Origin: Mobula hypostoma
Taxonomy: Eukaryota
Assembly: GCF_963921235.1 (NCBI RefSeq)
Contig: NC_086108.1
Location: forward strand, 72,418,001-72,482,000
DNA length: 64,000 nucleotides
Direction of reading: 5' to 3'
This document shows positions 1-64,000 of this stretch, piece by piece. The translations under genes were made by a program, and so were the position numbers. Position 1 is the first letter of the stretch; every line of letters begins with the position of its first letter. The notes beneath the pieces are model-generated. The model made no database searches, had not been told where the DNA came from, and saw only the letters and a list, made by a program, of their open reading frames with translations.

Positions 1-1699
1 TTTATAAATTTCAAAAATGTGGTATTTGCTTCCAATAAAACAGTTATATCTTCTGTCATCTGTAATATTCACAGCATTAATTCTGACTGTAATTTTCATC
101 TGGAATCTTTATGTAATTCTAAAATGTTGATTTTATTGGGCATCATTTAAAGCTAATGAGCAGTTTCTGAGGAAGAACTATATTCAGCGGAGGATTGTCA
201 ACACGATGATTAGTAATAAGAGAAGTTTTCTTTTCTGCATCAAGTGGTTGATGGCAGAAGGGGAGTGGTTGAATCAAGTTCAACAGGAGTTTTTAAAAAG
301 ACAGTTGGCTATTTACTTGAATGCAAAAGTGCTTCAGTGTTATTGGAGAATCTATCAGTGACTGGAACTGAATGGCTACCTTTTTCAAAGATTAGTGGGC
401 ATGATGGGCAAAAGTCCTAATTCTATAATGTAGGAAGATATTCTGGCAACTAGACATTTTTCAACAGTACACACATGTTTTGATCTTTGAGCCTTGTGGT
501 CATTACTGCACGGTCATCTCTTTGGTCTACTTTAGTTACAATAGCACAAGTTCTTACTGTAAGAACAATACCAAAAGCTCAGACTTGTTCTTTAAAGACT
601 TGTGCCATCAGTCTGGCGGTGGAAAGTGTTTGAGGTCCTGGAAAATTAGATCATCCACATTGGTGATAGTGAAGTATCTAATTTTGTAGGTGTATTTACT
701 GGAGTTGAAATTTTAAAAAAAGTTAGCACTGCACAGAGTTCGATCGCTTGTATATCAAATATATAAAATATTTCTACAATTATTTTATGTTTTAAGTGAT
801 ATTATTCTGAATTAATGGAAGGATTTAATCTTTAATAAAAGATTAGCCAATCTCAATTATGATTTTCTGGAAATAAATCCATGTAGTTAGAACAAGAAGC
901 TTGTTTTGATTGTTGGATTTCACTGATGTGCTTGTCCGAGATTGTCTGCTACATCACTTGACACTGCAGTGCTGAAGCAATAGAGGCTGACCGCTGACCG
1001 CTGAATGCTGCCATTGTGCAACTTTGTAAAACCAGAGTATGTTTTGGCACAATTTGGTGTTCTGTGAGATAGAACTGAAGCCAGCTGAAGATTGATCACG
1101 GCAACTGTTGCAGAGTGAAAGAAGGGCTTGTGCTTCAACTGAAAGATAAATTTGGATAGGGCAAAAATTATTCTTTCACTTTCTGTAATCTTTCATTTAT
1201 TGTCATTAATGAAAATAGTTTGTTGCTTTAAATGGACCGTAGCTTGTGAAATATGTGCATCATTGAAGATGTTATCCTAGTACACATTTCCTGCCAGTCT
1301 CTGACCATAGGACATGAATCTGGATCACAGACAATTTTCTTCTTGGAGGCTGTCAAATTAGTTATATACAAGTTATTCTTTTCAATAATTTCTCCTTTAT
1401 TGAAATTTACATTTTCCATTATCTCTTGCCCATCCACATTAATCCTAAGATTTAGGGACAAGAGGGACCAGGCTCCAATTTACAAGGACGTTAGTGATCC
1501 ATGATCTGAAAATAAACATACACAAAGTACTGCGGATGCTGGAAGTCCAAAATAAAATGGAAAATTCTAGAAATACTCAGAGATAATGTTTGGGGTGGAT
1601 GGCCTTTCATTACGATTTAGAATGGTGGGTTGTATAATTTTGAACAATGTGTGGATATGCACTGGACAGGGTGCTGTTACAGACGTAAGATAAATCTTC

Positions 1700-2580
1700 C
1701 AGAGAGAGACATCACAGAAAGCACCTGGCTCAGGAGGTGTCCCTGGCCATACCCTTAGATACTGTGCAAATTAGCTGGCCCGGTTATTTGCAGACATTTT
1801 TCACCTTTCCCTGTTTCAATCTGTGATTCCCACCTTTTTTAAGAAGAATACTGTCATCTCAGTATGCAAGGGAAAAAAAACACAGGATTACATGCCTTAA
1901 TAACTGCAACACACACAAAATGCTGGAGGAACTCAGCATGCCAGGCATCCCTCCAGCATTGTGTGTGTGTGTGTGTGTGTGTGTGTTGCTCGGATTTCCA
2001 GCATCTGCAGATTTTCTCTTGTTGTGCCTTAATAACCAGTGCCTGGTGGCTTTGACATCTACCACATGAAGTGGACCCAGATATCTTGCTGACCACCAAA
2101 ACTCGTATACAGTTGATGCCACCTCCCTGGCCCTACACTCATCCCTGGAGCAACTAGACAATAAAGACATCTATGTTAGACTATTTATTGTTTACAACTC
2201 TGCCTTCAAAATCTTGGAGCATTTTGGACACATCTCAGCAAGTCACATCAACCAATCTCCTGTCCGTGGACTCTGTCTACACTTTTGTCTGCTTTGTAAA
2301 AGCAGCCAGCGTATTCAAAATCTCCGCTCGCATGGGATATACTCTCTTCTTACTCACTCCCCCTCACCCCCGCAAAGGAAGAAGATCCAGAAAGCATGTG
2401 TGACTAGGCTCAAGGATAGATTTCACCCCACTGTTAGAAGATGACTGGATCCCTAGTAAAACAAAATGGACTCTTAATTCCTTGTTCTGCATTCAGTTTT
2501 CGCTTTACTGTTTCCAGTTCAGTCTTAATATATTGCGGTAATGAAGTGATCTGTATGAGCTGTATGCAAGACAAGTTTTA
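1700..2580 (+). mobile_element. Rex1/Babar-like non-LTR retrotransposon, decayed RT fragment with internal deletions (interrupted at 1905-2024)
   Basis: Broken frames resemble Rex1-type RT (KAPG..GVPG, ADIFHLSL, VRLFIVYNSAF). The sequence is similar to the other Rex1-like copies at 54020-56080 and 12585-13985. Confidence 0.6.
1905..2024. mobile_element. Short fold-back insertion derived from PLE 3' terminus, with expanded (TG)n
   Basis: Inverted arms GCAACACACACAAAATGCTGGAGG / CCTCCAGCATTGTGTG..TGTTGC. Perfect 12-bp flanking direct repeat TGCCTTAATAAC at 1893-1904 and 2025-2036. Confidence 0.8.
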
Positions 2581-2829
2581 GAATAAGCACCGGGGGAACA
2601 ATCTGAGCTGAAAAGTATGGGTTAGTTAAATACTTTACTTTACTTGATACTTAATAGTTCATCCTTTGGCAGGCATGGAAACAAGAATCAACATAGCATC
2701 TTCTTGCTGCAAGTTTCTATAATTCACCCAAGTGTTCATATTTAATAATATTGAAATGATTTCATGCATTTTCTATGGTCAAATGTGGTAGAAATCCAAA
2801 TTAAATGTTGCTAAGTTGAAGAAGAGTAA

Positions 2830-3290
2830 ACAAAAACGAGAAGTGCTGGAAGCAATCGGCAGGTCAAGCAGGAAAGGTGGACGGTTAAATAGTTAAATTT
2901 CAGGTCCAGACCTTTCATCAACACCGGGGAAGAGAGGGAAAACAAGTTTTAGTAGCAAAGAAGATGGGTCAAGAATGGGTTGATAAAAAGCATATCTTTG
3001 AAAAGGTGAGTCCAAATGGGCTAATGCCCATAGTCTCACTATTGACAACGCATACTTTGCAGGCATCTGTCCCATTAACAGATCTGGACTTGCTCTGACA
3101 GAAATATTCCCTCTGTTCTACTCATCCCCCTCTCACCTCTTCTGTCTGAACTAATTTGTTCCCCTCTGTATCTGTTCTGATGAAGTGTTCCAAACCTGAT
3201 ACATTAATTCTGTTTAGCTTTCCACAAATGCTGAATGACCCATGAGTATTTCCAGTATCTTTTATTTCAAATTTCCAGCAGCTGTAGTTT
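2830..3290. mobile_element. Older, diverged inverted pair of PLE 3'-terminal modules
   Basis: Left arm (AAGTGCTGGAAGCAATCGGCAGGTCAAGCAG...CCTTTCATCA) is the reverse complement of the right arm type (TTCTGATGAAG...TGCTGAATGACC..GAGTATTTCCAG..TTTCCAGCAGCTGTAG). Confidence 0.55.
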
Positions 3291-5407
3291 TTTAATAAAA
3301 AAATAACGGAAGTGTGTCTGTGAGGGTAAGTGTTAAATCAAAGAAGTTCTTGATTGATCGAATTAAAAAAACATTTTCTGACATGAATGCAAATACTTCT
3401 ATTTCTGCTTTTGTTTGGTCAGTGGTTTTTCCTCTTTAGCTACTCTGAACAAGTCAGAAGAAAGAAAATTTGCGAAAAAGAAATTTTCATCAACTGTGGT
3501 TCATCACTCAATCAATGGTTTATAGGTTTTTTCCCCCACAAGGGAGGTACTGTAATGAGAAATCTGCAGAAGTTGCCTTTTACAGTCTATGCTATGGGAA
3601 CATTTTATGCAACATTGTCATAACTTGGTTACATCATTGGATGTGTATTGTCATCAGGGCAATTTTGTTGGATTTTCGAAGAAGTCCTGTTATAAATAAC
3701 ATTCTGTTTCTATTCATTATATCCAGTTATGGTCGAAAATACTTGCATGGTATTTAGGACTGCATTTAGCATTTGAAGTGTTTTGCCTTAAAATCAAAAA
3801 TACTGTTGGAGAGGCGAATGAGATATATTTAGAACTGTGGAAAATAGTATTGATTACCTCTGATTAATCTTGATCTAAGATTTGTACTGGTTTCATTTAT
3901 AAATCATCTCAGTTATTAAATTTGGCATTCCTTCATTTGAAGTATTTGTTAATTAATAGTGCTGGAGGGACTGCAGGTGGGGGTAAGCCTCTAACATTGT
4001 GGCTTCGATTCTTTCACTTGCACTTTGTTTATGTATAGCTCTTTACTGGAAGAATCGCTGAACTGATCCTATAGTTTCATGTGTGCTTTAAACTTGGATT
4101 ATCTTCTGTGTATAGATTTTGAGTATAGTTGGGACAGAAATCGAAAGTGTAGCTTCACGTTACAAAATCTCCACGTAGAGTCTTGTTGCTACCTCTCTAT
4201 CCATTTCACTGTTCCAGATCCTATCGACCTTCATGGTTTCCCTCATTTTCATCCAGCCTGACAAAATGATTGTTCTTGTGTCCTGATTATTATGTAACTT
4301 GTTAATTTTTCTGAAGGTCTGTCTTCTGGTTGCCTGAAACATATTAAGTATGTGAATTGTCAGGAAACACAATTATTTTGGAATTGAAGGACCTTTTAAA
4401 GTGTCTGCATATATTTGAATTAAGTATGTTCAAATAGTTACAAAGCAGTTTTGATACTAAAATAAGAGGACTCTATCAATATGGTCATCTTGATCACTGC
4501 ATTGACTGCTTTACGAAATGCTTCTGAGCATTTAAGGTGCATTTTTTCATTTATAGTACTGTTTTAATCAATTTTTATTGTTCTTCCATAATTATTTCAC
4601 TGAGTGCAGTAGACTTATTCGAATTACTGCATCACCTCAGTGGGATCTAGCCAGAATTTGTTAACTCTCTGCTTACAAATCTTAAATAGGAGCTTGTGCA
4701 TACCTGCGCTGGAGGAAGTGATTCTTATATTCTAGTCATCAACAGATGTTGCTGTCTGCTCTTCTTTTAGTTAGTAATATTCTCCTAAAAGTGAAGTTAG
4801 ATCATCACTGGTGGCATTCGGTTTTGGTCAAAACTGAAAATGATGATTCTAGTTGACTTATCTGATTTGTATGCAGAAAATGCTGCAAGTGTGGTCATTT
4901 TAAAATCCCTGAAAACTGCTGCAATTAAAACAAAGTAATTTCCAGAAACTTCTGGGAGGAATTGTTCAATGAGTGTAAGTAGTGGTCAAGATTAGAATTT
5001 TTGTTTACTAAGTATGAACATGTTACCAGAATACTGAGAGTATTCTAATTAAATCTAATATAACTTTCTCCTTTTCCCTTGGTGACTGAAAATTGTGGAG
5101 CTATCTGACCCATTTACTGTTTGTAACAAAGTAGAAGAGAAAATGTGAGTATGATGTATAGTTTGAGTCCAATAATAAACAAAATACATTTTCTTGCATT
5201 CTGCTGTCATATGTGGTTACTCATCTAAACAGAGTGTCATTAAAGACTGTTCAATCTTAAAGGTCAGATGAAGCTGGAATTGAACCATCTTGTGGGAAGG
5301 AAGGTTAAGTGTTTCTGTGATAACATTGTACAGAAGTACAGCAAGCTGGGATTTTCCTTTATGGGTCAATAATTGATCAGAATTAGAGCAGCATGAGAGC
5401 TGTAAAA

Positions 5408-6502
5408 CAGTGGATTCTGGTTCACTGGGACATATCGGGACCCGTACATTTTGGCCCAATTAAGCAGCTGCCCCAATTAGCCGAAGTACATCGCAGTAGT
5501 TAAAAAGGCATAAAAAAGACAAATTACGGTTTAATTGAGTGAAAATTATGTATTTAAAAGAAATGTAGGAAAAAAAATTAGAAATCTACCAATACTACTA
5601 CAAAGCTGCATATTAGTTCCTAGTATTGTATTTATAGATGGAGAAATTCTTCGAGTGCATACTGCCATGTTTTGACTCTAAATGAACAAAATCAGTGCAG
5701 GTGCCTAGTGCCGATAATCAAACCTATTATTGATTCATTACTTTCTTTGGACCTGATAGTTTTGCGTGTTTGTAGCCAAGGGAACTGTTTAGCATAGTAT
5801 GATTTTCTTAAAGGCTGTTTTAGATACGTTCTGCACAATTTTTGAAACAAGTCAGAATTTTGTAGATTTTCAGGTTTCTGCACTAACAGCATCAGCAGTA
5901 TCTACTTCTCTGCTTTCTAAAATTTAAAGTAATGCCAACATTTCCATTGCTTTAAAATCTTCATGACCCAGCTTCTTGGCTGTTTCCTCTGACTTTCTGA
6001 CTTGTTTTTCTAACACTGGTCCACTGACATGCATATCTCACCCAACCACCCTGTTACAATGGAAAACCATTCATTAAGGTCCTCTTCAACGGCTAGATCC
6101 TACCTTCATGCTTTCATTTTTTGGTTGTTCCCTGTTGTCCTTTCCTTAAGCCCATTCTTCTTGCAGTTTATCTTGCTGATGTATCAAGAGTTTACTTGTA
6201 GATTTTGTCATTCCAGTTACCTCTGCCAGCTGAAGATGAGTGGTGTTAGGTGGATGGGTTTTAATTTGGGCCAGTAGGGTAATCATTTGGCTAGTGTCAA
6301 ATCTTTTTGTTGCATCTTGGCAAGGGTCGGAATTTTTTTGAAGTCAAAATAAAAAAAAACAAAATTATCAAGAGAGACTGCTTTTTGAATCAGTGCCCAT
6401 TAGCTCAAATGGATAAGCATGGTGTAATGCCTAGTGGTCATACAAATGCGCACGACTGACAGTAGTTAGAAACTGTTTGGCAACTGTCTCTTGTCCCAAT
6501 TA
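5408..6502. mobile_element. Tigger/pogo-like DNA transposon remnant (Tc1 inserted near its right end)
   Basis: Begins CAGTGGATTCTGGTTCACTGGGAC with repeated CCCAATTA sub-terminal motifs (5455-5480). The same motif GTCCCAATTA recurs at 6493-6502. Family assignment is from terminal resemblance only. Confidence 0.4.
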
Positions 6503-7950
6503 CAGTGCCTTGAAAAGGTATTCAGCCCCCAGAAATACTTTCACATTTTACTGTCTCATTTTCTAAATTTAAAATATATTGCATTGGGATTTTTTTCAGC
6601 TAATCTATGAAACATTGTGTTTTATGTCACATCAAAAGAAAAATCCAAAATCTGTCAACAATTTACAAAAAACTAAAAACCAAAATTGAGACTAAAAATT
6701 ATTCATCCCCTTTGTAGTTACTATTTCCTCAGGTGCAATATTGTATATTATCTACTCACTCAATGTGATGATGTAAGAAATTGGAGGATCAGTTGAATAA
6801 ATACATATTCTCTTTATGGTCTAACAGTATGGTAGATTTTCAATAGACCAAATCAAAATGAAGACCAGCATTCAAGACAAGTCAGTGAAATGATGGTAGA
6901 GCAGCACAGCTCTGGGGAAGGGTACAGGACCATCTCAGAGGCACTGAACATGCCTCAGACCTCAGTGCAGTCCATCATAAAAAAAGCAGAAAAAATATGA
7001 AACCACAGCCACGCTACCTAGGTCAGGCTGCCCCTCTAAATGTGGTCGCTGGTGAAGAATTGAATTTATAAGAGGCTACTGTGATGCCAGCAGTCACTCT
7101 GAGTGAGCTGCAGAGGTCATTGGCTGTGACTGGAAATGAAGTTAGTGGCTCCACAATCCTTGAGGCCTTGCACAGAAAAAGGTAATTATAGAAAAATGGC
7201 CAGGAAGAAGCCCTGGATAAAAAAAAATGCATCCTTTCCTGTAAAGACTTTGCAAAGCATCAGTTAGAAGACATGTAAAGATGTGGGAGAAGGTCTTGTT
7301 GTCAGATGAGACTAAAGTTGAACTTGGCCTCAAAACAAAGCCGTACGTGTGGTGTAGTTCTAATATTGCACATCACCATCCCTACTGTAAAGAATGGTGG
7401 AGGTAGCATCATGCTGTGGGGATGCACTTCAGCAATAGGGACTGAAAATATGGTCAGGATTAATGGGAAGAAGAATGCTGCTAACTACAGAGAGATCCTG
7501 GATAAAAGCCTGCTAGCCTCTGCCAGAAAGCTTAAACTGGGGAGGAAATTCGTCTTTCAGTAGGACAATGACACAAAGCACTCTGCCAGAGCAGCCATGG
7601 AGTGGCTTCAAATGAAGAAAACTGATGTCCTTGAGTGGCCGAGTCAGAGTCCTGACCTTAATCTGATTGAGCATCTCTGGCAAGACCTCAAGATTGCTGC
7701 CCATCGTTGCTGTCTAACGAACCTCACACAGCTTGATCAATTTTGCAAGGAGAAATGGGCAAATCTTGCTCCATCATGTTGTGCAAAAGTAGTAGAGACA
7801 TAACCAAAAAGACTGCTGACTCTAATAGCTGTAGAGATTGTTTAACTAAGTACTGAGCAACGGAGGTTGAATGCTTTTAAACTGCTGACATTTCAGTTTT
7901 TGGATTTTTAGTATTCCATGCTTTACAATTTTCCCTGTTTTTTTTTAAAA
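6503..7950 (+). mobile_element. Tc1-family DNA transposon, decayed transposase (DD34E type), right end interrupted
   Basis: TA followed by CAGTGCCTTGAAAAGGTATTCAGCCCCC left terminus, with an inner repeat near 6695 (AATTATTCATCCCC). Frames give SDETK (~7302), [23 protein letters not shown] and LEWPSQSPDLNLIEHLW, with frameshifts and stops. Confidence 0.9.
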
Positions 7951-8320
7951 TGATATCTGCTGTTGACCTGTTGAGATGGTAGGCAAATTGGAGTGCCTCC
8001 AAATCACTCCTCAGGCAGGTGCTTGTGTATTTTGTCTCCAGCCTCTCAAAGCACTTCATTACAGAGGATGTAATTGCTGCTGGATAATGGTCATCAAGGC
8101 AGGTTACTATGCTCTTGTTGGGCACTGATACAATTAGAGTGAGAGGTTAAAGATATCAGTTAACATTTCAGTACTCAGCCAGGTAGTCTGTCCAGGCCTG
8201 ATGTTTTCCATGGATTCCCCCTCCTGAAGGGTGCTCTCACGTTGGCCTCAGAGATTGAAATCACAAGATCGTTGGGGCTTGGGGAGTTCATGAAGGCGTC
8301 TCCATGTTTTGTTGGTCAAA
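7950..8320 (-). mobile_element. Rex1/Babar-like RT fragment
   Basis: ORF 7877-8125(-): VTCLDDHYPAAITSSVMKCFERL...LQFAYHLNRSTAD. Confidence 0.75.
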
Positions 8321-8829
8321 GTGATGATGCGGGATGATGCAAATTTTTAAAGCTTAACTTTTGAGAGGGACAGTGGAAAGCTGGTGTCTGGATACAATAA
8401 TCAATGAGTGTTTTTTTCACCTAGTGATTAGGTAAAGAACCACATTAGAAACTAGTGCTTTGTGTTCTTTGACTTAACCGTAGATGAAGTTTGGACCTTT
8501 TGCCAATAAGAGATGCCTGGCTTATCTGGAAGTGAATCCTGAATGTTGAATTGTTTATAACTTGGCAATTTCACTAAAAGAATCTCCAGTGTTTGACAAC
8601 AAGAGTGCTGCATAGAGGAAATGTTTTTTGTGTTGTTTTTGATGAGGAGAACATCATAATGGCACTTGATGAAAAATACAAGGAAATATCTTCTCTGAGT
8701 GTTAGCATATTACACAGCTAACAGATTAATTGAATATGCCACAGGTTTCATTTACCAATTGTATTCATGACAGACAAATATGAACTTTATATTAATCTCA
8801 CTTTGTTTCAGGCATAGAGCATTGTATGT

Positions 8830-9380
8830 TGTCTCTTCTCCTTGTATGGGCATCTAGGTAGTTTTAGAAATCTGCTTCTCCCACTATTCATTATCACCAA
8901 GTTCCAATCTCCATTACAAGGAAGTGACTGTGTTCCCTCAATTCACTTTTAATTCTACTTCAATCTTTATCTCTTCCTCTCTGCTGATGAAGAAATATAA
9001 ATTACTTTTACAGCCTGTTGGCCATGCCTTATTGCATACTGCTCAGTTAAATATCCCTGGTTCTCTTTTATCGAGAAGAAAACAAACCGAACTTCACCAG
9101 TATTGGGGGTACTCCGTTCTTTCCTGTAGTTTAGTAACTACAATGTACAAAGTACTCAAGCTAAGGTCTGACTTGTACTTTTATAGAGCTGCGGTGTGAT
9201 CTCCCTGCTTTTGTATCCTGTACCTCAGGCAATAAAAGCAAGTACCTTGCAATCTGTCTTATCCACCTTCATTAATCATACATTCCAAAGTTTTCTGTTA
9301 TTATTATTATTATCTTGAGACCCTATCACTAATTATGCATTGTTTCCTCTTCTCAATGGCATTACTTCACTCTACTTCAG
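8830..9380 (-). mobile_element. Ancient CR1 LINE 3' fragment
   Basis: Degenerate similarity to the reverse complement of the CR1 RT C-terminus (e.g. TACAATGTACAAAGTACTCAAG...ATCTCCCTGCTTTTGTATCC). Confidence 0.45.
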
Positions 9381-9819
9381 GTTGAATAGATTCAGCATGT
9401 TTTAGCAATCAAATTGATTTACCACACTGATAAATAATAGAATAATTAAAGCCACTGGCTGAGTTAAAAGTTGAATGCATCAGCATTTTCTTCGAGTAAT
9501 GTATTCAACTATTGCTCCCAAGTTTCCACATTTCTTTACCTTGGAATGAATCCAGTTCTAAATCAGCATCTTTCATAATGTTGAAAAGCAAATAGCAAGA
9601 AATCATATTATCTCTTCCTTTCTCAATGGTCTTAAACACTAAAGTATGTGTCTCTCATTGTAATTATTCCTTTAGGCATGGTTCTACTTTCTCGTGCTTC
9701 AATCCTATACAGTTTAGTCTAGAAATAACATAGTTTTCATGTAAAAACATTAAGTATATCTTCCTGTTATTTCAACAGTGGTACAAATCCATTCAGCTGG
9801 TAATATTTTAACATCTGGG

Positions 9820-10112
9820 AGCAAAGGTTGTGGCTCTGAGCCTGTTCCTTAAACTTCGATCCATAACAGTACTATATGAAGGGAGAGCTGCACTGTCAAA
9901 GGTATTAAGTCAAGGACCATGGCATTATTTTGCCGGTATATATCCTTCAAATAAATTATCTCACCATTGAAATGTTGCTATTTGGAAATTGGTTTAGCGT
10001 GTCCTAGAATATTAAAAAAATGATCACATGACACAAGTTCTTCATTGGTTAATAAAGTCTTTGCTATATCCTGAGTTTAGGAAAAGTACCATATAAATGT
10101 AATTCTTCCTTT
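9820..10112 (+). mobile_element. DeuSINE-like (AmnSINE1/SacSINE1-type) SINE, decayed
   Basis: GAAGGGAGAGCTGCACTGTC..CCATGGCATTATTT..TATCCTTCAA..ATTATCT..TTCATTGGTT..CCATATAAATGTAATTCTT matches the order of Deu-domain and tail motifs as I recall them. Confidence 0.6.
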
Positions 10113-10260
10113 TGTGCTGTCATTTCCTGAGCGTAAATTTTAGCTAATTTCATTGAACGATCCTACTGTAGGTTTTTACAGAACTGTTGTAAATACTCCT
10201 GAAAATTGCCCTTCATCTTGTTTTAGAACACATTGGAATTTCAGGTTATGAAGCATTAGA

Positions 10261-11027
10261 TAAAAATGATCGAATGCTTTCCCAGCATGGGCTTCCTGTC
10301 GGGTACAGGTATTGATTTTAACCAACATTTCAATGACAAACTCTGCCATCTTCATCAGCAATGATGCCTAGGCATGTCCAGGCTGGTGGTATTTATACCC
10401 CTGTCATTCATCGCTCCTGATTGGTTAGTCCTCATCCAATCAGGTTTCTGCTGTCCTACCTTGTTACAATCAAATTCAAGTTCTTACTTTGAACAATACC
10501 TTCGTCTTCATAAAATTCCTTTCCTCTAGTTTTACTTACAATGGCTTCCTTCACCAAGCAGTCCCAAAAGCCATTGGTCTAGCACAGTAGTTTTGTGCCA
10601 TGGAAACCTGCATCAAGGAACACAGGAGGTGTATCCGTTTGGGTTACTTGAAGAAAATAGTGGTAGTAGAACATTGCATTTGCAATGGCCGTGGGATTGA
10701 CTTTGACGGCACAGTACTACAGTGGCAAGCCAATGGGTTTTAGGACTACCTGGTGAAGGAAGCTGTTGAGATAAAACTAGAGGAAAAGAATTTTCACAAA
10801 GACGAAAGTCCTGCTCTAAATAAGAACTGGGATTTAATTGTAAACAAGGTGGGACAGTGGAAACCTGATTAGATGAGGAGAAGCCAATCAGGAGGGACAG
10901 ACGAGAGGGTGTGTATGTACTACTGGGCTAGTCATGCCTAGGCGTCATCCCTGATGAAAATGGCATTGAAAGAGTTGGATAAAATCAATATCTGTGCTCT
11001 GCTGGAAGTCTGAGAAAAGTTTATTCT
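10261..11027 (+). mobile_element. Penelope-like element: GIY-YIG endonuclease C-terminal fragment with inverted terminal duplication
   Basis: From 10600 the frame reads METCIKEHRRCIRLG..VVEHC..GRGIDFD..F*DYLVKEAVEIKLEEKNFHKDES..LNKNW. Left arm ~10290-10599 is the reverse complement of right arm ~10707-11010. 10-bp direct repeat AAGCATTAGA at 10251-10260 and 11028-11037. Confidence 0.8.
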
Positions 11028-11735
11028 AAGCATTAGAGAATCAGTATCTGATCTCTTTAGTGAATACTGTTGCTTAAAGGATATTTGAAGTTATTCTGAA
11101 CTGGGTGAAAGATTTCATTGGCATCCAGCAAAATAATCTGTCTTGTTTGTACTGCAGCTAATAACAGGCAAGATGTTTCACACTTGGTTCAAAGGAAAGA
11201 CAAATCAATTGTAAAGGAGACATATGGTTATTAAAGTGTTACTGACAAAGATAGATTTAAACCTTAGCAGTACATTATCCTATTATGAGTTTCCAGTAAT
11301 TGAGAAATGTTTGGGAGAATTAATGGAGTTTGTTGTACATGTGTCCCTGATCCCAAATGGAGCAGCTTAATCAGGTAGAGAATTTGCTGGAGCCATTACA
11401 GATTGTAACGGCAACCATGAATAAAGAAGGGAAAGACCAGCCATGCTTTCAACGTCACATATCTATTCAGTATTCCAAGCTAAATTTCGCTGTTGTGAAA
11501 TTTTAGTTCTCTTGAGAAATTAATTGTGCTCTTGAGTTAGACAGTTAACTCTACAGGGAAATGAGTTTGTATAGAAACCGGGTGACTATATTTGTCTGGG
11601 ACATTATGAAAGCTGAATAGATTTCAGGTCCACTTTTGTATGTTCAAATAATCCATAAGGTATGTAGATAGTGTCTTCAATTTTAAATATTTTTCTGTAG
11701 TGGCAACAAAATCTAAAAATAATTTTGTTACATGA

Positions 11736-11975
11736 CACAGGGTATCAAGGCCTAGTCTTTGAAGCTTATTGATTAATTTTGAGGGGTTGATAGAGTTGAA
11801 TGCAGAGCTATAGTTAATAAAGAGCATCTTGATGTATGCATCTTCACTATCCAGATGTTCCTGGGTTGAGTTGAAGAGCCAATGAAATGCTGTCTACTGT
11901 TGACCTGTTGTGATGGTGGATCCAAGTCACTCCTCAGGCAAGAGGTTATATGTTTCATGATCAACCTCTCAAAGT
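11736..11975 (-). mobile_element. Rex1/Babar-like RT fragment
   Basis: ORFs give MKHITSCLRSDLDP and [27 protein letters not shown]. Confidence 0.75.
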
Positions 11976-12584
11976 GTCGTAGCTAATAATTTAAAAACTA
12001 AAATAACTGGAGCCCAGAACATTCACCCTCTTACGACTCAAACATAATTATTTTACTGGTGCTAAAGGAGAGCAGCATGGACACTGTCATCCACACTGTT
12101 CTGAAGCCTGGATAGAAAGCAGCTGTTTATACAGTATTGGATTATCAGTTATGGATAATGGCCATTTGTTAAATTATATATGTTTGAATTCTTTACTAGC
12201 AAGATCAATTGTCATTCACAATAGAAGTGTTCAAAGTCAATTGAAACTTCCAGCTGACAGCCAAATATATTTTTAAGCTAGAAAAGCAATTGTTGCTGGG
12301 TGTATTTCACATCCCTTCTTTAGTCCTATCTTGTCTGTCTCTGTCACTCCCTATTCTGTAAAGGGAAGCTGCTGCATGTTCTTCAAGGTTGATTGCACAC
12401 TGCATAGTCATTCCCACCTATCTGTCCGCAGTCAGCGAGATGGGCTCTTGCGGTTTCACTTCAAAGATCTCCCTTGTTTGGGTTTGACCCTGCACCACTG
12501 CAGTCATCCTCATCTGGATGTTGTCTCTAACCCTTGCCTTACTGTAACACATCACAATGCACGTAATTGCTACTTGAACGATAG

Positions 12585-13985
12585 CCACTGAGGCAGGTTA
12601 TCACATTGTTCTTGGGCACCGGTATAATTGAAGCCTGCTTGATGTTTGTGGGTACCTCAGATGGCTGGAATGAGAAGTTAAACACATGTGAGAACTTCAG
12701 CCAGTTGATCTGCATAGGTCTTTAGTACCCTACCCGTTACCCCATCTTGACCAGATTCTTTCCATGGATTCATCCTCCTGAAGGATGCTCTCATGTTGGC
12801 TTCAGAGACTGAAATTACAGGGTATTTGGGGGTAATAGGAGATGGTGAAGGTGCCACCATGTCTTCTCAGTTAAAGTGAGGATAAAAGACATTGAGTTCA
12901 TTGAGGAGCGAAACCTTGTAGTCATGTATGCAAACACTAGGAAATCTGCAGATGCTGGAATTTCAAGCAACACACCTAAAAATTACTGGTGAAGGCAGCA
13001 GGCCAGGCAGCGTCTATAGGAAGAGGTACAGTCGACGTTTTGGGCCGAGACCCTTTGTCAGGAAGGGTCTCAGCCCGAAACATTGACTGTACCTCTTCCT
13101 ATAGACGCTGCCTGGCCTGCTGTGTTCACCAGCAAATTTTATGTGTGTTCCTTGTTGTCATGTATGTTGCCTGGTTTTACTTTGGAGGAGGTGATAGCTT
13201 TCAAACCCTGACCCAGCCGTCGAGCATCCTTCAGTGATTCCAGTTTGGTCTGCAGTTGCCACTTTGCATGTGAGATGGCTTTCTGGAGGTTATACCTGGA
13301 CCATTTGTATTTTACTTCATCGCCAAACCTGAACGCCAAGACCTGGCTCTCAGCAGATTGCTCATGTCTTGGTTCATCCAGGGCTTCTGGTTGGGGAAGA
13401 CTAAATGATTTTGTGGGGCACACTCATCCTCAACTGACTTTATAAATCCCATGAGAGCAGCGGTGTATTCATGTAGAACCTCTGAGTCTTTGAACGGGGC
13501 CCAGTCCACTCACTCGAAGCAGTCCTGCCACTTCTTTGCCTCCTGCAACCACCTGTCCGTTGTCCTTACTTTTGGAGTCTTGCTCTTTATCCTCTGCCTG
13601 TGTGCTGTTGGGAGAGGGACAGCTAGATGAGCAGATTTTCTGAAATGCAGTCTATAGACGGAATGGTAGGCATTCCACATGGTAGAATAATGGTAGTGTG
13701 GTATAGCAGTGGTCAAGTGTATTGGGACCCCTGGTGCTGCAGGTGATATGTTGATGATAATTGGGCAGAGGTTTCTTCAAGCAAACCTGATTGAAGTCCC
13801 CGGCAATGATTTGAAAGGCATTGGAGTAGGCTGTTTCTTGTTTGCTTATCGCTGCACTCGATACATTGAGTGCTGGCTGAACATCGGCTTCTAGCTGTAC
13901 GTAAACTGTGGTCATGATCACAGAGGGGAACTCCCTCTGTAAGTAGAATGGATGGCACAATCATTAGATGTTCCAGGTCAGGTTT
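12585..13985 (-). mobile_element. Rex1/Babar-like element, APE endonuclease to RT N-terminus (interrupted at 12931-13149)
   Basis: ORFs give PFYLQREFPSVIMTTVYV...IIAGDFNQ...TRGPNTLDHCYT, FPNQKPWMN and GQDGVTGRVLKTYADQLAEV. Confidence 0.85.
12931..13149. mobile_element. Fold-back PLE-terminus insertion with two head-to-head hammerhead-like half-sites
   Basis: Near-perfect palindrome centred at ~13062. 17-bp direct repeat with 1 mismatch: CCTTGTAGTCATGTATG (12914-12930) / CCTTGTTGTCATGTATG (13150-13166). Confidence 0.85.
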
Positions 13986-15321
13986 GTTAACTTGTTTGGC
14001 TGAAGGGCCAATATCCGTGCTGTTTTGCTACCTAACTTTATGTAAGAACAATTGAACCTAGAGATCCAAAATCACAAATCCTTGGTAAAACTATTAGATC
14101 AGCAGTTAAGTCAGTAGCCATGGGGCACTTGGGTTATAAATAGGACACTGAATGGAAAATCTTAATTATCCTTTGCAAATTTCTCATTATACCATAGTTG
14201 AATTATTAGTTTAAGGACTAATAGCTATACTCCAGGAATGATGTCATAGCCCTTGGGAAGGTGTGACGGGGTTGGGGGGGTGGGGTTTGAGGGGATGTCC
14301 ATACGAAGGTCTTCAATTACTTGTGTACAGAAATTCAATAAGCCAGTATCTTTTTATTTTAGCAAGGCAAAACCTAGCAGGTATGCAAGATTCTATGAGA
14401 TTTTGATGGAGTAAGAAAGGAAAAGCAGCTCAGTAACTTAATTAAAAATAACTAGAACAAAAGGGAAAAATGCGTACGACAAACTTGGGTGGGGCAGTAT
14501 GTGGGGAGAAAAACAGAATTAGCCTTTCAAGCTGACAAAAAATTTTGAAACTGAGGTGTTAACTCCACTTCTCTCTCCAAGGAAGCTGCATGATTTGTTG
14601 AGTAGTTCCACAGTTTCCTGTTCTAACTTTAGATTTTCAGCATCTGAAGGTTCTGCTTTTTAAATTATGGCAACAGTTATAAACCCCAAACAAACTCAGA
14701 GCCACTGGGAATGTTGCAGGTACACCTTTGCAAACATCATGGATGCTGTATTCATAGTCATTGGTGTGAATTAGGATCTCACAGCAATTCTGAAGAGATT
14801 TTTTAAAAATATGAGCACGGGAAAAGCTTTCTCTTTTCACGTTTCAGAGTACATTAAGTAGGCAGAAAGACATCGGCAAGTAATTATCTTCCTAATATTT
14901 CTGATGGGTTAAACTTCAGATTATGCAGACTAAAGCATTTCATTGTTGATTCAGTGTAAGAATAAAAATATTTTCTTCTCATCAGTTGACAATGTGTTTT
15001 TGTTAATGCTGTGAGATTGCTCACTAAATTGCTCCAGGATTGCATGAATTATGAGTGTTTTTGAACAGCATTTTGAATATGGAATGCAAAATAATGAATA
15101 GAGATTTGTTGTAATTATCCTGTCACTATAAAAATAACACGTCAGCCTGGTGACAAATGATTTATTATCCAGATTCTACTTGGCTAAAATATAACTTTGG
15201 GATCTATTGCCAACTATTAAACCAAAGTAAATACCCTCTCAATCATGTGCTAAGACCATGATACTGGCCAGCTTTTCTCTTTTAACAAATAACTGGGATC
15301 TACTTCTCAGCTTTTTCTCTC

Positions 15322-15420
15322 CAGTCCTGCCAAAGGATTTCGGCCTGAAATATCGACTGTACTGTTTTCCTAAATGCTGCTTGACCTGCTGAGTTCCTCT
15401 GTCATTTTGTGTGTGTTACT
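15322..15420 (+). mobile_element. PLE 3'-terminal module (decayed hammerhead-like motif)
   Basis: CAGTCCTGCCAAAGGATTTCGGCCTGAAATATCGACTG followed by ATGCTGCTTGACCTGCTGAGTTCCTC..TTTTGTGTGTGTT. Confidence 0.7.
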
Positions 15421-15699
15421 AACAGGTTCTATCTGTCTTTGGTCCACTAGATAGACCTGGTACTTTTATACCAAGAAGTGCTGAATGATTCTATGGTACA
15501 TTGTTCTACCCCTACAATCACCTTGTTGCAAAAGATAATATTGTTTTTAAAAACTCAAATTTATTTCATGTTTTTTTGATGTGTCTGAATTTAATCTTTA
15601 CAGACTATTGGCAATTAATCTAATGCATGTTGCTGACATTTATATTTTCAAGTAAGTAAGCAGCTAGTAAACTGCAAGCTTCATGTTAGTGCTGAGGAA

Positions 15700-16595
15700 A
15701 CTATTGATGAAAAGTTTTAAGAGATAGGATTTACATACATCTGAAAAGGCAGCAGCTTATCAGGGATAGTTAGCATGGCCTCGTGCGGTAAAGAGTGCCT
15801 CACTAATTTGCTTGAGTTTTTTGATGAGTTGATTAAGAAAATTAATTAAGGCAAAGATGTAGACATTGTTTATATTGATTTTAGTATGGGATTTGACAAA
15901 GTCCCAGGTGGTAGATGATTAATAGCTGATAGATGTTTAACCCAGGAGGTTAAGGCACATGGGATCCAACATAGTTTTGGTGATAGAGGACAGTGGCAGA
16001 AGAATGCTTTTCTGATTGGAAGTCTGACCAGTGATATACTGCAACATTCATTGCTGGGAGTCGTGTAATTTGAGATTTATATTAATGACCTGGGTGTAAA
16101 TGTGCAACGTATGAATAATGTGTGGGTGACATGGAAAATGGTGTTGGTGTGGATAGGAAAAAAGTTCTCTAGGTCTATTTGGGCAGAGTTTTGCCAGAAG
16201 GGATTTAATTCTGGCAAGTGCGAGATAATAAATTTCAAGAAATCAAGCAGTGTTAAGACTTATGCAGTATACAATAGGGTGTTGATGAAGAAAGTAACAT
16301 TAGGGTTCTGGTCCATAGTAACCTATGAAATCCAACAATCGTAGATGAGATGGTGAAGAAAGCCTATGACATGTTTGCCCTCATGGGTAGGGGCATAAAA
16401 TATAAAAGCTGCAGTGTAATGTTTTCAGAAACTTTGGTTAGAACGCACTTAGGCTATTATGTGAAATTCTGGTTGTTAAATGATAGGAGGGATGTGATTG
16501 CACCAGAGAGGGTACAGAGGAGATTCACCTAGACGTTGGAGGACTGTAAGTTATGAGGAGAGATCGAATAGTTATGGAATGAAGAAGTGAGGTGA
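15700..16595 (+). mobile_element. Old CR1 LINE RT/3' fragment
   Basis: CLTNLLEFF-like and VYIDFS..FDKVP codons. ORF 16350: VKKAYDMF..GRGIKYKS..LVRTHLGYYVKFW..ERVQRRFT. Confidence 0.8.
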
Positions 16596-16823
16596 GGGTT
16601 ACTGCATCCTCCAGCCCTTGAAACTTTTGGAATCCCATTATCCTTTGAGTGAAAAATATTTTTTTTGTCAATTTTCCTATAATGGGTCCACCAATTAACT
16701 GAAACTTGTACTACTACATGCAGACATTTTCTGCCATCTCCCTTTTTGTGGCCTGTCGTAATTTTGTACTCCTTAATCAAATGCCTCATCACTCTCCTTC
16801 ATTCCAAAACAGTAATGTACCCA

Positions 16824-16958
16824 CTAACATGAGAAAATCTGCAGATACTAAAAGTCCTAGCAATACACACAAAATCAGGGCCAAAGCTTCAACTGTGTAC
16901 TCTTTTCCATAGATGCTGCCTGGCCTTCTGAGTTCTTCCAGCAATATGTGCGTGTTGC
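16824..16958. mobile_element. Short fold-back PLE-terminus insertion
   Basis: Inverted 3' module joined to a forward module. Flanks CAGTAATGTACCCA (16810-16823) / CAGTAACATACCCA (16959-16972). Confidence 0.75.
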
Positions 16959-17119
16959 CAGTAACATACCCAGGCTGGTCAGCCTCTCCTAATAATGATG
17001 ATTCTCCAGCTGTGGTAACACTACCATCTCTACCACTATATCACCTGCGTTCTATATATTCTGTACCTTCCCAAGTAAGTATTTCACTATATCTACCCAA
17101 ACCACTCATTTCAAAATTG

Positions 17120-17850
17120 AGAAATAGAAACAGGAGTAGACCATTCAGCCCGTCATGCTGATTCTGGCATTGAGTAAGATGACTGTTGGTCATTTACCGT
17201 GCTTCTTGCTGCACCAATCCAATATTCTTTCATTTCTTTAATACATTTAATTTTATCTTGAAAATAGCAACTGACCATCTGAGCTGTCACGAGAAAACCA
17301 ATAATTCACTGTTCACAGGGTGACAAGCTTTATTTTTATCCCTGTCCTTATTTAAAGAGTGCGATCCTTGTTTTTAGCACTTTAACCAGGGGAAATGTTA
17401 TCTCAGCTTTGGCTTTCTACAAACCCAGAAGAAATTTGTTTCAAGGAAAACAAAATCTCTTGTTCTTCTAAACTCAAGAGAATACAAGTCCGGCCTGCTT
17501 CATCTCATCAGGATCAATCTGATGAACTTTTGCTACACTCCCTCATTGAGATGAATGGAGATCAGATATGCGTACGATTTTCCACATGTGGTTCCATCTG
17601 GATCCAGTATAATTGCAGTCAAATGTTGCTGCTCTTGTACTCATTAGCCCTTTTGCTTAATGTATTTGCATAATACGTTTCAGCACATGGACAACCAGGC
17701 TTCTGAAAACCAATACCTTTCAACTTCTTGTTAAAAGAAAACACCTTCCTATTTTGTCTGACAAAGTAGATAACATCTTTTTTTAATGTTATATTCCATT
17801 AATCATGTTCTCATTCCTTTACCCAGTTGGTCTACGTCATCCTGACTATC
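17120..17850 (-). mobile_element. Ancient CR1 LINE 3' fragment
   Basis: Starts with the CR1 3'-tail complement GAAATAGAAACAGGAGTAGACCATTCAGCCC, followed by degenerate RT-like sequence. Confidence 0.55.
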
Positions 17851-17894
17851 GCATCATTGGAAAGCACAACACTACTCGATTTTTGTAAATATTC

Positions 17895-18070
17895 TTCTGG
17901 TTCACTAATGTTGTTCAAGGAAAGAACTCTGCCATCTCCGTCTGATCTGGCCCATCTGTGACTCCACATCCACCAATACAATTGGCTCATAAATGCATCC
18001 CGAATTCAGGGACAATCAGGAATTGAAAATAAATGTTTGCATTGCCAGTGGTGTACACATATCTTAAAGA
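17895..18070 (+). mobile_element. SINE-like repeat fragment, family uncertain
   Basis: CTGGTTCACTAATG..AGGAAAGAACTCTGCC..TCTGGCCCATCTGTGACTCCA..AATAAATG..TTGCCAGTG and an A-rich end resemble a SINE body and tail. Confidence 0.45.
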
Positions 18071-18530
18071 AAAAATAATAGCAATTGGTAATATCCAGAT
18101 CACTTTAATGATTTGATTTAAAGACAAAAGCATGCAGGGTATTAGGAATAATCTTCCTGCTTTATGAAAGCGTGCAATGGGATCTTTGACAGGGCTGGAG
18201 GTTAATAATCACACCTGTAGGGCATCACCTCTCAGATTGCACTCCCTTGTTGTTACATTGAAGTGCCAACCTTGACGTTTGGAGACAGAAGAGCTCATAT
18301 TTGTGGGAGGAACTTAACAACCCAGCACTGATGAAGGGTCTCAGCCCAAATTGACGACTGTTTACTCTTTTCCATAAGATGCTGCCCAGCCTGCTAAGTT
18401 CTTCCAGCGTCTTGTGTGTATTACTTTGACTTTCAGCATCTGCAGATTTTCTCGTTTGTAATATTTGTGGGCCACAGTTGCCATCTAGACATTGCTTTTA
18501 ACGTGGATGGCACTAAGCCAGAGCTATTCA
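18070..18530 (-). mobile_element. DeuSINE-like fragment (interrupted at 18308-18460)
   Basis: GTGCAATGGGATCTTT..GGCATCACCTC..TGCACTCCCT is the reverse complement of the motifs seen at 9820-10112. Confidence 0.45.
18308..18460 (+). mobile_element. PLE-terminus insertion with short 5' inversion
   Basis: CTGATGA at 18328-18334 followed by AGGGTCTCAGCCC. Perfect 11-bp direct repeat ATATTTGTGGG at 18297-18307 and 18461-18471. Confidence 0.8.
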
Positions 18531-19599
18531 GATTAGCATCTAGCCATATCTCAAATTACTTAAGTGGACATAGACAGTAAAGTGAACACTAAAGCTTAGA
18601 AATGGGACTTCTTTGAACAAGCTTTTGTGTATAAGTTTTGTCTGATAATGAATTTTAGTGGGTAAATTACACTACTTTTCTTTGGGGTTCAATTAATGTT
18701 CATTAAGACATTTGCACAATCACTCACTCCGGCACATGGTTGTTCTGAATGCAACTGATGATTGCCCAGTGCCAGTTGTACAGCTTGTATCATCAGCATG
18801 TGTTAGTATTTTTACAATTACCAAATTTGTGCATGGAGATTTAACTTGTGCTCTTTTTCTATGAGGCACAGTTACGCAAGGAGCGAACCTTGTAAAGCAT
18901 CGCAAATTAAAGTATATCCATTGTGACATTAGTGTTTAGCTGTCAGCCTTTTCTAGATTTAGTTTTGATTGGTCAGTATATATTCAGTGGCTTTAATGAC
19001 TGCTGCCGACACCCCCCCACCACCCCCCAGCAAGGCTGTGTGGAGCCATTGACCGCATGGAACTAGATCAGGATATTTGAGAACTTCAGAAATTTATGCT
19101 CTCCACCTTCGTTGTCTGGCATGGAGAAAGGTGGTACTGACTTTTGTGCATGCGTCGTTGCACAATGTTTATTTTTGTCCAGTTTTGTGAATTTTTTGAT
19201 GCAGATCTACATGGGCATTGGCACTGTACAACAAATGTCCGATTTGTCTTGAAATCTATCCACTGCTTCTTAATTATATTTCATGATTGTTTCCACGTGA
19301 AGAGTTTCTTATTATAGTCCTGAATGTCCTACCCTCTATCCTGAGAATGGCCACTTGTTTCTGACCCAACTCTCTCTTTCCCCTCTAACCTTCACCCCCC
19401 TCAGAGTGGGGGATACATCCTTCTTACACCCACCTCTTGAGCCAGATCATTTCCAGGTATATAAGATATACTTCAATGATGTCGCCTCTCATTTTTTCTA
19501 AACCACAGAAAATACAGGTACATTTGCCTAAACTTCTTTTTGTGCAGTACTTCCATCATTTCAGGAATCAGTTTGAATCTTCACAGAAATAGAAATGAA

Positions 19600-22500
19600 A
19601 GAAGTCAGCAAGTAAGCAGCATCTGTGGGAAGAGAAACCAGTGTGTGTTCTTCATGCTGGATATTGGAGTCCTGGGAGACCATGAGTCTTCCATGGAACT
19701 ACATCTGCGTGAAGTGCATCCTGCTGCAGCTCCTTGAAGACCGTATTAGGGATCTGGAGCAGCAGCTAGATGACCTTTGGCTGGTGGGGGAGATCATTGA
19801 TTGGAGTGGCAAGGAAATGGTCACCACTAAGGTGCTGGAGGCAGGTAGCTGGGTGACTGCCAGGGGAAGGAATGGGAAGGTGAATAGGCAGTTAGTGTAC
19901 AGCAAACCTGAGGCTATTCCCCTCAATAAGTGTACTGTTGTGGGGGATGACCTCCCAGGGGACTGCCATGGAGACCAGGGGACTCGATAGTTGGAGGAAC
20001 AGACAGGAGATTCTATGGACATGAATGGTACACCCAGATAATATGTTGCCTCCAAGCTGCCAGGGTCAAGGATGTATTGGATCGCATCCAAAGAATTTTG
20101 GAGGGGAAGGGAGAGCAGCTTATTAATACCAATCATATAGGAAGGAAAAGCAAAGAAATCCTGAAGAGAGAATTTAGAGAGCTGGGCAGAAAGCTGTGAA
20201 GCAGGACATCCAGGGTAGTAATTTTTGGTTTGCTACCTTGCCGCATGCCAGTGAGGGTAGAAACAGGATGAGTTAGTTGATAAATGCTTGGCAGAGAAGC
20301 TGCTACAGGGGACAGAGCTTCAGGTTCTTGGTTCATTGGGATCTCTTCTGAGGGAGGTATGACCCATACAAAAGGGATAGGTTGCACCTGGACCCGAGGG
20401 GACCAATACTCTTGCGGGCAGTTTTCTTGGAGCTGTTGGATAGGGGTTAAACTAATTTGGCGGGGGATGGGTATAGGTGTGTAGGTACAGAGGATAGGAC
20501 TAATGGTAAAAAGGCAAAGATAGTGTGCGGTCAGACTGTCAGGAAGTGCAGGCAGATGATAGGACAAAATTGCAGCCAGCAGGGTGAGTATCAGCGCATT
20601 AGAGATTCAGAATTCAAAAAAGATAGCAAAAATAATATGCATGGAATATAAGAAATAAGGTGGATGATCTTGTTTCACTATTACGGATTTGCCAGGTATG
20701 ATGTTGTGGCCATCACTGAATCGTGGCTGAAGGATGGTTGTAGTTGGGAGCTGAATGTCCAAGGTTACACGTTGCATTAGAGGGATAGGAAGGTAGGCAG
20801 AGGGCGTGGTGTAACTCTGCAGGTAAAGAATGGCATCAATCATTAGAAAGATGTGACATAGGATTGGAAGATGTTGAATCTTTGTGGGTTGAGCTAAGAA
20901 ACTGCAAGTGTAAAAGGATCCTGATGGCAGTTATATACAGGCCCCTCCAAGCAATAGCTGAGATGTGCATTGCAGATTACAATGGGAAATAGAAAAGGCA
21001 TGTCAAAAGGGCAATGTTATGATGGTCATGGGAGATTTTAACATGCAGGTAGATTGGGGAAAATCAGGTTGGAAATGGAATCCAAGAGAGTGAATTTGTT
21101 GAATGCCTACAAGGTGGCTTTTTAGATCAGTTGTCATTGAGCCTACTAGTGGATCAGCTGTATTGGATTTGGTGTTATGTAATGAACCAGAGTTGATTAG
21201 GGAACTTAAGGTAAAGGAACCCTTCGGAGGCAGTGATCACAACATGATTGAGTGCAACTTGAAATTTGATAGGGAGAAAGTAAAATCTGATCTTAGCAGT
21301 ATTTTAGTGGTGTAAAAGAAATTACAGTGGTACGAGAGAAGAGTTGGCCAAAGTAAATTGGAAGGAGATGCTGGTGGGAATGACAGCCGAGCAGCAATGG
21401 TGATGGTTTTTGGGAAAAAATGAGGAAGGTGCACGATAGATGTATTCCAAAAACAAAGAAATACTCAAATGGCAAAGTAGTACAACTCTGACTGACACGG
21501 GAAATCAAAGCAAATGTAAAAGCAAAAGAGGGCATACAACAAAGCAAAAACTGGCAGGAAGATAGAGGACTGGAAGCTTTTAAAAACCTATAGAAAACAA
21601 CTAAAAGAATCAATGGAAGGGAAAAGATGAAACATGAAAGCAACCGAGCAAACAATATCAAGATGGATTTAAAAAGCTTTTTCAGGTATATAAAAAAAAG
21701 AGATGAGAGTAGATATAGGACTGCTAGAAAATGAGGCCAGAAAATAATAACAGGGGACAAGGAGGTGACACATGAACTAAATGAGTATTTTGCCGCAGTC
21801 TTCACTGTGAAAGACACTTAGCAGTGTGCCAGGTGTTGAAGGGTGTGAGGAAAGAGAAGTGAGTGCAGTTACTATTACAAAGGAGAAGGTGCTCAAAAAG
21901 CTGAAAGACCTAAAGGTGCATAAGCCACCTGGACCTGATGAACTGAACCCTAGGTTTCTGAAAAAGGTAGTGGTAGAGAATATGGAGGCATTTGTAATAA
22001 TCTTTCAAGAATCATTGGACTCTGACATGGTGCCAGTGGACTGGAAAATTGCAAATGTCACTCCATTCTTTATAAAAGGAGGGAGGCAGCAGAAAGGAAA
22101 CTATAGACCAGTTAGCCTGGTCTCAGGGATGGGAAGATGTTGGAATCAATTGTTAAGGATAAGGTTTTGGAGTTCTTGGCAACACAGGATAAGATTGGAC
22201 AAAGTCAGCATGATTTCCTCAAGGGAAAGCCTTGTTTGATGAACCTGTTAGAAATCTTTGAGGAGATTACAAGTAGGGTAGATAAAGGGGATGCAGTGGA
22301 TGTTGTATATTTGGATCTTCAGAATTCGTTTGACAAGGTGCCATACATGAGACTGCTTACCAAGTTAAGAGCCCATGGTATTACAGGGAAGTTACTAGCA
22401 TGGTTAGAGCATTGGCTAATTGGTAGGAGGCAGCGAATGGGAATAAAAGGATCCTTTACCGGTTGGCTGCCAGTGACTAGTGATCTTCCGCAGGGGTTGT

Positions 22501-23247
22501 TGTTGCGACCACGTCTTTTTATGTTGTATATCAATGATTTAGATGATGGAATAGATGGCTTTGCTGTCAAGTTGCAGATGATACGAAGATTGGTGGAAGG
22601 GCAGGTAGTGTTGAGGAAACAGGAAGGCTGTAGAGGGACTTAGATAAGGAGAATGGGCAAGAAAGTGGCAAATGAAATATAATGTTGGAGAATGTATGGT
22701 CATGCACTTTGGTAGTAGAAATGAATGTGCAGACTGCTTTCTAAATGTGGAGAAAATCCAAAAATCTGAGATGCAAAGGGACTTGGGAGTCCTTGTGCAG
22801 AACACCCTAAAGGTAAACTTGGAGGTTGAGTCGGTGGTGAGGAAGGCAAATACCATGCTGGCGTTCATTTCAAGAGGTCTAGAATATAAGAGCAGGGATA
22901 TGATGCTGTGGCTTTATATGGCACTGGTGAGGGAGTCTAGGACAAGAGGGCACAGTCTCAGGATAGAGGGGCATCCATTAAAATAGAGATGTGGAGAAAT
23001 TTCTTTAGCCAGAGGGTGGTGAATTTGTAGAATTTGTTACCACAGACAGTTGTGAAGGCCAGGTCATTGGGTATATTTAAGGTGGAGATTGATAAGTTCC
23101 TGACTGGCCATGGCATCAAATGTTATGGGGGAAGGCCGGGGAGTGAGGCTGAGGAGGAGAAAAGAAGGATTAGCCTTGATTGAATGGTGGAGCTGACTCG
23201 ATGGGCCAAATGGCCTATTTCTGCTCCTACGTCTTGTGGTCATATGG
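19600..23247 (+). mobile_element. Near-full-length CR1 LINE, inactivated (ORF1 Zn-finger/coiled-coil/esterase; ORF2 EN-RT)
   Basis: ORF1: CSSC..YICVKC..LEDRIRDLEQQLDDL. EN: LDLVLCNEP..GGSDHNMI. RT: PGPDELNPR, WKIANVTP, NYRPVSL, VYLDLQNSFDKVP, FMLYINDLDDG. 3' tail GATGGGCCAAATGGCCTATTTCTGCTCCT. Many frameshifts and an internal deletion at ~22931. Confidence 0.93.
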
Positions 23248-23259
23248 GCTCTTCTTCAG

Positions 23260-23755
23260 AACTACTGTAACTTTTCTGTTTATGTGAAGATTTCAGCAGC
23301 TTTGTTTTCCATTATTGTGGAATCTCAATTGCCCTCCATTTTTCTTAGCTAGTACAGCCAGAACTGTACAGTGTTCTACAGTGACCCAGTATAATTGCAG
23401 TAAGATGTCCTCCCTCCTAAATATAAAAGCTCTTACAATGAAGCCCAGCGATTCACTTAACTTAATTGGCTGCTGTACCAACGTGTTTGCTCTATATCAC
23501 TGGTGTACATGAGCACATTAAGATCTCTTTGTGCATCAATATCTCCTAAAGCATCAATTTTATCATATTTTATCTTACTATTTTCTGTACAAAACTGAAT
23601 AGTTTCACATTAATCAATTCTGTACTGTACCTGCTCTGTGCCCACTAACACAGCCTATCCTAAGTCACTTTGAAGCCTGTTTGCATCCTCTTCACAATTC
23701 AAAATTATGCACAATTTTGTGTCAGTGGTAAACTTCATTATATGTACTCCAGATC
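23260..23755 (-). mobile_element. Ancient CR1 fragment (probably continuous with a remnant at ~19240-19590)
   Basis: ORF 23293(-): LGFIVRAFIFRREDILLQLY..EHC. Confidence 0.55.
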
Positions 23756-23969
23756 ACTGGCCAATCAAAAGAAGGCTAATTTGGTTTCAAGTTGGAGAAT
23801 TTCAGATTCTATTGCCTGTACATCTTTTTGAAGTTTTCTTGTGAAACTTCATGCAGGTCGTGATCTGTATAATTCTACACAAAAAGAGCCTTATTTCTCT
23901 TTGTGATATTTACAAAAAAATAAAACCATGACTTTTGGATGTTCTGACAAATAAAGGATACTTTGTCAT

Positions 23970-24170
23970 TATTTTACAACTTTCATGAATTGGCACTAAT
24001 CCTCCTGCAGGATGGTTACGTAATTCAGAGGGGTTGTCACTGTGATAATGTAGGCATTGAGGCAGCCATTATGCCCACTCAAGTTCCACAAACAGTAGTG
24101 TGATAATGACCAGATAATCCATTTTAATGCTGTTAGCTGAGGGAAGGATATTGTTGACCATCACTCTGGA
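23970..24170 (-). mobile_element. DeuSINE-like central (Deu) domain
   Basis: GTCACTGTGATAATGTAGG..GGCAGCCA..TTCCACAAACAGTAGTGTGATAATGACCAGATAAT..GCTGAGGGA. Confidence 0.65.
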
Positions 24171-25961
24171 GATTCTATCATAACAATTGGCTGCCATGAT
24201 TATCATGGGTCCAATATTGTGTCCCTGGAGATCAGTAATTATATCCCATCATAATACCGAAGTAAAAATGCATTTTGTACATTTGATAATGTTTCAGTTT
24301 TTAGGAAATTTAAGGAACTAGAATAGTTTGTTTCTTGTTTCCTAACATTATTCCATTTTGTTAGAAGTTTTGGTGAAGCTCTGCTTCAGGACTGATCTTA
24401 CTCAATTCCTCCATTTACCCAAAACCCACATGTTTGTTGAGATTAATTAATGGGTGGAAACTGGTAAAGATAATCTTTTAAAAAGGAAAATATGCCCCAA
24501 GTTTCAATGATACCATATTCAGAATAATTAACATTATCATTTTATTATAGTTTAGTATTATGCAGCGCTTTACATGATTCAGAAATGGATGCATCTGCAA
24601 TTGATTTTGTCAGCTTTGTTAACCTTTGATTTGTCAATGACCTTCAAATCTTATCATCAATGTCTCTCAGATCTCCTAAGTCTTTATTAAAGTGGGGTTG
24701 GAGGAAATAGTCATTCTCAGCATTAACTAATAATCATCTTTTGATCCTGGCACATTTTGCTTTTATTGTAGTCCTCTTCCACTGGTGGCCATCACTGCAC
24801 CAGTTTCTGGCCTGAATATCCCTGGTAATTTGCCTCTTTAAATGGATGTAGGTGTGAGACTCTGGAAAAACTGAAGCCTTGGATATCCTGACAATGCTGT
24901 CAGTTCATTCTTCCAGCGGGCCCTCCATTTGATGCCAGGATAGACCTGAGACACAGTCCTCTTCATGTCCATAGGGATGGATCATAGGGCTCTGAATTCA
25001 GAGGCAAAGTGTGTTTACCACTTTTTCTGCTGGAAGAATGAAACAGTATAAAGTATCAGGATAAGGTACAAATTATTTACCTCTGAAAATGACATTGGAT
25101 TAAGTGATATATTCTACACTGTATTCTGAAATGAGAATGTATATGTCCCAGCACTGTTTCTTATTTGTGCAAATAATCATTATGTAAGTTCTTTCATACT
25201 GGGTACAGCTCTTAATTGAGAGCATGTCATATGACAATTGAGTTTTTACTATTATACATTTGTGTTTAATTTTTGATGATGGACCAGTTCAATAAAACGC
25301 AGAAAGTGGTAACTGCACCAAAATTAGTTTAATTGTATTCATATCTAATGCGTAGATGACCACTTTTTACACATACAAATGAGTGTGTCCGTCCTACATT
25401 ATTCCTAAATGGTATTGCCTAAAAACTTGAGGAGGTGGTACTGCTTCTTTTAGAGTTAGTTATCTCAAAATAACTTATTTCTGAAGTGGAACATGATTAT
25501 AACCATTCTTGGTCAATTGCACCATTCTGCAAAGATTCGCCAATGTGTGCCTGGCTCAGTTTTCATATCAGTCACCTAAAGAGATGACATTATTAACTGT
25601 GCAACACTCTGTTTTAGGGGCATTGCTCTAAATTTGACAGTTATCCCATGAGTGATCCTCATTGGTATTCCTTAGCCAAACGAGTATTTTCATTTGCGTT
25701 GGGACCACTGGACATTTTATCCATCAAGTCCAGGCCCCACCAATAACTCCAACCAATTTTCAACTCTTTTTATGTAGTTATTCCATATGTTCAAAATTAA
25801 AAATCTTCTGTTCAAATATTTCCAGTGATCCAAGCTCCATAACCCTCTATGGTATAGAATTCCAGAGATTGTCTACCTTTTGGAAGAAGAAACTTGTAAC
25901 CAGGATGCCTTATTCAAGGCACCCCCACAAGTGGAAATAACTGAACAACTACTCCATGACA

Positions 25962-26436
25962 CGAGGGGTGATTGATAAGTTTGTGGCCTAAGGTAGAAAG
26001 AGTCAATTTTAGGAAACCTAGCACACTTGTTTTTCCTGCATTTACACACTTAGTCCAGCGGTCGTGGAGCATACGGATCCCTTCTTTGTAGAAGTCGGCG
26101 TCTTGGACCTCTAGAAAGTAGTCCACAGCAGTGGTGATTGATAAGTTCATGGCCCAAGGTAGAAGGAGATGAGTTATTACCTTCAAACTTTCTGCATTTT
26201 CACTCAGAGTTGAACTGCACGTGCACGTAACAAGAGCTGTATAACTCATCTCCTTCTACTTTGCCCTGAACTTATCAATCACCCCTGCTGTGGACTACTT
26301 CTACAAAGACCCTTCTTTCCGTATGCAACACAACTGCTGGACTAAGTATGTACGTGTAGGAGGGGACTATGTTGAAAAATAAATGTGCTAGGCGACTCCT
26401 TCTACCTTAGGCCATGAAATTATCAATCACCCCTTG
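25962..26436. mobile_element. Mariner-derived non-autonomous fold-back element with outer and inner TIR pairs
   Basis: Outer TIR CGAGGGGTGATTGATAAGTTTGTGGCCTAAGGTAGAA / TTCTACCTTAGGCCATGAAATTATCAATCACCCCTTG followed by TA. The arms encode the mariner transposase C-terminus (VDYFLEVQDADFYKEGIRMLHDRWTKCV; GGDYVEK*). Inner TIR copies at ~26151 and ~26286. Confidence 0.85.
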
Positions 26437-26534
26437 TATATCTGTAGTTTTGCATGTCGTATCAACTTAATTCCGCCCTCCCCCCACCCCGCCATTCTTA
26501 ACTCTGACACCTACAGGTCTAATTTTTTTTCTTG

Positions 26535-26770
26535 TCAGGAACCTCTGCACTATCTGTCAAAAGTAGAACTTCCCAGTGGCCAACCATTTTAATTCCAATT
26601 CCCATTTCCGCGTTGACATGAAGAGGCCATCCTCAGGGTGGAAGAGAACCACCTTGTATTCCAACTGGGTGGCCTCCAATCTGATGGCATGTATATCGAT
26701 TACTCCTTCCAGTTTAAAAAGAAAAATCCCTCCTTCCCCCTCATCTCTTCTATTTCATGCTCTGGCCTCT
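26535..26770 (+). mobile_element. Neptune-type PLE fragment, GIY-YIG C-terminus (left part, split by CR1)
   Basis: PVANHFNS..RVEENHLVFQLGGLQSDGMYID. Colinear with 58880-59120. Confidence 0.75.
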
Positions 26771-29700
26771 TAGACCATAATACATACGAGCAGAATTAGG
26801 CCATTTGGCCCATCAAGTCTGCTCTGCCATACAATCATGGTTGATCCTTTCGTTTCCCCTCCTCAGCCCCACTCCCCAGCTTTCTCCCTGTAACCTTTGA
26901 TGCCACGTCCAATCAAGAAACTATCAAGCTCTGCCTTAAATACACCGAACAACCTGACCTCCACAGCTGCATGTGGTAACAAATTGCACAAACTCACCAC
27001 CCTCTGGCTAAAGAAATTTCTCCACATCTGTTTCAAATGGATGCCCCTCTATCCTGAGGCTGTGCCCTCTTGTCCTAGACTCCCCCACCATGGGAAACAT
27101 CCTTTCCACAGCTACTCTGTCTAGGCCTTTCAACATTCAAAAAGTTTCAATGAGCTTCCTCCTCATCCTTCTAAATTCCAGCGAGTACAGACCCAGAGCC
27201 ATCAAACGTTCTTCATATAATCATTTCATTCCTGGAATCATCCTTGTGAACTTCCTCTGAATTGCTCTCCAATGACAGCACATCTTTTCTAAGATGAGGG
27301 GCCCAAAACTGTACACAATACTCAAGGTGAGGCCTCACCAGTGCCTTATAAAGCCTCAGCATCACATCCCTGCTCTTGTATTCTAGACCTCTTGAAATTA
27401 ATGCTAACATTGCATTTGTCTTCCTCACCACCGACTCAACCTGCAAAATCATTTTTAAGGTGTTCTGTACAAGGATTTCCAAGTCCCTTTGCATCTCATA
27501 TTTTTAGTTTTTCTCACCATTTAGAAACAAATCTACATATTTATTTCTTTTACCAAAGTGCATGACCATGCAATTTCTAACATTGCCGCTTTCTTTTGCT
27601 ACTTTCTCGCCCATTCTCCTAATCTAAGTCCCTGTGCAGCCTCACACTATCTGCCCCTCCACCAATCTTCGTATCATCTGCAACTTGGCAGCAAAGCCAT
27701 CTAATTCATCATCTAAATCATTTATATACAACATAAAAAGAAGCAGTCCCAACACTGACCCCTGTGGAATACCACTGGACACTGGCAGCCAATTAGGAAA
27801 AGGATCCTTTTATTCCCCCTCACTGCCTCCTGCCAATTAGCCAATGCTCTAACCACGCCAGTAACCTTCCTGTAATACCATGGGCCTTAACTTGGTAAGT
27901 AGCCTCCTGTGTGGCTCCTTGTCAAAGGCTTTCTGAAAATCCAAATATACAGTACAATATCGACTGCATTCTCTTTATCTATTTGACTTGTAATCTCCTC
28001 AAAGAATTCCAACAGGTTTGTTGAGCAAGATTTTCCCTTAAGGAAACCATGCTGACTTTGTCCTATCTTGTTCTGTGTCACCAAGTACCCCAAAACCTCA
28101 TCCTTAACAGTTGGCTCCAACATCTACCCAATCATTAAGTAACTGGTCTATAATTTCCTTTCTGCTGCCTCCATCCTTTCTTAAGGAGTGAAGTGACACT
28201 TGCTATTTTCCTGTCCTACGGAACCGTGCCAGAGTCCAATGATTTTGAAAGATCATTACTAATGCCTTGACATTCTCTACTGCTACCTCTTTCAGAACCC
28301 TAGTGTGCAGTTCATCTGGTCCGTGTGACTTGTGTACCTTTAGGTCTTCCAGCTTTTTGAGCACCTTCTCCCTTGTAACTGCATGCACTTCTCTTCCCTC
28401 AAACCCTTCAATGTCTGACATACTGCTAGTGTCTTCCACAGTGAAGACTGATTCAAAATACTCATTTAGTTCATTTTCCACCTCTTTGTTCTCCGTTATT
28501 ATTTTACTGGCCTCATTTTCTAGCCATCCTATATCCACTCTCCTCTCTCATTTTTTTTATATGCTTAAAAGCTTTTTAAATCCACCTTGGTATTGTTTGC
28601 TAGGTTGCTTTCATATTTTATCTTTTCCTTCCTAATGATTCTTTTGCTTGTTTTCTGAAGGTTTTTAAAAGCTTCCCAATCTTCTATCTTCCTGCTAATT
28701 TTTGCTTTGTTGTATGCCCTCTCTTTTGCTTTTACATTAGTTTTTACTTCCCTTGACGGCTACGGTTGTACTAGGCTCGCATTTGAGTATTTCTTTATTT
28801 TTGGAATACATCTACTGTGCACCTCTCTCATTTTTCCCAGAAACTCATGCCATTGCTGTTCTGTTGTCATCCCTGCCAGCATCTTCTTCCTACGTACTTT
28901 GGCCAACTCCTTTCTCATACCACTGATTTCTTTTACTCTACTCAGATTTTACTTTCGCCCTGTCAGATTTCAAGTTGAACTCAATCATATTGTGATCACT
29001 GCCTCCTAAGGGTTTCTTTACCTTAAGCTCCCAAATCACCACCTGTTCATTACATAACACCCAATCCAGTATAACTGATCCCCTAGTCAGCTCAATGACA
29101 AATTGCTCTTAAAAAGCCATCTCATAGGCATTCAACAAATTCACTCTCTTGGATTCCATTACCAACCTGATTTTCCCAATCTACTTGCATGTTGAAATCT
29201 CGCATGACTATCATAACATTGCCATTTTAACATGCCTTTTCTATTTCCCATTGTAATCTGTGGTCCATGTCCCAGCTACTGCTTTGAGAGGCTTGTATAT
29301 AACTGCCATCAGGGTCCTTTTACCCTTGCAGTTTCTTAACTCAACTCACAAGGATTCAACATCTTCCGATCCTATGTCACACCTTTCTAATGATTTAATG
29401 TCTTTCTTTACCAGCAGAGCCATGCCACCTCCTCTATCTACCTTCCTATCGCTCTGATACAATGTGAAACCTAGGACATTCAGCTCCCAACAACCGTCCT
29501 TCAGCCACGATTCAGTGGTGGGCACAACATCATACCCGACAATCTGTAAAGGTGCAACAAGATTATCCTCCTCATTTCTTATACTCCATGCATTGAGTTA
29601 TAATACTTTGAGTAATATTTTTGCAACCTTTTTAAATTCTGAATCCCAAATGCACTGATACTCATCCTGCTGGCTACAATTTTGTCCCATCATCTGCCTG

Positions 29701-30730
29701 CCCTTCCTAACGGTCTGACTGCCTGCTATCTTTGCCTGTTCTACCATCCTTCCTATCCATCCCTTTACTCCGGTTCCAATCCCCTGCCAAATTAGTTTAA
29801 ACCTACCCCAACAGCTCTAAGAAATCAGCCTGTGAGAATATTGGTCCCCCTTGAGTTCAGGTGCAACCTGTCCCTTTTGTACAGGTCAAGCATCTCCCTG
29901 AAGAGATCCCAATGATCCAAGAACCTGAAACCCTGCTCCTGTACTATACTAACTTCTCAGCCATATATTTATCTGCCAGGTCGCCTTGTTTCCACCCTCA
30001 CTGGCATGTGGTACAGGTAACAATCCAGAAATTACTACTCTGGAGGTCCAGCTTCTCAGCTTTCTACCAAGCTCTCTAAATTCTCTCTTCTGGACCTCTT
30101 TGCTTTTCCTTCCTATATCATTGGTACCAAAATGTACCAAGACAACTGTCTGCACCACTTCCCCCTCCAAAATTTTGTGGGCATGATCTGAGACATCCCT
30201 GACCCTGCCAGCTGGGAGAAAACATACTATCTGCCTGCCCCATTCACAACTACAGGATCTCCTGTCTGTTCCACTGACTATTGAGTCCCTTTTACTACTG
30301 CTCCCCTCTTCTCTCTCTGTCTTTTCTGCACCATGGCCTCATGCTCACTGCCAGTAATTTGGTCTCTGTAGCATTCCCATGGGAGTTAATCCTCCCCAAC
30401 AATATTCAAAACAGTATACTCATTATTGAGGGGAATGTCCACAGGTGAGCTCTCTGCTAACTGCCTTTTCGCCTTCCTATTCCGTCTCCTGTCTGTTATC
30501 CAGGTACCCACCTCCTGCATCATGGGCGTGATTACTTCCCTGTAACTCCGATCAGTGATCTCCTCAGTCTCCCATACCAGCCAAAGGTCACCTTGCTGCT
30601 GCTCCAGATCCCTCGGCGGTCTTCAGGGTGCTGCAGCTAGATGTACCTCATGTAGAATATAGTTCCCTGGGAGATTCTGGGTGTCCCAGGGCTCCAATAT
30701 CCGGCATGAAGAACTCTCAACAGCCATTTC
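26771..30730 (-). mobile_element. Near-full-length CR1 LINE, inactivated
   Basis: 3' tail at 26771. [56 protein letters not shown]1 esterase: VVLVHFGTNDIGRK..VVISGLLPVP. Confidence 0.93.
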
Positions 30731-30734
30731 AACT

Positions 30735-31032
30735 ACTCTCTTCTTCTCACCTGCCTACCTCTTCCCCTTGGTTGTCTACTTCTTCCCTTTCTTCTATGGT
30801 CCAATGTCCTCTCTATCAGATTCCTTCCTCTCCAGCCTTTTATCTTAACTACCTATTTGGCTTCACCTATCACCTTCTAGCATCTTCCTTTCCCTCTCTC
30901 CCGCCCACCTTTTTATTCTGACCTATTCCTCCTTCCTTTTCAGTTCTGAAGAACTGAAACATCAACTGCTTATTCATTTCCATAGATATTGTCTGACCTG
31001 CCGAGTTCCTCCAGCATTTTGTGTGCGTTGCT
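30735..31032 (+). mobile_element. Neptune-type PLE 3' UTR and terminal module (right part, split by CR1)
   Basis: Pyrimidine-rich UTR (TGGCTTCACCTATCACCTTCTAGC) colinear with 59120-59470. Ends with CAGTTCTGAAGAACTGAAACATCAACTG...GAGTTCCTCCAGCATTTTGTGTGCGTTGC. Confidence 0.8.
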
Positions 31033-31364
31033 TCTATTTTATTTTGTTTGGCTGTTGGTGATTGGAAGATCCTCTCATCCCAGGGATTATTTTTGTCTCG
31101 ACTACCTCCAATGCTAATATAAACTTAATTAAGGGGCTGAAGCCATGCAGTGCTCTAGGTGGAGCCTCAATATTTTAATGAATGTCCTTCTCATCTGTAG
31201 ATATATTAGTCAATAATTGGGCATCGGTGACCTATGTTTGAGATGTAGGTGGAAGGATTGAATGAGAAAGACAAATAATGTAAAGAAATACGAGTACAAG
31301 ACCCAAGTGAATGTCATGTAACTAAACCAGAAGTCAGATTTCATGGAGTCTGAAAAAGACAGAA

Positions 31365-31700
31365 GGTGAAGCGGGATTACTGGACAGCCAGAGACTTATC
31401 TTTCCCCAGAATGGAATTTGCTAATATGAGTGAGCATAACTTTGAGATGTTTGGAGGAAAGTATAGGGGGATGTCACACGTAGGGTTTTTTTTTAAAAAC
31501 ACAGTGGTGTGTGTGTGTGGAACATGCTGCCGGAGTGGTGGTAGAGGCAGATTCATAAGAGACACTCAATAAACCCTTAGATAGTTGGAAGAAAAATGGA
31601 GAGCTATATGGGAGGAAAGGATTGATTGATCTTGGAGTAGGTTAAAGGGTCGGCACAACATTGTGGACAAAATGGCCTGTACTGTTCGATGAATGTTCCG
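31365..31700 (+). mobile_element. CR1 3'-end fragment
   Basis: LSFPRMEFAN..EHNFEMFGGKYRG. Tail GGTCGGCACAACATTGTGGAC..GGCCTGTACTGT. Confidence 0.7.
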
Positions 31701-34700
31701 ATCTACCATAGATTCATATATTACATAAATGGTAACTTGTAAGTTATACTTAACTGTATAACATGATAATGTTTCAGTCTTTCGCACTTAGACTGCAGAT
31801 TGAATCAGCTTGGAATATTAAGCTTTCCTTAGAAAGGCCTGATGTGATTCAATGTGAAAATCATGGCAGCTCGTTAAATTATGAGCCAAAGGGTAGCACA
31901 GATCCTGCATTCACGGCTGGAATGCCCCAGCTGTATTGCTTAAAACACATTCACTCAGTTTCATGAAGGAAGTGTGCAGCTGGCGCCAGAATCCATGCCT
32001 TCCCCCAATTCATTGACTTCTGGTCTATACTTTGGGTTTATATACTGCAGACCTGCGACAACAAAATAACTCAAGGTATTAATTTGTTGGCCAGGCCAGA
32101 TCTTGGTTTTGAATTTATTTGTCAACATGCTTGGATCAATAGCTGCTTCATGACAAGGCATCAATCAGATTAATGGAGTCTATTTTCTTAATAATTGGTG
32201 GATAATCCATTACCCCTACCATTTCCTTCAGTGTCACTAAGAAACATTTTTAGGTTTAAAGTGCTGCATGACATTAAACATGTTTTATGTTGCTATATTG
32301 AAGGTTGCTTCAATAATATTGAACTCTAGTATCTAAAATGACCCAATATATTACTATTTCAACTACTTTTGTATCTATGAATTGTACTTCATAAACTAAT
32401 AATTTTGGCAGAAATGGTCTGAGTGAATGAGAATAAACATGTTAGAATGATATATCCTACGTGATAGATAATAGTTGGGGTAATATTCTTATTCTACTCA
32501 AATAATGCAGATCCTAAAAATGAGCAGCTTAACAACTCAGTTCCCAAAACTCTGGGGGATCCATGGTTCACTTCAGGTCTAACGTCGACTACTAAGTTTA
32601 ATTGCCACACATATCATGTAGAAATTTCTGCTTGCACATAGAGAGATTCTCGTTTCAAGGTAGTAACTTTGATAGTTCACCTCATCTAATGATTTTGCTC
32701 TCTCTCTTTCTCTCCTCCCCCACCCCCCCCCCCATTTCCCACCTTCCATTCTGCACACTGCCCATTTTCCATAATTGGCTATATGTGTCCTCCGTAATGA
32801 TTCCATTATATGTTGGCATTGAGCTATAAAAGTGCTTTTAAAGGTCATTTATGTGAGGTTTGAATCCTGAAGTATCTAAAATTGAGGATGTTTTCAGGTG
32901 GCCCTCCATACAGTAGATTTTTATGCCTGGTTATACTACTAACCCAGCTGACGTGGGCTTTCTGTTTTACTTTGGAGAATCATCTTGCTGCTCATTAACA
33001 GTATTTGCCACTATACTAGATGTGGAGTACTCTTTTGTGGATTCTTACTTTTCTACTTGGCAGCTAGAAGTTGAAGAAGGATATATTTTACAATATTTCA
33101 ACTGAGAGAGTTCCTATTTGCAAGTATGAAGATCTAAAATGTTATGAATGCTTACATTGTTACAAAAATAAAGTATGGTCTCCACCCAAAAGATCTGTGA
33201 AGCTCCCTACCTGTATTGATTTAGAATTCAAAGTATTGCTGACCCTCATTTCTGTTTGCCCTGTACAATGTTCCTCTCCATGCTAATATATCCGCAGTCT
33301 GCAGACTGAGCCAGAAATAGCAACATTACACAATGCCCAGAAACAAGACTGCATTTAAGGCACATTGGAAGGTGACTACAATGATAAAGCCATCTGTTAG
33401 CATATTAAATTTGACAACCGTGCAATATTCAACAAAATTCTTCTCCATCTACTAACATTCAAAGTCTGTTTCCTTCATCTACAGTATATTGCTGATTCTG
33501 CTTATAATTCTAGGATTGCCTTCTGCTCCACTGAGTCACCTGTTCTCCCAAATGTGTGCATCTACATGGGCCCCCTCATTTATTTTTACATAGATGTCCA
33601 GTTTCTCTTTAGCTATTTGATGCATCTAGAGATGACCAGTGACACTTTTAAAGACTGCTGCTGCCTGATAGTCAGTCCAGACCCAGTGATGCTTACGGAG
33701 CATTGTGCGCTGAGCATAGGGGACGCTGAATATTTAATGCAAAGTACTGATTTTACATAAATACACTTAGCAGGTTGCACAATGCCAGGATTGCATCATA
33801 TGATTCTTCGAGCCCTATTAATGTTAGTTTTATTGAGGACATTGGAAGCTGTAGAGATGGCTTTGAAAGCTGTAGGCAGACTTTAGCAATGCCAGTATTT
33901 GGTTGATTTACTTTGAGGGGGGGGGAGGAAATGCTCTTAAAATGCAACATTCCACAAGAAAATCTGAAAGCAGGTTTATAATCTGTTAATTTTATTTTCA
34001 GTTGTGCTGTATGCTCTGACTTGATGAGTTCCTCTTCCAACATTTATGTATTTATGCACCCTAATTCTGCCACACCTCATTCATAGTATTGATGATTCAG
34101 GACATCCCTGTTCACTTCCCTGAATTCCCTAGCTTTCATGAGTAAATATAGATGAGAATTATTCATTAAAAATCTTGCCTATATCCACACATACACAACT
34201 GCAATAACCTTTGAGAGAACATATTCTCTCCCTAGTTTGCCCTTTTTGCTTTTAATATACTTATGGAATCTCATGGGACTCTCCTTTTATCTTAAGTATC
34301 ATTTGGGGCAACTGATGGATACCCTTAATCTACTGTTACAAATATTATTTTTTGATTTTAATTAACTTGTGCAGCAGAGAAGAAAATGAGGATTATGTAT
34401 GTGTGTTGGAGTGTATTTTCAGATAAACCCCTGCAATAATGATGTACACGGAGAGTCTGTCACTTCCATTAGTCATAGGAAATTGGAGTCTGCATGTAGA
34501 AAGGGAGATGTAACAAGGTAGATATGACATTTTGCCAGGCCACAACTTTTTTGTTATTGTCAGCAGATCTCCTTTTGTGAAATAAATGGATCTTCTGCAC
34601 ATATTGGCACCTAATCCAACACATTTTTTTTGTATCACAAAACAGAATTTGAGGAAAGTGTGTGTGTTGGGAAGGAAGTGGTGAAATCCTTTTTTGGATT

Positions 34701-34996
34701 TTAGTGTGAGGGTTAATTCACGGCTCATTTTCATTAGACGTCTCATAACTGTCCTCAAGACCGTTAATTTCATGAGAGTTGATGGGCTTCCTTCATAGGA
34801 GCTCCCAATTCCTGTGAAAACTGAAGGTGAAACTCACTAACACAGCTTATATTTGCTTGTACACTTGGTCCTCAGAAGAATAATTCCTTCCCTCTTAAAG
34901 AGGACTTTTAAGGCATATGTCAAGCCTCTGCCCAATTAGTAGATATAGGTGTCGGTGAGAAGACAATGAGCCTCAATGCTATGTACTTATTTCACT

Positions 34997-35162
34997 ATCA
35001 CAAGAGTTTTGGCAGGTGTTGGAAATCCAGAGTAACACACAGAAAATGCTGGAGGAACATAGCAGGTCAGACAAAATCTGTGGAAAGGATTAAAGTGTCT
35101 ACATTTCAGGCTGAGACATGTGCTGCCTGACCTGCTAAACTACTCCAGCATTTTGTGTGAGT
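34997..35162. mobile_element. Short fold-back PLE-terminus insertion
   Basis: Inverted arms AAAATGCTGGAGGAAC..AGCAGGTCAG / CTGACCTGCT..CTCCAGCATTTT. Perfect 13-bp direct repeat TACTTATTTCACT at 34984-34996 and 35163-35175. Confidence 0.8.
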
Positions 35163-35596
35163 TACTTATTTCACTGAGTTTTGTGGCAGGAATCAGTACA
35201 TTTTTGCTGTGGTTTTGGACAATGCCCAATTGCTGCAGCGATGTCTGTTGCTCGTTGGAAAAGCAGTGGACTTCCTCCTTCCACTCCAGGAGTCAGCCTT
35301 CTGGGAACTCCACATCACCATGCTATTAGCCTAAGCCCAGGTGTAGATGGGCTCAAGTGAGGTCAAAGGTGGTGAACTTCCTGGGATGGCTGCTATCCAG
35401 CTGGCAGCAGGGGGTAAAATCAGCCTTTAAGTAGTGCACATGAGAGTACAGTACATGTGCTATTTGATTTATTCAATGTATTTTTGACACCAGCATCAAT
35501 CAACAAATTTTGGCTAATTGATGAACAGCAATTGAACAACACCTCAATTAAACCAGCAGATTTTCATTGTTCATGTCTACTGGGTTCAGCATTTAA

Positions 35597-35755
35597 AAAC
35601 AAATCATGAATGCTGGAGATCTAAAATGGAAGCTGAAAGTATTGGGAAGACACAGCAGGACAAATAGCACAAGAAACACTATCGAATGGAAACATCTCTC
35701 TTTGCAGATACTGCCTGACCTGCTGAGTATTTTCAGCTTTTCTTGTGTTTATTGC
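35597..35755. mobile_element. Older fold-back PLE-terminus copy
   Basis: ATGCTGGAGATCTAAAAT..CAGCAGG on the left and CTGCCTGACCTGCTGAGTATTTTCAGC on the right. No clear TSD. Confidence 0.5.
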
Positions 35756-36552
35756 AGCAAATACCTGTGTTTACTTTGAAATAACCAAAGTTAAGCTTCA
35801 TTAAAAGTTTGAAGGTTGTAGCAAGGAAACAGTGACTTCCCTGGAAGGTTGAAGCTTTACAATTCATTTTGACATCAGAAAGGGAATGACATTGCAAAAA
35901 CATCACTGCGCAATGATTGAGAACATTGGATCTGTGTCTTATTAAACTGATATAATGGATTAATTTGTTCTTCCATGTTATTAGAGAGTGAAGTCACTTT
36001 TTTAATATTCAGTGATTGCTTTCAGAACCACTTGGGGGGATAGATATATTGAATATTTTATTATTAGCTTGGGTATCATTTCTTATGACTGCTCCAGCAA
36101 GATTTATTTTGGATAAAAGTGAAGTGAATCGGGTGTGGGCATGATTGTTTTCGATATGATTAAATCTGCTGTGCTTGCTTGTGATATTACTGCATTATCA
36201 CTAGCCTCCTGGCGTCTCCCTTCTGTACACAGTGAAGGATTCCATCTTCACTGCTTTAGCCGCAATAAAAATAATATAAATACTAATGTTACTTGCCTTT
36301 TTTTTGCATGAGAATATCAGAACATAAACAATAGAATTGGGATTAATCCATTTGGCCCCTTATCCCAAATGCACCATCAAATGGTTGGTTGATCTTTCAT
36401 TTAATACCCCTTGATTCCCTTAGTATTTTAAAATCTAATGACCTCTGCCCTGAATATGCTCTGAGATAAAACCTCCACCACACTCTTGGCAGCTGAAGTC
36501 CAAAGATTTGCCGTCATCTGGATAATGACATTTTTTCTTATTTATTCTGAAT

Positions 36553-36906
36553 GACTGGAGGACCGGAGTTATAATGAAAAGTTGAATAGGTTGGGACTTT
36601 ATTCCTTGGAAGATAGAAGATTGAGAGGAGTTTTGATAGAAGTATAAAAAATTGAGGGGTACAAACAGGGTAAATGCAAGTAGCCTTTTTCCACTGAGAT
36701 TGGGTGGGACTACAACCATAGGTCATGGTTTAAGGGTGAAAGGTGAAAAGTTTAAGGGGAACATGAAGGGAAATTTCTTCACTCAGAGGGTCGTGAGAGT
36801 GTGGAATGAGCAACTAGCACAAGTGGTGCGTGTGAGCTCGATTCAGCATTTAAGCAATGTTTGGTAGGGATGGTAGAGGTGGGAAGGCTATGGTTCCAGT
36901 GCAGGA
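36553..36906 (+). mobile_element. CR1 3' fragment (tail resumes at ~39751-39830)
   Basis: SYNEKLNRLGLYSLEDRRLRG; ORF 36652 LFPLRLG..GHGLRVKGEKF..NFFTQRVVRVWN. Confidence 0.8.
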
Positions 36907-39750
36907 TAAGACCATAAGATATAGGAGCAGAAATAGGCCATTCAGCCCATTGAGTCTGCTCCGCCATTCAATCATGGGCTGATCCAATTCTTCCAGTCAT
37001 CCCTATTCCCCTGACTTCTCCGCATACCAGTTGATGCCCTGGCTAATCAGGAACCTATCTATCTCTGCCTTAAGTACACCCAATGGCTTGGCCTCCACAG
37101 CTGTTCATGGCAACAAATTCCACAGATTTACCACCCTCTGACTAAATTAATTTCTCCGCATCTTTGTTCTAAATGAATGTCCTTCAATCCTGAATTTGTG
37201 CCCTCTTGTCCTAGACTCTCCTACCATGGGAAATAACTTTGCCTTATTAATCTGTTAAGGCTTCTTAACATTTGGAAGGTTTCTATGAGATCCCTCCTCA
37301 TTCTCCTGAACTCCGGGGAATACAGCCCAAGAGCTGCCAGATGTTCCTTATACAGTAACCCTTCCATTCCTGGAATCATTCTCGTAAATCTTCTCTGAAC
37401 CCTTTCCAATGTCAGTATATTCTTTCTAAAATAAGGAACCAAAACTGCATACAATACTCCAAGTGTGGTCTCACAAGTGCCTTATAGAGCCTCAACATCA
37501 CATCCCTGCTCTTATATTCTCTCGAAATGAATGCCAACATTGCATTCGCCGTCTTCACCATCGACTCAACCTGGAGGTTAACCTGTAGGGTATCCCGCAC
37601 AAGGATTCCCAGGTCCTTTTGCATCTCTGCTTTTTGAATTCTCTCCCTGTCTAAATAATAGTCTGCCCGTTATTTCTTCCACCAAAGTGCATGACTATAC
37701 ACTTTCCACTATTGTATTTCATTTGCCACTTCTTTGCCCATTCCCCTGAACTATCTAAATCTCTCTGCAGGCTCTCTGTTTCCTCAACACTACCCGCTCC
37801 CCCATCTATCTTTGTATCACCGGTAAATTTAGCCACTAATCCCATAGTCCAAATCATTGACATACTCTGTAAAAAGCAGTGGTCCCAACACCGACCCCTG
37901 TTGAACTCCACTGGTAACTGGCAGCCAGCCAGAATAGGATCGTTTTATTCCTACTCTGCTGATCAACCAATGCTCCACCCATGTTAGTAACTCCCCTGTA
38001 ATCCCATGGGCTCTTATCTTGCTAAGCAGCCTCACGTGTGGCACCTTGTCAAAGGCCATCTAAAAATCCAAGTACACCACATTTACTACATCTCCTTTGT
38101 CTACCCTGCTTGTAATTTCCTTAAAGAATTTCAGTAGGTTAGTCAGGTAGGATTTTCCTTTCAGGAAACCATGTTGGCTTTGGCCTATCTTGTCATGTGC
38201 CTAAAGGTATTCCATAATCTCATCCCTAACAATCGATTCCAACAACTTCCCAACCACTGATGTCAGGCTAACAGATCTATAGTTTCCTTTCTGCTGCCTC
38301 CCACCCTTCTTAAATAGCAGAGTAACATTTGCAGTTTTCCAGTCATCCAGTACAATGCCAGAATCTATCGATTCTCGAAAGGTCATTGTTAATGCCTCCG
38401 CAGTCTCTGCAGCTACTTCCTTCAGGGGTGCATTCCATCAGGTCCAGGAGATTTATCCAAACTCAGACCATTAAGCTTCTTTTTCAGTCGTAACTTTCAC
38501 TGCACATACTCCACTTCTCTGACACTCTTGAATGTCCGGTATACTGCAGTTGTCTTCCACTGTGAAGACTGATGCAAAATATACATTCAGTTCCTCCGCC
38601 ATCTCTCATTTCAATATCTCCAGTATCATTTTCTATTGGTCCTATATCTACCCTCAACTCTCTTTTACCCTTTATATACTTAAAAAAGCTTTTAGTATTT
38701 TCTTTGATATTAATTGCCAGCTTCTTTTCATAATTCATCTTTTTCTTCCTAATGACCTTCTTAGTTTCCTTCTGCAAGTTTTTAAAAGCTTCCCAATCCT
38801 CTGTCTTCCCACTTGCTTTGGCTTCCTTGTATGCCCTCTCTTTTGCTTTTACTTTGGCTCTGACTTCACTTGTTAGCAATGGTAGTGTCCTTCTTCCATT
38901 TGAAAATTTCCTCTAATTTGGAATATATCTGTCTTGCACTTACCTCATTTTTTGCAGAAACTCCGGCCATTGCTGCTCTGCTGTCCTTCCTGCTAGTGTC
39001 CCTTTCCAGTCAACCTTGGCCAGTTCCCCTGTCATGCCATTGCAACTTCCTTTATTCCACTGAAACACTGACACATTGGAATTTAGTTTTTCCTTCTCAA
39101 ATTTCAAAGTGATCACAATTTCGGTCATATTGTGATCACTATTTCCTCAGGGTTCCTTAACCTTAAGCTCTCTTATTATCTCCGGATCATTGCACAACAC
39201 CCAATCCCCAAGTGGGCTCAACAACAAGCTGTTCTAAAAAGCTATCCCTTAGACATTCTACAAATTTTCTCTCTTGAGGTCCAGTACTGGTCTAGTTTTC
39301 CCAATCCACTTTCATGTTAAAATCCCCAACGATTATCATGATATTGCCCTTCTGACATGCCTTTTCTATCTCCTGCCGTAATTTGTAATCCACATCCGGC
39401 TGCTGTTTGGAGGCTTGTATACATCTGTCATTAGGGTCCTTTTACTCTTGCCATTTCTTAACTCAATCCATAGAGACTCTACGCCTTCCGATCTTATGTC
39501 ATCCCTCTCTAATGATCTAATATTATTTCTTATACACATCGCCACACCACCCCCTCTGCCTACTAACCTATCTTTCTGATACACCATATATCCTTGGACG
39601 TTCAACTCCTAATGGCAGCCATCCTTTAGCCAAGTTTCAGAAATGGCCACAACGTCATACTTGCCAATCTGTAGCTGAATTTCAGGATTGGCCATTTTAT
39701 TTCTAATGCTGCATGCATTCAAATACAACACTTTTAGTCCAGTATTTGTT
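36907..39750 (-). mobile_element. 5'-truncated CR1 LINE (ORF2 EN-RT)
   Basis: [85 protein letters not shown]. 3' tail at 36907. Confidence 0.92.
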
Positions 39751-39839
39751 GAAGGGATTTGGCTGTTTAAATGGTTCAGCATGGAATACATGGGCCAACT
39801 GGCCTTCTGCTGTGCTTTACTTTTATATGACTAGGTCTA

Positions 39840-40865
39840 AACTGTCCTTTTGAGAGATGATCCTTGGTTCCAGGTACCCCAACCAGAGAAAACATTAACT
39901 TAGCATCTGTCTTGCTAAGCCCTTAACAATTTGTATGCTACAATGAAATTACTCCCACTCTTCTATCTCAAAATAATGAAGGCTTATCAGCTTAATTACT
40001 CATATGGCAAAGCCGCTATTGCAGGACCCAATTTGGTGAAACATTACAGCAGTCCGTCTATTACAAGTATATTCTTGCATAGGTAAGAAGACCAAACTTT
40101 TATACAGTATACAGAGTACAGTCTCAGCAGGTTTCTGTATAATTGAAGTAAGATGTCTCTACTCTTATACTCTGTTCCTATTTCAATAAATTGTTTGATG
40201 AACTGTATATTAACATTTAATGATTTTATACAGGATGCTTAAGGCCCTTTGACACAAGCATCTGACAGCCTGTCACAATTTAATTATTCAAACTTTCTGT
40301 TTTTAATTCTCAAGTGGATGACTTCATATTTTTCCTACATTACATTGTATTTGCCATGTCTTTGCCCATTCATCAATTCTATTTCCTCCTAAAGCTTTTC
40401 TTCCATCTTCCACATTGTAAACACTTTCATCCAACTCTGCATCATCAGCAACTAGATTGTCTCATCTAAACAACTGGTAGAGGTTTTGTTTAATTTTGTC
40501 ATGAATGGGATGTAAATAGATGGCTTCTGAAACTCCAGGTCATGGCACATGATCTGGTTCAACCTTATCTGTTTGCTAGCTATAACTTCAAAAGGCTCTA
40601 GTGAATTTATCAAACATGATTTCTCTCACATAAATTTGTTAATTCTGTACAATGCTCTTATTATTTTCCAAGAGCCTTTTATTTCTCTTCAGTACCTAAA
40701 CAATGAGGTTACATTTGCAAGTGTCCAGTCTGTGGCAACCCTTCCAGAATCTATGGAATTTTGGAAGTGGACAGCCAGCAAATCCATTAACTTCCTATTT
40801 TTCATTTTAAGAACATTAGGAGGCAAAATATCAGGCCCAGTGTATTTATTCACTCTCATTAATTA
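39840..40865 (-). mobile_element. Ancient CR1 fragment (3' end probably at 36320-36550)
   Basis: Degenerate reverse-complement RT sequence, e.g. AAGTGGATGACTTCATATTTT, TCTGCATCATCAGCAA, CCAGTCTGTGGCAACCCTTCCAGAATCTATGGAATTTTGGAAG. Confidence 0.6.
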
Positions 40866-41289
40866 CAGACTCAAGGCACCAACATTTATGGGGGGAGGGA
40901 GAATGGGGTTGAGAGGGGAAAATGAATCAGCCACATTCTACCGGTGGAGGAGTCTCAATAGGCCAAATGACCTAATTCCGCTCCAATATTCTGTAATATT
41001 GAAAGAAAAGTGCTAATTTTGTTGAGTTATTTACAGTCCTCTACTATATTAAGGAAGTTTATTGTACAGTTTTCTCTGACACTCAATTTCTCTGCCAGTT
41101 CTTACTCCCCAATGTAATTTCTCCTGAATTGGTGGGTATTGGATCAATATTAACTTTCATCAAAATTTTCCTTTTATATTTCTATAGAAACTCTTAGAAG
41201 TTGTTCTGTTTCTTGCTAGCATTTTCTTTTCATGAATATCTTGGTCCTTGTTGGCTGATAATTAATAATCCTGAGGCCTTTTACTAATT

Positions 41290-42095
41290 GGGCTAATCTC
41301 AAATAATAATGAGGCAGCCTACAGGGAAGAAGTCATCACCCTGACACTGTGGTGTCAAGAAAACAACCTCTCCCTCAATGTCGCAAAAACAAGGGAGCTG
41401 GTTATGGACTACAGGAGGAATGGAGACAGGCTAGCCCCTATTGACATCAGTGGATTTGGGGCTGAGAGGGCGAACAGCTTTAAATTCTTCGGCATAAACA
41501 TCACCGAGGATCTCACATGGTCCGTACATACCGGCTGTGTGGTGAAAAAGGCACAACAGCACCTCTTTCACCTTAGATGGTTGAAGAAGTTTGGTATGGG
41601 CCCCCAGATACTAAAAACTTTCTATAGGGGCACAGTTGAGAGCATCACTGCCTGATATGGGAACTGTACTTCCCTCAATCACAGGACTCTGCAGAGTGGT
41701 GCAGACAGCCCAGAGCATCTGTAGATCTGAACTTCCCACTATTCAGGACATTTACAAAGATAGGTGCACAAAAAGGGCCCAAAGGATCGTTGGGGACCCG
41801 AGTCACCCCAACCACAAACTGTTTCAGCTGCTACCAGCTGGGAAATGGTATCGCAGCATAAAAGCCAGGACCAGCAGGCTCCGGGACAGCTTCTTCCACC
41901 AATGAGTTAAGCAATCAGACTGCTTAATTCATGCTGATACAATTGTATTTCTATGTTATATTGACTGTCCTGTTGTACATACTATTTATTATAAATTACT
42001 ATAAATTGCACATATCACATTTAGACAGATGTTTCCTGTTCATGTATATGAAGGATGTAAGTAATAAAGTCAACTCAAATAAAGTCAATTCGATT
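41290..42095 (+). mobile_element. Rex1/Babar-like 3' fragment
   Basis: AYREEV..WCQENNLSLNVAKTRELVMDYRR..NSFKFFG..DLTWSVHT..KKAQQHLFHLR..; HPNHKLFQLLPAGK..RLRDSFF. Repeated AATAAAGTCAA tail. Confidence 0.85.
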
Positions 42096-44371
42096 TGGTT
42101 TTCGTATATTTTGTAAGCCTTTTCCTTAACTTTATGTTTTAATGTTTCTTAATTGTATATATGATTTTTTTTGTGTTCTATCGCTGAGCAGCAGTGAACC
42201 ATCAGATTGGCCTGTCAGAGTTCTCTTTGGGAACTAGTTGACTTGATCAGAATTTCTGATCTGGCTATTGTTCACGATTGCATTTAATAAAATAAATAAA
42301 TAAATCTTAACTTAAAAGTCAACACTGGATCATATTTCCTATTCTTTATCTGACAGGCATATATTTAACTTAAAAAATATGTAATAATTATTTAAAGGTT
42401 AGCCATTGTTATACAATGATCTTTATTAATTTATTTTCCTAGAATACCATAGCCAACTCATGGCTCATATAATCATACTTGCTTTATCCAGATTTGAGAG
42501 CATGGTTTCTGATTGAATTTAGATTGCTTTCAATTCCTATAAAATATTCGATCTCAGAGTTTTACATTCCAATTGTAATTTTTTTATGTTGATATATCTT
42601 TGTTCTTATCAAGCCCTCAATAGAAACAGCATTAAGTCCAAATTAAACATTGCAATTTATTTTTCTTCTCTGACCTTTAAAGGAGGGATTTGTGCTGATG
42701 AAATAAAAATGAACGTAAGAATCTGAGAGATGCAGAAGCATCTTATCATTCTTAAATATCACTGATGTTTCTGGTGGTAAACTTAGATAGGCACAGAGAT
42801 GATAGAAAAATGGAGAGATGTGAAGGAAAGGAGGGTCAGGTTGATCTTGGAGAAAGTTAAAAGGTCAGCACAACATTGTGGACCAAAGGCTCTGCAATGA
42901 ACTGTCAGGTTTCAAGTTCTATAACCATTCCTTTCTAATCCTCCTTTAACTGCTGCATCATCAATAATTTCAATTAATCCAAAGAGGCCTAGATTATAAA
43001 TACTGAATAAGTATTGTCTCCAGTTGAAAATATCTTGATTAAAGAGAGGTTGCATCTTCAGTTTCTGAAGGATAAATCACTGATTGCCACAGATTGTTAT
43101 GGTGCCAGCTTGCATGGCTGGGATGTTCCGCTTGATCTCCAGATTCCTACTGAAAGATAACGTGGCATACAATTCATCAATGAACAGAAAGATCTTTTAA
43201 ATGAGGAAGTCATAAATGAATTTTCATAGATGTCTTGAAGCTTCTAACCTGTCTCACTACTATATCTTATTTGGGCAAACTATTACCATATGCTGCAGAC
43301 AACCAAACACAATCCATACGACTGCAGGTATTTTTCAATGATTTCAGGGTAATACCCTTGTTTCTTTTCCTAAAAGACCACAGGGTGAAGTTCCCCATGT
43401 ATGTGTTTAATTCCCTGGGCTTTCTTCCACAGTAATTAAAACCTTTCCGTGATTTCTGAGGGAAAGAACACTTGTCATCACGTTTAGGTTGCAGAACGTC
43501 AGCAGAAAATGAACATCTATTCCCATATTGCAGTTTATGAAAATATAGCATAGAGTTTATAGGAGAATTGGAGGTGAAATTAAGCTAGGATTTTGATTGA
43601 ACGTTAATCTGTAAAAATCCAGAACACTTATTTGGTCCAGATAAAGAAAGTTACTGAACTCCCTACTTTTTAGTAAAAGAAAGAAGGACTTTGTTTCCAG
43701 TGTGTGTAACAGCTGCAGTATTTTATAATAAAATGCCAAGAAATTTGGATATTATATACTCTAAAGGAATATTGTTCATACTGCACTCATTATGGTTTGT
43801 GGGATAAATAATGTTTTCAAGCTTTGGTGATGAATGAACAACATTTTTGTGACTGTTAGCTGGGGCCCCTTTAATTTCACTTTAGCAGTCTTTTTAAAAT
43901 TGAGCCCAAGTCTTGCTCTTAAAGTTCCCAGCCTTTCAAACCACCATTGTGTATTGGAACAGGAATGTTTTTTCGCATTCCATGGCCCCCATGGTGAACC
44001 TGTCAAAAATCCAGAGATCAGCACTTTAAAATTAAGTTATGCAGAGTGCACATGGGAGTCCTGCCAGCATTTGGTAAGATGTGCCTGAGAAGCTGAGAAT
44101 ATGTGGAAGAGGAGGAACGAAGTCATTTACGGGCAATGCTGCAAGACTCAGCACAGGGTTGCAATTAAAGTGGAGCCAACATCTCTTAGGAAGATGAAAA
44201 CATGGCTCAAGAAACAAAGAAACTATCAAGCATTCAAATGGAAACAGTCTGGTGAAAATATGTAAATTTTAGTCATAAATCTTCTACAGTTTTGTTGATC
44301 ATAATACATTAATGCTGTTCACACTTGTTTTGTTGTTATTTTCCCAAGAATGAGAAAAGATATTAAAGATT

Positions 44372-44890
44372 AGGCATATGATAGGGCAAAATTGCAGTCA
44401 ATAGGAGCCAGGATGTGGGCTACAAATTACAATGGTGATAGAAAAGTTATGTCAAAAGGGCAATGTTATGATAGTCATGGGGGGGTTTCAATATGCGGAT
44501 AGATTGCAAAAAGCAGTTTGGTGCTGGATCCCAAGAGAAAATTTGTTGAATGGCTACAAGATGGCTTTTTAGAGCAGCTTGGGTTTGAGCCCACTAGGGG
44601 ATCAGCTGTTCTGGATTGGATGTTGATTTGATTAGGGAGCTTGAGGTAAAGCAATGCCTCAGAGGTAGTGATCCTAATATGACAGAATTCACCCTGCAAT
44701 TTAAGTGGGAACTAAAGACAGATGTATCAGTATTACAGTGGTTGATAGGTTATTGATTAGTCAGGCTGTGAAAGGTTATGGGGGGAAAGCATGCGAGTGA
44801 GTTTGAGAGGGAAATAGATCAACCATGATGAAATGGTGGAGCAGACTTGAATGGCTAAATGTCCTAATTCAGCTCCTATGTCTTAAGATC
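44372..44890 (+). mobile_element. Internally deleted CR1 (inter-ORF segment, EN piece and 3' UTR)
   Basis: GATAGGGCAAAATTGCAGTCA junction motif and EN-like sequence jump at ~44740 directly to the 3' UTR (GTTGATAGGTTATTGATTAG..CCTAATTCAGCTCCTATG). Confidence 0.7.
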
Positions 44891-45149
44891 GTATCGTGGA
44901 ATCCATAATGACCTGGTAATCCTATAATATGTACTATATTCTAAAGGCTATTCAGTTTAAATCATGGGGTACTGTGCTTATTACACATGTTATACTGTTA
45001 CTGTTGTAGTATCAGGCAACAGTGTATGTATTTCTAATTATTTTATGTCACAGATAAACCCTTTCCAGATAAGTGCTTCTCTTATCCAAGCGCCCCTGAA
45101 TATTTGGGTAACTTTCTTTGCCTGCTCAGCAAGATCCTGTAAGAGAATC

Positions 45150-47630
45150 TAAGAGTGTGAAAGGAGCTGATGGGAAGGAGGAGAGAATGCAATGGGTTTA
45201 TTGAAGAAGTAGTTGTAAATGGTTCAGCACAGACGTTTAGGGATGAAGTGCATCGAGCTGCGGTTTCTAACAACTGCATTAAAGAGTTAGAGCTGGAACT
45301 GGATGAACTCTGGATCATTGGGGAGGCTGCAGGGGTGATAGAGAGGACATACAGAGAGGTAGTTACACCCAAGGTGCAGGACACAGGAAACTGGGTAGCA
45401 GTCAGGAAGGGGAAAAGGTCAAAGGAACCACTGCAGAGTACTCCTGTGGCCATCCCCCTCAACAACAGGTATATCACTTTGGATACTGTTGGAAGAATGA
45501 CTTAATAGAAGAAAGTCACAGTGGCTGAGTCTCTGTCACTGAGTCTGCCTCTGTGCCTCAGAAGGGAAGGGATGGAGAAAAGGCACGCTGTGGTGAGAGG
45601 GGTTTCATTAATTCGGGGAATGGACAGGAGGTTCTGTGGGTGAGAATGGGAATCCCAGTTGGTATGTCTCCCCCCCCCCTCCCCCGGGTGCCAGGGTCCA
45701 GGATGTCTCAGAAAGAGTCCTCAGGCTTTTAAGTGAGAGGGTGAACAGCCAGAAGTCGTGGTCCATGTAGGTAACAATGACGTGGGTAGGATGTGTGATG
45801 AGGTTCTGCATAGGGAGTTCAGGGAGTTGGATGCTAAGTTAAAGGGCAGGACCTCTAGCGTTGTGATCTCAGGATTGCTACCTGTGCCACGATCTAGTGA
45901 GGCCAGAACTAGGAAGATTATACAGTTTAATACGTAGCTAAGAAATTGGTGTAGGAGGGAGGGCATAAGGTTTTTGGATCATTAGTCTCTCTTCCAGGGG
46001 TGGTGGGACCTGTACTGAAGGGACAGTTTGCACCAGGACTGGCAGGGGACTAATATCTGAGTGAGAAGTTATGTAAATGCTGCATGGTGGGGTTTAAACG
46101 AGAGTTGCAGGGTGATGGGAATCAGAGTGCCAAAACAGTTAGTGGAGAGGTTGTGGAGGCAGATGTTGGTAAGACCTCAGACAAAGTTAGGAATCAAAAG
46201 GTTGAACATGCTGTGACTAGTCCTGAGCTGATTATATTTCAGTGCAAGAAGAATCGTAGGAAAGGCGGATAATAGTGCTGAAGATGGAATAGCTGGTTTA
46301 CAAACAGAGGCAATGTGTAGTGAGGAGAGGCTGTTGATAGGGCAACATTGCAGTCAACAGGATGAAAAGGTGAATGCAGGACTGAAAGTGTTGTATTTGA
46401 ATGTGTGCAATATATGGAATAATGTAGACAAGCTTGCAGCACAGTTGTAGATTGGCAGGTATGATCACTGAACATTGGCTGAAAGATTATAGCTGGAAGC
46501 TTAATGTCCCAGGATACAATTTATACCAAAAGGATAGGCAGGAAGACAGAGGGAGTGGCATTGCTCCATTGGTTAAAAAAAATGAAATTAATCATTCAAA
46601 AGAGGTGACATGGGGTCGGAAGGTGTTGAATCATTCTGAATGGAGTTAAGGAACTGCAAGAGTCAAAAGACCCTGGTGGGAGTTGTATACAGACCCCCAC
46701 ACATTAATAAGGATATGGTCTACAAATTACAATTGGAGATAGAAAATGCATGCACAAGGCAATGTTACAACAGTCACGGGGGACTTCAATAGATTGGGAA
46801 AGTAGATTGGGAAAATCAGGTTGGTGCTGGATTCTAAGAGGGGGAGTTTCTAGAGTGCCTAGAAGATGGCTTTTTTAGAGCAGCGTGTGGTTGAACCCAC
46901 TCAAGGATTAGCTATTCCTGAATGGGCGTTGAGCAATGAAACAGAATTGATTAGAGAGCTCAAGGTAAAGGAATCCTGAGGGGAACGTGATCATAGTATG
47001 GTCGCATTCAGCTTGAAAATTGAAAAGGAGAAGCTTAAGTCAAATACACCAGTATTGCAGTGGAGTAGAGGGAATTACAGAGGCATGAGAGAGGATTTGG
47101 CCAGAATTGATTGGAAAAGAACACTGGCAGGGATGACAGCAGAGCAGCAATGGCTGGAATTCCTGGAAACAATTCAGAAGGCACAGGGTATATTCTTCCC
47201 AAGGAGACATATTCTAAAGGAAAGTTGACACAATCGTGCCGAACAGGAGAAGTCAAAGCCAACATACAAGCCAAAGAGAGGGCATATAATAGAGCAGAAA
47301 TTAATGGGAAGTTAGAGGATTGGGAAGCTTTTTTAAAAAAAAGACAAACAACAGAATGGAACTGAAAAATCATTAAAGATGGAATATGAAAGTAAGTTGG
47401 CTAATGATAGAGAATACAAGAAGTTTCTTCAGATACGTAGTGTAAAAGAGAAGTGAGAGTGGATATTAGATTGCTGGAAAACGATACTGGAGATATAGTA
47501 ATGGAAAAGTTCAGGCAAACTGAATGTATTTTGCATCAGCCTTCACAGTGGAAGACACTAGCAGTATGTTGGAAATTCTAGGTGTCGGGGGCATGAAGTG
47601 TGTAAGTTTCTGTAACTAGAGAGAAGGTTC
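45150..47630 (+). mobile_element. Near-full-length CR1 LINE, 5' part (ORF1 plus EN)
   Basis: IKELELELDELWII..YREVVTPKVQDTGNWVAVRKGK..IPLNNRY. Esterase VVVHVGNND..VVISGLLPVP. EN and linker motifs. Confidence 0.9.
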
Positions 47631-48669
47631 ACTAAGGAGGACATAAATAATCTTCCGGAAATAGTAGGGGACTGAAGGTATAGTGAGATGGAGGAACTGA
47701 GGGAAATACATGTTAGTAGGAAGTGGTGTTAGGTAAATTGAAGGGATTAAAGGCAGATAAATCCCCAGGGCAGATGGTCTGCATCCCAGAGTGCTTAAGG
47801 AAGTAGCCCAAGAAATAGAGGATGCATTAGTGATAATTTTTCAAAACTCTTTAGATTCTGGATTAGTTCCCGAGGATTGGAGGGTAGCTAATGTAACCCC
47901 ACTTTTTAAGAAAGGAGGGAGAGTGAAACAGAGGAATTATAGACCGGTTAGCCTAACGTCGGTGGTGGGGAAAATGCTAGAGTCAGTTATCAAAGATGTG
48001 ATTACAGCACATTTGGAAAGCGGTGAAATCATCGGACAAAGTCAGCATGGATTTGTGAAAGGAAAATCATGTCTGACGAATCTCATAGAATTTTTTGAGG
48101 ATGTAACTAGTAGAGTGGATGGGGAGAACATGGTTTTGGGGGTATGGTATTGATGTGGATAGAGAATTGGTTGGCAGACAGGAAGCAAAGAGTGGGAATA
48201 AACGGAACCTTTTCAGAATGGCAGGCAGTGACTAGTGGGGTACCGCAAGGCTCAGTGCTGGGACCCCAATTGTTTACAATATATATTAATGACTTAGACG
48301 AGGGAATTAAATGCAGCATCTCCAAGTTTGCAGATGACACAAAGCTGGGTGGCAGTGTTAGCTGTGAGGAGGATGCTAAGAGGATGCAGGGTGACTTGGA
48401 TAGGTTAGGTGAGTGGGTAAATTCATGGCAGATACAATTTAATGTGGATAAATGTGAGGTTATCCACTTTGGTGGCAAGAACAGGAAAACAGATTATTAT
48501 CTGAATGGTGGCCGATTAGGAAAAGGGGAGGTGCAACAAGACCTGGGTGTCATTGTACACCAGTCATTGAAAGTGGGCATACAGGTACAGCAGGCAGTGA
48601 AAAAGGCGAATGGCATGCTGGCATTCATAGCAAGAGGATTCGAGTACAGGAACAGGGAGGTTCTACTGC

Positions 48670-48806
48670 AAACGACAGGAATTCTGCAGATGCAACGTTT
48701 CAGTGAGTCCTGACGAAGGGTCTCGGCCTGAAACTTCGACTGTACCTCTTCCTAGAGATGCTGCCTGGCCTGCTGTGTTCACCAGCAACTTTGATGTGTG
48801 TTGCTT
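48670..48806 (+). mobile_element. PLE-terminus insertion with 5' inversion, inside the CR1 RT
   Basis: 13-bp direct repeat with 1 mismatch: GAGGTTCTACTGC (48657-48669) / GAGGTACTACTGC (48807-48819). Splits the CR1 peptide REVLL|LYKALVRPHL. Confidence 0.9.
48706..48741 (+). ncRNA. Minimal type I hammerhead ribozyme-like motif
   Basis: AGTC-CTGACGA-AGGGTCTCGGCCT-GAAA-CTTC-GACT. Helix I is AGTC/GACT, the core is CUGANGA plus GAAA, and the helix II hairpin is followed by a UC cleavage site at 48736-48737. Other copies show the palindromic helix III GAAACGTC. Confidence 0.7.
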
Positions 48807-49410
48807 GAGGTACTACTGCTGTTGTACAAGGCCTTGGTGAGACCACACCTGGCGTATTGTTTGCAGTTTTGGTCCCCTAATCTGAGGAAAGACATTCTTG
48901 CCATAGACGGAGTACAAAGGAGGTTCACCAGATTGATTCCTGGGATGGCAGGACTTTCATATGAAGAAAGATTGGATCGACTAGGCTTTTACTCGCTGGA
49001 ATTTAGAAGATTGAGGGGGGATCTTATTGAAATGTATAAAATTCTAAAGGGATTGGACAGACTAGACGCAGGAAGATTGTTCCCGATGTTGGGGAAGTCC
49101 AGAATGAGGGGCCACAGTTTAAGGTTAAAGGGGAAGCCTTTTAGGACCGAGATGAGGAAAAACTTCTTCACACGGAGAGTGGTGAATCTGTGGAATTCTC
49201 TGCCACAGGAAACAGTTGAGGCCAGTTCATTGGCTATATTTAAGAGGGAGTTAGATATGGCCCTTGTGGCTAAAGGGATCAGGGGTTATGGAGAGAAGGC
49301 AGGTACAGGGTTCTGAGTTGGATAATCAGCCATGATCATACTGAATGGCAGTGCAGGCTTGGAGGGCCGAATGCCCTACTCCTGCACCTATTTCCTATGT
49401 TTTTATGTTC

Positions 49411-50960
49411 TTGGGAAACTAAAAGGTCTGAAAATAGATAGGTCACCTGGACCAAATGGTGTACACCCCAGATTTCTGAAAGGGGTGGCTGAAGTGATCA
49501 TAGTGGCATTAGTAATGATCTTTCAACAATCACTAATTCTGGAATGGTTCTGGAAGACTGGGAATTTGCAAATGTCACTCCACTCTTCAAGGAGGGAGAG
49601 AGGCAGAAGAAAGGAAACTATAGGCCAGTGAGTCTGACCTCAGTGGTTGGGAAGATGTTAGAGTCAATTGTTAAGGATGAGGTCTCAGGGTACTTGGAGG
49701 CACATGATAAAGTACGCCCTAGTCAGTATGGTTTCCTCAAGGGAAAATCTTGCCTGAGAAATCTATTCGAAAATCTTTGAAAAAATGACAAACAGATGGA
49801 CAAAGGAGAATCAGTTGATGTCATGTACTTGGACTTTCAGAGGGCCTTTGACAAGGTGCCACAAATGAGGCTGCTTCACAAGTTATGAGTCCATGGTATT
49901 ACAAGAAAGATTCTCACATGGATAAAGCACTAGCTGATTGGCAGGAGGAAATGTGTGGGGAAACTTTTCTGGCTGGCTGCAAGTGACTAGTGGACTAGTG
50001 GTGTTCCACATGGGTCTGTGTTGGGACCAATTCTTTTTGCATTATATGTCAATGGTTTAGATGATGACATTAATGGCTTTGTTGCAAAGTTTACAGACGA
50101 TATGGAGATAAGTGGAGTGGCAGGTGGTTTTGAGGAAGTAGAGAGGTTGCAGAAGAACTTAAACAGATTAGGAGAATGGGCAGGGGAATGGCAGATGGAA
50201 TACAGTGTCAGGAAGTGTATATCATGCACTTCGGAAGAAGAAATGAAAGGGTTGACTATTTTCTAAATGGAGAGAAAATACAAAAAAACTGAGGTGCAAA
50301 GGGACTTGGGAGTCCTTGTGCAGGATCTCCTAAAGGATCTCCTTAATTTGCAGGTTGAGTCTGTGATGAGGAAGGTAAATGCAATGTTAGAGGACTAACA
50401 TTCATTTTAAGAGAACTAGAATATAAAAGCAAAGATGTAATGTTGAGACTTTATAAATCACTGGTGAGGCCTCACTTGGGGTATTGTGAGCAGTTTTGGG
50501 CCCCTTATCTTAGAAAGGATGTGCTGAAACTGGAGAGAGGCCAAAGGAGGTTCACAAAATGATTCCAGGATTGAATGGCTTGTCATATGAACAGCGTTTG
50601 ATGGCTCTGGGCCTGTATTCACTGGAATTGAGAAGAAAGAGAAGTGACTTCATTGAAACCTATTGAATGGAGCAGATGTGTAGAGGATGTTTCATATGGT
50701 GGAAGAGTCTGAGACTAGAGGACACAGCCTCAGGATAGAGGGATGTGTTTTTAGAATGGAGATGAGCAATTTCTTTAGGCAAAGAGTGGTGAATCTGTGG
50801 AATTCTTTGCCGAAGGCAGCTGTGGAGGCCGTCTTTATGTATATTTAAGGTAGAGGTTGATCAATTCTTGATTGGTCAGGGCATGAAGGGATACTGGGAG
50901 AAGGCAGGAGATTAGGGCTGAGAGGAAAATTGGATCAGCCATGATGAAATGGCAGAGCAG
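49411..50960 (+). mobile_element. CR1 LINE, 3' part of the element starting at ~45150 (tail finishes at ~51337-51385)
   Basis: LGKLKGLKIDRSPGPNGVHPR, WEFANVTPLFK..NYRPVSLTSVVGKMLE, LGPILFALYVNGLDD..KFTDD. Confidence 0.9.
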
Positions 50961-51325
50961 AATCATAGAAACATAGAAAAACCTACAGCACAATACAGGA
51001 CCTTCGGCCCACAAAGTTGTGCCGAACATGTCCTTACCTTCGAAATTACCTCGGGTTACCTGTAGCCCTCTATATTTCTGAGCTCCATGTACCTGTCCAG
51101 GAGTCTCTTAAAGACCCTATCGTATCTGCCTCCACCACCGTCGCCAGCAGCCCATTCCACGCACTCACCGCTCTCTGCGTTTATAAAAAAAAACAATCAA
51201 ACTTATCCCTGACATCTCTGTACCTACTTCCAAGCACCTTAAAACTGTGCCCTCTCGTGCTAGCCATTCCAGGCCTGGGAAAAAGCCTCTGACTATCCAC
51301 ACGATCAATGCTTCTCATCACCTTT
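50961..51325 (-). mobile_element. CR1 3'-end fragment inserted into the tail of the preceding CR1
   Basis: CATAGAAACATAGAAAA tail repeats plus CAGCACAATACAGGACCTTCGGCCCACAAAGTTGTGCCGA. The host tail GGCAGAGCAGA...CTTGATGGGCCAAATG resumes after it. Confidence 0.8.
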
Positions 51326-52279
51326 CACACATCTTACTTGATGGGCCAAATGACTTAATTCTGCTCCCATATCTTGGTCTTATGAAGGATTTATTTCAGT
51401 GCTGTATGACTCCAAGGTTCTATCTTGGCATTGGGTTTCTCTGGCTGAAGTGCTTCCACTTCAGAAAATCAGGCATTAGACCCATAAAATCATGGAATTC
51501 GTAGCCTCGGCTCTTGTCCAAGGGTGGGCTCATTCTTCCCACTCACTGCTGGCAAAACACAAGCTCAATAAAATGGTTGAAAAGGCTTATACAGGACAGG
51601 TTGGAATATATTTTTCTTCCCAAAGTGCTGGGGAATCTGGAACTCATTACCTCAGATGAAATCCTCAACTTTCTTAGGTACCTGGATGAGCATTTGAAAA
51701 GCTACAGCAAGCCCAATTGAGGTCTAAGTGCTAGAATGGTGATATCAATGTCAATCATTCTTTTACAGCTGGAATGCATGGGAAAAGCCTCTATCTGTGA
51801 TGTTGATTCAATGAAGCTGTGTGTACTTGATAACTGGCAGGCTAAAGCCCAAATTCCATCAACTTCCAAACCACTTGAATGCCAGAGGCATTAGGTTTTT
51901 TATTCCTCATACCATGAATATTCAGAAAAATACTCATTTATTCTACCCATGATTGGTTAATAATTGAGATCAGCATTCCCACAACAGCAAAAGTTTCTTC
52001 TACTTTTTTATACAGCAAAAGTCAGCTATGTTCTTTATGCTGTTTACATTTCCTTAGTAGCATTAGCCAGCAGGAACTGTTCTGACAAATATTGAAAAGA
52101 AGATGTTCATTTGTGGTTTCCTGTAAAACCCCTCAGTTCAAACTGCAATTCACACATCATTTGCTCTTTGCAGAGTTAATGTAAGGAGATTTATGTGTAA
52201 GGTTTATGGAGATAAAACTTTAAATGAGTTATAGAAATCTGAAGAAAATGTAATTGATGCTGTTCTTTCTCCCCCACAG

Positions 52280-52312
52280 GTTTCCTATGCTTCCCCATTG
52301 CACTTGCAGTAG
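52280..52312 (+). other. Candidate 33-nt internal micro-exon of an unidentified host gene
   Basis: Acceptor TGTTCTTTCTCCCCCACAG|G and consensus donor AG|GTGAGT. Length is divisible by 3 and the flanks are unique and TE-free. Confidence 0.6.
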
Positions 52313-53045
52313 GTGAGTGGGAGAGCTCCTACAGAAATTCAACGCTAGTATTTATACACCTGTCTCCCTCTAAATCTTTGAATGCTTATTTCCATCATTA
52401 TAATGGCACTTGCAGCCAAAAGCATTGCAGTTTTATGCATGTGACCCTGTAAGAAAAGATGCGCCGAATCTAAATGAAGAGAGTGGGATTCACAAAGGGA
52501 AGGAAATTGTGGCTACCAGCATTTTGATTTGGTAGCGCAATTATAGATACTACTCACTTACAATCTAGTCTTACAAAGCTGCCTAGGCCATCTATCCTTC
52601 AGGTTACTTCTCATTTGGGAAGCTTGTTGGCTTTATAGATCTCAGCTAACTCTCACTTCTCAGTTCTTCATACCTCACGGTTTGGCACAAGTGGAACATA
52701 TGGGTATAGATGCAGAGCCTAATTAAAATTCCAACTGGCACCTCACTGTATTCATCTTTTTCTGGCAACAGAAATATCCCTAGTTTTTACATCAAACTTG
52801 GGCCACTGGGGGAACTCATTATCTATGTATCTCAGAATAATGAAATAATTTAATTAACTGTGTCAAAGCTTGTTTTAGAAATACAAATAAAGTATTGCCT
52901 GAAAATAGTTTAATTTCTGCATCCTGAAATCAGTCAGTGCACTGCTGCGTTAACTTTTCACAAAAACATCTTTTAGAGTAAAACAGCTACTTTAAAAAAG
53001 AAGTTCAGAGCCTGAAGGAGGAAGAGGAGGAAGAAAAGGTTTTCT

Positions 53046-53800
53046 TTCAATATTTTTATTAGTTTCTACATAAAAGAATACAGAGTACAAGGAAGTATAT
53101 ATAAAGGTCAAAAATGACTACTAATTACATTGTATCTACTCATAATAACAATCTCATTACCCCATATTCATGTAGGTTAAAGTTATATTGAAATATACTA
53201 ATTTATTACAAAAAAAAGAATCTAACCCCTACCAAGACTGAAGCTGATTATTAAGGAGAAAAAGGTAAAATTCTTTCTCATATAATAAAAATTAATAATA
53301 GCCAACATCTAAATTTAAACAACGAATTGAGGGTTTTGAAAGTTTTGAAAATAATTCAGAAAGGGTCCCTGCAATGTTTGAAAGTCTTGACGAGATTCAG
53401 AAATTGAACAACGAATCTTCTCTAAATCTAAGCATGACATAACGTCGCATAACCATTGAGCACGAGTAGGAGGAGAAACATCTTTCCATTTAAACAAAAG
53501 CGTCCTCCTAGCTATAAGAGAGCTAAAGGCCAAAATATGTAAATCCCATGTCTTCAACTTGATATCTTGTCCTGCAACAGTACCAAATAGGGCCATCAGA
53601 GGATTAGGCTTAAAATATACTTTGAAAAGTAAAGAAAAAGGTTGAACAACTTCCTTCCAATATTTTTCAAGACATAGACAAATCCAAAACATATGAATTA
53701 ATGAAGCTTCTCCATTATTACATCTGTCACAGTAGGGAGATATATCCGAATAAACACGAGATAGCTTATCTTTAGTCTTACGGACTCTATGTACCACCTT
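53046..53800 (-). mobile_element. L1/Tx1-clade LINE 3' fragment with TSD
   Basis: ORF 53315-53797(-) has the C-terminal zinc knuckle (CDRC..ASLIHMFWIC..YW). AATAAA and an A-rich tail lie at the left end. 12-bp direct repeat AAAAGGTTTTCT at 53034-53045 and 53801-53812. Confidence 0.88.
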
Positions 53801-54019
53801 AAAAGGTTTTCTATATATTGTACTATAGTTGTAATAAATTAGAGTATTTTTAATCTTAAATTATGAAATGTATTGTAACCACTGAATTCATACAGCACTT
53901 GTCCCGATTTAATTATGCAGACTAACAAAGATATTTGTAAAGTAAGGAGAAACTGAAACTCACATTTTAGGGGGGTTTGTTAATAACAAAAATATCTGAT
54001 ATTGCTGGTGATAAACACA

Positions 54020-56080
54020 AGAGGTTCTGTAGATGGTGGAATTCCAGCATGTCACACACAAAAGGCAGCATCCATGAAAAGGAATAAGCAGCTGACATTT
54101 CGCCATGTTTGTCATAGACTTTACAAAGGCAGTCTTAGTCAAGTGTATCCCCACAACATCGTTCAGTCTTCCCCGGCCAGAAGCCATGGACGAACTGAGA
54201 GATCCATAAGCTGCTGAGGGCCAGGTTAGTGGCATTCAGATTTGACAGCCATGTAAAACACAAAAGTTCCAGGTGGGATCTCCAGAAATCCATCTCACAT
54301 GTGAAGTAGCAATTCCAGACCAAACTTGAGTCACTGAAGGATGATCGATGGCTGTGGCAGGGTTTGAATGTTATCAATTCTTGCACAGTGAAACCAAGTG
54401 ACATAGTTGATGACAAGATAAGCTCAATGCAATTTATGCTCACTTTGACTGTAAAAACATTGAAGCATCTCCACAAAATCCCACTGTCCCTGGCGACTCT
54501 GTGAATTCAGTCTCAGGCTGACGTGAGAGCATCCTTCAGGAGAGTGAACCCACAGAAAGCATCTGGCCAGACAGGGGACCTGTGCTACTTAATTGGCTGC
54601 GGTGTTCTCTGATATCTTTAACCTCTCGCTTCAGCAGTCTGAGGTACTTGGGTGCTTCGAGCAGGCTTCAATTATTCCAGTGCCGATGGAGAATGCAGTA
54701 ACCTGCCTGTATGACTATTGTCCAGGAACATTTCCATCCACTGTGATAAATTGCTTTGAGAAGTTGGTGATGAAATATATCAACCCCTGTCTGAGAAATG
54801 ACTTGGATCTGCCCTAATTTGCCTACCAGAGCAACAGATGCCATTTCATTGGCTCTTCACTCAGCCCTGGAACATCTAGACAGGAAAGGTGCATACATCA
54901 GGATGCTCTCATTGACTAAAACTCTGCAGCCATTGCTATCATCCCCTCAAAACTAATCAATAAGCACCAAGACCTAGGCCTCAATACCTCATTGTGCAAT
55001 TTGATCCTCTTGTTCCTCACCTGCAGACCCCAGTCTGATTGGATCAGCAACCACGGCTTCTCCACAATTACCATCAACACAGGTGCCCCCTGCTCTACTC
55101 ACTTTATAGCTTTGACTGTGAGGCCAAGTACAGTTCCAATGCCATATTTAAGTTTTGCTGATGACACCACTGTTGTGAGCCGAAGCAAAGCTGGTGATGA
55201 GTCAGCATAGAGGAGGGAGATTGAAAATCTGGCTGAGTGGTGTCACAACAACAACTCAATGTCAGCAAGACCAAGGAGCTGGTTTTTGACTTCAAGAGGA
55301 GGAAACTTGAGGTCCCCATCAGGGGATCAGAATTGGAAAGTGTCAGTAACTTGATATTTCTCGGTGATATCATTTCAGAGGATCTCTCCTGGGTCCAGCG
55401 AGTAACTGCCATTATAAAGAACGCATGGCAGCTCCTCTACTTAGAAATTGGCGCAGATTCAGCATGTCATCTAAAACTTCGACAAATTTCTATAAATGTG
55501 TGGTGGAGAGTATATTGATTGATTGTACCATGGCCTAGTATGGAAACACTAATGCCCTTGAATAGAAAAAAAACAAAAAAGTAGTATGACCGAGTCCATT
55601 ATGGATAAAGCCTTCTCCAGCAATGAGCACATCTTCATGGAGGGTTATTGCAGGAAGGCAGCATCAAGGACCCCCACCATCCAGACAATGCTCTCTTCTT
55701 GCTGTTACCGTTAAGAAGGAGGTACAGGAGCCTTAAGTCCCTCATCCACCAGGCTCAGGAAGTTATTAGACCTCAGCCGTCAAGCTCTTGAATGAGAGGG
55801 GATAACTTCAATCACTCCAACACTGAACTGCTTCCACAACCTATGGACTCACTTTTAAGGACTCTACAACTTATGTTCTCAATATTTATTTCTTACTTTT
55901 TCCTTCTTGTATTGTCAGTTTGTTGTTTTTTGCACATTGGTAATTTATCCATCTCTGTCATCTGGAAGTTTTCATTATTGTATTGTCTTTTTATTTACGG
56001 TAAATGCCCACAGGAAAATGAATCTCAGATATATGGTGGCATATAGTGTATATACTTCTAGACTAGATTTACTTTGAAAT
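54020..56080 (+). mobile_element. Rex1/Babar-like element, decayed ORF and 3' UTR
   Basis: FPGQKPW; VFSDIFNLSLQQSEV.GCFEQASIIPVP..CFEKLV; FADDTTVV; LNVSKTKELVFDFKR. Confidence 0.85.
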
Positions 56081-56666
56081 TTGAGAAAGAAAGCATTCTT
56101 ACAATCAAAATGCTTTAAGGCATTGGGTCCTTTGAATGTTTTAGAAATACAGCAAAGATTTAAATTTACCACAAACTTAGTCTTATCTTGTGGTTATTAC
56201 AATAGACATCCCAATACTAAATGACTTCAGAGGCTGTGGGAATTTGGTATATAATACATAATGCTCTTACTAAAACAAGACAGCTATAAGGACATCTGGC
56301 TTCCCTTTTTAAGATGTGGATTCAACTGTCAAGGAGGAGGAACTACAGTTTTTTTTTCTCTTCTCTATTATTTTGTTATTTTTCTCCTGCCTTCCATCCT
56401 GCCTTCCATCCGGGAGAGAAGCTAGGCAGTTACTCTCTAGCCTCGTCACTTTGTGGCCTGTTGCTCAAAGGAAGAAGGATAACACTACAGGTTGACGTAG
56501 AAAGTAGACTCTTCCCAGTGGGAATATGCCTCCTGGTTTGATTAATAAGAAGGAACAACAATCTTAGCCCATTCCTAAGTATTGCAAGTGTATTTTATTG
56601 CATTAATAAGACAGTCTTTTAAGGCATAATTGGAATAATAGGGTAAGGATACTAATTCCCTATCAT

Positions 56667-56800
56667 CGCAAACACGAGGAAATCTGCAGATGCTGGAAAT
56701 TCAAGCAACACACATAAAAAATGCTGAAACATCGACTGTACCTCTTCCTATAGATGCTGCCTGGCCTGCTGCGTTCACCAGCATTTTTTATGTGTGTTAT
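56667..56800. mobile_element. Short fold-back PLE-terminus insertion
   Basis: AACACACATAAAAAATGCTG / CAGCATTTTTTATGTGTGTT arms. Perfect 11-bp direct repeat TTCCCTATCAT at 56656-56666 and 56801-56811. Confidence 0.85.
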
Positions 56801-56984
56801 TTCCCTATCATAATTGGTTTGATATTTTTAATAGAAAGAATCTTTTACCATCTCTGAGCACCATTAATAACCTTGGCTGCCAAATTTTTAGATGTGCTTT
56901 ATTCGTGAAAACTGTTTTGAAGTGGCAATCACAGCCAACCATTTTCTTTACTAAGGTTAGGTTTTACCGTAAAAAGCAAAATTA

Positions 56985-57305
56985 GGGTGGCAGAATGGTG
57001 AAGAAGTTAGTGCCACTGACGGGCAGCTCCTGCGACCTAGGTTTGATTCTGATTTTGGGTACAGTCTGTAGTGGAAATTGCGCAATCTCCTTGTGATTAT
57101 GTGGGATTCAGTATTCTGTCACATCCCATTGGTGTGCATGTCGGTGGGTTAATTGGATATCGTAAGTAGGTGGCAGCTGAAGGGTTGATTTGATGGGCCT
57201 GTGGGAGAAGATGGGTTTCAAAGTAATCGTGGAGGAATGGAACTGAAGAAATTCCTTAGAGTGCTGGCAGACCCTCGATTGATAAAATTGTCTCTTCCTA
57301 GGCAG
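56985..57305 (+). mobile_element. tRNA-derived V-SINE (HE1-like), decayed
   Basis: B-box-like GGTTTGATTC; V-domain-like GTCTGTAGTGGAAATTGCGCAATCTCCTTGTG..GTGGG..CACATCCCA..GGGTTAATTGG. Confidence 0.65.
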
Positions 57306-58324
57306 TGAGAAAATATGTAAAATATTATTAAGTTACCTTGGTATACCAGTACTGTCCTGTATATGAATGCAGTCCTGAAAACTTTTAACTTATTGTATTT
57401 GTGGAGAAAGATATGTAATTCCAGATTTTATTTGGAATCTGCATCTTCTGTTCATCGTGTCCTGAAGGCTTTCTTCTTTAAAAATATGTAATCAAATTTT
57501 TATGCTACAGATGTGCATATTTTTTTTTAACCCTATTAATAAAATGTGTCAGGAGTTGAGGTCAAATTGGAATGTTGAGGTCTGTTGGGACTAGAAAAAT
57601 CTGTCTCTTTGGAATGCATGTCACCAGTTTGATTTTGAATTTTGCTTTAAAATTGTTTTTAGGAAAAAAAAAGCTAGATCAAATAAATAATAGCAGTGGA
57701 ATCATAGCTATGCAATCTCTCATTTTAAAATGGACCTGTAAAAACAAAATCAGACTAAAATTCTGATTGGAGCAGGATACACTTTCCTCCTTTTTCCCCT
57801 GTTGGATTAGACCTTGTAACTTCCCTTGGGTAGCTACTGTGCCTGTTGGATTCTTTAAAAATGACTCCAATCAAGTATAAAGTTTTGTTTGAAACATGTA
57901 TTTACATTTCACTTCATTTTTTTAACATTGTGTCATATTAATAAGTCTTTCACTGCAGATTCAGAAGGATTTTCTGAGAAAGTCTGATGGGAAACCAGCT
58001 GTGGTGTTTCCTTGGGCACAAATTACTGGCGCACCCTTTTGTTATACACCAAAAGCTACCTAGTTAAGTTCCTCATGGTTACCAGTTTTGTGTGATATAA
58101 AGAAATAGCCGCATTGTACAGATTTGTCATATTTAGATATTGGATCAGATGGAATGAGAAATAATGAAACATTGTTTTATCCTGTGTTTCAAAATTAATT
58201 TGACAACTCTACTAATTATTATATCTGGAGACAAAATGTCTACCTACGTCTTTTTATAAACCTATTGATTTCCCTGGCAGCCTTGAATATAACTCCTTCC
58301 ACCTTGTCTCCTGTAAAAAAAAAT

Positions 58325-59433
58325 ACTATTTCCTTTTTTCAGTTCCATTGTCTCCACCTCATCTGTTCAAGGATGAGGCTTCCCTTTCTAGAACATCAGT
58401 GTTATCCTCCTTCACCATTGATGCTGCCCTCACCCTCACACCTCTCAATTTCCTGGACATCTGCATTTACCCCATCTTCCTGCCACCTTAACAGGGAGAG
58501 AGTTCATCTTGTCCTCACCTGTCATCCCATGAACCTTCACCATAGAACACATCATCCACCACAACTTCTGCCATCTCCAAAGGGTTCCTACCACCAAACA
58601 CATCTTTACTCCCCTCCCCATCCTGCTTTCCTTAGGGATAACTTCCCCTTCCAATTTATTGCTCCCCACTCATCTCCCTCCTGTCACTTATTCCTGCAAC
58701 CAGATGATGTGCTACACCTGCCCACTCACCTCCTCTCTCACCTCCATTCAGGGCCCCAAACAATCCTTCCAGGTGAGGGAATGCTTCACCTCTGAAACTG
58801 CTGGGGTCGTCTATTGTATCTGGTGCTCTCGATGCGGCCTCCTCTACATTGCCAAGCTTTGTCCAACACTTCCCCTCCTCCTGCCAAAAGTAGAATTTCC
58901 TGGTGGCCAACCATTTCAATTTCAATCCCTATTCCCATTGTGACTTGTCGGTCCATGGCCTCTTCTGCTACATGTGGCCATTCTCAGGGTAGAGGAGCAG
59001 CACCTCCTATTTAGATAAGGTAGCCGCCAACCTGATGGCATGAACATAGATTTCTCCTTCTGGTAATTTTTTTTTTCTTTTCCCCTCTCCCTTTCCTCTT
59101 CTATTCCCCATTCTGATCTCTTGCCTCTTCTCCTCACTTACCTATCACCTCCCACTAGTATGCCTTCTTTCACCTCCCACTGGTATGCCTTCTTCTTCCC
59201 TTTCTCTGGCAGTCCATTTTCCTCTTTCAGATTTCTTCTTCTTCAGTCCTTTACCTTTTCCGCCCATCTGGCTTCACCTATCACCTTCTAGCTTGTCCTC
59301 TTTCCCTCCCCACCCCACAACTTTTTATTCCGGCATCTTCCCCCTTCCAGTCCTTATGAAGGGTTTCTGCCTGAAGTATTGACTGTTTATTCATTGTCAC
59401 AGATGCTGCATGACCTGCTAGGTTCCTCCAGCA

Positions 59434-59470
<37 letters not shown>

Positions 59471-59510
59471 TGCTTTAGAGTTTCAGCATCTGCAGAAATC
59501 TCTTGAGTGT
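58325..59510 (+). mobile_element. Neptune-type Penelope-like element, 5'-truncated: RT C-terminus, Cys linker, GIY-YIG, 3' UTR, terminal module
   Basis: ISFFQFHCLHLICS (RT C-terminus-like). ORF 58659: SCNQMMCYTCP..FQVRECFTSETAGVVYCIWCSRCGLLYI. VANHFN. Pyrimidine-rich UTR. Decayed hammerhead-like CAGTCCTTATGAAGGG..GACTG at 59348-59385. Ends CAGCATCTGCAGAAATCTCTTG. Confidence 0.85.
59436..59466. repeat. (TG)n microsatellite within the PLE terminal module
   Basis: Uninterrupted TG run at the position of the element's short TTTTGTGTGTGTT motif. Confidence 0.9.
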
Positions 59511-61129
59511 GTTAGATTAAATGAAGTTTTTTCAGAGATTTACATGATCCCTGTGTGGCACAGTATTGATGCATGTTGCCGAGATCTAGAAATAGAACTG
59601 GTTCTAGAGATTGGAAATATATCCTTCTCAGATGCTGGTATCAAGTTCTGCATGAGCTCGACTAAAGTGAGCTCAGGGTCAATTCATCATTTGCAAACAA
59701 ATCCCATCTACCTACCTGTCAGTGGCCCGCAGGCGTTATCATATTGGCCTGGAACTTGCTGAGTGGTTCTCACCACTCATACCTCACTACTGAAGTCATA
59801 TGATTCCCTGATTCATGTCTTCAGTGTTGACCTTGCTGGATACAAATGTTCAGGACACATCCCATGAGACCCTGTGTGGTGGCATGGCTTCATAAAATGC
59901 AGTCCACTTGTAGGCTGGCCAGAAAGAGCGCAGCACAAAATAGCAGGGAATATCATTGACAGAGAACAAAGACACACCCTCAGTTTTGCTTTCTGCCAAG
60001 CCTGCTGGTTTCTGAACCTCCAACAATTATACATAAATGTTCAAAAAGAATGTGCCAAAAGATCAAATCATGCTGAACTGGTTAGAAGCCTCTTAACCTA
60101 TTGCTAAAAATATGGAAGCAGAGGAGGAGTAAGAAGATTTATCTTGTTGTTTCCATATGATATAGCATCTGTTTGCAATCTAACAGTGTTGGGTGTGGGG
60201 AAGTGTAGTAGGTTGAGGCTGTACTGTAGAATTCCATGTTGAGCTCAGTTCCAAGTCTGGGACCTAACACTGGAACTCCCAGAAGCTCTCAGCAGGTTCC
60301 AGTCCTTTTGTTTCCTAAGCAAAAACAGCTCAATATTTCAAATGGCTCTATTCCAAAAGAATGGCAGCCATTTTGATATCTGGTGACTCTAGGAACTCAG
60401 CAATGCCTGGAAGGATGATGCATCGTGTAATAGATATTATGCATTTTTCTATGAAAGCTGCACTATTCTGGGACACACAAAGGAAATATCAGGTAAATCC
60501 AGAATTTCTGCTGGGTCTAGGTTTTTAGGAGAGAGCAGCATAGAGGTCAGAGACTAATGGAGAACTCTAGTCAGGAGGCCTCGTCCAGGTAGATGGGTTA
60601 GACCGGTATCTGGCTTTATGATTGAATCAGGGTTTGGATTGAGACAGTACATCATTCTGGGAGCCAGTGAGCAACTGGAGTCACAGATTTGGTTTAATTT
60701 AATAGATTGGTGATGGAGACCAATCAGAAAGATCTTGAAGGTTAGTGTCGGTGGTGATTGGGGAGTTGAATAAGATTGGTTGAGGGGAGAGTTGTTACTG
60801 AGTAGTCTGGGGCCTGAAGGAGAGAAGGCAACTAAGGGAGCTGAGTTGATATCTTAGACTTGGAGAGCAGTGCAATTTCAAATATAATTGTTTTGAGGGA
60901 GCTCTGTGACAGGCATACTTCAGAAAATCTTGATCACATTTCCTGGCAATAAACTAAGGGAGAATTACATGGGGATAGATGTCATTCCATGCATGTTTCA
61001 TACCAAAAATATGTTACTGTGCAAATGTGACTTGTGACCGGAGAATCTGGTTGAATTTCCAAAGTGGTGCATTCCAACCCAAGTTTTACCTTCATATACT
61101 GCACTGAGAAAAATCACCAGGGCACACAT

Positions 61130-61425
61130 AAAAGATTAGCTTTATTTGTCACATGAACATTGGGGCATACAATGAAATGGATCGTTTGGCATCACTGATG
61201 TGCTGGGGACATCGTACAAGAGTCACCACACTTCTGGCATCAACGGAGCATTCCCACAACTTACTAATCCTAGCTGTTCATCCTTGGAATGTGTTGGGAA
61301 ACTGGAACATCGGAGGAAACACACGGCATCACAGGAAGAATGTACAAACTCCTTACAGACAGTGGCGTAATCTTTGACCGCTGGCACAGTAAAGTGATTG
61401 TGCTTACAGCTACGTTATCGTGTTA
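61130..61425 (-). mobile_element. V-SINE-like element with an AATAAA-containing tail
   Basis: Reverse-complement V-domain GGGAAACTGGAACATCGGAGGAAACACACG..ACAGGAAGAATGTACAAACTCCTTACAGACAG. Tail complement AGATTAGCTTTATTTGTCAC. Confidence 0.7.
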
Positions 61426-62864
61426 CTGTGCATATGAATTTCTTTGGTTAGATATATTCTAATAAATCATAATGGTGATGTAATCTCACAGAAATGCTTC
61501 AGATCTTAACGTATTTAAGACTTCTGACACTTTACGGTCTTCTGAGGAAAATTATTGATTTCCAATTTCCATGGAGAAGTTCAAACTATCAAAGAATACA
61601 TTTCCAAATTACAAATAGAATCCCTGAATAATTAAGTAATAGAAGCAGATTTTGACTTATTTGTTCTTTGTTCCTGTACCTTAACTGAACCCTGAATTTT
61701 GCTGTTTCTGTTTTCATCTACTAATAATATTTGCCGTTTCGTGGGTGGATTGTCCTCTATTTCTATTATAAGTAAGAAAGCAAAACACTGAGTAAAGCAA
61801 AGATACTGTTGATTCTCAGCAAGTTTATATTGTAACTGTAAATAACCTGGCATAACTACTTGGGACAGTATGAATTTATTTTAAATTTCTTAATCCCAAC
61901 TGACCATAATCAACTTACAACTTAATCACTTGTGTTTTGATTATCTATGGAAGTTAAAAAAAATTGTTTCTCACTAATAACCTTGGTTTAAACAATAATG
62001 TTTTTCAGTGGAGTGTGTCCTGCACTGTAAATCTCCACGATTAAATTGACAGCCTAATGTAATTCATTATTGTTGCAAATTATCAACAGGACTAGGAGTG
62101 TTATTAACAAAGGTAGCATTGGGACGACATGCATTACTTATGGACGGAAATTGGATTATTTCTGACTCAGTGATACAAGGAGCACATCATGTTGAAGATG
62201 GTGAATCATATGCAATTTAGAGTGTTCCTGCTGGGACATCATTTTTATTTTATAACTTACCATCCTGCCACATCACCACAGTAATAGAGACTGCTAGCAG
62301 GTGGTTCTGTGGTCTGCATCGTGAAAGCGTGAAACATGCTGGAGGTCAGACGGGGGTATTTCACACTTAAATCATCATTATTAGCACCCCTCAGCATGGC
62401 CTCCTTCACTTCAATAAGGCTCTCATTAAAAAGGTTAGTTCAGCTAAGCTGTTTGTTTTTCTCTTTTTTTTCACACTGTTTATTGTATTTGTATTTTAAT
62501 TCATTTACAATAGGTCAATGTTTTAAATTAACACATTGTTTTTAATTTATTTTAATTATTTAACTTGCCTATTTTTAAATGTTTCTGGATTTGGAATGCT
62601 CAGAAAATTATAGTATGTGGAATATCACGAGGAGGTGGTAAGTAAATTATACCAGGATATTAATATTCCATACAAATGATGCTGAATGGAAATTATATAA
62701 GACATGAGAATGCCATTTGCAAAATAGGGATTGGTCTGATGAAAGTCACTTAAATATTTTATTTTTGGAAAGCCATTTAATTTGCCACCACCCACCCCAA
62801 ACCGTAACACAATTCGTTTTAATCATTTGTGCTCTGAATATCATTGGCTAGGCTGCTATTTGGG

Positions 62865-64000
62865 GTAATTGGTTTACAAACAGAAGCAATGAGAAGTGAG
62901 ATTGCTGGCAAGGAGAGGCTGATGACAGGGCAAAATTGCAGTCAATAGGATGAGTTGCAATGTAAAAGGTGGCTAAGATTGAAAAGGGTGATTGAATACA
63001 GGTTTGAAGGTGTTACATTTGAATGCACACAGTGCATAGAATAAGGGTGATGTACTTGAAGCACAGTTACAGCACAAAAATGCAATCAAAGCATTAGAAA
63101 GCGGTGACACAGAGTTGGAAGGTGTAGAATTGTTGTGAGTAGGGTTAAGAAGCTGCGAAGGTAAAATGACCCTATGGGAGTTGTATACAGACCTCTGCGC
63201 AGTAGCAAAGATATGGGCTTCAAATTACAATATGAGATAGAAAATGCATGTCAAAATTGCAACGTTGCGATAGTCAGAAACAGAGTAAGGTTTCTCATCA
63301 CCGGCATGTGTTGTGAAATTTGTTAACTTAGCAGCAGCAGTTCAATGCAATACATAATATAGAAGAAAAATAAATAAATCAATTACAGTAAATGTACATC
63401 GGAGATTAAAAATTGTGCAAAAACAGAAACAATACATATTGGAAAAAGTGAGGTAGTGTTCGTAGGCTCAACGTCCATCCAGAAATCTGATGGCAGAGGG
63501 GAAGAAGCTGTTCCTGAATCGCTGAGTGTGAGCCTTCAGGCTTCCGTACCTCCTACCTGATGGTAACAGTGAGAAAAGGGCATGCCTTGGGTGCTGGAGG
63601 TCCTTAATAATGGACACTGCCTCTCTTCTTGAAGATGTCCTGGGTACTTTGTAGGCTTGTAACCAAGGTGGAGTTAACTAAACCCACAACTGTCTGCAGC
63701 TTCCTTCAGTCCTGGGGGATTTCAATATGTAGGTAGGTTGGGAAAATCATTACATCTGTGATGGATGCTAAGAGGGGGTAATTTGTAGAAAAAGATCACT
63801 TTTTAGAGCAGCTCATGGTGAAGCCTACTCGGGGATCAGCTATTCTGGATTGGATGTTGTGTAATGAATTGGAATTGATTAGAGAGTTTAAGGTAAAGGA
63901 ACACTCAGGGGACAGTGATCATAATTTGATAGAATGCACCCTGCAATTTGAGATGGAGATGCTAAAGTCAAATATATCAGCATTATAGTGGGGAAAAAAG
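62865..64000 (+). mobile_element. CR1 LINE ORF2 endonuclease region, running off the window (interrupted at ~63275-63712)
   Basis: TGLKVLHLNAHSA*NK, GVVYRP, GDFN, SAILDWMLCNELELIRE..GDSDHNLIE. Confidence 0.85.
63275..63712 (-). mobile_element. Rex1/Babar-like 3' fragment nested in CR1
   Basis: Minus strand reads HALFSLLPSGRRYGSLKAHTQRFRNSFFPSAIR, followed by a 3' UTR. The host resumes at GTCCTGGGGGATTTCAAT. Confidence 0.8.

Follow-up and report, generated by a model that had tools for sequence, protein, structure and literature searches.

Insertions of canonical EN+ Penelope-like elements (PLEs) are described, in the available text of three sources, as carrying an adjacent inverted, 5'-truncated copy and a one-sided tail of 30–40 bp (PMC8557442, PMC3846280, PMC2377424). 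The Fig. 2 legend of PMC8557442 presents the inverted truncated copy with its one-sided tail as the described PLE pattern, and the accessible part of PMC3846280 reports a head-to-head arrangement with a 31-bp tail and a target-site duplication (TSD) of 8–10 bp. The available text of PMC8557442 also places a Zn-finger-like motif between RT and EN in the Neptune clade and describes the origin of PLE inverted repeats and one-sided tails as unresolved. The seven small inserts studied here lie in a 64,000-nucleotide stretch of DNA (the window). They resembled EN+ PLEs in their head-to-head structure, heavy 5' truncation, one-end tail and variable TSD, in the hammerhead of the terminal repeat, and in an upstream GIY-YIG ORF with a Zn-finger-like linker. 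However, their arms were only 20–140 nt with no ORF left, and their TSDs were longer than the 8–10 bp of the rotifer examples.

In Schistosoma, paired minimal hammerheads on opposite strands, 100–700 bp apart, have been ascribed to truncated PLEs (accessible part of PMC4209133). Our inserts shared the ribozyme type (an extra base between 9 and 10.1, a palindromic 15.2–16.2 and a short helix I) and the opposite-strand pairing, whereas helix II was about 4 bp rather than 7–8 and most inserts retained only part of one ribozyme. For Anolis Poseidon in vitro, the available sections of PMC11167929 report that both strands are cut and extended, that ribozyme mutants insert normally, and that two start sites bracket the tail downstream of the hammerhead. 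Start sites around the tail, dispensable hammerhead cleavage and both strands cut and extended are points of likeness; however, Poseidon belongs to another clade, the head-to-head join was not reconstituted in those sections, and the TSDs here showed no strong AT bias (62% AT versus 60% in the whole window). Non-LTR retrozymes, as far as the accessible portions of PMC7229834 and bioRxiv 10.64898/2026.07.22.740005 go, are likewise short and non-coding, with a type I hammerhead and PLE pLTR ancestry, but form head-to-tail tandem units of fixed length, whereas the present inserts are head-to-head and variable, with a tail and a TSD. The literature searched, with Repbase Reports, Dfam and most subscription papers outside its scope, contained no description of this minimal form or family, nor counts of it.

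In L1 twin priming, a single RNA supplies the two parts from separate segments that do not overlap. Two target nicks prime, the cDNAs are joined and a TSD results, as would be the case here, but both arms of the present inserts start at one terminal module and overlap.

Geometry of the inserts and their target sites

The initial annotation listed seven fold-back insertions of 120–220 bp flanked by direct repeats of 11–17 bp. These coordinates held for all seven, and TSD length varied over that range (Table 1). When the same direct-repeat search was applied to 1500 random intervals of 120–220 bp, the lowest score observed among the inserts (8) was reached 11 times and a score of at least 11 once. 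Comparison among the seven inserts also bore out that the TSD sequences were mutually unrelated.

Table 1. Inserts, parent element and related copies in the window. Arm positions are counted from the hammerhead cut of the terminal module (+, downstream; -, upstream).
Feature	Position	Strand	TSD (left / right)	Direct repeat	Structure
Insert 1, fold-back	1905..2024		1893-1904 / 2025-2036	12 bp, 0 mismatches	inverted tail-less 1905-1947 (+27..+68); forward tailed ~1950-2024 (~+45..+103)
Insert 2, fold-back	12931..13149		12914-12930 / 13150-13166	17 bp, 1 mismatch	inverted tailed 12931-13063 (-30..+104); forward tail-less 13062-13149 (-23..+66)
Insert 3, fold-back	16824..16958		16810-16823 / 16959-16972	14 bp, 2 mismatches	inverted tailed (+53..+102); forward tail-less (-13..+68)
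Insert 4, weak fold-back	18308..18460		18297-18307 / 18461-18471	11 bp, 0 mismatches	forward tailed 18322-18460 (from -34); inverted stub ~18 nt (+30..+47)
Insert 5, fold-back	34997..35162		34984-34996 / 35163-35175	13 bp, 0 mismatches	inverted tailed 34997-35117 (from -18); forward tail-less 35121-35162 (+24..+65)
Insert 6, fold-back	48670..48806		48657-48669 / 48807-48819	13 bp, 1 mismatch	inverted tail piece 48670-48693 (+80..+103); forward 48706-48806 (-32..+70)
Insert 6, inverted ribozyme piece	~48694-48703				~11 nt; inverted arm thus two pieces (24 nt tail + ribozyme)
Insert 7, fold-back	56667..56800		56656-56666 / 56801-56811	11 bp, 0 mismatches (or 14 bp, 1 mismatch)	inverted tailed 56667-56726 (+49..+106); forward tail-less from 56724 (-10); 3-nt overlap
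Decayed PLE coding remnant	58252..59051	+			RT thumb region, C-x4-C-x2-C linker, GIY-YIG endonuclease
PLE 3' region	59052..59505	+			pyrimidine-rich, then terminal module; hammerhead ~59347-59385, tail to 59505
Second GIY-YIG-region fragment, same PLE family	26531..26745	+			
Solo tail-less copy	30735..31033	+			~200 nt of upstream PLE 3' region included
Solo tail-less module copy	15300..15420	+			filled in relatives
Solo tailed module copy	54013..54102	-			internal deletion
Older related head-to-head pair	2829..3290				arms >100 nt upstream of hammerhead; no TSD left
Unrelated-family head-to-head fold-back	10261..11027		10251-10260 / 11028-11037		767 bp

Each insert had been said to combine an inverted and a forward piece of one module. 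A head-to-head inverted 5'-truncated copy was clear in six of the seven; at 18308 the fold-back was weak, the inverted stub matching at 14/18 positions and not ending at the usual outer end. All seven carried the tail of about 36 nt at one end only, and the outer ends of the arms fell at +65..+70 (tail-less) and +102..+106 (tailed). Arm alignment confirmed that the arms are unequal in length within inserts, and the internal junctions were private as claimed, each junction 20-mer being at least 6 letters off anything in the other six inserts. In insert 1 the forward arm has a TG expansion, owing to which its inner end was set by eye; the arms of insert 2 were identical at 78/87 positions. At least two sequence subfamilies of the module formed fold-backs. 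The inserts at 12931, 48670 and 56667 belong to one subfamily, to which no ORF in the window was linked.

Insert 6 lies within a CR1-like LINE whose host ORF has RVT_1. The initial annotation had named orthologous empty sites with both repeats as a refutation of its reading; all three CR1 paralogues hold a single repeat copy at this site, and a one-TSD model aligned to all three without gaps, whereas a two-TSD model required a 13-nt gap. At this one site, then, the variable TSD was made on insertion. Insert 2 sits in a multicopy host repeat, and its in-window paralogue is deleted over the site.

Contig sets from four relatives covered positions 10000–19400 only and hence three of the seven inserts. 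Those at 16824 and 18308 were filled in relatives. At 12931, two contigs from one run broke off at the edges of the TSD, leaving 37 and 24 letters unaligned. An empty site would look like this, but no skipping joint was present among the joints listed (3260 more were unlisted) and the host repeat is multicopy. The listed opposite-strand joints mark no new inversion junctions; they arose from contigs mapping across copies within the window.

The terminal module and its parent element

The aligned copies of the terminal module contain a minimal type I hammerhead, with core, helix I, helix II and palindrome. Stems I and II of the long-copy hammerhead folded at a z of -2.57, and minimum free energy folds of the four other module pieces (of five) were no better than shuffles. 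A search of Rfam, with E values as high as 1 accepted, returned no hammerhead family. The 19-nt tail motif gave 29 matches in metagenomes, all attributable to chance and confined to the motif, and none in viral contigs.

In the 1.3-kb copy at 58.2–59.5 kb, the module is joined to an RT-thumb/GIY-YIG remnant, a linkage seen in the 59347-type subfamily only; this upholds the proposal that the inserts derive from a hammerhead-bearing PLE terminus. The remnant is disrupted by stops and frameshifts, and neither a TSD nor an inverted partner was detected for this copy. It matched protein P0001 in tblastn (E 1e-40), which has PF26215 and a GIY-YIG match below Pfam's cut-off (E 0.00046) and whose nearest Atlas clusters are HTH_animal plus GIY-YIG proteins at 0.96; the Zn-finger-like C-x4-C-x2-C motif is found in both. 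A Pfam search of 25 window ORFs at E 0.01 gave no match for the PLE ORF pieces and no GIY-YIG. What the inserts have in common is the 3' terminus of a PLE of probable Neptune type, of which the window contains no full RT.

Upstream of the module, solo copies retain as much as 1.1 kb of the PLE, and copies in the window form a size continuum (solo ~0.12, 0.3 and 1.3 kb; fold-backs ~460 and 767 bp). The arms of the 2829–3290 pair aligned to each other with a score of 99.5 (shuffled maximum, 65). In the 10261–11027 fold-back, the two arms measure about 340 and 430 nt and show 76% likeness; both have a hammerhead core, and a coding remnant lies within the arms. Its protein had no relative among 13 candidates, and we label it a putative PLE from its architecture, its ribozyme core and a motif likeness. 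The copies in the window give no support to the separate non-autonomous system proposed in the initial annotation: the module ends an ORF-bearing copy, and longer and coding-arm fold-backs are present. Two candidate older fold-backs (14459–14660 and 35600–35755) did not exceed shuffled controls in arm-versus-arm alignment and were left out of the counts.

Arm ends and the template of the insertions

Seven of the 14 arms, in six of the seven inserts, extended past the hammerhead cut to 10–34 nt upstream, and none of the 14 started at the cut itself. The hammerhead-processed short RNA suggested as template is therefore not supported; the crossing arms exclude a linear cut RNA, though not a circle. 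Hundreds of contigs in the runs of all four relatives also read through the cut (loose ends before 16896).

The inserts, with their observed module identity, head-to-head geometry, one-sided tail, private junctions and passage through the cut, are probably insertions of a Neptune-type EN+ PLE, truncated to an extreme degree at the 5' end and dead on arrival, in a cartilaginous-fish-like genome, made by priming at both nicks on uncut RNA. The RT-GIY-YIG protein would nick both target strands 11–17 nt apart. From each free 3' end, the uncut element RNA would be reverse-transcribed, starting at either of two neighbouring internal sites (~+65 to +70 and ~+102 to +106, counted from the cut), so that only one of the two arms has the ~36-nt tail. 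The two cDNAs would end early and be joined head-to-head through a 0–4 nt overlap or a few extra letters, and gap filling would create the TSD. Cleavage and extension of both strands, the two start sites and the dispensable ribozyme would carry over by analogy from Poseidon in vitro, in another PLE clade; a single in vivo event primed from both nicks, and the route by which the arms are joined, are our inference. The earlier proposal of an independent target-primed insertion for each copy thus stands, with both-nick priming as its best reading. The mechanism is already known and the system is not a novel one; the inserts are mostly ordinary genomic debris. Their value is as material: they are abundant and TSD-bounded, with both primed ends and the join readable in one short read, and arm ends plotted across the genome would bear on two-nick priming, the in vitro start sites and hammerhead cutting in vivo.

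A competing explanation, which we consider unlikely, is run-off from a short uncut RNA starting just upstream of the hammerhead, the short arms being near-complete copies of their template. Candidates for such a template are a spliced RNA, the 5' module of the PLE transcript, and a distinct short pLTR RNA, non-coding and copied in trans. Consistent with run-off, stops clustered at -10 to -34 (7 in 160 nt at risk upstream of the cut versus 5 in 587 nt; P=0.006, post hoc, for 12 of the 14 arms in a sample picked for small size), hinting that the template begins or RT stalls there. Three crossing arms ended at -30, -32 and -34, at a splice-acceptor-like pyrimidine tract plus CAG; in D. virilis an intron ends at the 5' boundary of helix I (accessible part of PMC4209133), and internal initiation on pLTR-ORF junction RNA appears in the available text of PMC11167929. 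In the relatives, agreement of the loose ends upstream of the ribozyme fell (0.37–0.39) past about a dozen pyrimidines, hinting at a pile-up of 5' ends. However, the small-size selection counts against run-off, five of the 12 tested arms stopped well downstream of the cut, and the solo copies and the 2829–3290 pair reach 100–1100 nt further upstream. The contigs' own consensus runs on into the pyrimidine tract beyond -30, and an RT that stalled at the ribozyme hairpin or at bound protein would leave an identical accumulation of ends. All seven crossing arms stop within 34 nt of the cut, which is not expected from simple random truncation.

A fuller version is doubtful. In it, a dimeric RT with an obligate assignment of one strand to the tail site and the other to the tail-less site would make the arms as run-off products of an uncut RNA whose 5' end lies shortly before the hammerhead; the RNA would be the PLE transcript's 5' module or a dedicated short pLTR RNA. 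If it were true, cartilaginous-fish genomes would amount to a very extensive in vivo archive of PLE priming, and transcript start, nick spacing and the strand-to-start-site rule would be directly readable from such inserts.

Mobilisation in trans of a hammerhead-processed PLE terminus, linear or circular and retrozyme-like, is very improbable. The module's hammerhead is indeed of the minimal type I and shows the features given in the accessible part of PMC4209133, PLE-derived non-LTR retrozymes are reported from species including one cartilaginous fish (available text of bioRxiv 10.64898/2026.07.22.740005), the inner ribozyme piece at 48670 is joined within 1 nt of the cut, and one relative's run had many go-back joints on the module. 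Against it stand the arm ends given above and the window's lack of a tandem array of the module (all five tandem rows were unrelated or TG runs). Moreover, the ribozyme is preceded by the PLE 3' region instead of the end of a permuted monomer, and none of the 10 module copies listed has an intact core.

A MITE or other cut-and-paste fold-back element, suggested by small size, terminal inverted similarity and the very high module abundance indicated by summed contig depth in relatives (depth being no copy number), is hardly credible and, as the initial annotation held, largely refuted by TSDs of no fixed length, ends that differ by the tail, unique junctions with no common internal structure, and a module that is the end of an RT-GIY-YIG element and occurs in two subfamilies. 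The inserts are nevertheless a likely source of false MITE and microRNA-hairpin annotations; the best Rfam match was a sub-threshold mir-3926 on the 12931 hairpin.

Fold-back insertions and their flanks

The seven small fold-back insertions (named here by their start positions) are real, were made by a Penelope-like element (PLE), and represent a known pattern in miniature. All seven were present at the coordinates of the initial annotation, and the best direct repeats at their borders (TSDs) had the lengths that it had reported (see table). For insert 56667, an alternative reading of the border repeat is 14 bp with one mismatch. When the same border search was applied to 1500 random intervals as a control, the lowest observed score was matched 11 times and a score of at least 11 was reached once. 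The junctions were private, as had been claimed: no junction 20-mer came closer than 6 mismatches to any sequence within the remaining inserts. Insert 48670 sits within a LINE that has several paralogues inside the window, and a model with one repeat copy aligned gap-free to 3/3 paralogues tested, whereas the two-repeat model needed a 13-nt gap, indicating that this repeat arose on insertion. At the 12931 site, the sole in-window paralogue carries a deletion across the site. Inserts 16824 and 18308 were occupied in contigs of relatives (four organisms' contig sets aligned to 10000-19400) diverging by up to about 9%; thus, both inserts are old.

Insert arms share a terminal piece (the module) that holds a predicted hammerhead, and arm positions are counted from its predicted cut. 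Outer arm ends in the seven inserts formed two groups, +65 to +70 and +102 to +106 (the tail ends of 34997 and 18308 were taken from other alignments than the remaining outer ends). The longer outer end was found on one side only in 7/7 inserts, a tail difference of about 36 nt. The arms join head-to-head with their 5' ends meeting, and the inner ends +45, -23 and -32 were placed by eye at spots where the aligner stopped short or ran too far. Joins had a 2-4 nt overlap in 12931, 56667 and 18308 and 2-3 unassigned letters in 1905, 16824 and 34997; the 48670 join was complex. In a single case, the inverted arm of 48670 (48693-48704), the sequence passes abruptly from tail to ribozyme, and the ribozyme piece ends at most 1 nt from the predicted cut; this could be a later deletion.

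Positions of fold-backs, solo module copies and a coding fragment in the window
Feature	Position	Inner arm ends or extent	TSD (mismatches)	Remark
Insert	1905	+27 and about +45	12 bp (0)	
Insert	12931	-30 and -23	17 bp (1)	
Insert	16824	+53 and -13	14 bp (2)	
Insert	18308	-34 plus weak stub	11 bp (0)	
Insert	34997	-18 and +24	13 bp (0)	
Insert	48670	+80 and -32	13 bp (1)	
Insert	56667	+49 and -10	11 bp (0)	
Older related pair	2829-3290	arms >100 nt upstream of ribozyme		arm score 99.5 vs shuffled maximum 65
Head-to-head fold-back	10261-11027	767 bp	10 bp	family unrelated to module
Solo module copy	15300	about 25 nt upstream		
Solo module copy	30735	about 200 nt upstream		
Solo module copy	58.2 kb	about 1100 nt upstream		
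Second endonuclease fragment	26531-26745			

The module and its predicted ribozyme

A module profile built from the insert arms gave 23 window matches at E up to 1, while no hit in five decoys scored below E 0.26. The match at 59331-59505 forms the end of a 1.3-kb stretch. Farther upstream in this stretch, 58252-59051 is a decayed coding remnant that matches at E 1e-40 a 422-aa reference protein (P0001) labeled as from the ray Mobula hypostoma. P0001 contains PF26215 and a GIY-YIG match slightly below the Pfam cut-off (E 0.00046), and in the Atlas it lies closest to clusters of HTH_animal plus GIY-YIG proteins (score 0.96). Both P0001 and the remnant carry a C-x4-C-x2-C motif ahead of the endonuclease, a linker given as a feature of the Neptune and Nematis clades (PMC8557442). 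Because the module is joined to this RT/GIY-YIG remnant with its linker, its sequence places it at the 3' end of a Neptune-type PLE, as that element's terminal repeat. The window itself probably comes from a ray or a shark.

Common diagnostic letters in inserts 12931, 48670 and 56667, lacking in the other four, indicate that at least two subfamilies have given rise to fold-backs; the subfamily of those three inserts, the younger one, is not tied to an ORF inside the window. A TG run within the module has expanded to microsatellites in two copies (1960-1986 and 59436-59470). Very decayed module relatives lie at 14459-14660, 19583-19642 and 35600-35762; two of these are perhaps old fold-backs but were not counted as such, their arm-versus-arm scores being no better than shuffles.

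Aligned copies predict a minimal type I hammerhead with a 5-bp helix I, the core, an extra A before a helix II of about 4 bp, and a palindromic stub replacing helix III, features also listed in PMC4209133. An Rfam search of the window reported no hammerhead, one of five folded module pieces beat its shuffles (z -2.57), and the core was intact in 0/10 printed copies. The conserved A6 core position reads C in the 15300 copy (15323-15335) and in the loose-end consensus before 16896 in all four relatives' runs, at an agreement of only 0.62-0.65. An abundant module subfamily with an impaired ribozyme possibly exists.

Each arm of the unrelated fold-back at 10261-11027 bears a hammerhead core, and coding sequence is present in the arms too. 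Its family is probably another PLE clade. None of 13 candidates was a relative of its protein, and its putative Poseidon-like identity is based on architecture and motif likeness.

Template and priming

The simplest reading, which we consider quite probable, is two-nick priming on uncut element RNA with early stops and a head-to-head join. Two target nicks, 11-17 nt apart, would each prime one cDNA, one per start site, and both cDNAs would stop early before being joined; we infer that a single event employs both nicks, and likewise the joining step. In an Anolis PLE, cleavage and extension occur on both target strands, reverse transcription has two neighboring internal start sites with the tail between them, and ribozyme mutants still insert normally (PMC11167929).

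The predicted cut was crossed by 7/14 arms, spread over 6/7 inserts, and all seven end no more than 34 nt past it. Stops were denser in this stretch (7 per 160 nt at risk) than downstream of the cut (5 per 587 nt), a clustering not expected from random truncation (binomial P=0.006, post hoc; 12/14 arms from a sample picked for small size, leaving out the stub of 18308 and the tail piece of 48670). The template may begin or be spliced just upstream of the hammerhead: the ends of three arms, at -30 to -34, coincide with a site resembling a splice acceptor, and the relatives' loose ends there show about a dozen pyrimidines before agreement falls (0.37-0.39). PMC4209133 places a D. virilis intron end at the corresponding position. 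Reverse transcriptase stalling on the hairpin may also give stops upstream of the cut. A run-off account, in which the RNA starts just before a ribozyme that stays uncut and each strand keeps to its own start site, seems unlikely. Self-priming on an antisense template, proposed for palindrome-bearing head-to-head junctions (PMC3846280), seems to fit less well than two-nick priming, as the arms are unequal and overlapping and have two different outer ends. The initial annotation had named a hammerhead-processed PLE terminus as a possible template, but a linear hammerhead-cut RNA cannot have served, because no arm starts at the predicted cut (0/14) and seven arms, like the consensus of loose ends before 16896 in the four relatives (231-341 per run), continue through it.

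Known patterns and other elements

Parallels include inverted 5'-truncated copies with a one-sided 30-40 bp tail (PMC8557442, Fig. 2 legend), head-to-head pLTRs with 8-10 bp TSDs (PMC3846280), a 34-37 bp repeat with variable inverted repeats (PMC2377424), and opposite-strand hammerhead pairs ascribed to truncated PLEs (PMC4209133). Non-LTR retrozymes, the non-autonomous hammerhead-bearing PLE derivatives, are tandem (PMC7229834; bioRxiv 10.64898/2026.07.22.740005), whereas the window fold-backs are head-to-head; no retrozyme-like tandem array was found within the window. The accessible literature yielded no description of this PLE family or of the minimal fold-back form. In one relative's run (X14), depth is raised at 15382-15420 and go-back joints are numerous, spaced by 17-18 similar letters, which suggests that module-derived units form a tandem array in this organism.

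Several decayed LINE copies in both orientations, recognized by RVT_1 matches and repeats, occupy 19.5-23, 26.8-30.6, 37-40, 44.4-51 and 63-64 kb; presumably they belong to CR1. ORF pieces at 41275-41652 and 53318-53860, with ALKBH8_N (PF09004) and weak zf-RVT matches, are likely the ends of other LINE families.
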